Assembly (NCBI GenBank): GCA_029940215.1
Contig: JAOZRE010000004.1
Span: forward strand, 1 to 44,381
DNA: 44,381 bases
Reading direction: 5' to 3'
Origin: a bacterium
GTDB taxonomy: Bacteria; SAR324; XYD2-FULL-50-16
Part shown: in pieces, positions 1 to 44,381 of the stretch
How positions within the stretch are numbered: position 1 is the stretch's first letter
How the letters are laid out: every line of letters begins with the position of its first letter
Position numbers and translations under genes: made by a program
The notes under the pieces: model-generated
Databases searched by the model: none
What the model saw: only the letters and a program-made list of their open reading frames with translations
Told to the model about the DNA's origin: nothing

Positions 1-13
1 AGACGTCATTCAT
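1..13 (-). CDS. 5' end of a gene running off the left edge (M-N-D-V...)
   Basis: ATG at 13-11 preceded by a strong Shine-Dalgarno (CAGGAGG on the minus strand, about 18-24). Product cannot be determined. Confidence 0.5.
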
Positions 14-143
14 GAAACCTCCTGAAAAAATTTAACTCACTTTCATACGGCAAAAGCACAAAATGGCTACAGAATTAGGACGTGTAAACACTGAAATACT
101 CCCGGGATGACATAACGAAACAAACCTTGAAAAATCGAACAGA

Positions 144-315
144 GCATCTGGTGTGAAGCCGTTTCAGGTGATTGGACGAGTTTCTGGATGATCTTAACGA
201 CATGGAGCGGCCGAAATCCCACTTGTTTGAGCAAAGCGAGTTTGGGATTTCAGCGAAATGAGTTATAGATCATCTTGAAAAGAGTCCCCAGCTGAAAGGG
301 ATTCATACCAGATGC
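144..315 (+). repeat. Structured rod-like palindromic element, copy 1
   Basis: Nested inverted repeats (GCATCTGGTGTGAA/TTCATACCAGATGC; GGATGATCT/AGATCATCT; AAATCCCA/TGGGATTT). A homologous copy lies at 35382-35555. Confidence 0.85.
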
Positions 316-353
316 GGAGCATTATAGCAGAATATCCAAAGCTGAGAAAATAA

Positions 354-974
354 TCAGCCCAACATTCCAATACCGCTGTCGTAGGCGGTCATGTTAATCT
401 CCACCTTGTCTGCGGGCATGGACTCGGAGATGGTTTCCTGGAACCCCTCCCGGCTCAACGGCAACTCGTTGGTGCCAGCCAAAGCGCCCAGCAACATGAT
501 ATTACCGAAAATCGGGTTCTTCATCTTCGCCATGGCCTCGTCTGTGGCATTGATAAACCAGGATTGCGCCGACAGTTCATTGACCCATTTCTCAATATCC
601 TCCTGGGATGGATAGTTCTGCTCCCCGGAAATAACACCCACCGAGTAGATCGGACGGGTGTTACACAGGACCTTGACATCGGCGTTCCCATATTGAGCCA
701 GCACCCGGATCGCCTCAGTGGGCTCCAGGGCGATGATCATGTGGGCCCTGCCCTTGGCGATCTGAGGCGAAAAGGCATCACTGGACGAAATCCGCAGGTG
801 ACTCATGACGGATCCCCCCCGCTGGGAGGCCCCGAAAGTCTCGCCGATAGTAACGGTATATCCCATTTTGGACAGCATATTGCCCAGCACCCTGGACGCC
901 ATTACATTTCCCTGCCCACCAACACCCGTAATAATCAGGTTATACGGATCATACTTCAATTTTTGCTTTTCCAT
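354..974 (-). CDS. iorB: Indolepyruvate:ferredoxin oxidoreductase beta subunit
   Basis: GVGGQG and GASQRGGSV.SHLR motifs of the POR gamma/IorB fold. Directly downstream of iorA. Confidence 0.92.
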   Translation of the reverse strand: MEKQKLKYDPYNLIITGVGGQGNVMASRVLGNMLSKMGYTVTIGETFGASQRGGSVMSHLRISSSDAFSPQIAKGRAHMIIALEPTEAIRVLAQYGNADVKVLCNTRPIYSVGVISGEQNYPSQEDIEKWVNELSAQSWFINATDEAMAKMKNPIFGNIMLLGALAGTNELPLSREGFQETISESMPADKVEINMTAYDSGIGMLG

Positions 975-976
975 GA

Positions 977-2914
977 TTATGCAACCTCCTTTCGATCTAT
1001 GGCCCCTGCCGGGCAGATATCAGCGCAGACGCCACAGCCGACGCAAATGGCATCATCAATTTTAGATATTCCCTGCTCCTGATCCCAGACCAGACCGGGG
1101 CACCGGAAAATCCGGGTACATAACCGGTTGCAACCACAGTTCTCCCCCCGGCATGCCTCTTCAACCACCTTCATCTCAAATTTTTTGGTATGCTTCTTCT
1201 CCGGGCTGAGCGCACAGGCCTGCTTCAGGATCAGGACCTTGACACCCTCCTGGATCTCCATCAATTCGAATATCTGCTGCTGGGTGTCCTTGAAATCAAA
1301 GGGATCGCTCTCACGAACCGTAATGCCCATGGACTCACAGATTTTTCGGATATCCAGTTTTATCGCATCGCCGCCCTGAGCATCCGTGTCCAGACCCGGG
1401 TGGGACTGAAACCCGGTCATGGCCGTGCCACTGTTATCCAGCACCACCAGCGTGATATCCGCCTTATGATGTACCGCGTTGACCAGTGCCGGCAGCACCG
1501 CATGGAAAAAGGTGGAGTCACCACTGACCGCCATAACCGGCTGGTCCATCCCAAATCGGCCCAGTTGGCCAAAACCGCTTGCAACACCGGTTCCCGAACC
1601 CATGGCATGCATGGTGCGCAGTGTACTGAACCCGGTGGGGAGTATCGCCATGCTGTAACAGCCGATATCCCCGCAGACAAACCCGTTGCGGTTGTCCAAG
1701 GTCAGCGCATGGTGAATGTTCCAAAATGACGCCCGATGCGGACAACCCGGACAGAAGGTCAGATCACGGCTTGGCGCATTGAAGAATGCCAACGGCAATG
1801 CCTTTTCCGTATACTCTGCTGAGGCGCCTTCATATGCCATCCCCAACACTTCTGCCATCGGTGCCACGACGAGGTCCGGATTCATTTCATTGGTGGTGGG
1901 AATCGACCCATCCCGTTTACCGTAAAATGTCTTTGCTCCGATGGACCCTGCGAGTTCTGCCGCCAGGATTTTGATATTTTCCTCTAAAAAAGGAATCACC
2001 TCTTCCACAATCATGATCTTGTCCGTCATCGCCAGATGTTTTTCCAGCAGTTTCGGTGGCAGCGGCCAGGTGGTTCCCAGTTTCAGGATACCCACCCTGT
2101 CCTCGGCCCCCAGCAGGAGCACTGCTTCGCGAGTGTACAGATTGCACGCGGAGCTGGTGATCACCAACAGTTCAGGCTTTTCCGGACCGGTATAGGTGTT
2201 GAAGGGTGATGTTTCAAAGATCTCCTCGGCCTTCTTGATCTTCTCCTGCTGCAACCCATGGCGATAATCCACCGGCGCGCTGCTTACAATCCCGGTGTCT
2301 GGATCGAGAATAAAGCCGTCATGTTGAAAACGGGCCTTGTGATCCACTTCGGGCAGGTCTCCAAAGACCACGTTACCGCTGGCATGAGACAGCCGGGTCA
2401 CACTGCGCAACATCACCGGACATCTAAGCTCTTCGGACAGTTCAAAGCCCCACTTTGTCATGTCTTTGGCTTCCTGGAAATCGCCGGGTTCAATAAGCGG
2501 CACTTCCAGCATCCTCGAAAAATGACGGCTGTCCCCTTCGTTGATACTGGAGAGTGCCCCGGGATCCTCACAGGGAATAATCAGCATCCCACCACGGGTA
2601 CCGGAACCGGCCAGGTGCAGGAAGAAATCTGAGGCCACATTGACCCCGTTCTGCTTCAACACGCACATGCTTCTCAATTCCGCAAAGGAAGCCGCAGCTG
2701 CCACCTCCATCGCAACTTTTTCATTGGTGGACCACTCCACATACAGGTCACGCTTTCCGGAAACACGGGCCAGATTTTCGATGATTTCTGAAGAGGGTGT
2801 CCCCGGATAGCCGGCAGCAACAGCCACTCCCGCTTCCAAGGCACCACGAGCGATTGCCTCATTACCCATCAGCAAATGCCGTGCATTTTTGTCATGTTCA
2901 GCGATATTTGTCAT
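977..2914 (-). CDS. iorA: Indolepyruvate:ferredoxin oxidoreductase alpha subunit (TPP-dependent)
   Basis: GNEAIARGA, YPGTPSSEI, NEKVAMEVA, FCPGCPHR, GDIGCY, GDSTFFH TPP motif and a C-terminal ferredoxin domain (CVGCGVCADICP). Confidence 0.95.
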   Translation of the reverse strand: MTNIAEHDKNARHLLMGNEAIARGALEAGVAVAAGYPGTPSSEIIENLARVSGKRDLYVEWSTNEKVAMEVAAAASFAELRSMCVLKQNGVNVASDFFLHLAGSGTRGGMLIIPCEDPGALSSINEGDSRHFSRMLEVPLIEPGDFQEAKDMTKWGFELSEELRCPVMLRSVTRLSHASGNVVFGDLPEVDHKARFQHDGFILDPDTGIVSSAPVDYRHGLQQEKIKKAEEIFETSPFNTYTGPEKPELLVITSSACNLYTREAVLLLGAEDRVGILKLGTTWPLPPKLLEKHLAMTDKIMIVEEVIPFLEENIKILAAELAGSIGAKTFYGKRDGSIPTTNEMNPDLVVAPMAEVLGMAYEGASAEYTEKALPLAFFNAPSRDLTFCPGCPHRASFWNIHHALTLDNRNGFVCGDIGCYSMAILPTGFSTLRTMHAMGSGTGVASGFGQLGRFGMDQPVMAVSGDSTFFHAVLPALVNAVHHKADITLVVLDNSGTAMTGFQSHPGLDTDAQGGDAIKLDIRKICESMGITVRESDPFDFKDTQQQIFELMEIQEGVKVLILKQACALSPEKKHTKKFEMKVVEEACRGENCGCNRLCTRIFRCPGLVWDQEQGISKIDDAICVGCGVCADICPAGAIDRKEVA

Positions 2915-3954
2915 TTCTCCTCCTTTGCCACATTTTCTTTTGCTCGTTTTTTCTTGTTGCCGGCACCCAACGTCAGGTGCTCCAAACCTTCGGCAGGAAA
3001 ATCATCCAGTACCAGATATCCCTCTGCAACTGCTTTTTCGACCAGTTGTTCACCCTTTTCCGTTCGAATAATCAGTGTGTTCCAATCAGATTTGCCCTCG
3101 AAGGCACCCACGGAAACATCCGCCCACTCAGCCGTCATATCGGGACAGACGCCGCATCCCTTTGGGACCAGTTCCCGGATCTCATCCAGCGGAATTTCAA
3201 CAACGGTTTCGCCTGTTTTAACAATGAACACTTCCGCTGGCGGCGGTGGAACATCCATACCCGTAATGGTTTTAAGATCAACCCGGGTCGACAGAAAATC
3301 CATCAATTGTCGTGTATCAAGCGCCCAGGTGCAGAACAGCCCAACGGTCAAGCCGATCGGATCGACAAAATCAGATTTTTCCAATGGATTAAGGCGCATC
3401 TGTGCGACCCCGGTCAGCTGGCAGGCGGTCCCCACAAACCCCAGATTCGTTTTGCCATCGGTTGCCGCTTCATTCAGGCAGGACACTGCCGGCGTCGCCA
3501 TGTATTTGGTGGAAGCACACTTGACCACATCCTCTGCCCGGGTCACCAATTTAGGCTTCGGCAGAAGACCATCGCTGTCCGTCAGGACAGCGCCGTCAAC
3601 CATGCCGCTCTCCAAAGCGCAGGTCATCAATGCTGATACGGTACCACCATTCTGAAAATCTCCGGTTCCTGTTCTTTCCCCAGCTTTTGCAGCAGTGATA
3701 CGTCGATAGATCCCGAGAGGGTCGCCATTATATGGCTGTTGAAACAGTGCCTGGGCCAGCTGTTCAAAATCGACGTCCGTCTTCGGACAGTGCGCGTAAC
3801 AGCGACCCTTTTCAAGATCACAGTCAAAAATTTTAGCCAGTTTGCCTTTGTGCACCTTGAAATAGGGACAGAGCCCCACGCAGGCACCACAAACCGTACA
3901 CAGGTCCTGATTCAGCACCTGCTCAGACAGCTCCTTTGATCCAGCGATTTGCAT
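2911..3954 (-). CDS. FrhB/FdhB-family (F420 hydrogenase/dehydrogenase beta-like) Fe-S flavoprotein
   Basis: N-terminal CTVCGACVGLCP 4Fe-4S motif, QNGGTVSAL, VGTACQ, GLFC, GC.VC.D...EWADVSVG. ATGA overlap with iorA. Confidence 0.88.
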   Translation of the reverse strand: MQIAGSKELSEQVLNQDLCTVCGACVGLCPYFKVHKGKLAKIFDCDLEKGRCYAHCPKTDVDFEQLAQALFQQPYNGDPLGIYRRITAAKAGERTGTGDFQNGGTVSALMTCALESGMVDGAVLTDSDGLLPKPKLVTRAEDVVKCASTKYMATPAVSCLNEAATDGKTNLGFVGTACQLTGVAQMRLNPLEKSDFVDPIGLTVGLFCTWALDTRQLMDFLSTRVDLKTITGMDVPPPPAEVFIVKTGETVVEIPLDEIRELVPKGCGVCPDMTAEWADVSVGAFEGKSDWNTLIIRTEKGEQLVEKAVAEGYLVLDDFPAEGLEHLTLGAGNKKKRAKENVAKEEK

Positions 3955-4032
3955 TGATGATCCTCCTTTTTTACAGATAGTTCAGATTAACAGATAAAAC
4001 CTTAAAACAAGCTCGACACACTATCGTTCATC

Positions 4033-4821
4033 TCAACCAGTAGCCTGGTTTGAAGACAGCATCGTTTCCGGGAAATATCCCATGCGGCGGGAAATCTCAA
4101 ATCCGGTTTGAATAATCCGGGGACCAACATCAGACAACCTGTCTCCTTTGATATGCTCCGGAGTGCCTGATAGACTGATCGCCCCCGTGGCCTTAAATGA
4201 TGCATCAAAAATGGGAACGGCCACGCAGCTCATACCCAGCAGCAATTCGTTGGTTTCCGTCACGTAACCTCTCTCCAGAGCTTCTTTCAAACTCTCCTTC
4301 AATTGCGCCGTGTCAGTTATCGTGTTTTGAGTATATCGGTGAAGCGTGTTTCGCTCAATATATGCTGATATTTCGACGTCACTCATGGTAAAAAGTACTG
4401 CTTTACCGACTGCCGTGCAATAAGCCGGAACCCGAGGCCCGACTTTCTGCAGGACAATATTCTCAACTGACGGAAAAGCATCCAGGGTGATCAACATCGA
4501 GTCATGGTCCCAGATCGCAATCCGCGCATGCAAACCGGTATTAACCGCCAGTCGTTGAACCAGCTCACCGCCAACCTGGTTGATTTTCAAGTTACCCGCC
4601 TGAAGCGACCCCAGTTCAACCAGTTTCAACCCCACTGAATATTTCCGGGTCTCTTCATCCTGGTTCAGGTAACCCTCCCCCAGCAACGTCTGCACCAGGC
4701 CATGAACCGTCGGTTTGGGCAGCGCCATCAAACGGCTGATCTCTGCAATACCCAGCTCTGGCTGAGATGAAGAGAATAACGACATTATTTTGAGTGCTCT
4801 TTGTACGGATTGAATCGCCAC
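4033..4821 (-). CDS. IclR-family transcriptional regulator
   Basis: IQSVQRAL N-terminus with HTH, PAYCTAVGKA, and VAVPIFD...AISLSG effector domain. Confidence 0.93.
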   Translation of the reverse strand: MAIQSVQRALKIMSLFSSSQPELGIAEISRLMALPKPTVHGLVQTLLGEGYLNQDEETRKYSVGLKLVELGSLQAGNLKINQVGGELVQRLAVNTGLHARIAIWDHDSMLITLDAFPSVENIVLQKVGPRVPAYCTAVGKAVLFTMSDVEISAYIERNTLHRYTQNTITDTAQLKESLKEALERGYVTETNELLLGMSCVAVPIFDASFKATGAISLSGTPEHIKGDRLSDVGPRIIQTGFEISRRMGYFPETMLSSNQATG

Positions 4822-5066
4822 AGAATTCCCGGCTTAAATGTTCAGCATTATCAAACAGCATTCGAAATAACAGATAATTATTTAAACACTCCTGTTTTGT
4901 CAAGCTCAATTATCCAAAATCGTAAGGGGGCTGATCCATATTAATCTATACAAAGCCGTTGTCGGCTGGTATGCTCTTGCTGCGATCAGCAATTATACAA
5001 TTATATACAATAAAAACAGGGCTATGGAGAGGAATCTACCCTGTGATTCGATGAGAGGAGAAAAGG

Positions 5067-5633
5067 ATGATAAAACTATATGGATCTATGATGACCAGTG
5101 CATTCCGGTGCCATGTGCTGCTGAAGGAACTAGGTATTGAGTGGGAAGAGGTCCCTTTGGATATGGGGAAGGGTGAGCACAAATCGCCGGAGTTTTTGAA
5201 ACTCAACCCGAATGGGAAGGTACCCTGCATGGTGGATGGGGATTTTGTCCTCTGGGAGTCAATGGCCATCAACAAATACCTGGCCAAGAAGTATCAGCCC
5301 GACCTGCTGGGCGGAAGCATAGAGAATATGGCATTGATCGATCAGTGGAATTACTGGTCCATCGTCCATGTTCAACGCTACCTGTTTGAGATGTTCATGG
5401 ATCCCAGCGATGAGACCCGAAAGCGCTGCACCGATGCCATAGAACCGATGCACAAGGTCCTGGATGCCCACTTGGCAGGCAAGGACTTTCTGCTGGGCGA
5501 TACCTTCTCGGTCGCTGATATCAACTTGGGCACGGTGATTGTGGTAAACCAGTTTGTTAAAAATGATATTTCCGGATTCACCAACATGAGTGCCTGGCTG
5601 GACCGACTGCAATCCCGCCCCTGCTTTCAATGA
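5067..5633 (+). CDS. Glutathione S-transferase family protein
   Basis: LNPNGKVP, LWESMAI.KYL, FLLGDTFSVADI motifs. Confidence 0.93.
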   Translation: MIKLYGSMMTSAFRCHVLLKELGIEWEEVPLDMGKGEHKSPEFLKLNPNGKVPCMVDGDFVLWESMAINKYLAKKYQPDLLGGSIENMALIDQWNYWSIVHVQRYLFEMFMDPSDETRKRCTDAIEPMHKVLDAHLAGKDFLLGDTFSVADINLGTVIVVNQFVKNDISGFTNMSAWLDRLQSRPCFQ

Positions 5634-5669
5634 TTGCGGATTCCCAGTTTAGTCACACGCTGTAACTGA

Positions 5670-6434
5670 TCAGGTATTGGCCAGTGATCCACCGTCGACG
5701 TAGATGGTTTCACCGGTGATGTAATGAGCGTTTTCGGTGCAGAGAAAAAGGACCGCTCCAACGATCTCTTCCGGCTCCGCTAACCGTCCCTGTGGTATCC
5801 TGGAGGCAAGTGCCGCCTCGATATCCGGATTGGACCAGATCGGTTCACTGAAGGGGGTTCGAGTCAGCCCGGGACCCACTGCATTGACATTGATATTCAA
5901 CATGGACCATTCTACTGCCATACATTTGGTCAGCATGGTCAGCGCAGCCTTACTGGCATGGTAGATCCCCATGCCGGACCCACCCCGAACCGCACCAACC
6001 GTGGTAATATTGACAATATGGCCACCACCATGTGTCATCATCTCCTTCGCTGCCTCACGAGCCAGCAGGAAAGCAGCCTTGACGTTCACATCAAAGATCT
6101 TGTCATATCCATCCTCACGAAGATCCAGCAGACCCCGCATGAAGCTTCTGGCGGCATTATTGATCAGGATGTCCACCTTGCCGAATTCCGCCACCGTCCC
6201 TTCTACGATTGAAGGGATCAGTTCAGGTTTCATCAGATCTACCTCGATGGCTATCGCCTTTCTCCCTTTTGCCTTGATCTCTTCAACCACAGCCTTAAGC
6301 TGATCTCCCGATCTGGCTGTCACCGCCACGTCCGCTCCTGCATCAGCCAGACCCAGCGCGATGGAACGACCAATTCCGCGACCGCCGCCGGTGACGATGG
6401 CGACCTTTCCTGTTAAATCAAATGTTGCTGACAT
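5670..6434 (-). CDS. Short-chain dehydrogenase/reductase (SDR). Start refined to the ATG at 6434.
   Basis: TGGGRGIG, NNAA, YHASK catalytic motif. SD (AAGGAG) lies upstream of MSATFDL, not of the ORF-track start at 6518. Confidence 0.9.
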   Translation of the reverse strand: MSATFDLTGKVAIVTGGGRGIGRSIALGLADAGADVAVTARSGDQLKAVVEEIKAKGRKAIAIEVDLMKPELIPSIVEGTVAEFGKVDILINNAARSFMRGLLDLREDGYDKIFDVNVKAAFLLAREAAKEMMTHGGGHIVNITTVGAVRGGSGMGIYHASKAALTMLTKCMAVEWSMLNINVNAVGPGLTRTPFSEPIWSNPDIEAALASRIPQGRLAEPEEIVGAVLFLCTENAHYITGETIYVDGGSLANT

Positions 6435-6572
6435 ATATTCGACTCCTTTAATGGTTAAATTGCGGATCACAATCATGTTGTGTTGATGGATGATAAAAAA
6501 AAAAAGTTTTTTGCGCAAGTTTTTTGAGACAGGTGCGTTATAATATTAAAAGACACAAAAAAAGAGAAAACC

Positions 6573-6773
6573 ATGGATCAACATATTTCAGAAGAGCGGC
6601 TGACCGCTTTTGTCGACATGGCTGTATCACTCGGATTCGGGATCCTGTTCTCAACCTTCATTACACTTGTGCTGGTGCCGAACCTTTATCTCATTATTAA
6701 GGACATCAAAGGACTGTTCAGCTCCAGCAAAAAATCACCCGGAAGCGAGATCAACCCGGTATACGTGACTTAA
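6573..6773 (+). pseudogene. Small ORF matching the last transmembrane helix of an RND (AcrB-type) permease; probable gene remnant or chimera
   Basis: [27 protein letters not shown] resembles TM12 of RND transporters, but the ORF is only 66 aa. Confidence 0.6.
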
Positions 6774-6844
6774 ATCCTCCTGCTCCAACGGGTCCCCTTC
6801 CCGGGGACATCACCCCCATTAATGAAAATTGCCCCTTAAATTTT

Positions 6845-6910
6845 TCGAGTATTTGCTCGATTTTCTTTGACAAAGCTCTCGATTTAATTAAAAATCGAGC
6901 ATATGTTCTA
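6845..6910 (+). promoter_or_regulatory. Promoter with two palindromic operator-like boxes upstream of the NMO-like gene
   Basis: TTGACA at 6867-6872, flanked by TCGAGTATTTGCTCGA (6845-6860) and TCGAGCATATGTTCTA (6895-6910). Confidence 0.6.
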
Positions 6911-6945
6911 TTTCATACCAATCCAAACAACTGGGAGAGAGTAAG

Positions 6946-8061
6946 ATGATTAAGACAAAAATGAATGAACTGCTGGGAACAAAGTACCCGATTATCCAGG
7001 CCGGAATGGGCCCCTTCAGCAATAACAAGCTCTGCATCGCAGCGGCAAACGCCGGGGCACTTGGACTGATGTCAACCAGCGGCATTGCATCTGGCACACG
7101 GGATTTCCAGCCTGAAATCTTTCAACGTTGGGTGGAAACCGCGAACGCCAATCCGGAAGATTCATCGGAAGATATCCTGAGAAGCGCGTTGAAGCAGGCC
7201 GATGAAGGTACAAAAGAGAGCGGTGGTATTTTCGGGATTAATGTGATGGTCTCCGGAATGATGTTTGAAGATGCGGAAAAACTGATCAACACGGCGATTG
7301 CCTATCGTGAGGAAAATCCGGACATCAAAGAGCGATTTAAGGTGATTTTCACTTCAGCCGGTGACCCTTTACCCTGGGGCGATAAAATCAAAGGGGCCGG
7401 GTTCAAATGGCTGCACGTTGTCCCCTCCGTTAAGGGCGCATTGAGATGCCAGAAAGCCGGTTGTGACCTGATCGTCGCATCGGGACATGAGGGTGGCTTC
7501 CACACGTCATGGGAGCCGGTTCACTCCATGACACTATTACCCGCTGTCGTCGAGGCACTTGCGGATTCAGGAATTCCGGTAGCAGGTGCCGGTGGTTTCT
7601 GCGATGGCAAATCAATGGCTGCAGCCCTTTCTCTCGGCGGAGCTGGGATCCAGATGGGAACCCGCTTCCTCGCCACCAAGGAGAGTGATTTCGCTCCCAT
7701 GTGGAAAGAGGGAATTGTCAACGCCGGTGACCGCGGCACATTGGTCGCTCGGGGTTTTGTTGGTCCTGCACGGTGGATTAAAAATGAGACTTCCAAGGTT
7801 CATCAGAAAAACACCCTGGAACTGACACCGGAACTGTTTCTGGACAGCCCTGGCCCAATGACAGATGGTGCGTTGCAGCTGATGGATTATGAGCGCAAAG
7901 GCATCGACGCCACAAACGAAGGGAACGCGGAAAAAGCCATGTACGCTGGCGGGGAATGTGCTCAACGTGTGAACGACATGCCAAGTGTGCAGGAAATGGT
8001 GGACAACGTCATGAAAGGTGCCGTTGAAACCATCAAGAATCTGCCATCCGTTCTCGGATAG
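6946..8061 (+). CDS. Nitronate monooxygenase / FabK-like FMN-dependent oxidoreductase
   Basis: LG.KYPIIQAGMG, G.EGG.H, AGG..DG, GIQMGTRF, AGGECA motifs. Confidence 0.88.
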   Translation: MIKTKMNELLGTKYPIIQAGMGPFSNNKLCIAAANAGALGLMSTSGIASGTRDFQPEIFQRWVETANANPEDSSEDILRSALKQADEGTKESGGIFGINVMVSGMMFEDAEKLINTAIAYREENPDIKERFKVIFTSAGDPLPWGDKIKGAGFKWLHVVPSVKGALRCQKAGCDLIVASGHEGGFHTSWEPVHSMTLLPAVVEALADSGIPVAGAGGFCDGKSMAAALSLGGAGIQMGTRFLATKESDFAPMWKEGIVNAGDRGTLVARGFVGPARWIKNETSKVHQKNTLELTPELFLDSPGPMTDGALQLMDYERKGIDATNEGNAEKAMYAGGECAQRVNDMPSVQEMVDNVMKGAVETIKNLPSVLG

Positions 8062-8145
8062 TCCGGATCGGCTGATAAAACATGGATGGCATCAGGAACC
8101 CGATATAAAGCTGAAATGGATTCAGCAGAAGGGTTCCCCTCAAGT

Positions 8146-8168
8146 GGATTCGCAACGGAAGCGAATCC
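8146..8168. terminator. Hairpin between convergent genes (possible terminator)
   Basis: GGATTCGC-N7-GCGAATCC perfect 8 bp stem. No clear U-tract. Confidence 0.35.
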
Positions 8169-8180
8169 CAACACCTAATA

Positions 8181-10136
8181 TCACACAGCCCTTCTTTTTC
8201 TGATGATTCTGGTGGGAATGTAGACAATCAGAAAAATCAGGCCCAGTACCAGGATAATGGCACCAAAAGCCAGCCAGGTGAGATAGTTTCCGCCAGCCAG
8301 CAGGTTGTATGGGTTGAGGCTGGGGGCCTTGACCTGGCGATCCTCTGTCTGCCTGTATTGTTCCGGTATTTCAGGAATCCCGTCTCCGTCCCGGTCGTCA
8401 AAGGTCCGAACATATCCCATCAGCGCCGTCCAGTCCTTTATTTCCTGGATACCCGCCTGATTCTTGTTCCCATCCACCCGGACTGTACCCAGATCCTCAA
8501 TTGGATTTCCCGCCCTGTCCTTGGGAACAATGGTCAGAATCCCGCTGGTGAAACCGCCAATGACCTTGAGGAAGGTCGCGTTGTATATGTTGGAAACGAT
8601 TTTGTACAGCCGGGTATCGTCTGATGAGTAGTCCAGTGGCTGGTAGTTCCCCTGCTCATCCTCAAGCAGAATCTCTGTCACCCGGTCGAAAAGCATTCGA
8701 TTGGGATTATAGGTCATTTTAGCACCAGAGACCTGAATGTAATAATCGCTGCCCTGCATGGGGTAAACGGTGGTCAGCACCTCAAAGACCTTCTTGACTT
8801 CCTGGGCGTTGACGTACATGGACACCAGGGGATAACTCATGGAACCGTCCCACCCGATACCCAGCGGAACCGTACGAAACAGGTCGCTAACCGTCACCTG
8901 ACCGGTTTCCCCCTTCAGAATATCGTCACGAATTACACCGTTCGACTGAACGGAAATAGTCACCCGACTCAGGGGATCCCCGGGAACGCGCTCTGCCTTG
9001 TCAACCGCCCAGCGGGTGGCATCGGTAATCAGATTACCCAGGGTCGACTCCTTCTCCTCGATGTGCAGATCAAAATCGGTTTCGACCAGTGCCTGGTCAA
9101 AGCGCAGGTTGTAGGGTTTTAATACCTTTTCATTGACCAGTTGTATGGCAGCATCGACCCTGGCGGTGATGTCAGGATCGCCCTTAATGGTGTCGTCGAT
9201 GGGCAAGATCCTGTAATCGAGCAGTTTGACATCTCCCTCATCAATCACCAAATCCAGTACGCCGACCTGTTTGCCATATTCCCAGGCCTGAACAATAATT
9301 GTCCCATTCTCAATAATGGCGTGCGGAAGCCGGGTGTGGGTATGTCCACTGATGATGACATCTATTCCGGGAACGTTCCTGGCGAGAAGCTGATCCTCTG
9401 AGACAGTCGGATCCAGACTCAGACCGCTGTGAGATAAACAGACAACCAGATCGACCTTCTCTGTCTCCCTCAAGACCTTAACCATCTGTTTCGCCGTTTC
9501 AGTCATATCCCCGAACGTCACCGGGGAGGCAAAGGGAGCAACACTGGCCGCATTTTTACCAACCAGACCGAAAAAACCAATTTTCAATCCACCCCTCTGC
9601 ATAACCGTCCAGGGTTTCACTACTCCCTGCTTGAACAGCGTTTCCAGACTGTCATCCGCTTTTTCCGTATCACTGAAAACCACGTTGGATGACACAATCT
9701 GCGGCATACTCCCTTTTCTGACGGCGGATGTCAGAATCCGGGTCAACCCTTCGGGTTTCAAGTCAAATTCATGATTGCCGAGAGTCGTCAGGTCGATTCC
9801 CATCTCTTTCATTAACGCCAGTTCCAATGCCTCCTCCCTGGCGACCATATGAAACAGCGATCCCATCAGAAAATCGCCCGCGTCCAGGACCAGAACCGGG
9901 TTGTTCCTCTTTTTTTTCTCGGAGCGAATTAGCGAGGCAATTCGGGCCCAACCCCCGATCGTCGCATCGTTTCCAGTTACATCCGGACTGTAGTCCCGAT
10001 TGGGAGAAAATCCCAGAAAGTGGGAGTGCAGGTCATTGGTGTGAATGATGGTCAACCGCTTGTCAGCCGCACCCAAAGCACTTGCCTGACTTATGACAAA
10101 CAGGATGAGAATGACTACGACATATTTAGCTTTCAT
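8181..10136 (-). CDS. Secreted, membrane-anchored 5'-nucleotidase / UDP-sugar hydrolase family metallophosphoesterase
   Basis: Signal peptide; HTNDLHS, LDAGD, LGNHEFD, GHTH motifs; C-terminal nucleotidase domain and a terminal TM helix followed by basic residues. Confidence 0.92.
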   Translation of the reverse strand: MKAKYVVVILILFVISQASALGAADKRLTIIHTNDLHSHFLGFSPNRDYSPDVTGNDATIGGWARIASLIRSEKKKRNNPVLVLDAGDFLMGSLFHMVAREEALELALMKEMGIDLTTLGNHEFDLKPEGLTRILTSAVRKGSMPQIVSSNVVFSDTEKADDSLETLFKQGVVKPWTVMQRGGLKIGFFGLVGKNAASVAPFASPVTFGDMTETAKQMVKVLRETEKVDLVVCLSHSGLSLDPTVSEDQLLARNVPGIDVIISGHTHTRLPHAIIENGTIIVQAWEYGKQVGVLDLVIDEGDVKLLDYRILPIDDTIKGDPDITARVDAAIQLVNEKVLKPYNLRFDQALVETDFDLHIEEKESTLGNLITDATRWAVDKAERVPGDPLSRVTISVQSNGVIRDDILKGETGQVTVSDLFRTVPLGIGWDGSMSYPLVSMYVNAQEVKKVFEVLTTVYPMQGSDYYIQVSGAKMTYNPNRMLFDRVTEILLEDEQGNYQPLDYSSDDTRLYKIVSNIYNATFLKVIGGFTSGILTIVPKDRAGNPIEDLGTVRVDGNKNQAGIQEIKDWTALMGYVRTFDDRDGDGIPEIPEQYRQTEDRQVKAPSLNPYNLLAGGNYLTWLAFGAIILVLGLIFLIVYIPTRIIRKRRAV

Positions 10137-10486
10137 TTTAAACTCCCCCTTGATTCTGTATCAATCTGAGATAGCACCGCTTGTTTCGTCATTGAAAACG
10201 GTGAATTGGCCGCTGAGGTAACACAAAGACACTGCAAGCCTGCACCATTTCAAGCAGAATATCAAGGGCTTGCTAATGATGAAACAGATATCACATCAAC
10301 TGGTATTCCAGATTCGCCGAGGTTACTCAACGCCAGAGCCCTACAGCGCCAGGGTCACCATCGCTCCGACTGACAGCATCATGTCTCCTATAAATATTGT
10401 GGATTGTTACCGCTGCAAACAGTGTCGCCCTCATTATTAAAAACGGTGAGGTGGCAGAACTGGTTGTCATGGAACAAGATTCGAAA

Positions 10487-10873
10487 TTACCAGATCGTCT
10501 TCACGTGTTGCCATTTCTGCAGCTTTCGATCCTTCGAAACAAGATCGGCCCCGTGAATCAGGCAGGTCGCGGCTATAAACCGGTCGGCTGGATCGCCATG
10601 GAAATCTCCCGGTAATCGTGTTGAGTAAACCATGGTTTTGGGGTCGAGCGGTAAAAAACGAACCTTTGGAAGGGAGAGTGCGGTTTTAATCCAGTCCATT
10701 ACATCCTGGTTCAAGGCGAGGCGGTTATGGGAAACCAGCATGGCAACTTCCCAACAACTGATGGCGCTGATACCAATTTCTGCGGCTTGATCAATCTCTC
10801 TCGCCGCCTGCTTCGAAAGCAATGTTGACTCGCTCGCTGACCAGATCCATGCGTGTGTGTCGAGAACAATCAT
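10487..10873 (-). CDS. vapC: VapC-family PIN-domain toxin. Start refined to the ATG at 10873.
   Basis: IVLDTHAWIW, SAISCWEV, HGDPADRFI.AT, SKDRK motifs. ATGA coupling with the antitoxin stop. Confidence 0.92.
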   Translation of the reverse strand: MIVLDTHAWIWSASESTLLSKQAAREIDQAAEIGISAISCWEVAMLVSHNRLALNQDVMDWIKTALSLPKVRFLPLDPKTMVYSTRLPGDFHGDPADRFIAATCLIHGADLVSKDRKLQKWQHVKTIW

Positions 10874-11100
10874 GCCTCGGCCTCCCACTCCTCATCGATT
10901 GGAGAGACAATATCCGCTTCAAAAATCACGCTCCCTTTCAGGGGATTGATGAGCTCATGCTCCGGTTTCAGGTATGGGGTCAGGCAGGCAACCGGTTTTC
11001 CATGTTTGGTGACAACCAGCTGTTCATGGGTCCGAGCAACTTCATCCAACAAAGCAAGACACTTTGCTTTGAACTGACCCGCAGGTATCGTTTTCATCAC
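10870..11100 (-). CDS. Phd/YefM-family antitoxin
   Basis: FKAKCL.LLDEV...VVTKHGKPVA motif, directly upstream of the PIN toxin. Confidence 0.92.
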   Translation of the reverse strand: MMKTIPAGQFKAKCLALLDEVARTHEQLVVTKHGKPVACLTPYLKPEHELINPLKGSVIFEADIVSPIDEEWEAEA

Positions 11101-11108
11101 TTTCCCTT

Positions 11109-11169
11109 ATAGGTTATAAAATTATGACTATAGTAATTTTTTTATAACCTATTTTACCGGAAAGGTCAA
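11109..11169 (-). promoter_or_regulatory. Sigma70 promoter and autoregulatory inverted repeat of the TA operon
   Basis: Minus strand TTGACC(11169-11164)-N17-TATAAA(11146-11141). Perfect 13 bp arms ATAGGTTATAAAA (11109-11121) / TTTTATAACCTAT (11140-11152) overlap the -10. Confidence 0.75.
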
Positions 11170-11176
11170 TCCCCCG

Positions 11177-11452
11177 CTACTTTAGCAGGCCAACCGTTTC
11201 CGGGGCTGCTTCCGGGTGCCATTCAGGGCAGTTGGTGCTGCCGGTATATGCCCGGACATATTTACGCTCCGGCGTTCTCTCCAGATATCGGCGGGAACGC
11301 CGCCAGCGATGTTGAACCACTTTCGGTTTGATCAGAAAATCCCGGTAGCATTTTTCGCGGAACGCTTCTGAATCCATGTGTCCATCACAAATCAATTTTA
11401 CAGGCTCGCCTTCCCGGTCGAAGCACTCATAAATGTTGTAACTGTTTTCCAT
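11177..11452 (-). CDS. Hypothetical 91 aa protein
   Basis: ATG with an AGGA SD and a near-consensus upstream promoter. No family recognised. Confidence 0.65.
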   Translation of the reverse strand: MENSYNIYECFDREGEPVKLICDGHMDSEAFREKCYRDFLIKPKVVQHRWRRSRRYLERTPERKYVRAYTGSTNCPEWHPEAAPETVGLLK

Positions 11453-11520
11453 GTCAATCCTGAATAAGTGGTTTTTATCAAGGAGAACGTACTTTCACTT
11501 TTATTGGTGAACATATGTAT

Positions 11521-11549
11521 ACTATAGTATTGGAAAAAGAGTTTGTCAA
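11521..11549 (-). promoter_or_regulatory. Near-consensus sigma70 promoter for the 91 aa ORF
   Basis: Minus strand TTGACA(11549-11544)-N17-TATAGT(11526-11521). Confidence 0.7.
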
Positions 11550-11773
11550 ACAAAAATCGACATTCGGAAATGGGCAGGAATAATGCGGCGTTTAGTGCAT
11601 ATTTACAACTATTTACGCCACCGTTTTTCAGGGGGCTACGACAGTATATGCCGTTTGTAAATGGAGAGAACAGGGGGGTCTATCCAGGAACAGTTTTCAC
11701 TAGTGAAAGATTGAAATCCCATGGTCGGGATAACGAAAGGGAAAGGAATCTCAACATCTGAAAGTAGATGCGG

Positions 11774-12142
11774 CTATTCTTCTCGTGGTACGAGGCGACT
11801 GGCGATGCGGTAGAGCAACCAGCGGTTGAAGGCGTTCATATATTTAATGCTGTCCTTACCTGCGATGGCCATTCCCGCAAGGAAAACAAGGTGCGAGAGG
11901 CCGTACGCAAGCGGCGATCCAATCAGGAAAAGCGCCGGCCAGGAGAGGTAAAAGGAGACCACACCCAGAACCGTGATAAACGGCCAGGCCATCAGATAGC
12001 TGAATCCGACAATCCCCATTCCCAGAATAAACTGGACAGACGGTTTTTCCCGGAACATCGACAGATCTGCCGGTTCGGCCAGGGCCCATTTAAAAAAGCG
12101 GGTCTCGGCTATCCAGTTACGGAAACGTCGTAGCCCAATCAT
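11774..12142 (-). CDS. Small membrane protein, last gene of the lipid cluster
   Basis: Two to three hydrophobic helices. ATGA-coupled to the deacetylase. Confidence 0.75.
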   Translation of the reverse strand: MIGLRRFRNWIAETRFFKWALAEPADLSMFREKPSVQFILGMGIVGFSYLMAWPFITVLGVVSFYLSWPALFLIGSPLAYGLSHLVFLAGMAIAGKDSIKYMNAFNRWLLYRIASRLVPREE

Positions 12143-12951
12143 CTGGTAGCTCCGATTTTGTCCATCACCGGTCGATCAATCAGGGTGGAAAGTGGAACAG
12201 GTTGCAGCTGTTTTGACTGCAGCCCGACAAAAATACGCTCCATCTCTTCCATTAGTTGCCTGGATGTCATTTCCCCGTGAGGTTTGCAATCGTGGAGCAG
12301 CAGGATATCGCCGGGTCGGATTTTTTTCAGGACCTTCTCAGCCATTCCGTTGATGCGGCGATTTCCAAAATCCGTGGCTCGACAGCTGAAACCGACGCAG
12401 GTCAGCCCGAGATTTTCCAGAATCGGTCTCAGGTGAGGATTTGTGATTCCAACCGGAGGCCGGAAGGTCTTTGGTCGGATTGAAAAGTCAGCCAATCTTT
12501 CCTGGCAGGTTATAATCTCCGCCTCAATTTTCCGTCGTCCCTTCAACATCAGAAACACATCATGGGTATCAGAGTGGTTTCCAATATCGTGCCCCCCATC
12601 CAGAATTGCCCGAACCAGGTCCGGACAGGCTGCGACTTTTTCGCCGATGACGAAAAAGGTGACTTGAAACCCGAACCTTGAAAGCAGCTCAAGCAGGGCA
12701 GGCGTTGTTTCCGGGTCCGGACCATCGTCAAAGGTGATGGCGATTTCAGGACGCTGGGTCTTTCCCCGGCGCACAATGGGAAGAAAGAAGCTGAGTCGCT
12801 GGGCATAAGGTCCCACAAGGCACAGCAGTCCAAACACAACCGCAGGCAGGAACCAGAGAGACGGAACCAGAATCAGCAGTGGAACCGTTGTCAGGGCAGC
12901 CAGTGCGGCAGAGAGTTCAAAACGGCTTCGAAAGGGAAATTTGTTCAGCAT
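12139..12951 (-). CDS. Membrane-anchored polysaccharide deacetylase (NodB/CE4)
   Basis: TFDDGP, GNHS.TH, FRPP.G, LLHD motifs and an N-terminal TM segment. This family is typical of flexirubin/APE-type clusters. Confidence 0.9.
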   Translation of the reverse strand: MLNKFPFRSRFELSAALAALTTVPLLILVPSLWFLPAVVFGLLCLVGPYAQRLSFFLPIVRRGKTQRPEIAITFDDGPDPETTPALLELLSRFGFQVTFFVIGEKVAACPDLVRAILDGGHDIGNHSDTHDVFLMLKGRRKIEAEIITCQERLADFSIRPKTFRPPVGITNPHLRPILENLGLTCVGFSCRATDFGNRRINGMAEKVLKKIRPGDILLLHDCKPHGEMTSRQLMEEMERIFVGLQSKQLQPVPLSTLIDRPVMDKIGATR

Positions 12952-13325
12952 TTTCCATCGAGCTTGAATTTACCACTGAACTTCAAATAGGTACAGCTGC
13001 TATCAGCGATCTGCGCTTTAACGGTGACGCAGGAAGCGTCGGCCGATACTGTTTCAATGGACAGTTCCAGTTCAGATGTTCTGTCCGGGATCAGCAAGTT
13101 GAGGAACTTGATCTGCCGGGATTCTGTCAGCAAGACCTTCCGGCCCAGGTGATCCGCGACCAGTTCTTTTATCATCTGGATCATACAGGCGCCAGGTGTC
13201 ACCGGATTGCCCGGAAAGTGCCCGTCATAAACAGGGTGCTCCGGGATGAGGGTGATACCCAGGCGAACCACCGCTTCCGTTTGTTCCAGGACCCTGCTGA
13301 CCTTAAAGAAAGAATCTTTCAGCAT
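12945..13325 (-). CDS. FabA/FabZ-like 3-hydroxyacyl-ACP dehydratase (ApeI-like)
   Basis: HPVYDGHFPGNPVTPG hot-dog catalytic motif and IKFL. ATG at 13325. Confidence 0.88.
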   Translation of the reverse strand: MLKDSFFKVSRVLEQTEAVVRLGITLIPEHPVYDGHFPGNPVTPGACMIQMIKELVADHLGRKVLLTESRQIKFLNLLIPDRTSELELSIETVSADASCVTVKAQIADSSCTYLKFSGKFKLDGKC

Positions 13326-13341
13326 AAACAACCATTGCGAA

Positions 13342-14616
13342 TTAAACAGACTGCGCAGATTCCCGCCCGAACGTTTTTTTAACCAGGTTTCGGTTGCGCG
13401 GCCGCAGGGTTTTATTCTCCATCTCTTTTTTGACCACCCGCAGCATAAGCTTGAACATTTTCACCGACTGGGCTTCGTCCGCATAGAAGGTGTCCCAGGC
13501 ATAGGTCAACAGCTCCTGCAGTTTGTCGGGGGTCATGTGTTTGGGCTGATAAACCACCCTGTCAGCGGAATACCGGTCCCAGTCATATGAGAGAATCCGT
13601 CCCGCCTGATGCAGTTCATTATAGGCCTGCGTGTGGGGAAATGGGGTCAGCACCGTGAATTCAGCCAGATCCAGTTCAATCTCCATCAGAAAATCGATCA
13701 GCCGTTTGACATCGTCCTCAGTCTGGTCGTCCAGCCCCAGCAGGATGGTGCCTTCCACGCCAATGCCGTGATCGTGGTAGCGCTTGATCCGATCCCTTAT
13801 ATAATCAGAGGTATCAAACACCGCCTGGTACACATACCAGGCCCCCGCCTGTGCCGCCAGGTCCAGGACTTCGGGGTCGTCTTCAATGGGATGGCAGCAC
13901 CAGCTTTTTTTCAGCGGGATCATTTCCCGAAAGAGGTCTTTTTCCCACTGGGTATCCTGGGCCAGGGAGTTATCGACGATGAACAGCCGGTTGTTGTCTA
14001 TCCCGGCAATCTCTTCGATTGTTTTATCAATGGGCCGGGGCCTGAATTTTCGCCCCCCCAGATAGGCCACCGCACAGGGATAACAGTTGAAATGACACCC
14101 CCTGGAGGCATGCACCAGGTCCACCATCTGCACTCCCTTGTAGTTATACAGATCCGAATCCAGGATATCCCGCCGCGCCGACCCTACGATCTCAATGGGC
14201 GGCAGATCGGTCTGGTAGTTGTATACAGGCTTGAGGCGGTCCATTTTAAAATCCGTCATCACCTCATCCATGCGCCCTTCGGCTTCACCCAGAAAAACCG
14301 AGTCCCCATGTTCGGCTGTCTCTTCAGCATGGAGCATGGTAGCAATACCGCCAAATATCACCTTAATTCCCCGCCTGCGATACTCCACCGCAATCTCCCA
14401 GCCCCGTTTGATCTGGATCGTCAACATCATTGAGATCCCCACCATATCAACCGACTCATCAAAATCAATGGTTTGAACGTTTTCATCGACAAAGGTGACC
14501 GACACATCATCCGGCAGGGAAGCTGCAAAAACGACAGGGCCGTGTGGGGGCAGATGAAACTCTGTCTGACAATCCAGTTTTGCCCACCTGGGATAAATCA
14601 ATTTAAAATTTATCAT
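13342..14616 (-). CDS. Cobalamin-binding (class B-type) radical SAM protein
   Basis: N-terminal B12-binding domain (DENV, VGIS, VIFGGI, GEAE) followed by SRGCHFNCYPC (CxxxCxxC) and LTPFPHT. Confidence 0.9.
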   Translation of the reverse strand: MINFKLIYPRWAKLDCQTEFHLPPHGPVVFAASLPDDVSVTFVDENVQTIDFDESVDMVGISMMLTIQIKRGWEIAVEYRRRGIKVIFGGIATMLHAEETAEHGDSVFLGEAEGRMDEVMTDFKMDRLKPVYNYQTDLPPIEIVGSARRDILDSDLYNYKGVQMVDLVHASRGCHFNCYPCAVAYLGGRKFRPRPIDKTIEEIAGIDNNRLFIVDNSLAQDTQWEKDLFREMIPLKKSWCCHPIEDDPEVLDLAAQAGAWYVYQAVFDTSDYIRDRIKRYHDHGIGVEGTILLGLDDQTEDDVKRLIDFLMEIELDLAEFTVLTPFPHTQAYNELHQAGRILSYDWDRYSADRVVYQPKHMTPDKLQELLTYAWDTFYADEAQSVKMFKLMLRVVKKEMENKTLRPRNRNLVKKTFGRESAQSV

Positions 14617-14618
14617 TT

Positions 14619-16256
14619 CTATCCTTTGTTTTCATTACGCAACAAGCGTCGAAGCGGCTTCCCCACGCGATTGGCAGGAATTTCATCACAAAAGCGAATA
14701 TAGCGGGGCACCTTGTAAGCCGCCAGGTGCTCCTTGCAGAATGCCATCAATTCAGCTTTTTCACCGGTTTTTCCTTCCTCGGTCACCACGTAGGCAACGA
14801 TGGCTTCTCCCCGCATTTTGTCCGGGGTGCCAACAGCCGCAGCATCCTTGACGGAAGGATGTTTCTTGAGTACGGATTCAATATCGCTGGGATAGACATT
14901 AAAGCCGCGCGAAATGATCAGGTCGTCCTTACGATCCACGAGGTAGAAGTACCCATCTTCATCCATCCGGGCCAGGTCGCTGGTATAGAGCCAGCCGTCC
15001 CGGATCGACTCCCAGGTTCGTTCCGGGTCGTTCCAGTAACCCTGCATCACCTGAGGTCCGCTGATAATCATCTCTCCAACCTCACCAACCGGGCAGTCCG
15101 TTTCACCCGTTTCGATATCGACGATCCTGACATCAATACCGGGAAGGGGTAGTCCGATGCTGTCATATCGTGGCTTTTCCGCCTTAAACGGCATGATATG
15201 GGATGATGAAGAGCCCTCAGATAGGCCATAAGCCTGGGCAATCCGCTTTCCGGTCAATTGTTCGTACTTGACCTGCACCCATTCCGGCAGCGGCGCCCCG
15301 CCGCCTGTTGCCACCTCGATGGCTGAGAGATCGTATTGATCCGCCTCGTTGTGTGACACCAGGGCCGCCCACAAGGCCGGTACCGCAGGAAAAGAAATCG
15401 GGCGATATTTTTTGATATCACCAAGAATCGTCAGAATATTGGACCAGTCGAACATGGGATACAAAATCATCCGCATACCCTTGCGAACCGACAAGTGGAG
15501 GCCGATCGTCATCCCGAAGACATGAAAAAATGGAATCATGCAATGTACCGCCGGGTTCTCCGGGTTCACATCCGGTCGCCAGCTATCTATCTGCACCAGA
15601 TTGCTTGTGATATTGCGATGGGTCAGCACCACCGCCTTGGGGGCTCCCGTTGAGCCGCTGGTGTATTGTAGCACAGCGACATCATCCATCTCACAGACCC
15701 TTTCCGGCTCCTCAGTCGGATTGGCTGCAACCAGATCATTGAAGATCAGGATTTCCGGACATGACTCCCCAATATCGATCGTTTTTTCCAGGTTCATGAC
15801 CGAATGGATCACAATCTTGCGCAGGGGGGTCTCTTCGACTACCTGAACCACGTTATTGAGAAATATATCCAGAGTGATCACGACTTGTGCATCCGAATTA
15901 TTCAGGAATGTTACCAGGTCCGCTCCCTGGCTCATCACATTGAGGTTCACCACTATCGCTCCCAGCTTGACCACCGCATAAAACCCGATGATGTAAGTTG
16001 GCGAATTGGGCAGGAGCAGTGCCACCCGATCCCCCCTTTTGATGCCCATTACCTGCAGCGCGTACGCAAACCCGTTAACCTTTTTGTTGATCTCACCGTA
16101 GGTGATATCCAGCTCGTTCATGGTTGAGGCAATGTAATCCGGGTGTTCGGTCGCTGTTCTTACCAACAGTTCCGGCAGGGTAGCGTTCAGATACTCCGGT
16201 TCCGAAACGACACCTTCTTCATATTGGTTTAACCAGGGTTTTTTCATAGTCGTCAT
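14619..16256 (-). CDS. Long-chain fatty-acid-CoA ligase (FadD-like)
   Basis: YTSGSTGAPKA, AYGLSE, GPQVM.GYW, DRKDD, GKPLRR adenylation motifs. Confidence 0.92.
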   Translation of the reverse strand: MTTMKKPWLNQYEEGVVSEPEYLNATLPELLVRTATEHPDYIASTMNELDITYGEINKKVNGFAYALQVMGIKRGDRVALLLPNSPTYIIGFYAVVKLGAIVVNLNVMSQGADLVTFLNNSDAQVVITLDIFLNNVVQVVEETPLRKIVIHSVMNLEKTIDIGESCPEILIFNDLVAANPTEEPERVCEMDDVAVLQYTSGSTGAPKAVVLTHRNITSNLVQIDSWRPDVNPENPAVHCMIPFFHVFGMTIGLHLSVRKGMRMILYPMFDWSNILTILGDIKKYRPISFPAVPALWAALVSHNEADQYDLSAIEVATGGGAPLPEWVQVKYEQLTGKRIAQAYGLSEGSSSSHIMPFKAEKPRYDSIGLPLPGIDVRIVDIETGETDCPVGEVGEMIISGPQVMQGYWNDPERTWESIRDGWLYTSDLARMDEDGYFYLVDRKDDLIISRGFNVYPSDIESVLKKHPSVKDAAAVGTPDKMRGEAIVAYVVTEEGKTGEKAELMAFCKEHLAAYKVPRYIRFCDEIPANRVGKPLRRLLRNENKG

Positions 16257-16831
16257 ATGGGGTTATCTTTTTTAAGCAGTTCGATCATGTTCTGCCTGTG
16301 ATTGGCGATAATAAAAGCAACGGTGACAGCAACGCCGCTAGTGGAAATCGAATCCATCCCGATCTCCTTAACCACCAAAGCACCGAGGGTCAGAATCAGA
16401 AAAAATGAGGCGATAAAGGGTTTGCGAAACAGACCATACGCAGTGACCCAGGCCACCATGGCATAAATGACCGACCAGCCTGTGATCATAGCGAAGAAAC
16501 CCATATAGTTCGCGACACCTTTTCCACCTTTGAAGCCATGGAAGCAGGGAAATCGGTTACCCAGGATCAGCACCAGCCCTACCCAGGGAACCAGCCGCAT
16601 CGGCAGATAGTAAATAGCCAGCCAGGAAACACCCATCGCCCGGCTGAAGTCCAGTAGCAGCACCAGAATCGCCCAGAGCAGACCCGCCTGTCGATAGACA
16701 TTGGTCGTCCCCGGATTACCACTAAACTGCGCCCGGGGATCCGACCGCCCCATCAACCGAAACAGGATGATGGAAAAGTTGACTGATCCCGCCAGGTAAG
16801 CTGTTAGTAGTAAAGTAATGAATATTGCCAT
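16253..16831 (-). CDS. plsY: Acyl-phosphate:glycerol-3-phosphate acyltransferase (PlsY family)
   Basis: AYL.GS, SGNPGTTNV.R, FKGGKGVA, HRQN motifs; polytopic membrane protein. Confidence 0.9.
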   Translation of the reverse strand: MAIFITLLLTAYLAGSVNFSIILFRLMGRSDPRAQFSGNPGTTNVYRQAGLLWAILVLLLDFSRAMGVSWLAIYYLPMRLVPWVGLVLILGNRFPCFHGFKGGKGVANYMGFFAMITGWSVIYAMVAWVTAYGLFRKPFIASFFLILTLGALVVKEIGMDSISTSGVAVTVAFIIANHRQNMIELLKKDNPI

Positions 16832-16909
16832 TTTTTAATAATCCTTCTTGTAAAAAAGCTTTACCACGCAGGCACAGAGATAATTCTGTATAAAAGGCCA
16901 CTCTCTGTT

Positions 16910-17677
16910 TTATTTAACACAGCCAGTTTCCCTGTCGAGCAGTTCTTTGACTGTTTCCATCAGTGCTTCAACAGAAAACCCCTCGTCCTCATAGTCCGGG
17001 TTCAGGGTCTCCACCAGTTTCAGGCGGATGGGACGATCAATTGCCGTGTTAAACAAAAAAGTGCCAGGCCGGAAAAGATCGTTACTGTTTTCGACCAGCA
17101 GAACCTTAATCGTTGCCCGACTTCTCAGGGCCACCTCAAATGCTCCTCGCGCCAGCGTACCAATTTCTCCTGTCCGACTCCGGGTTCCCTCCGGAAATAC
17201 AAAGACATTTCCGCCGGTGGTCAGGTAGTCTCCCAACTGCATGATTCGATGAAGCACTTCCCAGGGCGACACCCCTTTTCCGACCGCAGGCACATAACCC
17301 GAATGTTTCATGAGCCACCCGAACACCGGCACACTGAAAAAAGTGCTTTTGACGATGGTCTTTTGTTTTTTAAACGCTGCGATCATCAATAGCGGGTCGA
17401 GATAAGAGATATGATTACAGACAAGTATCGCAGACCGGATATCCCTTACCTGCGGGTCAACCTCGATCGTAAGCGAGGGAATCAGAAAGCGGGTCAGGCC
17501 GAAAAACCCCCTGAAAAACAGGTGATGCAGGTGCTGATATCGCAACTCCCGCCCCTCCTTCCTCACGTATGCCGCCAGGTAGAAAGGAAGAAAAAACACC
17601 AGAAACCCGAAAATAAAATAGACCCAGAGAATCGTCGTCACCAGAAGATCAATGGACTTTCGGACCGGGTTTTTCAT
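16910..17677 (-). CDS. 1-acyl-sn-glycerol-3-phosphate acyltransferase (PlsC family)
   Basis: NHISYLD (HX4D) and FPEGTRS motifs. Confidence 0.9.
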   Translation of the reverse strand: MKNPVRKSIDLLVTTILWVYFIFGFLVFFLPFYLAAYVRKEGRELRYQHLHHLFFRGFFGLTRFLIPSLTIEVDPQVRDIRSAILVCNHISYLDPLLMIAAFKKQKTIVKSTFFSVPVFGWLMKHSGYVPAVGKGVSPWEVLHRIMQLGDYLTTGGNVFVFPEGTRSRTGEIGTLARGAFEVALRSRATIKVLLVENSNDLFRPGTFLFNTAIDRPIRLKLVETLNPDYEDEGFSVEALMETVKELLDRETGCVK

Positions 17678-17730
17678 ATCAGGTATATTTTTATTTTATT
17701 TAACTTGTAATAATTCAGCATGCGTTTCGA

Positions 17731-17823
17731 CGAGGGGATCATGATTCAAAACACGCATAAATCCATCCCTGGAGCTGCGCGAAAACGTCCTGTTTTCGAG
17801 CATTTTGAATCATGATCCCCTCG
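17731..17823. repeat. Perfect 21 bp inverted repeat with an inner hairpin (REP/MITE-like)
   Basis: CGAGGGGATCATGATTCAAAA (17731-17751) / TTTTGAATCATGATCCCCTCG (17803-17823); inner CGAAAAC/GTTTTCG. Confidence 0.8.
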
Positions 17824-17863
17824 ACTCCGGAAATATCGTAAACCGCTACTTCAATTGTTCAAT

Positions 17864-18751
17864 TTAATCCAACCGTTTTCCCAGGAACGGTTCAAAATGG
17901 AACCATTCCAGCGGGTATTGCCGGGCAGCATCTGCCAAGAGGTCAGCGTAAGCCTGTGCCGACTGACTGACTGCTTTTTTTCGCTCCGCCCTGCTGCCAG
18001 CCTTGACGGTTATAGGTGGACAGATATGGACATGAAATTGTCGGTTGCCGGTTCTGACCGGAAACAGGACAAACAACGGTTTCTCTGAAATCAGGGCCAG
18101 CAGATGTGGTGATTCCGGTAGCTCAATTTCATGCCCTAGAAACTCGACCTTAATCGACCGCTGCGACTCATGCCAGATCCGGTCCCCAGTCAGGGACACC
18201 AGCCCCCCATTGTTTAAGAAGGTGTTTGCCTCTATTAATTGGAACGGAGATGCATTGTTTTGATCAACCGCTACAATTTTGATCCCCTCATCCGCCAGAC
18301 CCTGCTTCTGAAGTTTTTCCAGCTGTTCCCCGTTTCTGATACCCATGTACAGCAAGAGCCGGACATCCGCTCTCCTTCTTTTCAGCAGATGGGCTGCCGC
18401 TTCCCAGTTTCCGAGATGAGACTGCAGCAGAATTGCTCCTTCATTTCGATCCAGCACCTGCTCCAACGCTTCCCAGCCTTCGGTTGTTACTTCTATGCGA
18501 TCCGGATCTGACAGCTGCATGCGATCAACGTGAATCCGGGTAAATCGCTGATACTGAAGCCAGGCGCTGATAGTTGCCGACAACCTGCCCTTTTTTGGGA
18601 ACAGTGCCCGGTAAAAGCGGATAGACTCCTGAAGCCTTCCCGGCATAAATATGAAAAATCCGGCCGCCACCAACCGGGAAAAAAGACTGAAAAACCAGCT
18701 GCCACCCCATGTTGCCAGCCGCACCATCAGGCGATAAAGAACCGATATCAT
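17864..18751 (-). CDS. LpxL/HtrB-like (lipid A type) acyltransferase
   Basis: SHLGNWE (HX4E), V.L.GDR, V.FLG, YPLEWFHF motifs. Confidence 0.88.
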   Translation of the reverse strand: MISVLYRLMVRLATWGGSWFFSLFSRLVAAGFFIFMPGRLQESIRFYRALFPKKGRLSATISAWLQYQRFTRIHVDRMQLSDPDRIEVTTEGWEALEQVLDRNEGAILLQSHLGNWEAAAHLLKRRRADVRLLLYMGIRNGEQLEKLQKQGLADEGIKIVAVDQNNASPFQLIEANTFLNNGGLVSLTGDRIWHESQRSIKVEFLGHEIELPESPHLLALISEKPLFVLFPVRTGNRQFHVHICPPITVKAGSRAERKKAVSQSAQAYADLLADAARQYPLEWFHFEPFLGKRLD

Positions 18752-21700
18752 GAGCCAACCTGTTCCAGTACGGTTCCAGATAAATCCACGACCGAGGCCA
18801 TTATCCAGGTCTCTTCCCTCTGATTTCCTGAGGGATCAATCGCCTCTATTCTGAACCCGCAATTCTCGATCAGGGCATGGAGTTCTTTTTCCAAGCGGAA
18901 ATAGACCGGTTGCCGGCGGAGTCGCACCCGAACCGTTTCGATCCAGCGCCAGCTGGACGTGTTCGCCGGATCGGGGATGGTCACGCGAATCACGATTTTA
19001 CCCTGCCGGGTCAGCCGGGAGTGAATGGTCTGCAGGGTATCTATCAGTTGATTGTCGTCCAGGTAATGGATCATATCAAACAGCAACGCCATGTCCACCT
19101 CCTGCCCCTCGAAGGGCAGAGCCGGCGCGCTTCCTACAGCTGCGGTCCCGTTGTCTCCAATGGCCCGAGCAGCGATTCGCACCCGTTCCGGATCAGGGTC
19201 CACCCCGAATATCCGGGCTCCCGGAAATCGGTCCAGAATCCAGCAGGCCGGAACACCGTACCCGCAGCCAATATCCAGAATCCTCCCTGAAAAATCCACA
19301 TAGCGGTCCAGTTCAGGAAACATGGGGTCCAGCTTGATTTTAAACCTTGCAAACATCCGGGGATGAGCCTCCATGGTCATATAACGGGACTGCACCCGCA
19401 CCGACCGATTTTCAGACTGCTGCGCCTTTTTCATCAGCCGCCTGCGATCTGTGACAAACACCTTCCGCAGTATCGGAGGCAGAATCACAAAGGCACCAAT
19501 CAATGCATAACCGATTCCCAGTACCGACACCAGCCCCGCACTTTTCAGCAACCGGTGATCCGCCAGGTTCAGTACGCCGAACCCGATCAGAGTAGAGGCT
19601 GACGCCAGGAAAACCGCCATGCGTATCAACCGCAAAGAGGGATGATTCTCGTCCCCATATCGCTGGTAGGACAGCACAAAGAACAGCGAATAGTCCACCC
19701 CCATACCAATCACAATAATGGATAGCATCAGCCCGGGAATGTCCAGTGGATGTCCCAGGATATTCAAGGTGCCCAGGGTGCTGACCATCGCAAACAGGAC
19801 AGGCAGGGCTGCGATCAGGGTCAATTTCCAGCTCAGGAAGAAGAAAAAAATCAGGCAGAGCACACTGATGCTGATGATCAACACCATCTTGAGAAAGGTG
19901 GACATCAGGAATTTTCCCAATTGGCTGGAAAAATAGGTTGCATCGAATACGGTGATGGATGCCTCCTTCTGATATCGCTGAATAAAATCGTCGGGGATAT
20001 AGCGATCGCCCGGCTTGAGGGTCAGAAACTGAACCCATTTCCCGGTTTTTTGCAGGCGGGTGATGCCCATCATGGCTGCAAACTGCTCTGGCAGTTCAGG
20101 CGTCGAAACCTGTCTTCGCGAGAGCTGTCGCAGGAAAGGGTCGAAGGCCGTCGGCGAAAACCCCAGTTCCCCAGAAGCTGACCGGATACTTTTTCTCAAG
20201 TTCGAAATCCGCTGCCGGGACCAGAAGGCCCGCCAGGCGGCAACATTTCTCTGAGCCCTGCCTTCACCCGGAAAGATCAGGGAGGAGACAAATGCCGAGT
20301 CGAGTTGCCCGGAGCCCCGGTCTGCCTCCAACAGGTTTAACAAACGATCACTTTTCTGTTGCAAGTCTGACAGGCTGTCCCCTTCCAACGCCATGTATAC
20401 CTGGGAGAAGACATTGCCCCAAACCTGGCCGATTTTCTTTTCCGCAGCCTGGGTTTGCGGGCTGATGGTGTTGATGGAGGCCAGGTCGGCGTTAAACTGG
20501 GGTCGTGCAAAAAAAGCCATCACAAGGCCAAAAACAAGGGCAACCACGGCCCACTTTCCGTTAGCGCCACGGCCCAGGTTTCCGATCACCCGCTGCAACA
20601 CGGGGGGACGAGTCCGCTTCGCCGGTTGCAGTTCCGGGATCAGGCGCGGAAAAACAGTGTGCAGGAATACAAACGATGCTGCAATCCCCATGGCCGCAAA
20701 CTGGCCGATCTGGGACAAGATGGGAAAACCGCTGATGGACAGCGTCAGGAATGCCCCCACCGTCGTCAGCAATGCCAGCAAACAGACCGCCCGGGTTTCC
20801 CGGGCCGCATCTGACCCTGAGGTATGATGGGGCTGATCAAGAAACAGGAAATAGGCAATGGCATGATCAACGGTGATCGAGATAATCGCTCCCCCAAATC
20901 CCAACGTCATAATAGAGATGGATGGGTGTATTAACGAGAACAGGAAAAAGGCGATGACGGATCCTGCCAAGGCCGGCACCAGCGCAAGAATCCCGATTCC
21001 GGGTCGGGGAAAGGAGAAAAGCAGCAGCAGCGCGATTCCAGCAATGGAAAAGAGTATCGCCCTGCGGGTATCCGCTTTGGCTGTCAGTTCGTTGTCAAGA
21101 GCAGCCCGATAGGTTCCGACCGGCGTCAATATCACCGTCTCGCCTTCCTGCCGGAACCGTCTTTCTACCGCCAGGGATAGGGTTGACAGTCGTCTGGACA
21201 GTTGTCGGGAAAAGGCGGTATCAGTCCCCGGACGGGATGGGCTGGCAACAATCAGCAGATGTTGATTGTCAGCTGAAATCAGGTGACCCTGAAAAAAGCG
21301 GATTCCCTTTGCCGGGCTGAGCAGCGACATTTTTTCCAGGACCAGTCCACTCAGTCCCAGAGGATCCCGGGTCAGCATCGCCCCCCGACCGACCCCTTCC
21401 AACCCCGCCAGCTGGTTCAAAGACTTCACCAGGCTGGCCTTCACCCGATGAGGTGCCAGCAGTGGTTTAACCTTTTTTTCCAACTCCGAACGGGTAAACA
21501 GAACCGGAAAATTCGCCATCACGTAGGTCATCAATGCTGGAAACCGGTCCCGCAGATCCCCCATTCCAACCTGTTTAAACAACCCGCTCTTTCGCAAGTC
21601 CTGCGCCACGATGTCCCCTGCCTGCACCAGCAGTTCGGGGTTGGCGGTGGAGACACCGATATCAATCACCACCTGATCCTGCAGGGGGTGATTTTGAAGC

Positions 21701-21861
21701 ATGTACCGGGCATCGGACAGGGTGGGATCTATGGAGGGCAGGGAGGCAGCAACATCAAAATCAAGCTGGATACGGGTTGTGGCAGCAACCAGCATCAGGC
21801 CCAGGCAAACAAGTGTCGCAATGGCCAGGGGAAGACGCGAGCGTTTTTCAGCTGTGGACAT
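18748..21861 (-). CDS. MMPL/RND-family exporter fused to a C-terminal class I SAM methyltransferase
   Basis: Two MMPL TM repeats (ITVDHAI; GMGVDYSLF) followed by ILDIGCGYG, GVDPD, DMIHYL. Confidence 0.88.
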   Translation of the reverse strand: MSTAEKRSRLPLAIATLVCLGLMLVAATTRIQLDFDVAASLPSIDPTLSDARYMLQNHPLQDQVVIDIGVSTANPELLVQAGDIVAQDLRKSGLFKQVGMGDLRDRFPALMTYVMANFPVLFTRSELEKKVKPLLAPHRVKASLVKSLNQLAGLEGVGRGAMLTRDPLGLSGLVLEKMSLLSPAKGIRFFQGHLISADNQHLLIVASPSRPGTDTAFSRQLSRRLSTLSLAVERRFRQEGETVILTPVGTYRAALDNELTAKADTRRAILFSIAGIALLLLFSFPRPGIGILALVPALAGSVIAFFLFSLIHPSISIMTLGFGGAIISITVDHAIAYFLFLDQPHHTSGSDAARETRAVCLLALLTTVGAFLTLSISGFPILSQIGQFAAMGIAASFVFLHTVFPRLIPELQPAKRTRPPVLQRVIGNLGRGANGKWAVVALVFGLVMAFFARPQFNADLASINTISPQTQAAEKKIGQVWGNVFSQVYMALEGDSLSDLQQKSDRLLNLLEADRGSGQLDSAFVSSLIFPGEGRAQRNVAAWRAFWSRQRISNLRKSIRSASGELGFSPTAFDPFLRQLSRRQVSTPELPEQFAAMMGITRLQKTGKWVQFLTLKPGDRYIPDDFIQRYQKEASITVFDATYFSSQLGKFLMSTFLKMVLIISISVLCLIFFFFLSWKLTLIAALPVLFAMVSTLGTLNILGHPLDIPGLMLSIIVIGMGVDYSLFFVLSYQRYGDENHPSLRLIRMAVFLASASTLIGFGVLNLADHRLLKSAGLVSVLGIGYALIGAFVILPPILRKVFVTDRRRLMKKAQQSENRSVRVQSRYMTMEAHPRMFARFKIKLDPMFPELDRYVDFSGRILDIGCGYGVPACWILDRFPGARIFGVDPDPERVRIAARAIGDNGTAAVGSAPALPFEGQEVDMALLFDMIHYLDDNQLIDTLQTIHSRLTRQGKIVIRVTIPDPANTSSWRWIETVRVRLRRQPVYFRLEKELHALIENCGFRIEAIDPSGNQREETWIMASVVDLSGTVLEQVGS

Positions 21862-22594
21862 TCTTTCTTCTCCTGAACGGTGGGGGAATCAGAACTCTCT
21901 GGATAATCAACCGGGTAAAGGTGGACGCATTGCGCCAGAAATCTACAAAAGGCCGAAAGTGGGACACTCGGGGAATTTCCCGTTTATACCTGACCCGAAC
22001 TGAACGTTGAACCACCGGGATCCTGTTCCAGAGCGCCCGAACCAGAATCTCAACCTCGAACTGAAAGCGCCTGGAAGCGGTCCCCAGCCTCAGGCTCATG
22101 GGTAATGGATAGACGCGATAACCAGTTTGAGAATCGGATAGCCATTTGCCCCCCGCTGCATAGACCCAGAAATTGGAAAAACCTCTTCCGAAGCGGCTGG
22201 TCCAGGGTGCCTGCTGCTCCTTCATGCCTTCCCGTCTGCCGATAACGATCGCTCCCGGATTCTCCCGGGCAGCCTGCATCAGTTTTTCCGCATCGGCTGG
22301 ATTGTGTTGTCCATCTGCATCAATAGTTACAGCCCACTCAGCGATTTCGGCCGCTGCCGCAAAACCGGTGAGCAGTGCGGCCCCTTTTCCCCGGTTGGTG
22401 TCGTGAACCAGAAGCTGAATATCCTGCATCTTTTCCAGGCAGGCGGCCGTTTGATCGGTGGACCCGTCATTAACCACGATTATCGAGCATCCGTATGGTC
22501 TGAGCCCCTCTATAACCTGGCTGATCTGTTCTGCATGGTTAAATACCGGAATGACAAAGGCAAAGCGTCCATGTTCTGTCACTCCTGAATTCAT
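21848..22594 (-). CDS. Glycosyltransferase family 2
   Basis: VIPVFN, VNDGSTD, NRGKGAAL, IDADGQH, DSQTGYRVYP motifs. Confidence 0.92.
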   Translation of the reverse strand: MNSGVTEHGRFAFVIPVFNHAEQISQVIEGLRPYGCSIIVVNDGSTDQTAACLEKMQDIQLLVHDTNRGKGAALLTGFAAAAEIAEWAVTIDADGQHNPADAEKLMQAARENPGAIVIGRREGMKEQQAPWTSRFGRGFSNFWVYAAGGKWLSDSQTGYRVYPLPMSLRLGTASRRFQFEVEILVRALWNRIPVVQRSVRVRYKREIPRVSHFRPFVDFWRNASTFTRLIIQRVLIPPPFRRRKNVHS

Positions 22595-22632
22595 CGATCA
22601 TCCATCATGTAGGTTGGAGCCGCTGTTGCGGA

Positions 22633-24348
22633 TCAGAGTTCCGGAATAAACGCCATTGCCCATGTTCCCGGTCCCATGTGCGCGCCAGACGTCAACGAGA
22701 CGGGCTGCAGGATGATTTCAGCCAGGGGATACCGCCTGATAACCTCTTTTCTGGCAACCGTTTCCACCCACTCCCTGTTATCGGAGTACTCCATCATGAT
22801 CAGCGGTTTTGCATCAGTTTTGACGGAGGCTGCCAGCTTCTCGAAGGCAAATTCAAGCTGCCCTTTCGGGTTGCGGGCAGTTCCAACCTTGTGAGCCCCC
22901 TGGGGTAAAGGACTGATGACAGGCTTGATCCGGAGGGTATCGCCAAAAAAAGCGCTGGTCTTGGAAAGGCGGCCACCCGCCGCCAGGTATTGCAGTTTGT
23001 CCAGAAATACGTATTCCTGACAATTGTCCACAGCCTTCCGGGCATATTTAATCACAGCTTCGGGGTCATCTGTCTGTTCGGCAAAGCGAACAGTTGCCAT
23101 AACGATCAGCGCCAATCGACCGGAAGCCGCACCCGTGTCAACTACGGAAAAACGGTTTTCCTCATCATTGTCACTTTTCCAGCGAGCTGCCAGGTCATAA
23201 TTTCCGGTAAAAGCAGAGCCGACAGACAGATAAAGCACCCGGTCATGCTGGTCCAGCACCCGCTGGTAGTATTGGTGCCGTTCAAAATCGGACGCCTGTG
23301 AGGTTGACACCTTTTCCCCCGAGCGCATCATCCGGTAGAGCTCTTCCGGCTCAAACAGGGTCTCCGGCAGGGAGCGGTTGCGAGTAACGATGTAGCTGTT
23401 CAACAGCGTAAAGCCCATGATACGGGCATTTTCACGAGTCAGAGATCCTGCCGCATCGGTCATGATATGAATGGACTGTTTTTGCGACTGGGTCTTCCGA
23501 TGTTCAACCTGCTCATCAATATCATCGTCGGACCACTGCACAATCTTTCCGATGGTGGACATGCGCGCCCGGAATTCCTCTTTGTCACTGGTATGCAGGT
23601 GGACCTTCAGATAGCCGTCGTGCGGGATGACTACAGCCTGCTCCCCCATGTCATGAATGAAGTCCAGATTGTCATCGCGATTCGGATCCAGCTGAACAAC
23701 GGTATCAACACAGAAACCGTTTTCTATGGATTCCTGGAAGTCTGCTGATATCTCCAGCAACCCTTTAAAGCGCTCTGTAATGGGAATAAAATCGTTCACC
23801 TGGTTGATCAGGCCTTTAAAGAAACTCTCGAGAAATACAAACATTCCCAACGCCCCTGAATCCACTACACCCGCTTGAGCCAGCACTGGAAGCTGTGTGG
23901 GGGTTAACCTCACAACCTGGGCCAGTTGTTCCAGCATCTCCTGGATGTATCCTTCCCGGTTTTCATAGGATGCCTGTTCCAGGTGTGAGACCAGGCAGTC
24001 AAAAACGGTCAGCATGGTTCCCGGCATGGGGTCATGTACCGCGTCCCTGGCCTTATCCCTACCGATACGGGCGGCAGCTGCCAGACCAGCGGGTGTTTCT
24101 GCCGTCAACAGACCGGAGAAAAAGCGAGTGGCAATGTTCCCTGAATTACCCCGGGCAGCCATCATCAGTTGATAGACGGTATCCTCTTTACTGTCTTGAA
24201 GATAACGCAGGGGTGTCAGGCTCGCCAGCAGGTTGCGCCCGGTATCGCCATCGGCGACTGGAAATACGTTGATATCATCCAGCAGATCAGACCAGGCCAC
24301 TACTCTTTCCAATCCCAGTACAAATGCATGTTGCAGAACAGGTTCCAT
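22633..24348 (-). CDS. DAK2-DegV fusion (FakA-FakB fatty acid kinase-like)
   Basis: INVFPVADGDTG, ARGNSG, GTMLTV, VDSGA, KVHLHT (FakA) followed by IMTD, STSQ, LDKLQYL.AGGR, H.GPG (DegV). Confidence 0.88.
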   Translation of the reverse strand: MEPVLQHAFVLGLERVVAWSDLLDDINVFPVADGDTGRNLLASLTPLRYLQDSKEDTVYQLMMAARGNSGNIATRFFSGLLTAETPAGLAAAARIGRDKARDAVHDPMPGTMLTVFDCLVSHLEQASYENREGYIQEMLEQLAQVVRLTPTQLPVLAQAGVVDSGALGMFVFLESFFKGLINQVNDFIPITERFKGLLEISADFQESIENGFCVDTVVQLDPNRDDNLDFIHDMGEQAVVIPHDGYLKVHLHTSDKEEFRARMSTIGKIVQWSDDDIDEQVEHRKTQSQKQSIHIMTDAAGSLTRENARIMGFTLLNSYIVTRNRSLPETLFEPEELYRMMRSGEKVSTSQASDFERHQYYQRVLDQHDRVLYLSVGSAFTGNYDLAARWKSDNDEENRFSVVDTGAASGRLALIVMATVRFAEQTDDPEAVIKYARKAVDNCQEYVFLDKLQYLAAGGRLSKTSAFFGDTLRIKPVISPLPQGAHKVGTARNPKGQLEFAFEKLAASVKTDAKPLIMMEYSDNREWVETVARKEVIRRYPLAEIILQPVSLTSGAHMGPGTWAMAFIPEL

Positions 24349-24501
24349 AGCTTCTCAATCAGAACATGAAAAAATCCGCATCCGGTGGACACGGTTATTG
24401 TCTTCCAATGATATAATTTAACTGAAAAAAGCGGTCCCCCGCAAGAAATAAACCGCAAGAAACAGGATACACTTCAAGAAATAGTGCTGATTGCACAGCG
24501 A

Positions 24502-25149
24502 CTATTGAATTAACTGCATGTCAAGTGAGTATCCGAATGTGCCCTCAGCCGTCAATTTGATTCTCTCTGGAACGGCTCCACGTTCTGAATCAGAGCCAGA
24601 TCGAGCGATCACCCTGCGCTGCAGGCGGTTTGCAGAGTCATATCGTGCCAGTTCCCAGTCACCTCCCCGGCCAATTTTGACATCCACAACCCCACTGATG
24701 TCATCCTGGTAACGGCAAACCACATCAAAGCCGCGAGCAATGCCTACTTCTGTCGGTACCGTGGCCGGTTTCAGAAAGATCAGCCGCACATCGTTCATCA
24801 GACCTTCGGCAAAAGCCCCCGAAGAGAACAGGGAAATCCCCCGTTGAATCTCAACTTTATCCCCTTTTGCCCGGCCTTCGAACAAAACCAATCCTTCAAT
24901 CGTCATGATAACCACATGCAGGGACCGCTCTTCCGGGTCAATGGTTGTGACCCCGGTGATCAGAGTCTTTTTCCCATCGGGCAGTGTGGCTGCGATGGCG
25001 TGGACAAACTGCCTTTTTTCAGTCACCCAGGGCCGTTGGCACTTTGCGGGTTCAATGTCCACCATAGGCAACAGCTCAAGTGACGGCAGTGACGCACAGC
25101 CCGCCAGGAAAAACAGGGTAAAAATGGCGATGGATAACACCGACTTCAT
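24502..25149 (-). CDS. Lipoprotein (DUF3261/LolB-like accessory protein of APE-type clusters)
   Basis: Lipobox LAGC, position next to the LolA-like gene, G..LF and D.RLIF similarity. Confidence 0.65.
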   Translation of the reverse strand: MKSVLSIAIFTLFFLAGCASLPSLELLPMVDIEPAKCQRPWVTEKRQFVHAIAATLPDGKKTLITGVTTIDPEERSLHVVIMTIEGLVLFEGRAKGDKVEIQRGISLFSSGAFAEGLMNDVRLIFLKPATVPTEVGIARGFDVVCRYQDDISGVVDVKIGRGGDWELARYDSANRLQRRVIARSGSDSERGAVPERIKLTAEGTFGYSLDMQLIQ

Positions 25150-25787
25150 AAACTCTCTTTAAAAACGGAATCAGAAATGGGCTGATTGATTTCCAGCCCC
25201 TTAAAATCAATTTTCGTGTAGTTCTCCCCATCCTCGAAAATCGTAATGCTCTCGATAACACCTGGCTGGCTGGACAGTTGCAGTTCAATGCGCTCGATCA
25301 TACCGGACATGTCCGTCGAAGGGGTCAGTAGGATGCGGTTTTTCTCCAGGGTTGTTTTGAAATCGGAATTGTCATCAAAACGGCCCCCCAGCCAGCGGGT
25401 GATATTCTGCATCACCACCTGCATCGCCTGCAGGTTTGCTCCTGAATCCTGGACCGCTTTACCGTCCCTTTTGAAAAAACGTTTCACCTCTCCCTGATAC
25501 ATTGTCAGCACGCTGTTGACCGGCGACTGATATTCCCAGCGAATGGCGGCCGGCCTCCTGAAGAAAAAACGGCCTGTTGAGATCAGGGGTCGCAACAAAA
25601 TTTTCATCTGTTTTTTCTGAACAAATGTCGCCTGCAGAGATTGAATCTGTGTGGCCTGTTCCCGAAATTGAGCAAGTCTGGCATCCTCTCCGTGCACCCC
25701 TCGAACGTCAACAGCCAGCAGGAATAGCAACAGACACATCATGCCGACACCAGGCCTCTTGAAACCGAATTCATGGCGGGGTATCAT
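25146..25787 (-). CDS. LolA-like periplasmic lipid/lipoprotein carrier
   Basis: Signal peptide; SLQATFVQ.K, S.G.F.F.RP..IRWEY, D.T.I.F-like and N..I.DS.F motifs. Confidence 0.85.
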   Translation of the reverse strand: MIPRHEFGFKRPGVGMMCLLLFLLAVDVRGVHGEDARLAQFREQATQIQSLQATFVQKKQMKILLRPLISTGRFFFRRPAAIRWEYQSPVNSVLTMYQGEVKRFFKRDGKAVQDSGANLQAMQVVMQNITRWLGGRFDDNSDFKTTLEKNRILLTPSTDMSGMIERIELQLSSQPGVIESITIFEDGENYTKIDFKGLEINQPISDSVFKESL

Positions 25788-26044
25788 GCTTTCTCCGCTG
25801 CAGCCCGAATATGGTCGGCAATGGTTTGAATCGAATACAGAACCGCCTTGCCCTGATCCGGGTCCACAACCTGAAGGCCGTACTCCTTATCCAGCAGAAC
25901 TACCAATGATAATGCGTCAATGGAATCCAGTCCCAATCCGTCACCGAACAGGGAGGCATCGGTATCGATCTCATCTGGTTTGATGTCTTCCAGGTACAAC
26001 TCTTCGATGATCTGTCTTTTCAGTTTCAGTGTCAGTTCTTCCAT
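25784..26044 (-). CDS. Acyl carrier protein (APE/flexirubin-type ACP). Start refined to 26044.
   Basis: LFGDGLGLDSIDAL phosphopantetheine site; acidic 86 aa protein starting at MEELT. Confidence 0.9.
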   Translation of the reverse strand: MEELTLKLKRQIIEELYLEDIKPDEIDTDASLFGDGLGLDSIDALSLVVLLDKEYGLQVVDPDQGKAVLYSIQTIADHIRAAAEKA

Positions 26045-26155
26045 AAAGGCTCGATTAGTCATTAAGAAACAGCAAAGTAGCTGGTCAGCAACATGGCTGC
26101 TGTGTGTTAAAAAACCCGGAGTTTGCAGTGGCACCCAGGACAGGGATAATCCTGG

Positions 26156-26584
26156 TTAATCAATGACGCCCCATTTTCTCTTCCATTCCATAAAGGACTG
26201 CGGGGAGGAGAGAATCAGTTCCCCACGGCGGTCAAGAAATACCTGCATGGTATTGCCGGTTGTCAGCAGTTCGTCTGTGTCCTGCCGGTAGATGCGATAT
26301 TCATACTGGATTTTAGCCGCTTCTGAATCTTTGAAAATCGTCTCGATATAAGCTGGTTCATTGTAGCGCAACGGTTTTTTATAGCTGAGGTCCATTTTTA
26401 CCACCGGGGTGGAGAGCCCTTCGTTCATGGCATCAAGGTAGTTAAAATCGTATTTTTTGGCAAACGCTTCCCGGCCATCCTCGAAATACCTGACATAGTG
26501 GCCATGCCAGACAACGCCCATCATATCCACCTCACTGAAGCGGACACGAATATCCGCCCTCGCCGTCAAAATCGCACCGCTCAC
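26156..26584 (-). CDS. Acyl-CoA/ACP thioesterase (YbgC/4HBT family)
   Basis: VRFSEVD.MGVVWHG.Y..YFE.GR motif. Confidence 0.9.
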   Translation of the reverse strand: MSGAILTARADIRVRFSEVDMMGVVWHGHYVRYFEDGREAFAKKYDFNYLDAMNEGLSTPVVKMDLSYKKPLRYNEPAYIETIFKDSEAAKIQYEYRIYRQDTDELLTTGNTMQVFLDRRGELILSSPQSFMEWKRKWGVID

Positions 26585-27060
26585 GTTAATTCCTCCTCCT
26601 GGTCAGGGCTGTATACCCTGATTTCACATTCTGCTATCTGCTGGTTATCGGAAAACACCTTACCGAAAAAAATCCGGAAATTGAGTGCCTGGTACTGAAA
26701 CCGGACCTCTGTTCGAATGTCAGATCCGCAATCCGGAAGTCGCTCGATTTTCAGGTTTTTGATCATGGTTATAAATCCCGTCAGCAGCTCTTTCCCTTTC
26801 TGGCGCCTACTGAAACCTGACCCCGCTCCAATGGTCTGAGCCATGTTCTCAACCAGACCCGCCTCACTCAGCTGGCCGTCGTCTGAAAAAACACTCACCT
26901 CCGGAACAGAATACCGGGTTTCGGAAAAATGGTCACTGACGGATACAAGCTTGTCAATCATCACCATCGGCGGCTTTTGCGCAATCAGCTGCACCAGTTC
27001 CTCTCCTGAAACCGATACGGATTGAACAGCTGTCTCCTGGCTGGTGAGGTCGGTTTTCAT
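26581..27060 (-). CDS. Hot-dog fold dehydratase partner (ApeP-like). Start probably 27060.
   Basis: LI.Q.PPMVMID.L, GL.ENMAQT, G.I..IK motifs. Confidence 0.8.
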   Translation of the reverse strand: MKTDLTSQETAVQSVSVSGEELVQLIAQKPPMVMIDKLVSVSDHFSETRYSVPEVSVFSDDGQLSEAGLVENMAQTIGAGSGFSRRQKGKELLTGFITMIKNLKIERLPDCGSDIRTEVRFQYQALNFRIFFGKVFSDNQQIAECEIRVYSPDQEEELT

Positions 27061-27226
27061 GATTAAATATGCATTCTGAATGGGATAGGTGCCATCTCCG
27101 GCCGTTCTTTTCAATGTCCCTGCAACAAGCCGGAGCAATGGACGGTATCCGGTAACCGGGTTAGTCGGTACAGTCTATCAATTCGGTAAAGGAGCTAACT
27201 GGGCGGGCAACCAGGCCGATCATAAA

Positions 27227-27472
27227 TCAGCTGGCAGTTCTGTTATGAACATAGTCATAGAAATCGTTGAGTGTATCAATATCGGACATCTCCTCCGTGA
27301 CAACCTTGAATCCAAAGTGCTTCTCAATCAATACCACAATATCAACCAGATCGAGGCTGTCAATCTCCAACGTTTCCAGCATATTCTCGTCCGGCATGAT
27401 CTGCTCCGGCTCGATTTCAAATTCATCTATCAATATTTCGCTAATTTTTGCGACTACCTGTTCTCTTTGCAT
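27227..27472 (-). CDS. Acyl carrier protein
   Basis: LEIDSLDLVD Ppant motif; 81 aa acidic protein. Confidence 0.92.
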   Translation of the reverse strand: MQREQVVAKISEILIDEFEIEPEQIMPDENMLETLEIDSLDLVDIVVLIEKHFGFKVVTEEMSDIDTLNDFYDYVHNRTAS

Positions 27473-27521
27473 GAAGCTTTAACGTTTATCTTAGGATTTG
27501 TTGCAACTGTTCACCATCTGC

Positions 27522-28745
27522 CTATTCACTGAACCGGCACAAAGCCAGTGACGCATTGGTTCCCCCGAAACCGAAGGAGTTGGATATAACAACATTCAGC
27601 TTCTGCTCCAGGGTTTTGCTGGTGAGATTAAGGTTTTCCGCCTCTTTTCCTGGCGTCTCAAGATTGATGTTGGGAGCGATAAAGTCGTTTTCCATCATGA
27701 TCAGCGAGTAAACAGCCTCGCTAGCTCCTGCCATCCAACACTCGTGACCAGTCATGGATTTTGTTGAACTGACAACAGGCTTTACATCGCCAAACACCCG
27801 GTCAATGGACTCCGCCTCCTTCATATCCCCCACAGGGGTCGAGGTGGCGTGGGCGTTGATATAGTCAACCGCCTTCAGGTCAAGACCCGAGTTCTTCATA
27901 CACAATTCCAGAGCCCTGGCAGGACCCTCAGCATTCGGTACCGAAATGTGGTCGCCGTTAGAGGAAAACCCGTACCCAATAACCTCGCCCAGGATTTTCG
28001 CGTCCCGCTTCTTCGCTGATTCCAAGCTTTCCAGGATCAATGTTGCCCCACCACCACTTGGAATCAGTCCATCCCTGCCGGCATCGAAGGGTCGCGAAGC
28101 CTCCTGTGGTGTGGATTCCCTGGTTGAAAAGGCACTCAACCCGTCAAAACTGGCCATGGCCTCCGCATTGATTTCCTGTGCACCGCCACAGATGATCTGC
28201 TCCTGCATGCCTGACTGAATCAGCAGGTAGGCCATGCCAATTGAGTGAGATCCGCTGGCACAGGCGCCGCTGATGGTGAAACTGACCCCCTTAAGCTTGA
28301 AGATCGTCGCCAGATTCATGGTCACTGTGGAATTCATCGACCGAAAAATCGATGCTGATCCCAGCAACATGGTATCCTGCTTTTCGCGCATCAGATCAGC
28401 AGATTCAATAATCGCTTTAGCGGAACTGTCGTTGCCGTATAAAATACCGACCTCCCCGTCGGCCAGAAAATCCCTGTCCATCCCGGCACCTTCCAGTGCC
28501 TCAACGGTAGCCAGGTATGCGTACTCTCCTTCCTCTGCCAACCGGGCTCTATCCCTGCGATGCAAGATCCCTTTCAGCTGCGGGCGCTCCAGGTTGCCGG
28601 TCAGACCGGAGCGAAATCCCATTTTTTTGCGCACCTCGTCCATGATGATCCCGGATTTCCCTTGGAAAAGGGCGTCCCGGACCTGATCAACGTTCGTCCC
28701 CAGGCATGAATAGATACCGATTCCGGTAATAACAACTCGTTTCAT
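27522..28745 (-). CDS. Beta-ketoacyl-ACP synthase (FabB/FabF family). Start refined to 28745.
   Basis: MKRVVITG.G; catalytic GACASG, NAHATST, TGHECWMAG; SNSFGFGGTN. Confidence 0.93.
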   Translation of the reverse strand: MKRVVITGIGIYSCLGTNVDQVRDALFQGKSGIIMDEVRKKMGFRSGLTGNLERPQLKGILHRRDRARLAEEGEYAYLATVEALEGAGMDRDFLADGEVGILYGNDSSAKAIIESADLMREKQDTMLLGSASIFRSMNSTVTMNLATIFKLKGVSFTISGACASGSHSIGMAYLLIQSGMQEQIICGGAQEINAEAMASFDGLSAFSTRESTPQEASRPFDAGRDGLIPSGGGATLILESLESAKKRDAKILGEVIGYGFSSNGDHISVPNAEGPARALELCMKNSGLDLKAVDYINAHATSTPVGDMKEAESIDRVFGDVKPVVSSTKSMTGHECWMAGASEAVYSLIMMENDFIAPNINLETPGKEAENLNLTSKTLEQKLNVVISNSFGFGGTNASLALCRFSE

Positions 28746-28809
28746 AATGTATTTCGCCTGTCCAAGGGGTCGAACCTGTTTTTTCTGAAAAATTCGTTTC
28801 CTGGAAACA

Positions 28810-29538
28810 TCAAGTGTACAGCCCACCATTTACCGAGATGACCTCGCCCGTAACATAAGAGGCTCCCTCAGAAGCCAGAAAACCAACCACTTCCGCTACC
28901 TCTTCTGGATCTCCAAAACGCTTCAGGGGAATAAGCGCTTTAAAATCCTTTTCAGGCAGGTTTTCCGTCATGGCCGTTTTGATAAGGCCTGGTGCCACCG
29001 CGTTTACAGTAACCTTCCGCTTGCCAACCTCCTGAGCCAGCGCCTTGGTCGCGCCGATGATTCCCGCCTTTGCGGCTGAGTAGTTTACCTGCCCCGGATG
29101 CCCCTTTTGTCCCGACAGCGAGACAATATTGATAATCCGCCCATATTTGTTAGCCAGCATCTCCTTCAGAACCCGCCGGGTCACATAAAAAAAGGCGTTC
29201 AGATTGACATTCATCACGTCGTTCCAGTCCTCATTTTTCATCCAGATCAGCAGCTGGTCGCGATTCAGTCCGGCATTGTTAACCAGAATCTGAATGGAAT
29301 GCTCACTGTGTTCCTCTATCCAGCCACCCAGAACAGTCTCAATGGATTCGGGGTTACCAACATCAAACCGGATCAGTTCACCAGTTCCTTTCTGTCGCTT
29401 GATCTCATCCAGTGTATCGGTGGCGGCCCCGGAATCAGAGTTGTAGTTGATCAGCACGTGAAACCCCATGGCGGCCAATTTAATACTGGTAGCCCTGCCG
29501 ATCCCCTTTGACCCACCTGTTATCAGCGCACAATTCAT
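28810..29538 (-). CDS. fabG: 3-oxoacyl-ACP reductase. Start refined to 29538.
   Basis: TGGSKGIG, NNAG, NYSAAKAG, VAPG.I.T.M, VNGG; adjacent to KS and ACP. Confidence 0.92.
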   Translation of the reverse strand: MNCALITGGSKGIGRATSIKLAAMGFHVLINYNSDSGAATDTLDEIKRQKGTGELIRFDVGNPESIETVLGGWIEEHSEHSIQILVNNAGLNRDQLLIWMKNEDWNDVMNVNLNAFFYVTRRVLKEMLANKYGRIINIVSLSGQKGHPGQVNYSAAKAGIIGATKALAQEVGKRKVTVNAVAPGLIKTAMTENLPEKDFKALIPLKRFGDPEEVAEVVGFLASEGASYVTGEVISVNGGLYT

Positions 29539-29756
29539 AGATTTATTCTTTCCGTGAAGATCTCTTATCGTTCTGTAACCAGCCCGGCCACAAGATTTTT
29601 GACAGTCATTTTGTTCATTAAATATAGATTGATCCGGGAAAACCGTCAATATGGATATCAGAGGGGAATCCTCCTGACGACAGGTTCTGAAACCGACACC
29701 TGCCTGAAAAAAACATGGCTGAGTCTACTCCAAAAAGCAGAAAATAGCCATCAGGT

Positions 29757-29807
29757 ATCATTCCGGCACTGAATGCGCGAGGCTCACAGTGCAGAGCCGG
29801 AATCCAG
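29757..29807 (+). repeat. REP-like hairpin (TCATTCCGGC...GCCGGAATCCAG)
   Basis: ATTCCGGC/GCCGGAAT outer stem and CACTG/CAGTG inner stem. Confidence 0.55.
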
Positions 29808-29846
29808 TAAAAATAGATAAATCGGGAATGCCCATAGCCTTTCAGC

Positions 29847-29875
29847 TTGACGATTTCGGCGACACTTTGTATGGT
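29847..29875 (+). promoter_or_regulatory. Sigma70 promoter of the speE-like gene
   Basis: TTGACG-N17-TATGGT about 40 nt upstream of the ATG. Confidence 0.55.
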
Positions 29876-29914
29876 TATTTTAATAAATCAATAACATAAA
29901 CTAGTATAATATTC

Positions 29915-31606
29915 ATGGCTAAAAGTACCGAAATTCCAGTCGATCCAGGTAGCGCCAAAACACTGGCTTTCGTGCTGGGCCTTTCCATGCTGTTTGTCGG
30001 GGTTTGCGGCATCAGTTATGAGTACACATTCAGTCGCCTGGGATCAGACATACTCGGCGATTCAGTCAAACAGTGGGCGGTAACCATTGGGTTGATGATG
30101 CTGTTTATGGGGATCGGCGCCGACCTTCAAAAGTACCTGCCCGACGAGTACAATGTGGACAACTTCATTTTCCTGGAGGTGCTGCTGGGCCTGCTGGGTG
30201 GAATCGGGCCGACGGTATCGCTTTTCACATTCGGACACTTTCACGATTATTTTGTCCTGGTCCACTACTTCTTCATCTGCACCATTGGGCTGATGATCGG
30301 ACTGGAAATTCCTCTGTTGACAAGGGTTAACCAGAAAACCGTGCCGAGCCTGAAACATAACCTGGGCCTGATCCTGAAGATGGACTATATCGGGTCGTTC
30401 CTGGGCGCCATTATCTGGGTTTTCCTGCTACCTCTTTTTTTCAATGTCCTGGAGACCAGTTTCTTCCTCGGCATCATCAATGTTGGCGTTGCTCTTTTCA
30501 CCTGGATCTGGTTTCATCGCTGGATGAAATACCCGAGGGCTATTCCGCTTTTCGCACTGGTTGTGGCGCTTGTTTTACTTGCCGGGCTGCTAAACGGCAC
30601 CAAAATCACCACCACCGCAGAGCAGATGCTTTACAAGGACACCATCATTTACACCCGTACCACACCCTATCAGCGAATTGTCATTACTCGAAGCCGAAGT
30701 GGAGATCACTACCTCTATATTAACGGTAACCTTCAGTTCTCAAGTATCGATGAGTACATCTATCACGAGTTTCTAGTCCACCCCGTCATGTCTGCAACCA
30801 AAGTACATAAAAAGGTACTGGTTCTGGGCGGTGGAGACGGTCTGGCCGTTCGGGAAATATTGAAGTATCGGGATGTTGAGTCGGTCACGCTGGTGGATAT
30901 CGACCCGGAGATGACCACCCTGGCATCTGAACTGCCGGAGCTGGTAGCGCTAAACAGGGGCAGCCTGCTGAATCGAAAGGTCACCTCTAAGAAGCCGGGG
31001 GGCATTTCACAGGGGAAACTGGCCCCGATCAGCCAGCAGGGTAAGGGATTTTTCAGAAGGCACAAGCAGTTTGACGGGGTTTCCGTCCACGTGGTCAACC
31101 TGGATGCCTACCAGTTTGTGGCGTCGATCTCAGGGATTTTTGATGTGATCATCATCGATTTCCCGGATCCCAATAACCAGTCGTTGTCAAAGCTATACTC
31201 ACGTGAATTTTACACCCTGCTGAAAGATAAACTGGCATTTGACGGGCTGCTGATTCAGCAATCGTCGTCACCCTCAGCTGCCAGTGAGGCCTTTCTGATG
31301 ATTGGCCGCACTCTGTCTGCTGCCGGTTTCACCGGTATTCCTATACACCACACCGTTCCCTCCTTCGGAGACTGGGGCTGGTGGATCGCTGGGCATCAGG
31401 AACGGTCAGGCGAAAAAGGATTGAAAGCGTTGATCAGCCAGGGACGTTCGCCGATTCCTGAAACCCGCTACCTCACCCGGGAGCTTATCAACGGGAGTCT
31501 GCAATTTGGTAAGGGGGTGTTGAAGACAGAGAGGCGTGATATCAACACGATTCTGGACGATCGGATTTTTCAGGCTTATCAGAAGGCCTGGGAGTCGCTT
31601 CAGTAG
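29915..31606 (+). CDS. speE: Membrane-bound polyamine aminopropyltransferase (spermidine synthase-like)
   Basis: N-terminal multi-TM domain; TPYQRI, NG.LQFSS.DEY.YHE.LVHP, LGGGDGL, VDIDP, DFPDP, VPSFG.WG motifs. Confidence 0.88.
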   Translation: MAKSTEIPVDPGSAKTLAFVLGLSMLFVGVCGISYEYTFSRLGSDILGDSVKQWAVTIGLMMLFMGIGADLQKYLPDEYNVDNFIFLEVLLGLLGGIGPTVSLFTFGHFHDYFVLVHYFFICTIGLMIGLEIPLLTRVNQKTVPSLKHNLGLILKMDYIGSFLGAIIWVFLLPLFFNVLETSFFLGIINVGVALFTWIWFHRWMKYPRAIPLFALVVALVLLAGLLNGTKITTTAEQMLYKDTIIYTRTTPYQRIVITRSRSGDHYLYINGNLQFSSIDEYIYHEFLVHPVMSATKVHKKVLVLGGGDGLAVREILKYRDVESVTLVDIDPEMTTLASELPELVALNRGSLLNRKVTSKKPGGISQGKLAPISQQGKGFFRRHKQFDGVSVHVVNLDAYQFVASISGIFDVIIIDFPDPNNQSLSKLYSREFYTLLKDKLAFDGLLIQQSSSPSAASEAFLMIGRTLSAAGFTGIPIHHTVPSFGDWGWWIAGHQERSGEKGLKALISQGRSPIPETRYLTRELINGSLQFGKGVLKTERRDINTILDDRIFQAYQKAWESLQ

Positions 31607-32657
31607 CCAATTGTCCGCAGGCAGCCGAAATTCCCTGCCCTCGAGACACCCGCATGGTTGCCAGAATACCATGATCAAGCAGGTACTGATGAAAGGTCTT
31701 GATCGCTGCCGGATCAGGCGATTTGTAGGGCAGCAGGTCATGTTCGTTATAGGGTATCAGGTTCACTTTTGATTTGATCCCATGCAGCAGGCTGACCAGC
31801 TTACGGGCAGATGCCATGGAATCGGTCACCCCCTTCATCAGAATATACTCAAAGGTCATTCGCTTTCGGGGCTCTTTCGGAAAGCGCTTACAGGTGTCAA
31901 TCAGCTCTTCCAGTGAGTAGCGGCGGCTGACAGGCATCAGCTTCTGGCGGGCCTCCTGGGTCACGCCGTTCAGCGAAATAGCCAGGTTCACCCGGATATC
32001 AGACTCTTCTGCAAATCGCTTGATTCCGGGGACAATGCCGCTGGTGGAAACAGTGATGCGTCTGGCCGAAAAACCAAACCCATGGGGATTCAGGAAGATT
32101 TTCAGCGACTGGATAGTATTGTCATAGTTGTGGAACGGCTCTCCCATGCCCATATAGACAATATTGCGAACCGTCTGGCCCTCGGGCAGAAGGCTTTGGG
32201 CATTGAGGATCTGTTCGACAATCTCTCCCGGTGTCAGATTCCGTTTCAGGCCCATGCTTGCTGTCAGGCAGAACTTACAGCCCATGGCGCATCCCACCTG
32301 GGTGGAGATACAGACCGTATAGTGATCGCCGTGGTTCAACAGAACGCTTTCAATCCGATGACCATCATGCAGTTCCTGGAGCAACTTGATGGTTCCGTCC
32401 GGGGCAACCTGTTTTTCAACGATGGGAATCCGCTCCAGGGAAAACTGGTGAGCCACCTTATTGAGAGCCTTTTTAGAGATATTGGTCATCTCATCCCAAC
32501 CGACAACCTGGTGGAGATAGAGCCACTGAAACAGTTGCACCGCCCGGAAGGGCTTCTCACCATTTGCCTCAGCCCACTCCCTGAGATCCACCTCGGTTTG
32601 ATCGGTTAGCTTTGTCTTCGGCACAACTTCCTGTGCCCCCGCCACATCCGCTTTCAT
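31542..32657 (-). CDS. rlmN: 23S rRNA m2A2503 / tRNA methyltransferase RlmN
   Basis: CISTQVGCAMGCKFC, MGMGEP, ISAACGQL motifs. Confidence 0.96.
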   Translation of the reverse strand: MKADVAGAQEVVPKTKLTDQTEVDLREWAEANGEKPFRAVQLFQWLYLHQVVGWDEMTNISKKALNKVAHQFSLERIPIVEKQVAPDGTIKLLQELHDGHRIESVLLNHGDHYTVCISTQVGCAMGCKFCLTASMGLKRNLTPGEIVEQILNAQSLLPEGQTVRNIVYMGMGEPFHNYDNTIQSLKIFLNPHGFGFSARRITVSTSGIVPGIKRFAEESDIRVNLAISLNGVTQEARQKLMPVSRRYSLEELIDTCKRFPKEPRKRMTFEYILMKGVTDSMASARKLVSLLHGIKSKVNLIPYNEHDLLPYKSPDPAAIKTFHQYLLDHGILATMRVSRGQGISAACGQLATEATPRPSDKPEKSDRPESC

Positions 32658-32660
32658 GGT

Positions 32661-33095
32661 TTAAGCCACTCTTTGAACGATCAGCTCTGCCGCCAGGCGA
32701 TACCCCTGAACACCACAACCGATAATAATTCCAGACGCGATAGCCGAGAGGTAAGAGTGGTGCCGGAAGGATTCCCGAGCGTGAACATTGGAGATATGCA
32801 CCTCGATAAACGGGATCTCTGTTCCTGCTAACGCATCCCGCAATACCACGGAGGTATGTGTCAGACCGCCTGGATTGATGATCAGGTAGTCGGCATCGGC
32901 ATGCTTGTGCAGAAAATCGATCAGCTCCCCTTCATGATTGGACTGAAAGGTGGTCAACCGGCAGCCGTGTGACTGGAGAAAGGTACGCGTCTCGGTTTCG
33001 ATGTCCGATAGCGACTGGCTGCCGTAAACATCAGGCTCCCGCTTTCCCAGCAGGTTCAGGTTCGGTCCATTGACCAGCAATATGTTTTTTTCCAT
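32661..33095 (-). CDS. aroQ: Type II 3-dehydroquinate dehydratase
   Basis: [43 protein letters not shown] motifs. Confidence 0.97.
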
Positions 33096-33107
33096 CTTGT
33101 TCCTCGT

Positions 33108-33845
33108 TCAGTTTGATGATACGAGATGTTGAATCAGAATCGCCGCCGCTGCACTGACATTCAGGGACTCGACCAGATCGCTTCCGGGAATGCGGATCAG
33201 GCAGTCACAACGCTTACGGGTCAGGTTGCGCAACCCCTGTCCCTCATTGCCCATGACCAATACCATGAGGGGGGTCAGTGGCATTTCGGCAAAAGGAATA
33301 GACTCTTCTTCTCCTGCCGCCCCGGCAACGGAAAAACCTTCTTTTTTCAGTTGCTGCAAGGTTTCGGAGAGGTTTCCCACCTGGATTATCGGAAAGTGTT
33401 CCAGTGCTCCGGCAGACGCTTTGGAAACAGTTGCTGAGAGCGGAGCCGCATGATTCTTTAGCGAGATCAAACCCGTCGCACCCAGAAAAGCGGCAGAGCG
33501 AATCACAGCACCTGTATTCTGGGGGTCTTCCACCTGGTCCAAGGCTACCAGCAGGTGCCGTCCGCTCCGCGGCATCTCTTCCAGAAATTCGTCCAGGTCA
33601 TGCACGGCCAGATCGCCACAGGAAAGAGCCGCCCCCTGATGCATTTTGGTCTCGGCCATGGAGGCCAGTTTTCCAGCATCAATTTTATTAACCTGAATCC
33701 CTTGGGATCGCGCCAGTTTCGCCAGCATGTCCAGGCGAGGAGATCTATTTTTTTCGCTGAGCATGAGTTCGTAACAAACGCGATTACCACTGGTCATCGC
33801 CATCTGGACCGGGTTGATACCGTACAATATATTCTTGTTACCCAT
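33108..33845 (-). CDS. rlmB: 23S rRNA Gm2251 2'-O-methyltransferase (TrmH/SpoU family)
   Basis: HQG, LD.V.DP.N.GA..RSA, KASAGA, G.EG.GL, SLNVS motifs; follows cysS. Confidence 0.93.
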   Translation of the reverse strand: MGNKNILYGINPVQMAMTSGNRVCYELMLSEKNRSPRLDMLAKLARSQGIQVNKIDAGKLASMAETKMHQGAALSCGDLAVHDLDEFLEEMPRSGRHLLVALDQVEDPQNTGAVIRSAAFLGATGLISLKNHAAPLSATVSKASAGALEHFPIIQVGNLSETLQQLKKEGFSVAGAAGEEESIPFAEMPLTPLMVLVMGNEGQGLRNLTRKRCDCLIRIPGSDLVESLNVSAAAAILIQHLVSSN

Positions 33846-33865
33846 TTACCGCTCTCGACTTCGAA

Positions 33866-35287
33866 TTACTTGCGCTGCCAGAATGTTTTTCCATCTCGGT
33901 CCTCCAGTTGTATGGAGGCTTCATTGAGCTGATCCCTTATCTGGTCAGCCATCGCCCAGTCTTTTTCATCCCGGGCCCGGTTCCGTTTTTCTATAAGCTG
34001 ATCGATCTGGTCATCGCTCAGTCCTGACGCTTCTTTTGCAATGCGCGGCGTTTTAAACCACTGTTCTGCTGGCACCTGCAGAATTCCCAGGATGTTGCCC
34101 AACTGGCGCAAGCGGTGATACATTGCGGTCATCTGTGGGTCATCCGCTGGCATGGAGTTCAATGCCTTTGTTAAATCAAACAAAACTGCCATGGCCTGGG
34201 GTGTATTTAGATCATCAGTCATCGCTGCCATAAATCGGTCCCCGTATATCTCAGTATCATCAGATCCCGGCAAATCAGTCTCAACGGCCGGTCGACCGCT
34301 GGCTGACTCGAATTTCTCCAGAGCACCATAAATGCGGTCCAGTCCCTCTGCACTTTTTATCAGGGCCGCCCGGCTGAAGTCCAGTGGTTGCCGATACTGT
34401 GCGGACAGGACGAAGAACCGGATCAGTTCCGGGTGATAGATTTGTACCAGGTCTGCGATGGTGGCGAAATTTCCAAGGGATTTTGACATCTTCTGGTTTT
34501 CGATCTTGATCATTCCGTTGTGCATCCAGTAATTTGCGTATTTGTGACCATTTGCACATTCTGATTGTGCGATCTCATTTTCGTGATGTGGAAAAATCAG
34601 ATCGCTGCCACCAGCATGAATGTCAAATGAGGTGCCCAGGTGATGAGCACTCATGGCAGAACATTCGATATGCCAGCCCGGCCTGCCTGGTCCCCAGGGG
34701 CTTTCCCAGGTCGGCTCGTTGGGTTTGGCCGCTTTCCAGAGCGCAAAATCCAGCGCATCCTCTTTCTCTTCATCGACCTCAACCCGGATACCGGACATCA
34801 ATTCGTCGATTTTCTTCCCACTGAGCTTGCCGTAAGCATCGAACTTTCTGACTCGGAAAAAGACCGAGCCGTTCACCTCGTAAGCAAATCCCTTTTCAAT
34901 CAGTTTTTCCGTTATTTTAATAATATCGCCTATATGATGGGTCGCCCGGGGAGCGATATCCGGCGTTTCGATTCCCAGTGCCGCCATATCGTCGTCGTGG
35001 GACTTGATGTTCTCCTCCGCCAGCTCATCAACCGTGATATTTCTTTCGTTGGCACGATTGATCATCTTGTCATCGATATCGGTGTAGTTTTTGACATAGG
35101 TGACATCATACCCCGCAGCCACAAAAACCCGACGCAGTACATCAAAGTTGATCCCACCCCTGGCATGTCCCAGATGACAATGATCATAAACGGTCACTCC
35201 GCAGTTATAAATTTTCACCTTCCCTGGTTCAAGCGGTTTAAAGACCTCTTTTTTATTGCTGAATGTATTGTAGAGTTTAATTTCCAT
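33866..35287 (-). CDS. cysS: Cysteine-tRNA ligase
   Basis: CG.TVYD..HLGHAR, DFALWK, GRPGWHIECSAM, FPHHENE, KMSKS motifs. Confidence 0.98.
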   Translation of the reverse strand: MEIKLYNTFSNKKEVFKPLEPGKVKIYNCGVTVYDHCHLGHARGGINFDVLRRVFVAAGYDVTYVKNYTDIDDKMINRANERNITVDELAEENIKSHDDDMAALGIETPDIAPRATHHIGDIIKITEKLIEKGFAYEVNGSVFFRVRKFDAYGKLSGKKIDELMSGIRVEVDEEKEDALDFALWKAAKPNEPTWESPWGPGRPGWHIECSAMSAHHLGTSFDIHAGGSDLIFPHHENEIAQSECANGHKYANYWMHNGMIKIENQKMSKSLGNFATIADLVQIYHPELIRFFVLSAQYRQPLDFSRAALIKSAEGLDRIYGALEKFESASGRPAVETDLPGSDDTEIYGDRFMAAMTDDLNTPQAMAVLFDLTKALNSMPADDPQMTAMYHRLRQLGNILGILQVPAEQWFKTPRIAKEASGLSDDQIDQLIEKRNRARDEKDWAMADQIRDQLNEASIQLEDRDGKTFWQRK

Positions 35288-35381
35288 TGTCTTGTGATTC
35301 GGATGATATAAATTATTATTTTTTAAAAAAGTTGTTCACCCCTGAGGTACGAAGCCCATGGAGATGAAATCCCAGCACTGA

Positions 35382-35555
35382 GTGTCTGTTATGAGTCCGG
35401 TGAAATTGCTTGGAGAAGTTTCGTAGATGATCTTGACGACGTTGAGCGGCCGAAACTCCTCCTGTTTGTCGAGTAGCGAGTTTGGGGTTTAAGCGAAATG
35501 CGTCTTAGATCATCTTGAAACGGATCCGTTATTTTACAGGGCTCATAACAGGCAC
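35382..35555 (+). repeat. Structured rod-like palindromic element, copy 2
   Basis: GTGTCTGTTATGAGTCC/GGGCTCATAACAGGCAC outer stem. Shares GATGATCTT, GAGCGGCCGAAA, AGCGAGTTTGGG, AGCGAAATG and TAGATCATCTTGAAA with 144-315. Confidence 0.85.
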
Positions 35556-35839
35556 GGAGTAGCCTCACGGATACTGTCCTCCCCGGCAACCCTGCTGAAT
35601 CAGGACATTCCGTCAGATCAGTCTGATAGCCTTTTATTGTAGATCTTTGACTGCTTATGATCAACCCCATTCTAGCTGCTCTTTCCTGAAATGATGCCCT
35701 CAATTCAATCGGAGCGGGACGAAAGATTCACCAATACCTGAGATGATGGCAGCCTTTTCCACCGGCGGTAACCGCCCTCAATCCCGTATCCATAGCCGGT
35801 CTATTTCTGTCACATTATGCACTGGATCAATTTACCCTT

Positions 35840-35880
35840 TCCGTTTATCATCGATTGTGGACCGTTTATCAACGATTGTG
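35840..35880 (+). promoter_or_regulatory. Putative LytTR-type tandem binding site upstream of the caspase-like gene
   Basis: CCGTTTATCA(T/A)CGATTGTG repeated at 35841 and 35862 (21 bp period). Confidence 0.65.
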
Positions 35881-35996
35881 CACCAATCCGGTGTTTCCCG
35901 GTAGCATAGTCCTGACAACAGTGGCAGAAGCTATCCGTTCATTTTATCGGCACCTTTACTATTTAGACTTTCACCTTGATTCAATCCCCTGGTATC

Positions 35997-38180
35997 ATGG
36001 GCAAACGACTGAGTTTCATATTGATAGTGGCCATACTGGCAGCAGGCAGTTTATTCAGGCCCGCCCATGCCGAACCGGCTCCGTTTAGGGTCCTGCTGCA
36101 TTCAGGGTCTATATTTTTGCTGGATAACCAGCAAAAGAGGGTTCCGGCCACTGTCGGCCAGGAGATTACACGCGGGCAATACGCTCAGATCGAAGTGACT
36201 CCCGGCAGCAGGCTTTATTTACAAAAAGGACAGAACCTGCTGCTGTTGGATGTTGCCGGAATATTCAAACTGGTTGATCTTGAGAAGGGGCTTGAACCGC
36301 GATTGTCCAACGCCCTGCAGTTTCTCAGCGCCCTGACCGAACCCCGTCATTTCACCCGCCAGGTTAAAGCCAGGGGAAGAGAGGAGTCCACAGCGGCGGC
36401 TGATTCGGTTTTTTTCAACGACGTATGGGAACGAATCGCCCTCAGTGAGCCGTCATCGTCAATTCCGGTCGCCACTGAGGACGCCCTATCCGCCGCTGCC
36501 TGGTTTCATCAGCAGGGGAAACCGAACCGGACGGCTTATATCCTGGAACGTCTGGACACAACCACTCATCCGCAGAACCCTTTCTACCAACAGCTTCGAA
36601 ACGATTCATTGAGGGGGGTGCCACTGGCCGGGATTAACGCCGAGATTGAAGATACCAGGCAATCCACCAGGAGCCGACTCAACCGATTTCGGTATCAGGC
36701 TCTGCTGATCGGGGTCAACCAGTATGATCATCCTGCCTGGCAGACTCTGGACAGTCCTGTTGCCGACATTCGATCCATTCGGGAGATGCTGATTGACCGG
36801 TACCGCTTTCATCCAAACGATATCATCTCCCTTGAAAATCCGACTTTCAGCCAGGTCATTGACGGATTTCAGCAGCTGAAGAAAACCGTTGGTCCCCAAA
36901 CCCGACTGATGATCTATTACGCCGGGCACGGTTATTACCCGGCCGACGAGGATGAGGGATACTGGATTCCAAGGAATGGGGGCGATCCCGATACTCAGCA
37001 GTTTTTTATCCCCACCAGCATCATCCTCAGCAAGATGAAAGCCATCAAGAGTCAGCAAACCCTTTTGATAACAGACTCCTGCTTCAGCGGCTCCCTGATC
37101 CGAAAATCCAGGGGGGCAGCTGTTGACTCCGGATTTTATCGTGAGCTGTCCAGCAAAAAAAGCAGGCAGATCATCACCTCAGGCGGACTCGAGCCGGTAA
37201 GTGACAGTGGTGGTGGCATCCATTCCGTATTCGCAGGTAACCTGCTGCAGATCCTGTCAGAAGAACGCAGCGACCCGCTCAGTGCTTCGGAACTGGCCAT
37301 TGAGCTGCGAAAATCACTGAAAAACACCGGAGTCGATCAGACACCCGCCTACGGACGACTGCACAGCGCAGATGATGAGAACGGCGAATTTTTCTTCGTC
37401 CAGAAAGGGCAAACCCCTCTTTCAGCAGAGAAGCAGGTATCCAGAAAACCGCCGGCAAAACCGGAGGCTCCCGAAAACAGCCTGGATATTATCGGGATGA
37501 CAAATCCGCCTGTCAATGACGGATCAGCTTTTCAGTCAGCCGGGGTCCAAAACTGGAGGAGTATCGGACTGTTCGTTCACCAGGGAAACATGGAGTACAA
37601 CTATTTGTACACCCCGGATTCAGGAGCAGCTGAAACCGTCAGAATATCTGCGTCTCTTGAAGGAACCGGCCTTAAAGCCGAGGTCCGCCGTACCAATCAC
37701 AAGGGAGGATACGGACTGAGTTTCGATCTGGGACAATTCGCCCGAATCCATACCTGCACTGAAAATGACAGCGTACTATCTAACATCGGGATCAAAACCT
37801 GTGATAGCGCAGACTATGAGGGCAACTCCGACAAGACCTCACTCTCCGGGCTGTTTTCGCACCTGAGTATGTTTGCCGATTACAGCGTTCTACTCTGGCG
37901 CGAGATCAGTGTACAATTGGGAGGATCCGTTCAGTACCAATACTATACGCTTAACAACTTCCTGGAACAGGGGTCGCTTAATTCAAGTACCATCGGGGCA
38001 TGTGGTAAGAGCGGGGTGACCTATCGCAAGGATCGCTGGCATACCCGTTTTTTTCTGGATTTCTGCCTGACTACATTTGAACTCGGCGGATCCCTGCATG
38101 AATTGAACGAGACACATGCCAGCGATGTCAGGTTGCTGGCTAACCTGAGCGCGGGTCTTGCTGCCGGCTTTCAATTTTGA
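35997..38180 (+). CDS. Secreted caspase-family (peptidase C14) protein with an N-terminal beta-rich domain and a C-terminal probable outer-membrane beta-barrel. Start refined to 35997.
   Basis: Signal peptide ending A-H-A; ALLIG.N.Y, IYYAGHG (His), ITDSCFSG (Cys), HSVF, QTP; Pro/Lys-rich linker; amphipathic strands ending in ...AGFQF. Confidence 0.85.
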   Translation: MGKRLSFILIVAILAAGSLFRPAHAEPAPFRVLLHSGSIFLLDNQQKRVPATVGQEITRGQYAQIEVTPGSRLYLQKGQNLLLLDVAGIFKLVDLEKGLEPRLSNALQFLSALTEPRHFTRQVKARGREESTAAADSVFFNDVWERIALSEPSSSIPVATEDALSAAAWFHQQGKPNRTAYILERLDTTTHPQNPFYQQLRNDSLRGVPLAGINAEIEDTRQSTRSRLNRFRYQALLIGVNQYDHPAWQTLDSPVADIRSIREMLIDRYRFHPNDIISLENPTFSQVIDGFQQLKKTVGPQTRLMIYYAGHGYYPADEDEGYWIPRNGGDPDTQQFFIPTSIILSKMKAIKSQQTLLITDSCFSGSLIRKSRGAAVDSGFYRELSSKKSRQIITSGGLEPVSDSGGGIHSVFAGNLLQILSEERSDPLSASELAIELRKSLKNTGVDQTPAYGRLHSADDENGEFFFVQKGQTPLSAEKQVSRKPPAKPEAPENSLDIIGMTNPPVNDGSAFQSAGVQNWRSIGLFVHQGNMEYNYLYTPDSGAAETVRISASLEGTGLKAEVRRTNHKGGYGLSFDLGQFARIHTCTENDSVLSNIGIKTCDSADYEGNSDKTSLSGLFSHLSMFADYSVLLWREISVQLGGSVQYQYYTLNNFLEQGSLNSSTIGACGKSGVTYRKDRWHTRFFLDFCLTTFELGGSLHELNETHASDVRLLANLSAGLAAGFQF

Positions 38181-38200
38181 CAGCACCGCCGGATGGTTTC

Positions 38201-38234
38201 ACCTTTAATCAACAGTTTTTGACCGTTTATCAAC
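38201..38234 (+). promoter_or_regulatory. Putative LytTR-type tandem binding site upstream of the OMP gene
   Basis: ACCTTTAATCAAC (38201) and ACCGTTTATCAAC (38222), 21 bp period, same core as 35861. Confidence 0.65.
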
Positions 38235-38399
38235 GGGACAATGAAATTCACAACCCGATTGCAGAGAATGGGTTTAACACATTGCAATCAGGAGAGGGAG
38301 AGTTGCTCTCGACTCCAGCAGAATTTCACCCCGGATTGTTCGGTCAAAATTGAGACCGTTTGAATCCTGATTAAAGAAAAACATCAACATGGTAGAAAA

Positions 38400-39188
38400 A
38401 TGACAACAGCAATCAAACCACGCAAATGGGGAGTTATCCTCTTAATCCTGTTTATGGCGACCATAGGCCATCCCCTTTATGCCTCATCGGACACAGATTC
38501 AGACAACGAGATAGCGAGTTCCTTTCTCCGACAGAACGAGATCGGTACCTCCCGACCATTTCAAGCTCAGTTTATGCTGTCAGCAGGTGGTTCGTACCAT
38601 AATCGGTCGATTAGCCCTTCTGCCGCTCTTCATCTTGGATATCGGTTTTCCAAACTGATGTACCTGGGCTTGACTTCCCAGGCCTTCTACAATGACACTG
38701 CGAGCCTGAACGACGACGCAAACAAGCGGTACGACGATGACGAAGTTTACGGTCAGGAAGGCGCCAAGGAGACAACGATCAATACCGACCCTCGGCATCT
38801 ACTTGAGATGCGGTTTTTCCCCTTCCCGTTCGGACTTTATTTTTCTGCCGGTTTAATGCACATCGGATATGAAAAAATCGTTACTGAGTTCAAGAGCCGT
38901 TCACGGATTATCAACGAAACCGAGTACGATACCGGGCTAACAACAACCCTGGAGTACAAGGAGTGGACCGGAGCAGCCACCGGTATCGGTTTTCATCACC
39001 TGTTTTCCAACGGCCTTTCACTGAGCAGCGGCCTTAATATCGGGCTGAACATACAGAAACCAGAAATCACCATCGAAAGTGATGAGGACATAATCACAGA
39101 AGACCTGGAGGAGTGGGAGTCGCAAATCGAAGCCAACGAGAAACGGGTACCACTTATGTTCCACATCGGGGTAGGGTACGCCTTTTAG
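38400..39188 (+). CDS. Outer-membrane beta-barrel protein of unknown function
   Basis: Signal peptide, alternating amphipathic strands, C-terminal IGVGYAF beta-signal. Confidence 0.75.
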   Translation: MTTAIKPRKWGVILLILFMATIGHPLYASSDTDSDNEIASSFLRQNEIGTSRPFQAQFMLSAGGSYHNRSISPSAALHLGYRFSKLMYLGLTSQAFYNDTASLNDDANKRYDDDEVYGQEGAKETTINTDPRHLLEMRFFPFPFGLYFSAGLMHIGYEKIVTEFKSRSRIINETEYDTGLTTTLEYKEWTGAATGIGFHHLFSNGLSLSSGLNIGLNIQKPEITIESDEDIITEDLEEWESQIEANEKRVPLMFHIGVGYAF

Positions 39189-39934
39189 GCCTGGAGAATT
39201 TTCCTGACTGTCTTACGGTAAGCCCTGCTGACCGGGATTCGGGGAGCGTCCGGATGACGCAGGATCAGCATATCGTTTCCATGAAGCTCCCTGATTTTTG
39301 ACTGGTTGACCAGATAGCTGCGATGTACCTGGATAAAACGGCTGTTTTCAAGCTCCTTAATGGCTCTTTTCAGGGTTTTCTTTACCAGGTAGCAGGTTGA
39401 GTCTTCCAGGTGATATTCAAGGTAATTGGCGTTATTTTCCTGGGGCTGAACGAAGAGGATATCTTCGGGCCAGACATAGACCCTGCGGGACTCGCCATGC
39501 AGGTCCCTGAATTCAAGTAGCAGGTAGCCCAGTTGTTGTTTCTGCCGCTTCAGGCGTTCATCATGGGAGCGGCGCTCAATATCCTTGAAGGCCCGATCCA
39601 TGGCTTCACCAAATCGTTGTTTTTTAATGGGTTTAAGCAGGAAATCGGTGGGGTCATATGCGTATCCATCAATGGCATATTTGCTGAAGCCGGTGCAGAA
39701 AATCACCACTGGCGCACAGTTCAGACGGCCCAGCATTTCGAAACCGTTGAGTTCAGGCATTTCGATGTCGACAAAAACCAGGTCGGGTTGCAGCTCATTG
39801 ATACCCTGAAGACCGCTCAGACCGTCGGCAAATGTGGCAACAACTTCAACATTCGGATATGATACCAACTGCTCCCTGATTTCGATAACAGCAAACTCTT
39901 CATCATCAACAATAATTGACCTGATAACCTGCAT
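39185..39934 (-). CDS. LytTR-family response regulator
   Basis: IVDDE, FVDIEMP (phospho-Asp), FLLKP; C-terminal FIQVHRSYLVN and IPVSR.Y. Confidence 0.95.
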   Translation of the reverse strand: MQVIRSIIVDDEEFAVIEIREQLVSYPNVEVVATFADGLSGLQGINELQPDLVFVDIEMPELNGFEMLGRLNCAPVVIFCTGFSKYAIDGYAYDPTDFLLKPIKKQRFGEAMDRAFKDIERRSHDERLKRQKQQLGYLLLEFRDLHGESRRVYVWPEDILFVQPQENNANYLEYHLEDSTCYLVKKTLKRAIKELENSRFIQVHRSYLVNQSKIRELHGNDMLILRHPDAPRIPVSRAYRKTVRKILQA

Positions 39935-39948
39935 AGACGGCTCCGGGG

Positions 39949-41724
39949 ATGAATCGATTGATCACTTTTTTGCTCCAACTGATTTCTGGTTTAAAGCTTA
40001 CGCGGCTCAAACCGGTCAGTCCAGCTTCCGGCCTTGTCATCATATCCATTGTATTATCAGCTCTGCTGATCTACCTGCAACCATCTCCCCTGGTTCAGGA
40101 CTGGGAACAGCGATTTCAATCCAATTTTCACCTGTTCAGCACTTTTTTCGGTACACCGAAAAGCGGTGTGTCTCCCATAGTCGTCGTACTGATCAATGAC
40201 GACTCGTTGCCCGAAGGTACCCCCCGCTCGCCCATTAACCGACACTGGCTCGGGTCATTGATCAACCGACTATCTGATCACCGACCGGCACTGATCGGCC
40301 TGAACATCCTACTCGACCGACCTCTGAATCCCGCGGATGATCAAACATTGTCCCGGGCGATTGCAGACAGCGGTCATGTTGTCATTCGCAATGATTCGAA
40401 CTATCCTGCCTTGGCCCGGTTTAGAGATGCCGCTCTCGACTACGGAAACCTGCGGTTCCGATTTGACTCTTCGGGATCTGTTCAAGAGATCTGTCATTCA
40501 TCCCTGACCTGTCGGGGTAATCGATTCTTTCACGCCCGACTGCTGAAACAAATCAACACCATTCCGGCTTTCAAGCATGATATCGCGGCCGCCGAGCCAC
40601 AGAACTGGTTGAGAATCAATTTTTCAGGCAATCGCCAGCTGTCTGAGGGAGGGCAGTCTGTCCGGTTCCCGATTTTTTACGCCAATGAACTGGATCAGGT
40701 TCCAGCAGGAGCCTTGCAGGGTAAAATCGTACTGATCGGTACCGGCTTTCCAGATCTGTATCCCCTGTACCGGACCCCTCTGGCTGCTGATGAACAGTTT
40801 CTACAGGAAACCGAAATTCTAGCACGGGTTGTCGACATGTTTCTGGGAAACCGGCTGATTAAACCCCTGCCGTTTATCTGGCCGGGAGTGATCATGCTGG
40901 CTGTTTTTTTGGGGCTTTCCTTTCTGCTATCAAGGAAGGGGATTCTCCGGGGTGTCTGGTTCACAGCCATTGCCCTTCCCATTCTGTTTCTGGCTGCAGC
41001 AGTTGCCCTCACCTTCTACAGGGTGGAAGTCCCCTTTGTGCTGCCTGCGGTCATGCTGTCCCTCTTTCTGGGAATCGGAATAATTCAACAAACCCTGCAG
41101 GAACGATTCTCCCGCCTTATGGCTGAGCTTAGTCTCAAGGATGCCAAGATCGATTTTCTGACAAACGAATTGCATACCCATCACCTGTTCAACGAACTCT
41201 CCCGACTCAATGTCATGATCGGGCAACACCCTGAATCGGCCCGGGCTTACCTGGTTGAATTTGCCGAGCTGCTCCGGGCTTCCTTGAAGTACGGTGATCA
41301 ATCCCGCGTACCAGTCAAGGTCCAGATGGATTATCTGGAAACCTATCTTCAGCAGCAGGGTATCATCCAAGGAGATAAGTTTCAGTTTTTCATTGATATA
41401 AAAGGGGATTTTGAAGAGGCACACGCGCCCTGGCATGTATTCTTTCCTCTTGTAGAAAATGCCGTTAAACAGTCAGAAGCTGTATGGCGAGCGCAACCGA
41501 ATCAACCAGCAAAGATCGAGATTGTATTATGGAAGGAGGGCAACCGGGTCCATTTCAGGGTTACAAACCCCTATCTGCCGGATGCCGGTATACAGTCCAC
41601 TGGAAAAGGGTTGGAGAACCTTGAAAATCGCTTGAAGTGGTCATACCCCAGGGGAGGGTACAAACTGTCGGGAAGCTCTCATGCACAGATCTGGACAGCG
41701 GACCTGGAGCTCCCCTTGAGTTAA
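39949..41724 (+). CDS. CHASE2-domain LytS/AlgZ-type sensor histidine kinase
   Basis: TM, then CHASE2 (IVVV.I.D, P..IGL.ILL, GKIVLIG), then 3 TM; HHLFN H-box, PLVENAVK N-box, TGKGL.N...RL G-box. Confidence 0.88.
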   Translation: MNRLITFLLQLISGLKLTRLKPVSPASGLVIISIVLSALLIYLQPSPLVQDWEQRFQSNFHLFSTFFGTPKSGVSPIVVVLINDDSLPEGTPRSPINRHWLGSLINRLSDHRPALIGLNILLDRPLNPADDQTLSRAIADSGHVVIRNDSNYPALARFRDAALDYGNLRFRFDSSGSVQEICHSSLTCRGNRFFHARLLKQINTIPAFKHDIAAAEPQNWLRINFSGNRQLSEGGQSVRFPIFYANELDQVPAGALQGKIVLIGTGFPDLYPLYRTPLAADEQFLQETEILARVVDMFLGNRLIKPLPFIWPGVIMLAVFLGLSFLLSRKGILRGVWFTAIALPILFLAAAVALTFYRVEVPFVLPAVMLSLFLGIGIIQQTLQERFSRLMAELSLKDAKIDFLTNELHTHHLFNELSRLNVMIGQHPESARAYLVEFAELLRASLKYGDQSRVPVKVQMDYLETYLQQQGIIQGDKFQFFIDIKGDFEEAHAPWHVFFPLVENAVKQSEAVWRAQPNQPAKIEIVLWKEGNRVHFRVTNPYLPDAGIQSTGKGLENLENRLKWSYPRGGYKLSGSSHAQIWTADLELPLS

Positions 41725-41741
41725 CGGGCTTGCTTTTGCTT

Positions 41742-43790
41742 TCAACCCGCCAGTTCTGTATTTCGAAGGCGAATTTTCTGTATCAGGAAGACAAAGGCTA
41801 CGATCGCAAGTCCGATCAGGTAATTGGCATACTTATTCCCGAACAGCACGGGAACCCAGTCCGAAAAGGCAAGCGGATGAAAGAGAATAACCGTCGCCAC
41901 CAGCAGCAGCGGAACATCATACCAACGGTTCTGGATAATGAACCAACCCTGAACCGCACTCGAAAAGGCAAAAGCCCCCACCGTCGCCATCAGGAATATC
42001 CCAATGCCCAGAGGCCAGCTGTTAATATTATGCAGGATCAGGTCTGAGTTGAAAACAAACATGAAGGGGATAATCGCTGTCCGCAGATCATATAAAAACC
42101 CCTGGATTCCGGTCGGAATCGGATCAGATCCGGCTATCGCTGCCGCCGCGTATGATGCCAGACCGACCGGCGGCGTGTCATCCGCCAGAATACCGAAATA
42201 AAAACAGAACAGGTGAGCAGACATTAAAGGGATAACGAAGTTGTAGAGATTTCCAACAGTGACAATAATCGGTGCAGTCAGGGAAGCCATGACAATATAA
42301 GTCGCCGTCGTAGGCAAACCCATCCCGAGCAGTAAACTGGCGATTGCCGTAATCAGCAGTAACAGGAAAATATTCCCTGCCGCAAGGGTCTCAACAATCT
42401 GGGTTATCATACCACCCAGTCCCATCCCGACAATTCCCACGATAATGCCAGCCGCAGCACATGCCATCCCGACAGCCATCATATTTTTCGCGCCCCTCTG
42501 CAGGCCGCTACCTACCAACAGAATACTGTTAATAATGGCTTGTTTGAAGCTTTGGCCCTGCTGAAACGATTTTCGAATCTCCTGGTAGAAAATAATGGCG
42601 ATCAGCAATAGAATAGCCCGGTAAGCCGATAGTTCCGGTGAGTGCCGCAAAACCACCAGTTCAACAATCAACCAGCTGATAGGAATCAGATAATGAATAC
42701 CGGCTTTCAGGACCTTGAAAAAATCAGGCAGATCCTCTTTCATCAGTCCTTTCATCCCCAGCTTGCTGGCCTCCAGATGCGTCACATAAAAGAGGGCAAA
42801 ATAGGAAACAAAGGCGGGAATGGCTGCGGCTTTGACCACTGCGATATAGGGTACATTGACATATTCAGCGATGATGAAGGCAGCTGCCCCCATAATGGGC
42901 GGCATCAACTGCCCGTCCGTGCTGGCCGCAACTTCAATCGCTGCTGCTTTTTTCGCTGGATACCCCACCTTTTTCATCAGCGGAATGGTAAATGTTCCAG
43001 TCGTTACAATATTCGCAATACTCGACCCTGACACCAGACCGGAAAGACCGCTGGAAACAACCGCTGCTTTCGCCGGTCCCCCCTTGTACTTACCAAGCAG
43101 GGCCATGGCCAGATCGGTGAAAAACTGCCCGGCACCCGCCTTGTCAAGCATGGATCCCAGCAGCACAAAAAGGAACACGATGGTGGCAGACACTCCCAGG
43201 GGAATCCCATAAATCCCCTCTGTGGATAGCGCAATCTGGTTGAGATACTTTGTCAGCGACACACCCTGAAATGCCAGAACCGAAGGCATATAAGGGCCGA
43301 AAAAGGAGTAAGCCGTAAAAACCAGGGCGATGATCGGCAGAGCCGGACCAATGGAACGGCGTGTGGCTTCCAGCAGAATCACGATCAGGAAGCTCCCGAT
43401 GACAAGATCCCTGGTGATGGGACTTCCGGCCCGGAAAGCCAATCCCTGTCTGTCCAGCATAATATATAGAGACACCCCCACCCCGACAATGGCGAGTAAG
43501 TAGTCAAAAACAGGAATGCGCCCTGTGGCATGAAACAGCCCCAGAAATCTTCTGGGCTTTTGGGTAAGGGGAATATTCAGGAAAATTAGCGCCATGGCAA
43601 ATGCCAGGTGGATGGCACGAATCGCGACGCTGTCCAGTATCAGAAAGCTGGCCAACGACAACTGAAACAATGACCATCCTACCGCGATCGCCCCAATCAA
43701 AAACTGTTCATGCTGAAGCAAATCCCTCAGCTCTCCTGTCTCCTTTTTCAGTATGTTCTCAGCAGATTCAATCTTTTTCCCAGTCGCCAT
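41742..43790 (-). CDS. TRAP transporter fused 4TM/12TM permease (TAXI-type DctQM)
   Basis: GGPAKAAV, SGSS.AN..TTG..TIPLM, Q.MPPIMGAAAF, LGMGLPTTA.Y, AD.TPPV motifs. Confidence 0.93.
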   Translation of the reverse strand: MATGKKIESAENILKKETGELRDLLQHEQFLIGAIAVGWSLFQLSLASFLILDSVAIRAIHLAFAMALIFLNIPLTQKPRRFLGLFHATGRIPVFDYLLAIVGVGVSLYIMLDRQGLAFRAGSPITRDLVIGSFLIVILLEATRRSIGPALPIIALVFTAYSFFGPYMPSVLAFQGVSLTKYLNQIALSTEGIYGIPLGVSATIVFLFVLLGSMLDKAGAGQFFTDLAMALLGKYKGGPAKAAVVSSGLSGLVSGSSIANIVTTGTFTIPLMKKVGYPAKKAAAIEVAASTDGQLMPPIMGAAAFIIAEYVNVPYIAVVKAAAIPAFVSYFALFYVTHLEASKLGMKGLMKEDLPDFFKVLKAGIHYLIPISWLIVELVVLRHSPELSAYRAILLLIAIIFYQEIRKSFQQGQSFKQAIINSILLVGSGLQRGAKNMMAVGMACAAAGIIVGIVGMGLGGMITQIVETLAAGNIFLLLLITAIASLLLGMGLPTTATYIVMASLTAPIIVTVGNLYNFVIPLMSAHLFCFYFGILADDTPPVGLASYAAAAIAGSDPIPTGIQGFLYDLRTAIIPFMFVFNSDLILHNINSWPLGIGIFLMATVGAFAFSSAVQGWFIIQNRWYDVPLLLVATVILFHPLAFSDWVPVLFGNKYANYLIGLAIVAFVFLIQKIRLRNTELAG

Positions 43791-43995
43791 GCAACCCCTT
43801 TATCATCGTTTAAGATTATTCAGTAAAAAGGCCCGTACCTTAACCATATAATGATAGGACACCCAGACTACTCCTATCAGCTGGTTTCTACTATATTTTT
43901 ACTGAGGACGCAAGAAAAAGATCAGGCGGAGGGGGTACACAATAGGCGTTGTAAAGCAGGGGGGTGGTGTCCCGTAACTCAATACGGATCATCGG

Positions 43996-44271
43996 TTAAG
44001 CGATATAGTAATCCCCGGTCTCCAATGTTTGGGCCAGGTCCGCAAGGGATGAAAACAGTGCGGGTCCGATGGACATCTCTCCAGCCGGGTTTCTTCTCAG
44101 ATACTGTCTTTTACCTGAATCATCGTTTTCGAGCCAGACCTGGTCACTGTCACCGTTCAGCATGGCATCACCCACATTAACACAAAAGACCACGGGTTCA
44201 GCATCATCGCTGGCGATCGCTATACGCTCCCCTTTTTTCAGGTCGAGAATCACTTGAAACGAGTCCATCAT
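43996..44271 (-). CDS. Hypothetical 91 aa acidic protein
   Basis: ATG with an AGGGA SD, protein-like composition, same strand as the TRAP gene. No family recognised. Confidence 0.55.
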   Translation of the reverse strand: MMDSFQVILDLKKGERIAIASDDAEPVVFCVNVGDAMLNGDSDQVWLENDDSGKRQYLRRNPAGEMSIGPALFSSLADLAQTLETGDYYIA

Positions 44272-44381
44272 TGATCCCTAATAGTTAGTTACTGGATTCT
44301 TCTGGTTTCGGCTAGCCGGTAAAACATCCACCCATTTCTGGCAACTTCATGCTTTTCTATATTAATGTGCAACACCAACAG

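Follow-up and report, generated by a model that had tools for sequence, protein, structure and literature searches.

The 44,381-nucleotide window analyzed here, from a SAR324 bacterium, carries a run of genes that resembles an aryl polyene (APE) cluster and also includes a fatty acid kinase and the acyltransferase PlsY. The question is whether such a locus makes a pigment, ordinary membrane lipid, or a lipid of its own. On balance we favor, with modest confidence, the reading that the operon is a reduced, anaerobe-type aryl-polyene-like lipid cluster, which has kept the half for anchoring and export and has its own acyl-phosphate entry to glycerolipid synthesis.

A conserved operon of 19 genes

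The ORF listing places 19 ORFs within 11774-29649, all on the minus strand, to which the coordinates below refer. The first gene encodes a 3-ketoacyl-ACP reductase (KR) with a likely start at Met38 of its ORF (position 29538), matching the end coordinate in the first-pass annotation. That annotation had listed 19 co-oriented genes with their families across 11774-29538, and strand and family searches agree with it. Eleven gene junctions overlap or have gaps of 21 bp or less; the two largest gaps measure 153 and 186 bp. Another species of the genus has the same 19 genes, intact and colinear, at protein identities of 51-85%; the set is therefore a conserved operon rather than ORFs that fell together by chance. 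A sigma-70-like promoter match (TTGACG-17-TATATT, 29621..29649) lies approximately 80 bp upstream of the KR start and fits 10 of 12 consensus positions, which is weak evidence, as the scanned region holds 23 sites against 15.8 ± 3.2 expected.

Chain-building genes

Known clusters were represented by ApeA-R of E. coli CFT073 only. In this BLAST comparison, 12 of the 19 genes have an Ape counterpart at E ≤ 0.002, and the C-terminal part of the FadD-type ligase additionally gives a weak match to ApeH. The KR (28810..29538) is 48% identical to E. coli ApeQ and passes the FlxB equivalog model NF053542 (375.9 bits, cut-off 340). These results bear out the APE/flexirubin-type scaffold recognized in the first pass. 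The elongating ketosynthase (KS; 27522..28829; PF00109 and PF02801) aligns with ApeR over its full length (34% identity), more strongly than with ApeO, and has the residues Cys190, His327, and His362. Its true start may be Met29, because the family match begins at residue 29.

Two acyl carrier proteins carry the serine motifs DSL and DSI, respectively: ACP1 (27227..27472; PF00550) is ApeF-like (37% identity), and ACP2 (25784..26134) is ApeE-like (45%) and just passes NF006617 (71.5 bits, cut-off 70). Two further proteins are candidate dehydratases. The hotdog-fold, ApeP-like partner (26581..27138) has weak FabZ matches and is 36% identical to E. coli ApeP over 70 aa (E 5.7e-10); an HFP-type His motif was looked for in it and not seen. 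The FabA/FabZ-like, ApeI-like protein (12945..13331; PF07977, 29 bits) has the motif HFPGNPVTPG and 27% identity to E. coli ApeI (E 2.5e-8). The earlier labels "ApeP-like" and "ApeI-like" are borne out by these weak BLAST matches and by no family model.

The 4HBT thioesterase of the YbgC/FadM type (26156..26584; PF13279, 58.4 bits) is 33% identical to ApeK and exceeds the cut-off of TIGR00051 (79.6 bits, cut-off 68.7). The discussion of the E. coli paper (PMC8253772), as far as its excerpted text goes, reports that ApeK did not hydrolyze APE-ACP in vitro, and therefore the thioesterase may proofread rather than release the product.

Anchor, head group, and export genes

E. coli ApeJ is one protein, whereas its halves are separate genes here. 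The glycosyltransferase GT2 (21848..22594; PF00535, 81.8 bits), of the lipid-phosphate:HexNAc transferase type, matches ApeJ residues 10-230 (33% identity, E 1e-30) and has a DAD motif at 92-94. Its top NCBIfam match is PpgS, a polyprenyl-phospho-GalNAc synthase (E 3.8e-21, under its cut-off). The LpxL-family acyltransferase (17864..18751; PF03279, Lip_A_acyltrans, 59.8 bits; HLGNWE motif) matches ApeJ 264-548 (26% identity, E 3.8e-17). The lysophospholipid acyltransferase (16910..17677; PF01553, 73.7 bits; HISYLD and FPEGTR), first called "PlsC", is ApeD-like (26% identity, E 4.3e-15) and was seen in only 5 of the 16 metagenome loci flanked on each side by 8 kb or more.

For export, the cluster encodes an ApeM-like MMPL/HAE3 RND-type exporter (18748..21861; PF03176, TIGR00921; 27% identical to ApeM) that is fused to a class I SAM methyltransferase. 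The fusion protein has 1037 aa with the methyltransferase domains at 854-1006, is kept in G001, genus g6, and L012, and has only generic PDB relatives for its methyltransferase domain. A periplasmic LolA-like carrier (25146..25787; PF03548, 64.7 bits) has an N-terminal signal-like segment, a LolA2_flexi score below the cut-off (100.8 bits, cut-off 125), and a weak ApeL match (E 0.002). The adjacent LolB-like lipoprotein (24502..25149), a functional analogue of ApeN, gave no match in Pfam, NCBIfam, or BLAST to ApeN. Its AlphaFold2 model (pLDDT 88.4) has a LolA/LolB fold, with 3buu, 8cm1, 1iwm, and 9tpm as top Foldseek matches (E 7.5e-6 to 3e-4). The fold and the LAGC lipobox, which is kept in orthologues, uphold the original label "lipoprotein".

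At the downstream end lie a membrane-anchored NodB-type polysaccharide (HexNAc) deacetylase (12139..12951; PF01522, 97.4 bits; N-terminal hydrophobic segments), which overlaps its neighbors by 7 and 4 bp, and a small membrane protein (11774..12142). The latter has no family assignment, as Pfam and NCBIfam searches gave no match; hydrophobic segments judged by eye are the basis on which its earlier label is retained. Identities in G001 are 63% and 71%, respectively, and homologues of the small membrane protein occur in 3 of the 16 long metagenome loci. Neither gene is conserved in genus g6, where no deacetylase homologue was found in the stretches compared.

In the known APE product, a glycerol-phosphate-GalNAc lipid, sn-2 bears a conjugated fatty acyl chain and the sugar bears the aryl polyene; ApeD and ApeJ have been assigned to the sn-2 acyl and sugar-polyene attachment steps (10.1101/2020.12.19.423268). 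In the excerpted text of PMC8253772, apeD, apeJ, and apeR deletion mutants of E. coli all yield late attachment intermediates. Because a glycerol-phosphate-GalNAc lipid is what known APE clusters already produce, the first description of this locus as rewired into a glycerolipid pathway was overstated. The "LpxL-like" and "PlsC" genes, counted then as glycerolipid additions, are by BLAST ordinary Ape parts (the ApeJ C-terminal half and ApeD). Of the acyl-phosphate route ascribed to Fak, PlsY, and PlsC, the kinase and PlsY do form it, whereas the third member is the ApeD homologue. What the operon has beyond the E. coli ape cluster is a single-chain FakA(N+M)-DegV kinase, PlsY, the FadD-type ligase, a B12-radical SAM enzyme, and the NodB-type deacetylase.

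Missing chromophore genes

The sister genus g6 carries the full cluster, with eight additional genes within the same frame: a second acyltransferase, a second B12-radical SAM enzyme, two KS, a CLF-like protein, a PaaK-type ligase, a SPASM radical SAM enzyme, and one unknown. A tblastn search of the whole assembly for orthologues of these eight yielded none, only paralogues of 23-30% identity; the CLF-like, SPASM, and 227-aa genes gave no match. Since this genus is without the KS/CLF, the PaaK-type ligase, and the two radical SAM genes of g6, a standard aryl pigment is unlikely as product.

An APE/flexirubin-type pigment could still be made if the KS/CLF and aryl-ligase were replaced by housekeeping enzymes or sat in unassembled DNA, where an assembly that is 89% complete leaves room for them; the FlxB-type KR and the full set of the sister genus are in line with this. 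We consider it very unlikely, because two species share the reduced colinear operon with no space for extra genes, the best matches to the g6 genes are distant paralogues, and the ligase here is of the FadD type, neither ApeH- nor PaaK-type. The absence of eight genes of the full version might also mark the operon as a decaying remnant, left with no product after chromophore gene loss. Decay is extremely improbable for 19 intact, closely packed ORFs that are colinear in two species (the radical SAM enzyme at 85% identity) and that retain catalytic motifs in the KS, radical SAM enzyme, acyltransferases, GT2, and PlsY.

Kinase, ligase, and radical SAM enzyme

The fatty acid kinase (22633..24348) is one chain of 571 aa that joins FakA N (Dak2, PF02734), the FakA middle domain (FakA_M, PF21645), and a FakB-type DegV domain (PF02645). 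It scores 154.4 bits against TIGR00762 (cut-off 99.7) and aligns to FakA N-domain structures, and its DegV domain, the only DegV in the genome, aligns full length to the fatty-acid-binding DegV structure 1pzx. This architecture is common to all of the best 120 homologues among the matches listed. The FadD-type acyl-AMP ligase (14619..16256; PF00501, 294.7 bits; PF13193) is a possible acyl-ACP synthetase for ACP2; an ACP2-like gene adjoins the FadD-like gene in 4 of the 14 metagenome loci that have a FadD-like match.

FakA/FakB are known, in the excerpted literature, for the use of exogenous fatty acids, and together with the FadD-type ligase and PlsY the kinase might serve Gram-positive-style salvage unlinked to any special lipid. 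This is decidedly improbable in view of the gene neighborhood. In most metagenome loci the kinase lies between the thioesterase, directly upstream in 42 of 58, and the GT2/exporter/acyltransferase genes, with GT2 directly downstream in 32 of 56. In 20 of 37 loci a B12-radical SAM gene on the same strand lies upstream within 2.3 kb, and the family search revealed no uptake gene among the 19.

The B12-binding radical SAM enzyme (13342..14616) has PF02310 and PF04055 matches slightly under their cut-offs and the motif CHFNCYPC at 174-181. It is the most conserved protein of the cluster, with 69-85% identity in related loci, 85% between the two species, and 75-79% to Desulforhopalus, Desulfogranum, and Desulfobulbaceae proteins. 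This conservation would suit the kind of product proposed for related clusters of Kuenenia and Desulfotalea, either polyunsaturated hydrocarbons or a chain that radical SAM chemistry has cyclized or otherwise made ladderane-like. Rattray 2009 (PMC2649909) reports that such clusters are syntenic and that Desulfotalea has polyunsaturated hydrocarbons, and names deacetylase-like and SAM methyltransferase genes in Kuenenia. We nevertheless hold such a product to be highly improbable: the enzyme scores 38.5 bits against TIGR04072 (cut-off 360), there is one radical SAM gene and not four, and no phytoene-desaturase-like gene is among the 19. In addition, ladderanes were not found in Desulfotalea according to the same paper, and a 2026 review (PMC13459092), as excerpted, calls the pathway experimentally unsupported.

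A distinct PlsY subfamily

A new finding here is that the cluster PlsY (16253..16831; PF02660, 114.8 bits), an acyl-phosphate:glycerol-3-phosphate acyltransferase, belongs to a distinct subfamily in which His92 is replaced by Asn. It falls below the cut-off of TIGR00023 (97.4 bits, cut-off 137.2) and has the motifs FSGNPGTTNVYR, GNRFPCFH, GGKGVAN, and NHRQN. The glycerol-3-phosphate clamp (Ser35, Arg45, Lys104, and Asn180) is kept, as are His177 and Thr41, and Asn stands at position 92 in 8 of 8 cluster-associated copies. Residue roles, including His92 as the acyl-phosphate contact, follow the excerpted text of PMC5700162, which gives the Aquifex H92N mutant 6.9% of activity; therefore the Asn92 enzyme could be slow or use another donor. 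In the tree, the Asn92 proteins form a separate clade (support 100/100) not derived from the canonical PlsY of the phylum. PlsY does not belong to the conserved core of the cluster: only 3 of 80 metagenome loci have it inside, and among the 16 with 8 kb or more on each side, 1 does.

A housekeeping role must also be weighed, in which kinase, PlsY, and the PlsC-like enzyme are phospholipid genes amid pigment-lipid genes and PlsY makes ordinary membrane lipid, mainly from acyl-phosphate supplied by PlsX. The source genome and all 7 carriers of the phylum have no PlsY other than the one in the cluster, whose gene is on the contig of the kinase in 7 of 7 and keeps its place in the gene order in the 6 clusters that were compared. 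Family relatives that lack the cluster show the order mnmA-plsY-hydrolase in 6 of 6 cases. In the carriers examined (6 of 6), the canonical plsY is absent and 45-100 bp separate mnmA from the hydrolase. The canonical gene has been deleted from this locus in the lineage. Elsewhere in the genome are short PlsB-like acyltransferases, plsX, and a fabF fragment. Retention of plsX (3 of 3 genomes in genus g1, 4 of 5 in g6) fits a housekeeping role as well as a dedicated one, and the intact glycerol-3-phosphate-binding residues are likewise compatible with the former. Any acyl-phosphate that the cell still draws from PlsX is probably handled by the cluster PlsY as well.

As its main role, housekeeping is unlikely. 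The enzyme is no derivative of the canonical PlsY, and its gene overlaps fadD by 4 bp inside the operon. Short PlsB-like acyltransferases are present in 8 of 8 genomes of g1 and g6 and absent from the other 11 family genomes. In a different order, that of G089, 151 genomes divide into 60 with both kinase and PlsY, 3 with the kinase alone, 6 with PlsY alone, and 82 with neither; these genomes are related, so the counts do not represent independent events, and their completeness is unstated. In the kinase-positive genomes for which PlsY was read, Asn92 was present in 13 of 13. PlsX was found in 0 of 151 genomes of this order (0 of 5 with a protein query), and 85 of 151 have no PlsY match whatsoever. 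The Asn92 PlsY thus tracks the kinase where PlsX was not found, and therefore it is not the general route there. The first-pass annotation would have given way if the pls and fak genes were sole housekeeping copies not co-conserved with the cluster; plsY is indeed the sole copy, but it belongs to a distinct subfamily and all 7 carriers have conserved it along with the cluster, so that the objection does not hold.

Proposed pathway

From this gene content we infer a pathway, including its chemistry, every substrate, and the order of steps, for the aryl-polyene-like lipid cluster that we favor. Elongation on ACP1 would proceed without an enoyl reductase, using the ApeR-like KS, the ApeQ-like KR, and the ApeI/ApeP-like dehydratases, and would give an unsaturated and/or hydroxylated acyl chain that the B12-radical SAM enzyme and the exporter's C-terminal methyltransferase may modify. 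For sn-1, the ApeK-like thioesterase would free the acid, the FakA-DegV kinase would convert it to acyl-phosphate, and the Asn92 PlsY would transfer the chain to glycerol-3-phosphate. An ACP-bound chain would be added at sn-2 by the ApeD-like acyltransferase. By analogy with the known glycerol-phosphate-GalNAc lipid, the PpgS/ApeJ-N-like GT2 may attach HexNAc to the lipid phosphate. The NodB-type deacetylase may remove the acetyl group. The FadD-type ligase would load ACP2, from which the ApeJ-C-like acyltransferase would attach a further acyl chain in place of the aryl polyene. Since the whole-assembly search did not find orthologues of the chromophore genes of g6 (two KS, CLF, and PaaK-type ligase), the product is best read, as first proposed, as a (glyco)lipid that is not a pigment and that reaches the outer membrane by export. 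For this step the MMPL exporter, the LolA-like carrier, and the LolB-like lipoprotein would be responsible.

Organization of the operon and its flanks

ORF calling in the window placed 19 ORFs within 11774-29649, every one on the minus strand. They encode, in order, a KR, a KS, ACP1, a 185-aa hotdog protein, a thioesterase, ACP2, a LolA-like carrier, a 215-aa lipoprotein, a single-chain kinase, a GT2, an MMPL exporter fused to a methyltransferase, an LpxL-like acyltransferase, a PlsC-like protein, PlsY, a FadD-type ligase, a B12-radical SAM enzyme, a 128-aa hotdog protein, a deacetylase, and a 122-aa protein. Eleven junctions overlap or are separated by 21 bp or less, and the largest gaps precede the PlsC-like gene (186 bp) and the kinase gene (153 bp). 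The probable start of KR is Met38, at 29538, which coincides with the end coordinate of the first-pass annotation; a sigma-70-like match just upstream of it, at 29649-29621, is weak evidence of a promoter. The source assembly comprises 5.04 Mb in 612 contigs and is rated 89% complete. This is the gene set recognized in the first-pass annotation, and Pfam and NCBIfam agree with the families named there.

Characteristic motifs are present in many of the encoded proteins. KS carries Cys190/His327/His362, both ACPs contain the serine motif, the 128-aa hotdog protein contains HFPGNPVTPG, the LpxL-like acyltransferase HLGNWE, and GT2 a DAD motif; the best family match of GT2 is PpgS, a lipid-phosphate:GalNAc transferase (NCBIfam). 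HX4D and FPEGT are the motif names of the PlsC/LPLAT (AGPAT) family, and the PlsC-like protein (PF01553, 73.7 bits) has HISYLD at 89 and FPEGTR at 151. It scores below the TIGR00530 cut-off (62.7 versus 102.95 bits), and its nearest characterized relative among those compared is ApeD. The FadD-type ligase matches PRK05605 (454.9 bits) and PRK06187 (431.4 bits). The 215-aa lipoprotein has no Pfam or NCBIfam family match; it begins with a lipobox, LAGC, which is kept in its orthologues, and a model built from 18 orthologues (pLDDT 88.4) resembles the LolA/LolB structures 3buu, 8cm1, 1iwm, and 9tpm (E 7.5e-6 to 3e-4).

The B12-radical SAM protein, with CHFNCYPC at 174-181, reaches 38.5 bits against TIGR04072, for which the cut-off is 360. 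A PDB sequence search returned a weak match only (AprD4, 23.9 bits), and weak or generic matches only for the methyltransferase tail of the exporter. The radical SAM enzyme is 69-85% identical in related loci and 75-79% identical to proteins of named Desulfobulbaceae and other sulfate reducers, including homologues at 76-77% identity in Desulforhopalus sp. 52FAK and Desulfogranum japonicum.

Both flanks are unrelated to the cluster. One carries genes for a polyamine aminopropyltransferase, rlmN, aroQ, and cysS, and the other a Phd/PIN pair, a 5'-nucleotidase, a FabK-like gene, and an SDR. The Phd-family antitoxin (10870-11100, minus strand) and PIN-domain toxin (10487-10888, minus strand) lie just downstream of the cluster, where a 91-aa ORF at 11177-11452 belongs to no family and is 77% identical in the second species of the genus. 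The FabK-like protein, of the NMO family (6946-8061, plus strand; 156.7 bits, FabK cut-off 453), and the SDR (5670-6518, minus strand) are encoded 4-6 kb past the cluster end, with unrelated genes between; the former could serve as an enoyl reductase. Elsewhere in the window, a 734-aa caspase-domain (Peptidase_C14) protein (35976-38180, plus strand) adjoins a LytTR response regulator and a CHASE2 histidine kinase (39185-41724). Genes for 2-oxoacid:ferredoxin oxidoreductase (POR gamma; TPP/ferredoxin subunit) and an FrhB/FdhB-like protein, at 1-3954 on the minus strand, fit an anaerobic lifestyle.

Relationship to aryl-polyene and other known clusters

The proteins were compared directly (BLAST) with the aryl-polyene (ape) region of E. 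coli CFT073 as the sole reference cluster. KR corresponds to ApeQ (48% identity), ACP2 to ApeE (45%), ACP1 to ApeF (37%), and the thioesterase to ApeK (33%), while KS matches ApeR over its full length (34%) and ApeO more weakly. The 185-aa and 128-aa hotdog proteins match ApeP (E 5.7e-10) and ApeI (E 2.5e-8), the MMPL exporter ApeM (E 9e-11), the PlsC-like protein (PF01553) ApeD (E 4.3e-15), and the LolA-like carrier, weakly, ApeL (E 0.002). ApeJ is represented by two separate genes, with GT2 matching its N half (E 1e-30) and the LpxL-like protein its C half (E 3.8e-17). The features of an APE cluster that are present thus include both ACPs, the KR, the dehydratase pair, the anchor enzymes ApeD and ApeJ, and the export set ApeM/ApeL/ApeN, in which the place of ApeN is taken by the LolB-like lipoprotein on the basis of fold and lipobox, not sequence.

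No counterpart of ApeA, B, C, G, H, N (N by sequence), or O was found in the cluster. Among the 19 genes there is one KS, closest to ApeR, and no CLF, so the KS-CLF pair of the ApeO and ApeC type is absent. The ApeH-type aryl starter ligase, which loads 4-hydroxybenzoate, is absent as well; the ligase present is FadD-type and shows a weak, C-terminal match only to ApeH (E 8e-7). Conversely, the kinase, PlsY, radical SAM enzyme, deacetylase, lipoprotein, 122-aa protein, and methyltransferase tail have no Ape counterpart in E. coli CFT073. The ape clusters of E. coli CFT073 and Xenorhabdus doucetiae, which yield APELs, share the lipid-anchor and export homologues with the present cluster; the additions here are the kinase, a PlsY with Asn in place of His at position 92 (Aquifex numbering), the FadD-type ligase, the B12-radical SAM enzyme, a NodB-type deacetylase, and the exporter-fused methyltransferase.

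The ape product is a glycerol-phosphate-GalNAc lipid destined for the outer membrane, in which sn-2 carries a conjugated 26:5-3-OH acyl chain, a saturated acyl chain is also present, and an ester bond joins the aryl polyene to the sugar; ApeD and ApeJ are given roles in building the anchor, and ApeM, ApeL, and ApeN roles in export (10.1101/2020.12.19.423268). According to a further study, E. coli apeD, apeJ, and apeR mutants group as late, attachment-stage mutants (PMC8253772). Given such a product, APE clusters are glycerolipid pathways by nature. The first-pass annotation had read the operon as an APE/flexirubin-like cluster "rewired into a glycerolipid pathway". The scaffold of this type with a kinase and PlsY holds, but the rewiring does not, as the APE product is already a glycerolipid and the "PlsC" and "LpxL-like" proteins are ordinary Ape parts (ApeD and the C half of ApeJ).

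Dialkylresorcinol (DarA/DarB-type) genes define the flexirubin cluster, and none of the 19 proteins belongs to a KAS III-type or other DarA/DarB-like family in Pfam or NCBIfam. The FlxB-type reductase is common to both, with KR passing the curated flexirubin FlxB cut-off (NF053542, 375.9 versus 340 bits), whereas the LolA-like carrier remains below the cut-off of the flexirubin LolA2 type (LolA2_flexi, 100.8 versus 125 bits).

Clusters of anammox bacteria and Desulfotalea, common to the latter and Kuenenia, were proposed by Rattray et al. in 2009 as candidate ladderane or polyunsaturated-lipid clusters with no assigned product; they contain four SAM radical enzymes and phytoene-desaturase-like genes (PMC2649909). 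Type II FAS-like genes, a B12-radical SAM gene, a SAM methyltransferase, and a polysaccharide-deacetylase-like gene are shared with them in that account. In contrast, the present cluster has one radical SAM gene, below the TIGR04072 cut-off, and no phytoene-desaturase-like gene among its 19. DegV, PlsY, and glycerol-3-phosphate are not mentioned in the searched passages of PMC2649909. In a 2026 review, ladderane-type clusters are still described as lacking experimental support, and radical SAM modification of fatty-acyl lipids as proposed so far only for ladderanes and the Jaw5 product (PMC13459092).

A reduced state of the cluster in one genus

Seven of 41 relatives, and 7 of 88 genomes of the phylum, have the kinase, namely this genome, one other genome of its genus (g1), and all five of the sister genus g6. 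The second g1 species (G001) has all 19 genes in colinear order at 51-85% identity, and its flanks are common too. The g6 clusters share the frame from KS to the FabA-like gene of the 128-aa hotdog protein, and carry eight additional genes between ACP1 and the LolA-like gene, which encode another LpxL-type acyltransferase, another B12-radical SAM enzyme, two KS, a 227-aa protein, a CLF-like protein, a PaaK-type ligase, and a SPASM radical SAM protein. Matches to ApeO were obtained for both KS and to ApeC for the CLF-like protein, and the same frame in g6 holds three radical SAM genes. By tblastn, the additional genes have no orthologue elsewhere in this 89% complete assembly, only paralogues of 23-30% identity, and the CLF-like, SPASM, and 227-aa genes gave no match at all. 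The deacetylase and the 122-aa protein are present in g1 and were not found in the fetched g6 stretches. Since the g6 additions are not found in g1, the latter keeps the ApeR/ApeF/ApeD, ApeE/ApeJ, and export parts without the chromophore-building part.

A single-chain fatty acid kinase

The kinase, of 571 aa, combines PF02734 (Dak2, 58.3 bits), PF21645 (FakA middle, 31.2 bits), and PF02645 (DegV, 149.1 bits), and passes TIGR00762 (154.4 bits, cut-off 99.7). The YloV model covers residues 6-307 only, and the DegV domain spans 293-568. The kinase aligns with 7rm7, 8vip, 7w7h, and 1pzx, among them FakA N-domain structures and, over its full length, the DegV protein 1pzx. The stretches TSQ-S, GGR-SK, and H-GPG are kept across 12 homologues, and no other DegV is encoded in this genome. 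At E <= 1e-10, 6149 of 8000 scored candidates are homologues. The best 120 of these 6149 all have the same three domains in 559-587 residues, and 18 of these 120, from MAGs of Deltaproteobacteria, Desulfobacterales, or Thermodesulfobacteriota, are named, only as "DegV family protein", "hypothetical protein", or "uncharacterized protein".

Firmicutes FakA/FakB (S. aureus, S. suis; PDB 7rm7, 7w7h, and 1pzx-type DegV) have the same Dak2, FakA middle, and DegV domains, and their acyl-phosphate product is the PlsY substrate, a role that is likewise predicted for the kinase here. FakA/FakB are two proteins and include FakA_C, whereas the present kinase is one chain with a true DegV in the FakA_C position. 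Unlike in the Firmicutes salvage setting, it occurs in a diderm and in a biosynthetic cluster, beside a thioesterase. In open-access papers and preprints we found no description of a fused FakA-FakB kinase or of PlsY in aryl-polyene-type clusters, only Firmicute Fak papers; the "fusion" of PMC10848957 refers to FakA's own three domains.

A scan of genome contigs with the single kinase protein gave two loci, and a metagenome scan with an alignment of 12 kinase sequences was far richer, giving 544 relatives, the best 80 of which were used for neighbourhood counts. Among these 80, the thioesterase gene ends within 300 bp upstream of the kinase gene in 42 of the 58 loci with enough upstream DNA, and in 32 of 56 GT2 begins no more than 400 bp downstream. 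Sixteen of the 80 loci have at least 8 kb on both sides of the kinase, and here the most frequent genes were those for the LpxL-like protein (14), thioesterase (13), B12-radical SAM enzyme (13), GT2 (12), and KS (10), followed by the LolA-like (8) and LolB-like (8) proteins, ACP2 (8), MMPL-methyltransferase (7), and KR (7), and by the FadD-like (6) and ApeD-like (5) proteins, the 122-aa protein (3), deacetylase (2), and PlsY (1). Of the 37 loci (best 80) with at least 3.2 kb upstream, 20 have a radical SAM gene on the same strand no farther than 2.3 kb upstream of the kinase. These counts point to a conserved core of thioesterase, kinase, GT2, exporter, and acyltransferase, with a radical SAM gene nearby. 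PlsY occurs in 3 of the best 80 loci, and its location inside a kinase cluster is the exception.

A B12-radical SAM gene directly abutting the thioesterase-kinase pair was considered and rejected; in only 4 of 45 of these loci is the distance from its end to the kinase 1 kb or less. Many loci (for example L102, L103, L111, and L121) have a gene of about 1.5 kb between the two. An ACP2-like gene adjoins the FadD-like gene in 4 of the 14 loci, among the best 80, with FadD-like.

The Asn92 PlsY and loss of the canonical plsY

The cluster PlsY (PF02660, 114.8 bits, cut-off 24.1) is the sole PF02660 match in this genome and falls below the TIGR00023 cut-off (97.4 versus 137.2 bits). In all seven carriers of the phylum, the single PlsY match is the cluster copy, on the same contig as the kinase (114.5-124.6 bits). 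The best scores in the 28 other relatives with a PlsY match are 138.9-177.9 bits, and one of them (G023) has a second match at 110.1 bits.

Position 92 in Aquifex PlsY is His in 97.8% and Asn in 0.5% of homologues, His92 is one of two side chains contacting the acyl-phosphate, and the H92N mutant retains 6.9% activity, according to PMC5700162, from which the roles of the glycerol-3-phosphate (G3P) clamp residues, based on the Aquifex structure, are also taken. The position is Asn (GN-FPCFH) in 8 of 8 cluster-associated PlsYs and in 17 further ones. Cluster PlsYs share with the PlsY of the canonical PlsX/PlsY/PlsC pathway the PF02660 fold family, motif 1 (Ser35, Asn37, Thr41, Arg45; FSGNPGTTNVYR), and the GGKGVA loop with Lys104 and His177/Asn180 (NHxxN), and the G3P clamp residues S35, R45, K104, and N180, together with H177, are intact in their alignment. 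They differ from it in having Asn92 rather than His92, DxxRA rather than DxxKG, a conserved PCFH after Asn92, and scores below the TIGR00023 cut-off.

One alternative considered is that the ancestral gene was moved into the cluster. A tree of 29 PlsYs places the eight Asn-type copies together in a single clade with 100/100 support, which very long branches separate from the canonical PlsYs of the same phylum. This speaks against the Asn type having arisen recently from the resident gene, and the alternative was rejected. The fate of the resident gene can be followed at its own locus. In each of six cluster-free relatives from the family (G004, G005, G006, G010, G011, and G012), plsY lies between mnmA and the gene of a 287-aa alpha/beta hydrolase. 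In six of the seven carriers, with G017 left out of the comparison, mnmA and the hydrolase gene are adjacent without plsY (this genome, contig C1: 5081-7003; G001, G007, G014, G016, and G018; loci L052-L056 among them). Their aligned ends are 45-100 bp apart, and the absence of plsY is therefore a deletion rather than an assembly gap.

Other acyltransfer genes were retained or are present. A single plsX is carried by contig C511, next to a fabF fragment where the contig ends; plsX was found in 3 of 3 genomes of g1, 4 of 5 of g6, and 38 of 41 relatives overall. Two short PlsB-like acyltransferases are encoded in this genome (C155 3410-5158, 631 aa; C600 32717-34444, 629 aa), scoring 342-375 bits against cut-offs of 610 and 618.5, and without about 190 N-terminal residues of the E. 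coli-type model. PlsB-like proteins of at least 340 bits occur in all eight g1 and g6 genomes, also in G033 and G039, and in none of 11 other genomes of the family; within the family they are confined to g1 and g6, two large-genome genera that carry the cluster. Outside the cluster, this genome has 13 more PF01553 matches.

Co-occurrence of kinase and PlsY in another order

In G089, a genome of another order, the kinase cluster (locus L013) is accompanied by just one Asn-type PlsY, which is encoded next to uvrC on a different contig. Across 151 genomes of this order, for which completeness is not given and absence depends on the first-look filter of the search, the kinase was found in 63 and PlsY in 66. 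Both are present in 60, the kinase only in three (G116, G220, and G232), PlsY only in six (G138, G140, G150, G207, G211, and G223), and neither in 82; as the genomes are kin, these counts are not independent events. The 67 PlsY matches above the family cut-off scored 86.9-132.5 bits except in G203 (183.6) and G150 (176.7), and G135 has a further PlsY fragment below the cut-off (20.4 bits). Twenty stretches were read and PlsY was recovered from 19, the first G150 copy, with an in-frame stop, not being recovered. Asn92 with PCFH or a close variant was present in 13 of 13 PlsYs read from kinase-positive genomes, and also in 4 of 4 low-scoring PlsYs read from kinase-negative genomes; the G203 PlsY and the second G150 copy have His at this position. 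Kinase and PlsY are on the same contig, 1-35 kb apart, in at least 17 genomes of the order. In G203 (L142, C118: 694-3101), a divergent kinase homologue (223 bits) is directly beside a canonical His92 PlsY, a pairing unlike the Asn92 type.

PlsX (PF02504) was found in none of the 151 genomes and, with the protein of this genome as query, in none of five genomes of the order, some with contigs of 4.0-4.6 Mb. Within the limits named above, the Asn92 PlsY goes with the kinase, and the kinase is the only recognizable acyl-phosphate source in the order. Most of the 151 genomes lack any PlsY match, and the general route to lysophosphatidic acid in this order is apparently PlsB-like. PlsB-like proteins also occur in G088 and G089, and G088 has a canonical PlsY and a kinase contig that ends just after the ApeD-like gene.

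Proposed pathway and significance

The chemistry of the following scheme is predicted throughout, from the observed gene content, homologies, motifs, conservation, and co-occurrence. At sn-1, the thioesterase would free an acid, the kinase would convert it to an acyl-phosphate, and the Asn92 PlsY would use this to form 1-acyl-G3P. The ApeD-like enzyme may then add, at sn-2, a chain made on ACP1 by KS, KR, and the dehydratases; this set is without an enoyl reductase, and the chain is expected to be unsaturated or hydroxylated, like the conjugated acyl chain of APELs. For the head group, GT2 would make a sugar-1-phosphate link to phosphatidic acid, as in APELs, which fits its best match, the lipid-phosphate:GalNAc transferase PpgS. 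The sugar would be deacetylated and then acylated. Deacetylation followed by acylation parallels the NodB/NodA or LpxC/LpxD logic. The putative acyl donor is ACP2 loaded by the FadD-type ligase, in the roles of ApeE and ApeH for the aryl polyene, and the MMPL protein, LolA-like carrier, and LolB-like lipoprotein would carry out export.

We offer, as a tentative and perhaps unlikely proposal, that the thioesterase, kinase, and Asn92 PlsY form a self-contained, PlsX-independent route from acyl-ACP to lysophosphatidic acid for a specialized outer-membrane lipid of anaerobic diderms, that the ancestral plsY was displaced, and that the cluster, holding the only PlsY, may now serve core membrane biogenesis.

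Clusters of this general kind have been known since 2009 (PMC2649909); new here are the Ape mapping, the reduced state in g1, the Asn92 signature, the co-occurrence in PlsX-less genomes, and the deletion of the ancestral plsY. Aryl-polyene-type clusters have been described as more widespread than any other bacterial family of biosynthetic gene clusters, and the assembly of their anchor has only been proposed (10.1101/2020.12.19.423268; PMC8253772). The present variant suggests a testable route for the first acylation of the anchor, from thioesterase to kinase to PlsY. It also brings a PlsY subfamily defined by a change at an acyl-phosphate contact residue, and is a case of a cluster-borne lipid enzyme taking over from an ancestral housekeeping copy. 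Lacking the chromophore genes, the operon is in effect a natural "anchor-only" version, which could ease the study of anchor chemistry and of the role of the highly conserved B12-radical SAM enzyme.

Follow-up and report, generated by a model that had tools for sequence, protein, structure and literature searches.

Overall, our analysis points to a lineage-restricted envelope signalling module, encoded by four adjacent genes of an uncultured SAR324-type marine bacterium, in which a CHASE2 sensor kinase and a caspase-like protease would form a conserved functional pair; we put the probability of this reading at roughly 0.5. The genes lie in a stretch of 44,381 nt, hereafter the window (contig JAOZRE010000004.1 of the 5.04-Mb assembly GCA_029940215.1). 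In the proposed mechanism, an inner-membrane kinase would expose its CHASE2 domain to the periplasm and phosphorylate a LytTR regulator, which would bind tandem AlgR-like 9-bp cores, 12 bp apart and just upstream of the promoter, and then activate the genes for the protease and for a small acidic outer-membrane protein (OMP). An eight-stranded barrel with a long flexible linker would tether the protease to the periplasmic side of the outer membrane. In the most likely arrangement, the tethered protease would act as a signal generator or co-sensor: it would cleave a protein that is periplasmic or brought in by the OMP, and CHASE2 would then read the cleavage product or the state of that protein. 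The protease gene carries its own putative regulator box, and therefore a positive feedback loop would close in this genome.

The open reading frames and Pfam matches place a C14 protease gene at positions 35997 to 38180 of the plus strand (727 aa from an ATG at 35997, in a frame that opens at a TTG at 35976), the gene for the small acidic, probable outer-membrane beta-barrel protein at 38400 to 39188 (plus strand, 262 aa), a REC and LytTR response regulator gene at 39185 to 39934 (minus strand, 249 aa) and the gene for a sensor histidine kinase with CHASE2 and LytS-type domains at 39949 to 41724 (plus strand, 591 aa). An earlier sequence-only reading had proposed four contiguous genes, and this part stood, with the correction that the regulator gene runs on the minus strand, head-to-head with the kinase gene. 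The starts of these two genes are 14 bp apart, and the stop of the regulator gene overlaps that of the OMP gene by 4 bp. When the four proteins were searched against Pfam, the domains of the protease (PF00656), regulator (PF00072 and PF04397) and kinase (PF05226 and PF06580) were recovered, and the product of the second gene gave no match. The gene observation of that reading is real, and the module is restricted to its lineage.

Residues 39-323 of the kinase match CHASE2 (PF05226; 84.3 bits, cut-off 26.3), and residues 399-477 match PF06580 (42 bits, cut-off 25.2). His409/411, N504 and the motif GxGLxNLxxRL are kept in all 11 aligned kinases. Named LytS, YehU and AlgZ kinases use multi-helix membrane (5TM-Lyt) or GAF inputs. 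An input of this kind was considered and rejected for the present kinase, in which CHASE2 sits between TM1 and three TM helices. The hydrophobic segments read from the sequence give the order TM1, periplasmic CHASE2, three TM helices, a LytS/YehU-type His_kinase domain and ATPase motifs, and this layout follows the topology rule for CHASE2 receptors set out in the excerpted text of PMC3501461. The regulator matches PF00072 (61.9 bits) and PF04397 (67.1 bits) and belongs to the LytTR family, but it was rejected as an equivalog of BtsR (132.5, cut-off 246) or LytR (74.1, cut-off 375). The AlgZ(FimS)/AlgR, BtsS/BtsR and LytS/LytR pairs share with our pair a PF06580 kinase core and a REC and LytTR regulator, but they differ from it in their inputs, which are multi-helix membrane or GAF domains rather than periplasmic CHASE2, and in their targets.

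The protease is built, in order, from a signal peptide, a small beta-sandwich, a TPR-like helical domain, the C14 caspase domain, a linker and a barrel. Residues 242-460 match PF00656 (E 1.1e-15; 58.4 bits, cut-off 21.4), and the intact His/Cys dyad noted earlier was borne out by the motifs YYAGHG (His311) and DSCFSG (Cys362), which are invariant in seven of seven orthologues; we take these two residues to be the catalytic positions, as in other C14 peptidases. In Foldseek searches with an AF2 model, this domain matched the metacaspases 7qp0 and 8a53, MALT1 and caspase-3/-7 (E 2e-6 to 2e-4). By profile, motifs and modelled fold, this protein is a predicted C14-type cysteine protease. The C-terminus, previously described as beta-barrel-type, forms eight long antiparallel strands in the model (residues 518-726), with the OmpA transmembrane domain, Ail, OmpX and NspA as its best Foldseek matches (E 7e-8 to 1e-4), and all 16 proteases of the family examined end in F, W or Y (F in the present case). 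For the barrel region (residues 478-734), no Pfam family was found at E up to 10. A type Va autotransporter, in which a barrel of 12 strands with a helical linker in its pore exports the N-terminal passenger, was rejected for this region on the basis of the eight modelled strands, the lack of a pore helix and the lack of a PF03797 match, at moderate model confidence. The linker, of about 70 residues between the C14 domain and the barrel, is of low confidence in the model, and the full-length model has low overall confidence (pLDDT 63, pTM 0.36).

Small barrels of the OmpA type have an even number of strands and keep both termini in the periplasm. Therefore, an eight-stranded barrel should turn the protease toward the periplasm, where CHASE2 lies as well, and we consider this orientation likely from the model. 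The first domain of the protease resembles 5ix9 (Z 9.6, rmsd 2.3 Å, 70 of 76 residues aligned), although at 9% identity and a Foldseek E of 0.038 no sequence relationship was found. According to the available part of PMC5550230, 5ix9 is the periplasmic RIN plug of LapA-type adhesins, and the likeness recalls the LapG/LapD/LapA system; however, LapG is not a caspase, and neither a LapD-like nor a sigma/anti-sigma partner is present here. LapG/LapD/LapA, DegS-RseA and RcsF, in which periplasmic proteolysis or outer-membrane-anchored sensors signal to inner-membrane proteins, serve us as working analogies.

The caspase domain also raises the question of a conflict or programmed-death system, in which CHASE2 would detect envelope damage or phage attack and thereby release a caspase-like killing or abortive-infection effector, a role put forward for other caspase systems of bacteria. 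The best NCBIfam match of the domain is the EACC1-associated type (NF047832), caspase-CHASE2 fusions occur in conflict systems (PMC8195603, in excerpt), and a look-alike cluster in Psychroflexus, situated on a genomic island, was tied to cell death by its authors in the portion of PMC3914696 used here. However, the EACC1 score of 68.3 bits is far under the cut-off of 140, and membership of that family was rejected. Moreover, the flanks showed no NTPase, TRADD-N or EACC gene and no other conflict-system partner; they carry housekeeping genes (cysS, a TRAP transporter), differ between genomes and bear no mobile-element marks. The protease is also predicted to be secreted and anchored to the outer membrane rather than cytoplasmic. 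We regard a conflict system as improbable.

The product of the second gene is probably an outer-membrane beta-barrel protein, judging from its signal-peptide-like N-terminus, its alternating hydrophobic stretches and a C-terminal GYAF in six of seven orthologues (GYSF in the seventh). It is acidic (pI 4.7) and has a conserved DDDD cluster, and its language-model neighbours (Atlas feature) at 0.96-0.97 include OmpA_like and OMP_b-brl clusters. Neither Pfam nor the PDB gave a sequence match for it, and no relationship was found between it and the barrel of the protease.

Upstream of each outer-membrane gene, the 9-bp core CCGTTTRTC occurs twice in tandem across a 12-bp spacer, so that the 21-bp-period repeat reported in the sequence-only reading was found before both. 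Putative box 1 lies upstream of the protease gene at 35841 to 35873 of the plus strand (CCGTTTATCATC-N9-CCGTTTATCAAC, with the core CCGTTTATC on either side of the spacer), and putative box 2 lies upstream of the OMP gene at 38202 to 38234 of the plus strand (CCTTTAATCAAC-N9-CCGTTTATCAAC, 21-bp period). In the excerpted text of PMC4064291, LytTR targets are typically two direct repeats of 8-13 bp about 12 bp apart, and the box cores CCGTTCGTC and CCGTTTGTC match AlgR sites published there letter for letter. The geometry at both promoters is that of this layout and is kept in related loci, in agreement with the LytTR-like period of about 21 bp that had been recognized beforehand. By eye, candidate -10-like hexamers lie 31 nt after the proximal repeat of box 1 (CATAGT, 35905 to 35910, plus strand) and 29 nt after that of box 2 (GAGAAT, 38264 to 38269, plus strand); CATAGT also occurs in the loci L018, L019 and L020, there at 28 nt from the proximal repeat, and GAGAAT occurs at the same distance in the congener locus L027. 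An alignment of the spacer upstream of the protease gene with L027 leaves only two conserved islands. One of them, at 35620 to 35690 of the plus strand and some 200 bp before box 1, holds a weak 21-bp-period pair (CCTTTTATTGTA-N9-CTGCTTATGATC, a 65% copy) and could be a distal site of low affinity.

It could be argued that the repeats arose by chance or are the remnant of a duplicated promoter and that the adjacency of the genes is meaningless. Binding is putative, and the promoter scan found sigma-70-like sites to be no richer than in shuffled sequence. However, the 13-nt repeat unit has 12 matches at up to two mismatches in the window, compared with 1.59 expected, and none of 100 shuffles reached 12. 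The tandem pattern occurs at only two places in the whole 5.04-Mb assembly, namely box 1 and box 2, and the reversed control gave none. When the genome was scored with a matrix built from 12 half-sites of other genomes only, box 1 ranked first (36.4 bits) and box 2 second (29.8 bits), ahead of the next match at 22.8 bits. Box 1 is conserved in L027, where spacer and flanks have diverged, and the OMP orthologues of L027 and of five of five sister-genus genomes also have a box in front. These five genomes together hold ten matches to the pattern, against none for the reversed control, and in L029 (G007:C65) and L035 of the sister genus a box stands before a protease paralogue that is not linked to the module. 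In G020 (L021), a divergent repeat, CCATTGATC, which the matrix left unscored, precedes the protease gene, and no recognisable repeat was found before the OMP gene. This explanation is disfavoured and very improbable. In front of the OMP and protease genes, the repeats have the character of conserved cis-elements laid out as LytTR sites are, and therefore the proposed regulation of both genes by the kinase and regulator pair is well supported by genome comparison. From geometry and conservation, we infer with good confidence that the regulator binds the boxes and activates both genes.

Co-occurrence in other genomes had been set in advance as a test on which the module could fail, and the genes do co-occur. 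At the 15 CHASE2/LytS kinase loci examined, the LytTR gene is head-to-head with the kinase gene in every case, and a protease of the family is adjacent in 13, including three paralogous sets, so that kinase, regulator and protease occur together in 13 of the 15. One of the two remaining loci is cut by a contig end; the other (G078) encodes a CHAT protein of 1,967 aa at 1.5 kb from the kinase and has no family protease and no OMP within 9 kb. Additionally, the identity matrices of kinase and protease run parallel (r 0.97 over 66 pairs from 12 loci, the pairs not being independent). The four-gene form is not universal. The three paralogous sets lack the small OMP, and in the sister genus the linked protease gene lies downstream of the kinase gene and lacks a box, and is therefore expected to be co-expressed with the sensor instead of being one of the targets. 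The statement that CHASE2 sensors neighbour caspase or CHAT proteases held beyond this lineage: CHASE2 adjoins caspase-fold proteases in other phyla (L043, L073), G078 supplies the CHAT example, and fusions appear in the consulted parts of PMC3501461 and PMC8195603.

Joint inheritance of kinase and protease would, however, be just as likely if the protease were nothing but an output. In that case, CHASE2 would sense an unrelated outside cue, possibly a protein or peptide passed on by the small acidic OMP, on the model of NsrA, and the regulator would switch on an envelope-remodelling protease and the OMP, with no feedback. Both box-bearing genes sit in classic target positions, and an unlinked protease paralogue is likewise under putative box control. 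In the NsrA pathway of Sinorhizobium meliloti, an outer-membrane barrel protein acts upstream of inner-membrane CHASE2 cyclases, the signal is peptidic or a protein, and the surface loops of NsrA are rich in acidic residues, as the small OMP is acidic (PMC7529298 and PMC13001267, in part); PMC7529298, as far as excerpted, requires no protease in this precedent. It is the one CHASE2 input that has been studied, and a peptidic signal relayed by an outer-membrane barrel with acidic loops also speaks for the coupled module. The likeness between NsrA and the small OMP is one of acidic composition only, and the output there is a cyclase with cAMP/Clr, in contrast to the histidine kinase and LytTR regulator here, with no protease known from the excerpts of those papers. 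A protease that is solely an output leaves unexplained why duplicated kinases each keep their own adjacent protease, also where the OMP is missing, why the sister-genus protease behind the kinase has no box, and why CHASE2 proteins without an output domain adjoin caspases in other phyla. We consider an output-only protease possible but rather unlikely. For the coupled module favoured here, our suggestion that the protease acts upstream of the kinase is itself tentative and somewhat doubtful.

No characterised system with this architecture was found in the literature searched. This agrees with the earlier statement that none was known, but that statement needs qualifying, as an undescribed look-alike in Psychroflexus torquis and the characterised OMP-to-CHASE2 pathway of S. 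meliloti both exist. Together with caspase-CHASE2 fusions, these two are the closest precedents. In genomic island 15 of P. torquis ATCC 700755, secreted putative metacaspases, a LytTR regulator and a CHASE2 protein are grouped; the organism belongs to another phylum, the cluster is drawn but not analysed in the available part of PMC3914696, and the likeness is one of the gene content given in a figure legend. Cyanobacterial and EACC2-type caspase or metacaspase-CHASE2 fusions also couple a caspase-fold protease to CHASE2 (PMC3501461 and PMC8195603, in excerpt). In these fusions, however, a single polypeptide combines a cytoplasmic caspase with an external CHASE2 domain, whereas here the two would lie on different proteins that both face the periplasm, and the output would be transcriptional. 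The Burkholderia 'BiofilmReg' operon encodes a secreted accessory protein next to a CHASE2 histidine kinase, but in the excerpt of PMC5192318 the accessory protein is a LysM/FecR protein and not a protease, the kinase is of the HisKA type and the regulator is OmpR-type and CreB-like. For FecR (PF04773), the N-terminus of our protease gave no Pfam match at E up to 10, and no FecR structure was among the structural matches listed.

The module could help to identify the signal of CHASE2, a sensor domain that is poorly understood. We speculate, while holding it unlikely, that CHASE2, in this module at least, is the receptor through which the activity of a dedicated caspase-like protease is sensed: the TPR-like arm would capture a periplasmic protein or peptide, perhaps by way of the acidic OMP, and the protease would cleave it; the fragment or the protease-substrate complex would then turn the kinase on, and the kinase would raise the levels of protease and OMP. 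If true, this would amount to a proteolysis-gated, self-amplifying envelope sensor and would account for the fact that in several phyla CHASE2 is repeatedly found paired with caspase or CHAT proteases.

Gene calls and Pfam domains placed four adjacent genes at window 35840..41724, in agreement with the sequence-only reading. The first gene (35976/35997..38180, plus strand; 727 aa counted from the ATG) encodes a Peptidase_C14 protease (58.4 bits against a cut-off of 21.4), and the second (38400..39188, plus strand; 262 aa) encodes a small outer-membrane protein (OMP) candidate that had no Pfam match. The third (39185..39934, minus strand; 249 aa) encodes a regulator with Response_reg and LytTR domains, and the fourth (39949..41724, plus strand; 591 aa) encodes a kinase with CHASE2 at residues 39-323 and His_kinase (PF06580) at residues 399-477. 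Housekeeping genes (cysS, a SpoU methylase and a fused TRAP transporter) flank the module, and the source assembly (5.04 Mb, 89% complete) carries all four genes once each.

The starts of the regulator and kinase genes diverge across 14 bp (window 39935-39948), and the regulator and small OMP genes converge with stops that overlap by 4 bp (window 39185-39188). Orthologous loci are similarly compact: head-to-head genes overlap or lie up to ~20 bp apart, and tail-to-tail genes overlap or lie up to 39 bp apart, except for a tail-to-tail gap of 766 bp in L019. Because the head-to-head layout is so tight, the regulator and kinase promoters would have to lie inside each other's coding sequence. Box-driven transcription of the OMP gene could also enter the regulator gene antisense and form a built-in brake. 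A promoter and terminator scan found sites no more numerous than in shuffles, and an Rfam search over 35000-42000 returned nothing but a sub-threshold snoRNA-like chance match.

The repeat of 21-bp period that had been noticed before both outer-membrane genes was borne out as a tandem unique in the genome. Putative LytTR box 1 (35841-35873, CCGTTTATCATC-N9-CCGTTTATCAAC) precedes the protease gene, and putative box 2 (38202-38234, CCTTTAATCAAC-N9-CCGTTTATCAAC) precedes the small OMP gene. The repeat unit had 12 matches in the window against 1.59 expected, a number attained by 0 of 100 shuffles, and its tandem form occurs in the assembly at these two places only (control, 0). We also built a matrix from 12 half-sites, all of them from other genomes, and ran it over the full assembly with spacings of 20-22 bp allowed; the two boxes took first place (36.4 bits) and second place (29.8 bits), and the next match scored 22.8. 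The 9-bp cores, CCGTTTRTC, lie 12 bp apart and match the published spacing rule for LytTR regulators, and the core variants CCGTTCGTC and CCGTTTGTC of related loci are identical to AlgR sites, both as given in PMC4064291. At most sites a -10-like hexamer (CATAGT, GAGAAT, TAAAAT or TAATGT) could be picked out by eye 28-31 nt past the proximal repeat.

Two further elements were seen nearby. Alignment with the congener locus L027 revealed, besides box 1, a second conserved island (35620-35690) in the otherwise diverged cysS-protease spacer, which holds a weak pair of 21-bp period and the block GATGATCAACCCCATTCT and had no Rfam match. A lone box-like unit with one mismatch (CCCTTTATCATCG, 43796-43808) adjoins the TRAP transporter gene (41742..43790, minus strand) at its start; having no tandem partner, it is probably due to chance.

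Compared across genomes, the putative boxes track genes and not position. The congener locus has boxes before the protease gene and the OMP gene alike, with diverged spacers. In the sister genus, all five genomes have a box before the OMP gene, and the linked protease has none. An unlinked protease paralogue of that genus (L029 6800-9616, G007:C65:257124; L035 6771-9619) has a box 175-215 bp upstream and no two-component genes nearby; it shares the N-terminal domain and the caspase domain (48-50% identity), followed by pentapeptide repeats and an aromatic C-terminus. The box pattern gave 10 matches in the five sister-genus genomes against 0 for the reversed control, namely five OMP promoters, one unlinked protease, one gene for a secreted unknown protein, one ArsR-like gene and two intra-ORF sites. 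Paralogous sets use a variant box, TCGTTTATCGAC-N9-CATAAATCGAC, directed at their own kinase-protease pair, and in G020, a genome from another family, the protease is preceded by a divergent repeat (CCATTGATC) that the matrix left unscored. A box-like tandem with three mismatches was also seen ~240 bp upstream of a gene for a secreted unknown protein of >420 aa (L116, G018:C19, 1501-3031), possibly a further member of the regulon there.

We infer from geometry and conservation that the regulator binds the cores and activates the promoters. A periplasmic cue would be read by the kinase via CHASE2, and the phosphorylated regulator would then bind the tandem cores and switch on the protease and OMP genes. 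The protease could be an output of this circuit and nothing else, with no part in sensing, an explanation that we place close behind the one we favor. We prefer, at a probability of roughly one in three, that the tethered protease is a co-sensor or signal generator acting with the sensor, partly because the sister genus has its linked protease behind the kinase and with no box, and partly because kinase and protease duplicate together. The pairwise identities of the two proteins run in parallel (r 0.97 over 66 pairs from 12 loci, which are not independent pairs).

The genes were also expected to co-occur in other genomes, and they do. Kinase orthologues with 42-59% identity were found in G001, the five sister-genus genomes and G020, and weaker kinase paralogues (25-31%) occur in the sister genus. 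Among the 15 CHASE2/LytS kinase loci examined, the LytTR gene was head-to-head with the kinase gene in every case and a family protease was adjacent in 13. One of the two remaining loci, L015, is truncated by the end of its contig; a congener locus, L027, has the cysS-protease arrangement of the window. The other, in G078, has neither a family protease nor an OMP within 9 kb, and a 1,967-aa CHAT protein lies 1.5 kb away. There (L107, G078:C15, 8323-18431) the kinase and regulator are more distant, with 38% and 52% identity, and the 1,967-aa neighbor also carries DUF7379 and lipase-like domains. The small OMP is confined to the orthologous set (7 loci) and absent from the paralogous ones. Lineages differ in gene order, which is protease-OMP-regulator/kinase in the window and G020 and OMP-regulator/kinase-protease in the sister genus. 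Strong kinase matches were present in 9 of 88 genomes and 4 of 43 genera of the phylum, mostly in large genomes. The paralogous regulator/kinase/protease sets of the sister genus (L022-L026, L036) include two proteases, at L022 and L036, with PEGA domains ahead of the aromatic C-terminus; the L036 kinase was matched as two pieces and may represent a frameshift or a split gene.

Of the 80 caspase-domain relatives that matched best in other genomes, seven loci, all of the SAR324 type, had the kinase and regulator beside the protease, and the 70 remote ones, from Bacteroidota, Acidobacteriota and other groups, matched by the caspase domain alone. Our preference for a co-sensor also draws on the pairing of CHASE2 with caspase-fold proteins, as fusions and as neighbors, in other phyla. 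At L043 and L073, Pfam sampling of 60 remote ORFs found a stand-alone CHASE2 protein beside caspases; at L090, the caspase has as neighbors a LytTR protein and a LytS-type kinase whose sensor is different. In the first two (L043 5069-7819 and L073 2427-7631, from Acidobacteriaceae and Bacteroidales MAGs), an output-less CHASE2 protein of ~400 aa adjoins secreted caspase homologues; in the third (2385-9376), which comes from a Bacteroidota MAG, a caspase-FGE-sulfatase fusion follows a LytTR regulator and a LytS-type kinase of the Reg_prop/Y_Y_Y kind. The nearest caspase-domain relatives outside SAR324 (L037, L040, L063, L070, L082, L083 and others) lie in envelope contexts, with TPR N-termini, OmpA-family and PD40 neighbors, ECF sigma factors, and CsgG-, LpoB- and DUF4384-like parts. 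This suggests that caspase homologues of the periplasm or envelope form a wider class.

The protease begins with a signal-peptide-like sequence (MGKRLSFILIVAILAAGSLFRPAHA), and its His/Cys dyad, read as intact from the window, is invariant in 7/7 orthologues as His311 (YYAGHG) and Cys362 (DSCFSG). We consider a conflict or cell-death system a weaker explanation for the module, since the protease is secreted, the flanks show no conflict-system partners and the EACC1-type match fell far under its cut-off. Confidence in the full-length AF2 model was low overall (pLDDT 63.4, pTM 0.36). The regions modeled with confidence comprise a small beta domain, a helical domain, the caspase fold and a run of eight long strands (518-726); the ~70 residues ahead of the barrel are of low confidence. 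Foldseek matched the catalytic domain to metacaspases, MALT1 and caspases, and the top matches of the barrel were the OmpA transmembrane domain, Ail, OmpX and NspA. The C-terminal residue was F, W or Y in all 16 collected family proteases. A barrel of the OmpA type has eight strands, no export pore and both ends in the periplasm. Because such a barrel holds both termini on the periplasmic side, the modeled protease should hang into the periplasm and share that side with CHASE2. An autotransporter reading was rejected on the eight strands of the modeled barrel. Complex prediction of protease 26-470 with CHASE2 46-308 gave run scores of 0.00, 0.50 and 0.00, obtained without controls, and is weighed neither for nor against an interaction.

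The N-terminal 207 residues, modeled separately with 16 family members, reached pLDDT 86.7 and pTM 0.83. The first ~70 residues superposed on 5ix9 (Z 9.6, rmsd 2.3 A, 70/76 residues), a match that Foldseek supported only at E 0.038; according to PMC5550230, 5ix9 is the RIN plug, a periplasmic domain of a LapA-type adhesin. The remainder looks TPR-like at Z 5-6, which is within noise for helical repeats. A FecR reading of this region was dropped as unsupported, with no Pfam match and no FecR among the fold matches listed. The profile of the domain found just 22 representatives among 1.84 billion proteins; 19 of them are 620-990 aa long with the match beginning within ~50 residues of the N-terminus, and the other three are fragments (87-257 aa).

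The small OMP has a signal-peptide-like start, a conserved DDDD cluster, a pI of 4.3-5.6 and a C-terminal GYAF in six of seven orthologues (GYSF in the remaining one). Its language-model neighbors include OMP-barrel clusters, which we treat as a lead, and its profile had 0 matches among PDB sequences at E up to 10. The idea that it duplicates the protease barrel was rejected (BLASTP E 8.2; hhalign probability 0.7%). A final ground for preferring a co-sensor is that, in the single CHASE2 input studied, an acidic outer-membrane barrel protein passes on a peptidic signal, as described in PMC7529298 and PMC13001267.

The kinase consists of one TM helix, CHASE2, three TM helices and a LytS-type core, with His409/411, N504 and the G-motif conserved in 11/11 aligned sequences; the best match of the regulator was BtsR, with a score under the equivalog cut-off. 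CHASE2 joined to a LytS-type kinase is a rare architecture: a word-limited search of a 5.8-billion-protein collection yielded 40 clusters, as 40 of 44 matches, query included, carried both CHASE2 and PF06580, and the sole name in the sources was 'CHASE2 domain-containing protein'. The families of the parts (C14, CHASE2, the PF06580 kinase core, LytTR and the OmpA-like barrel fold) are already known. The sequence-only reading knew of no characterised system of this kind, and our search of open-access full text and bioRxiv likewise found no description of a CHASE2 plus LytS-type kinase, of a barrel-anchored periplasmic caspase with a private N-terminal domain, or of a box-controlled OMP. That claim is qualified by the nearest printed item, a figure legend in PMC3914696, which shows secreted metacaspases, a LytTR regulator and a CHASE2 protein in a Psychroflexus torquis island.

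What CHASE2 domains sense has been an open question ever since the domain was named, and in the sole worked example that we found, the signal is peptidic and an outer-membrane barrel protein takes part. Less than 6 kb here holds a CHASE2 kinase, its regulator, two recognizable target promoters, a protease predicted to be anchored in the outer membrane and a small OMP. A circuit this compact could be reconstructed in full in a laboratory host, which would make the proposed link between proteolysis and CHASE2 directly testable. To the known bacterial caspase homologues, the module adds a putative periplasmic, barrel-anchored form.
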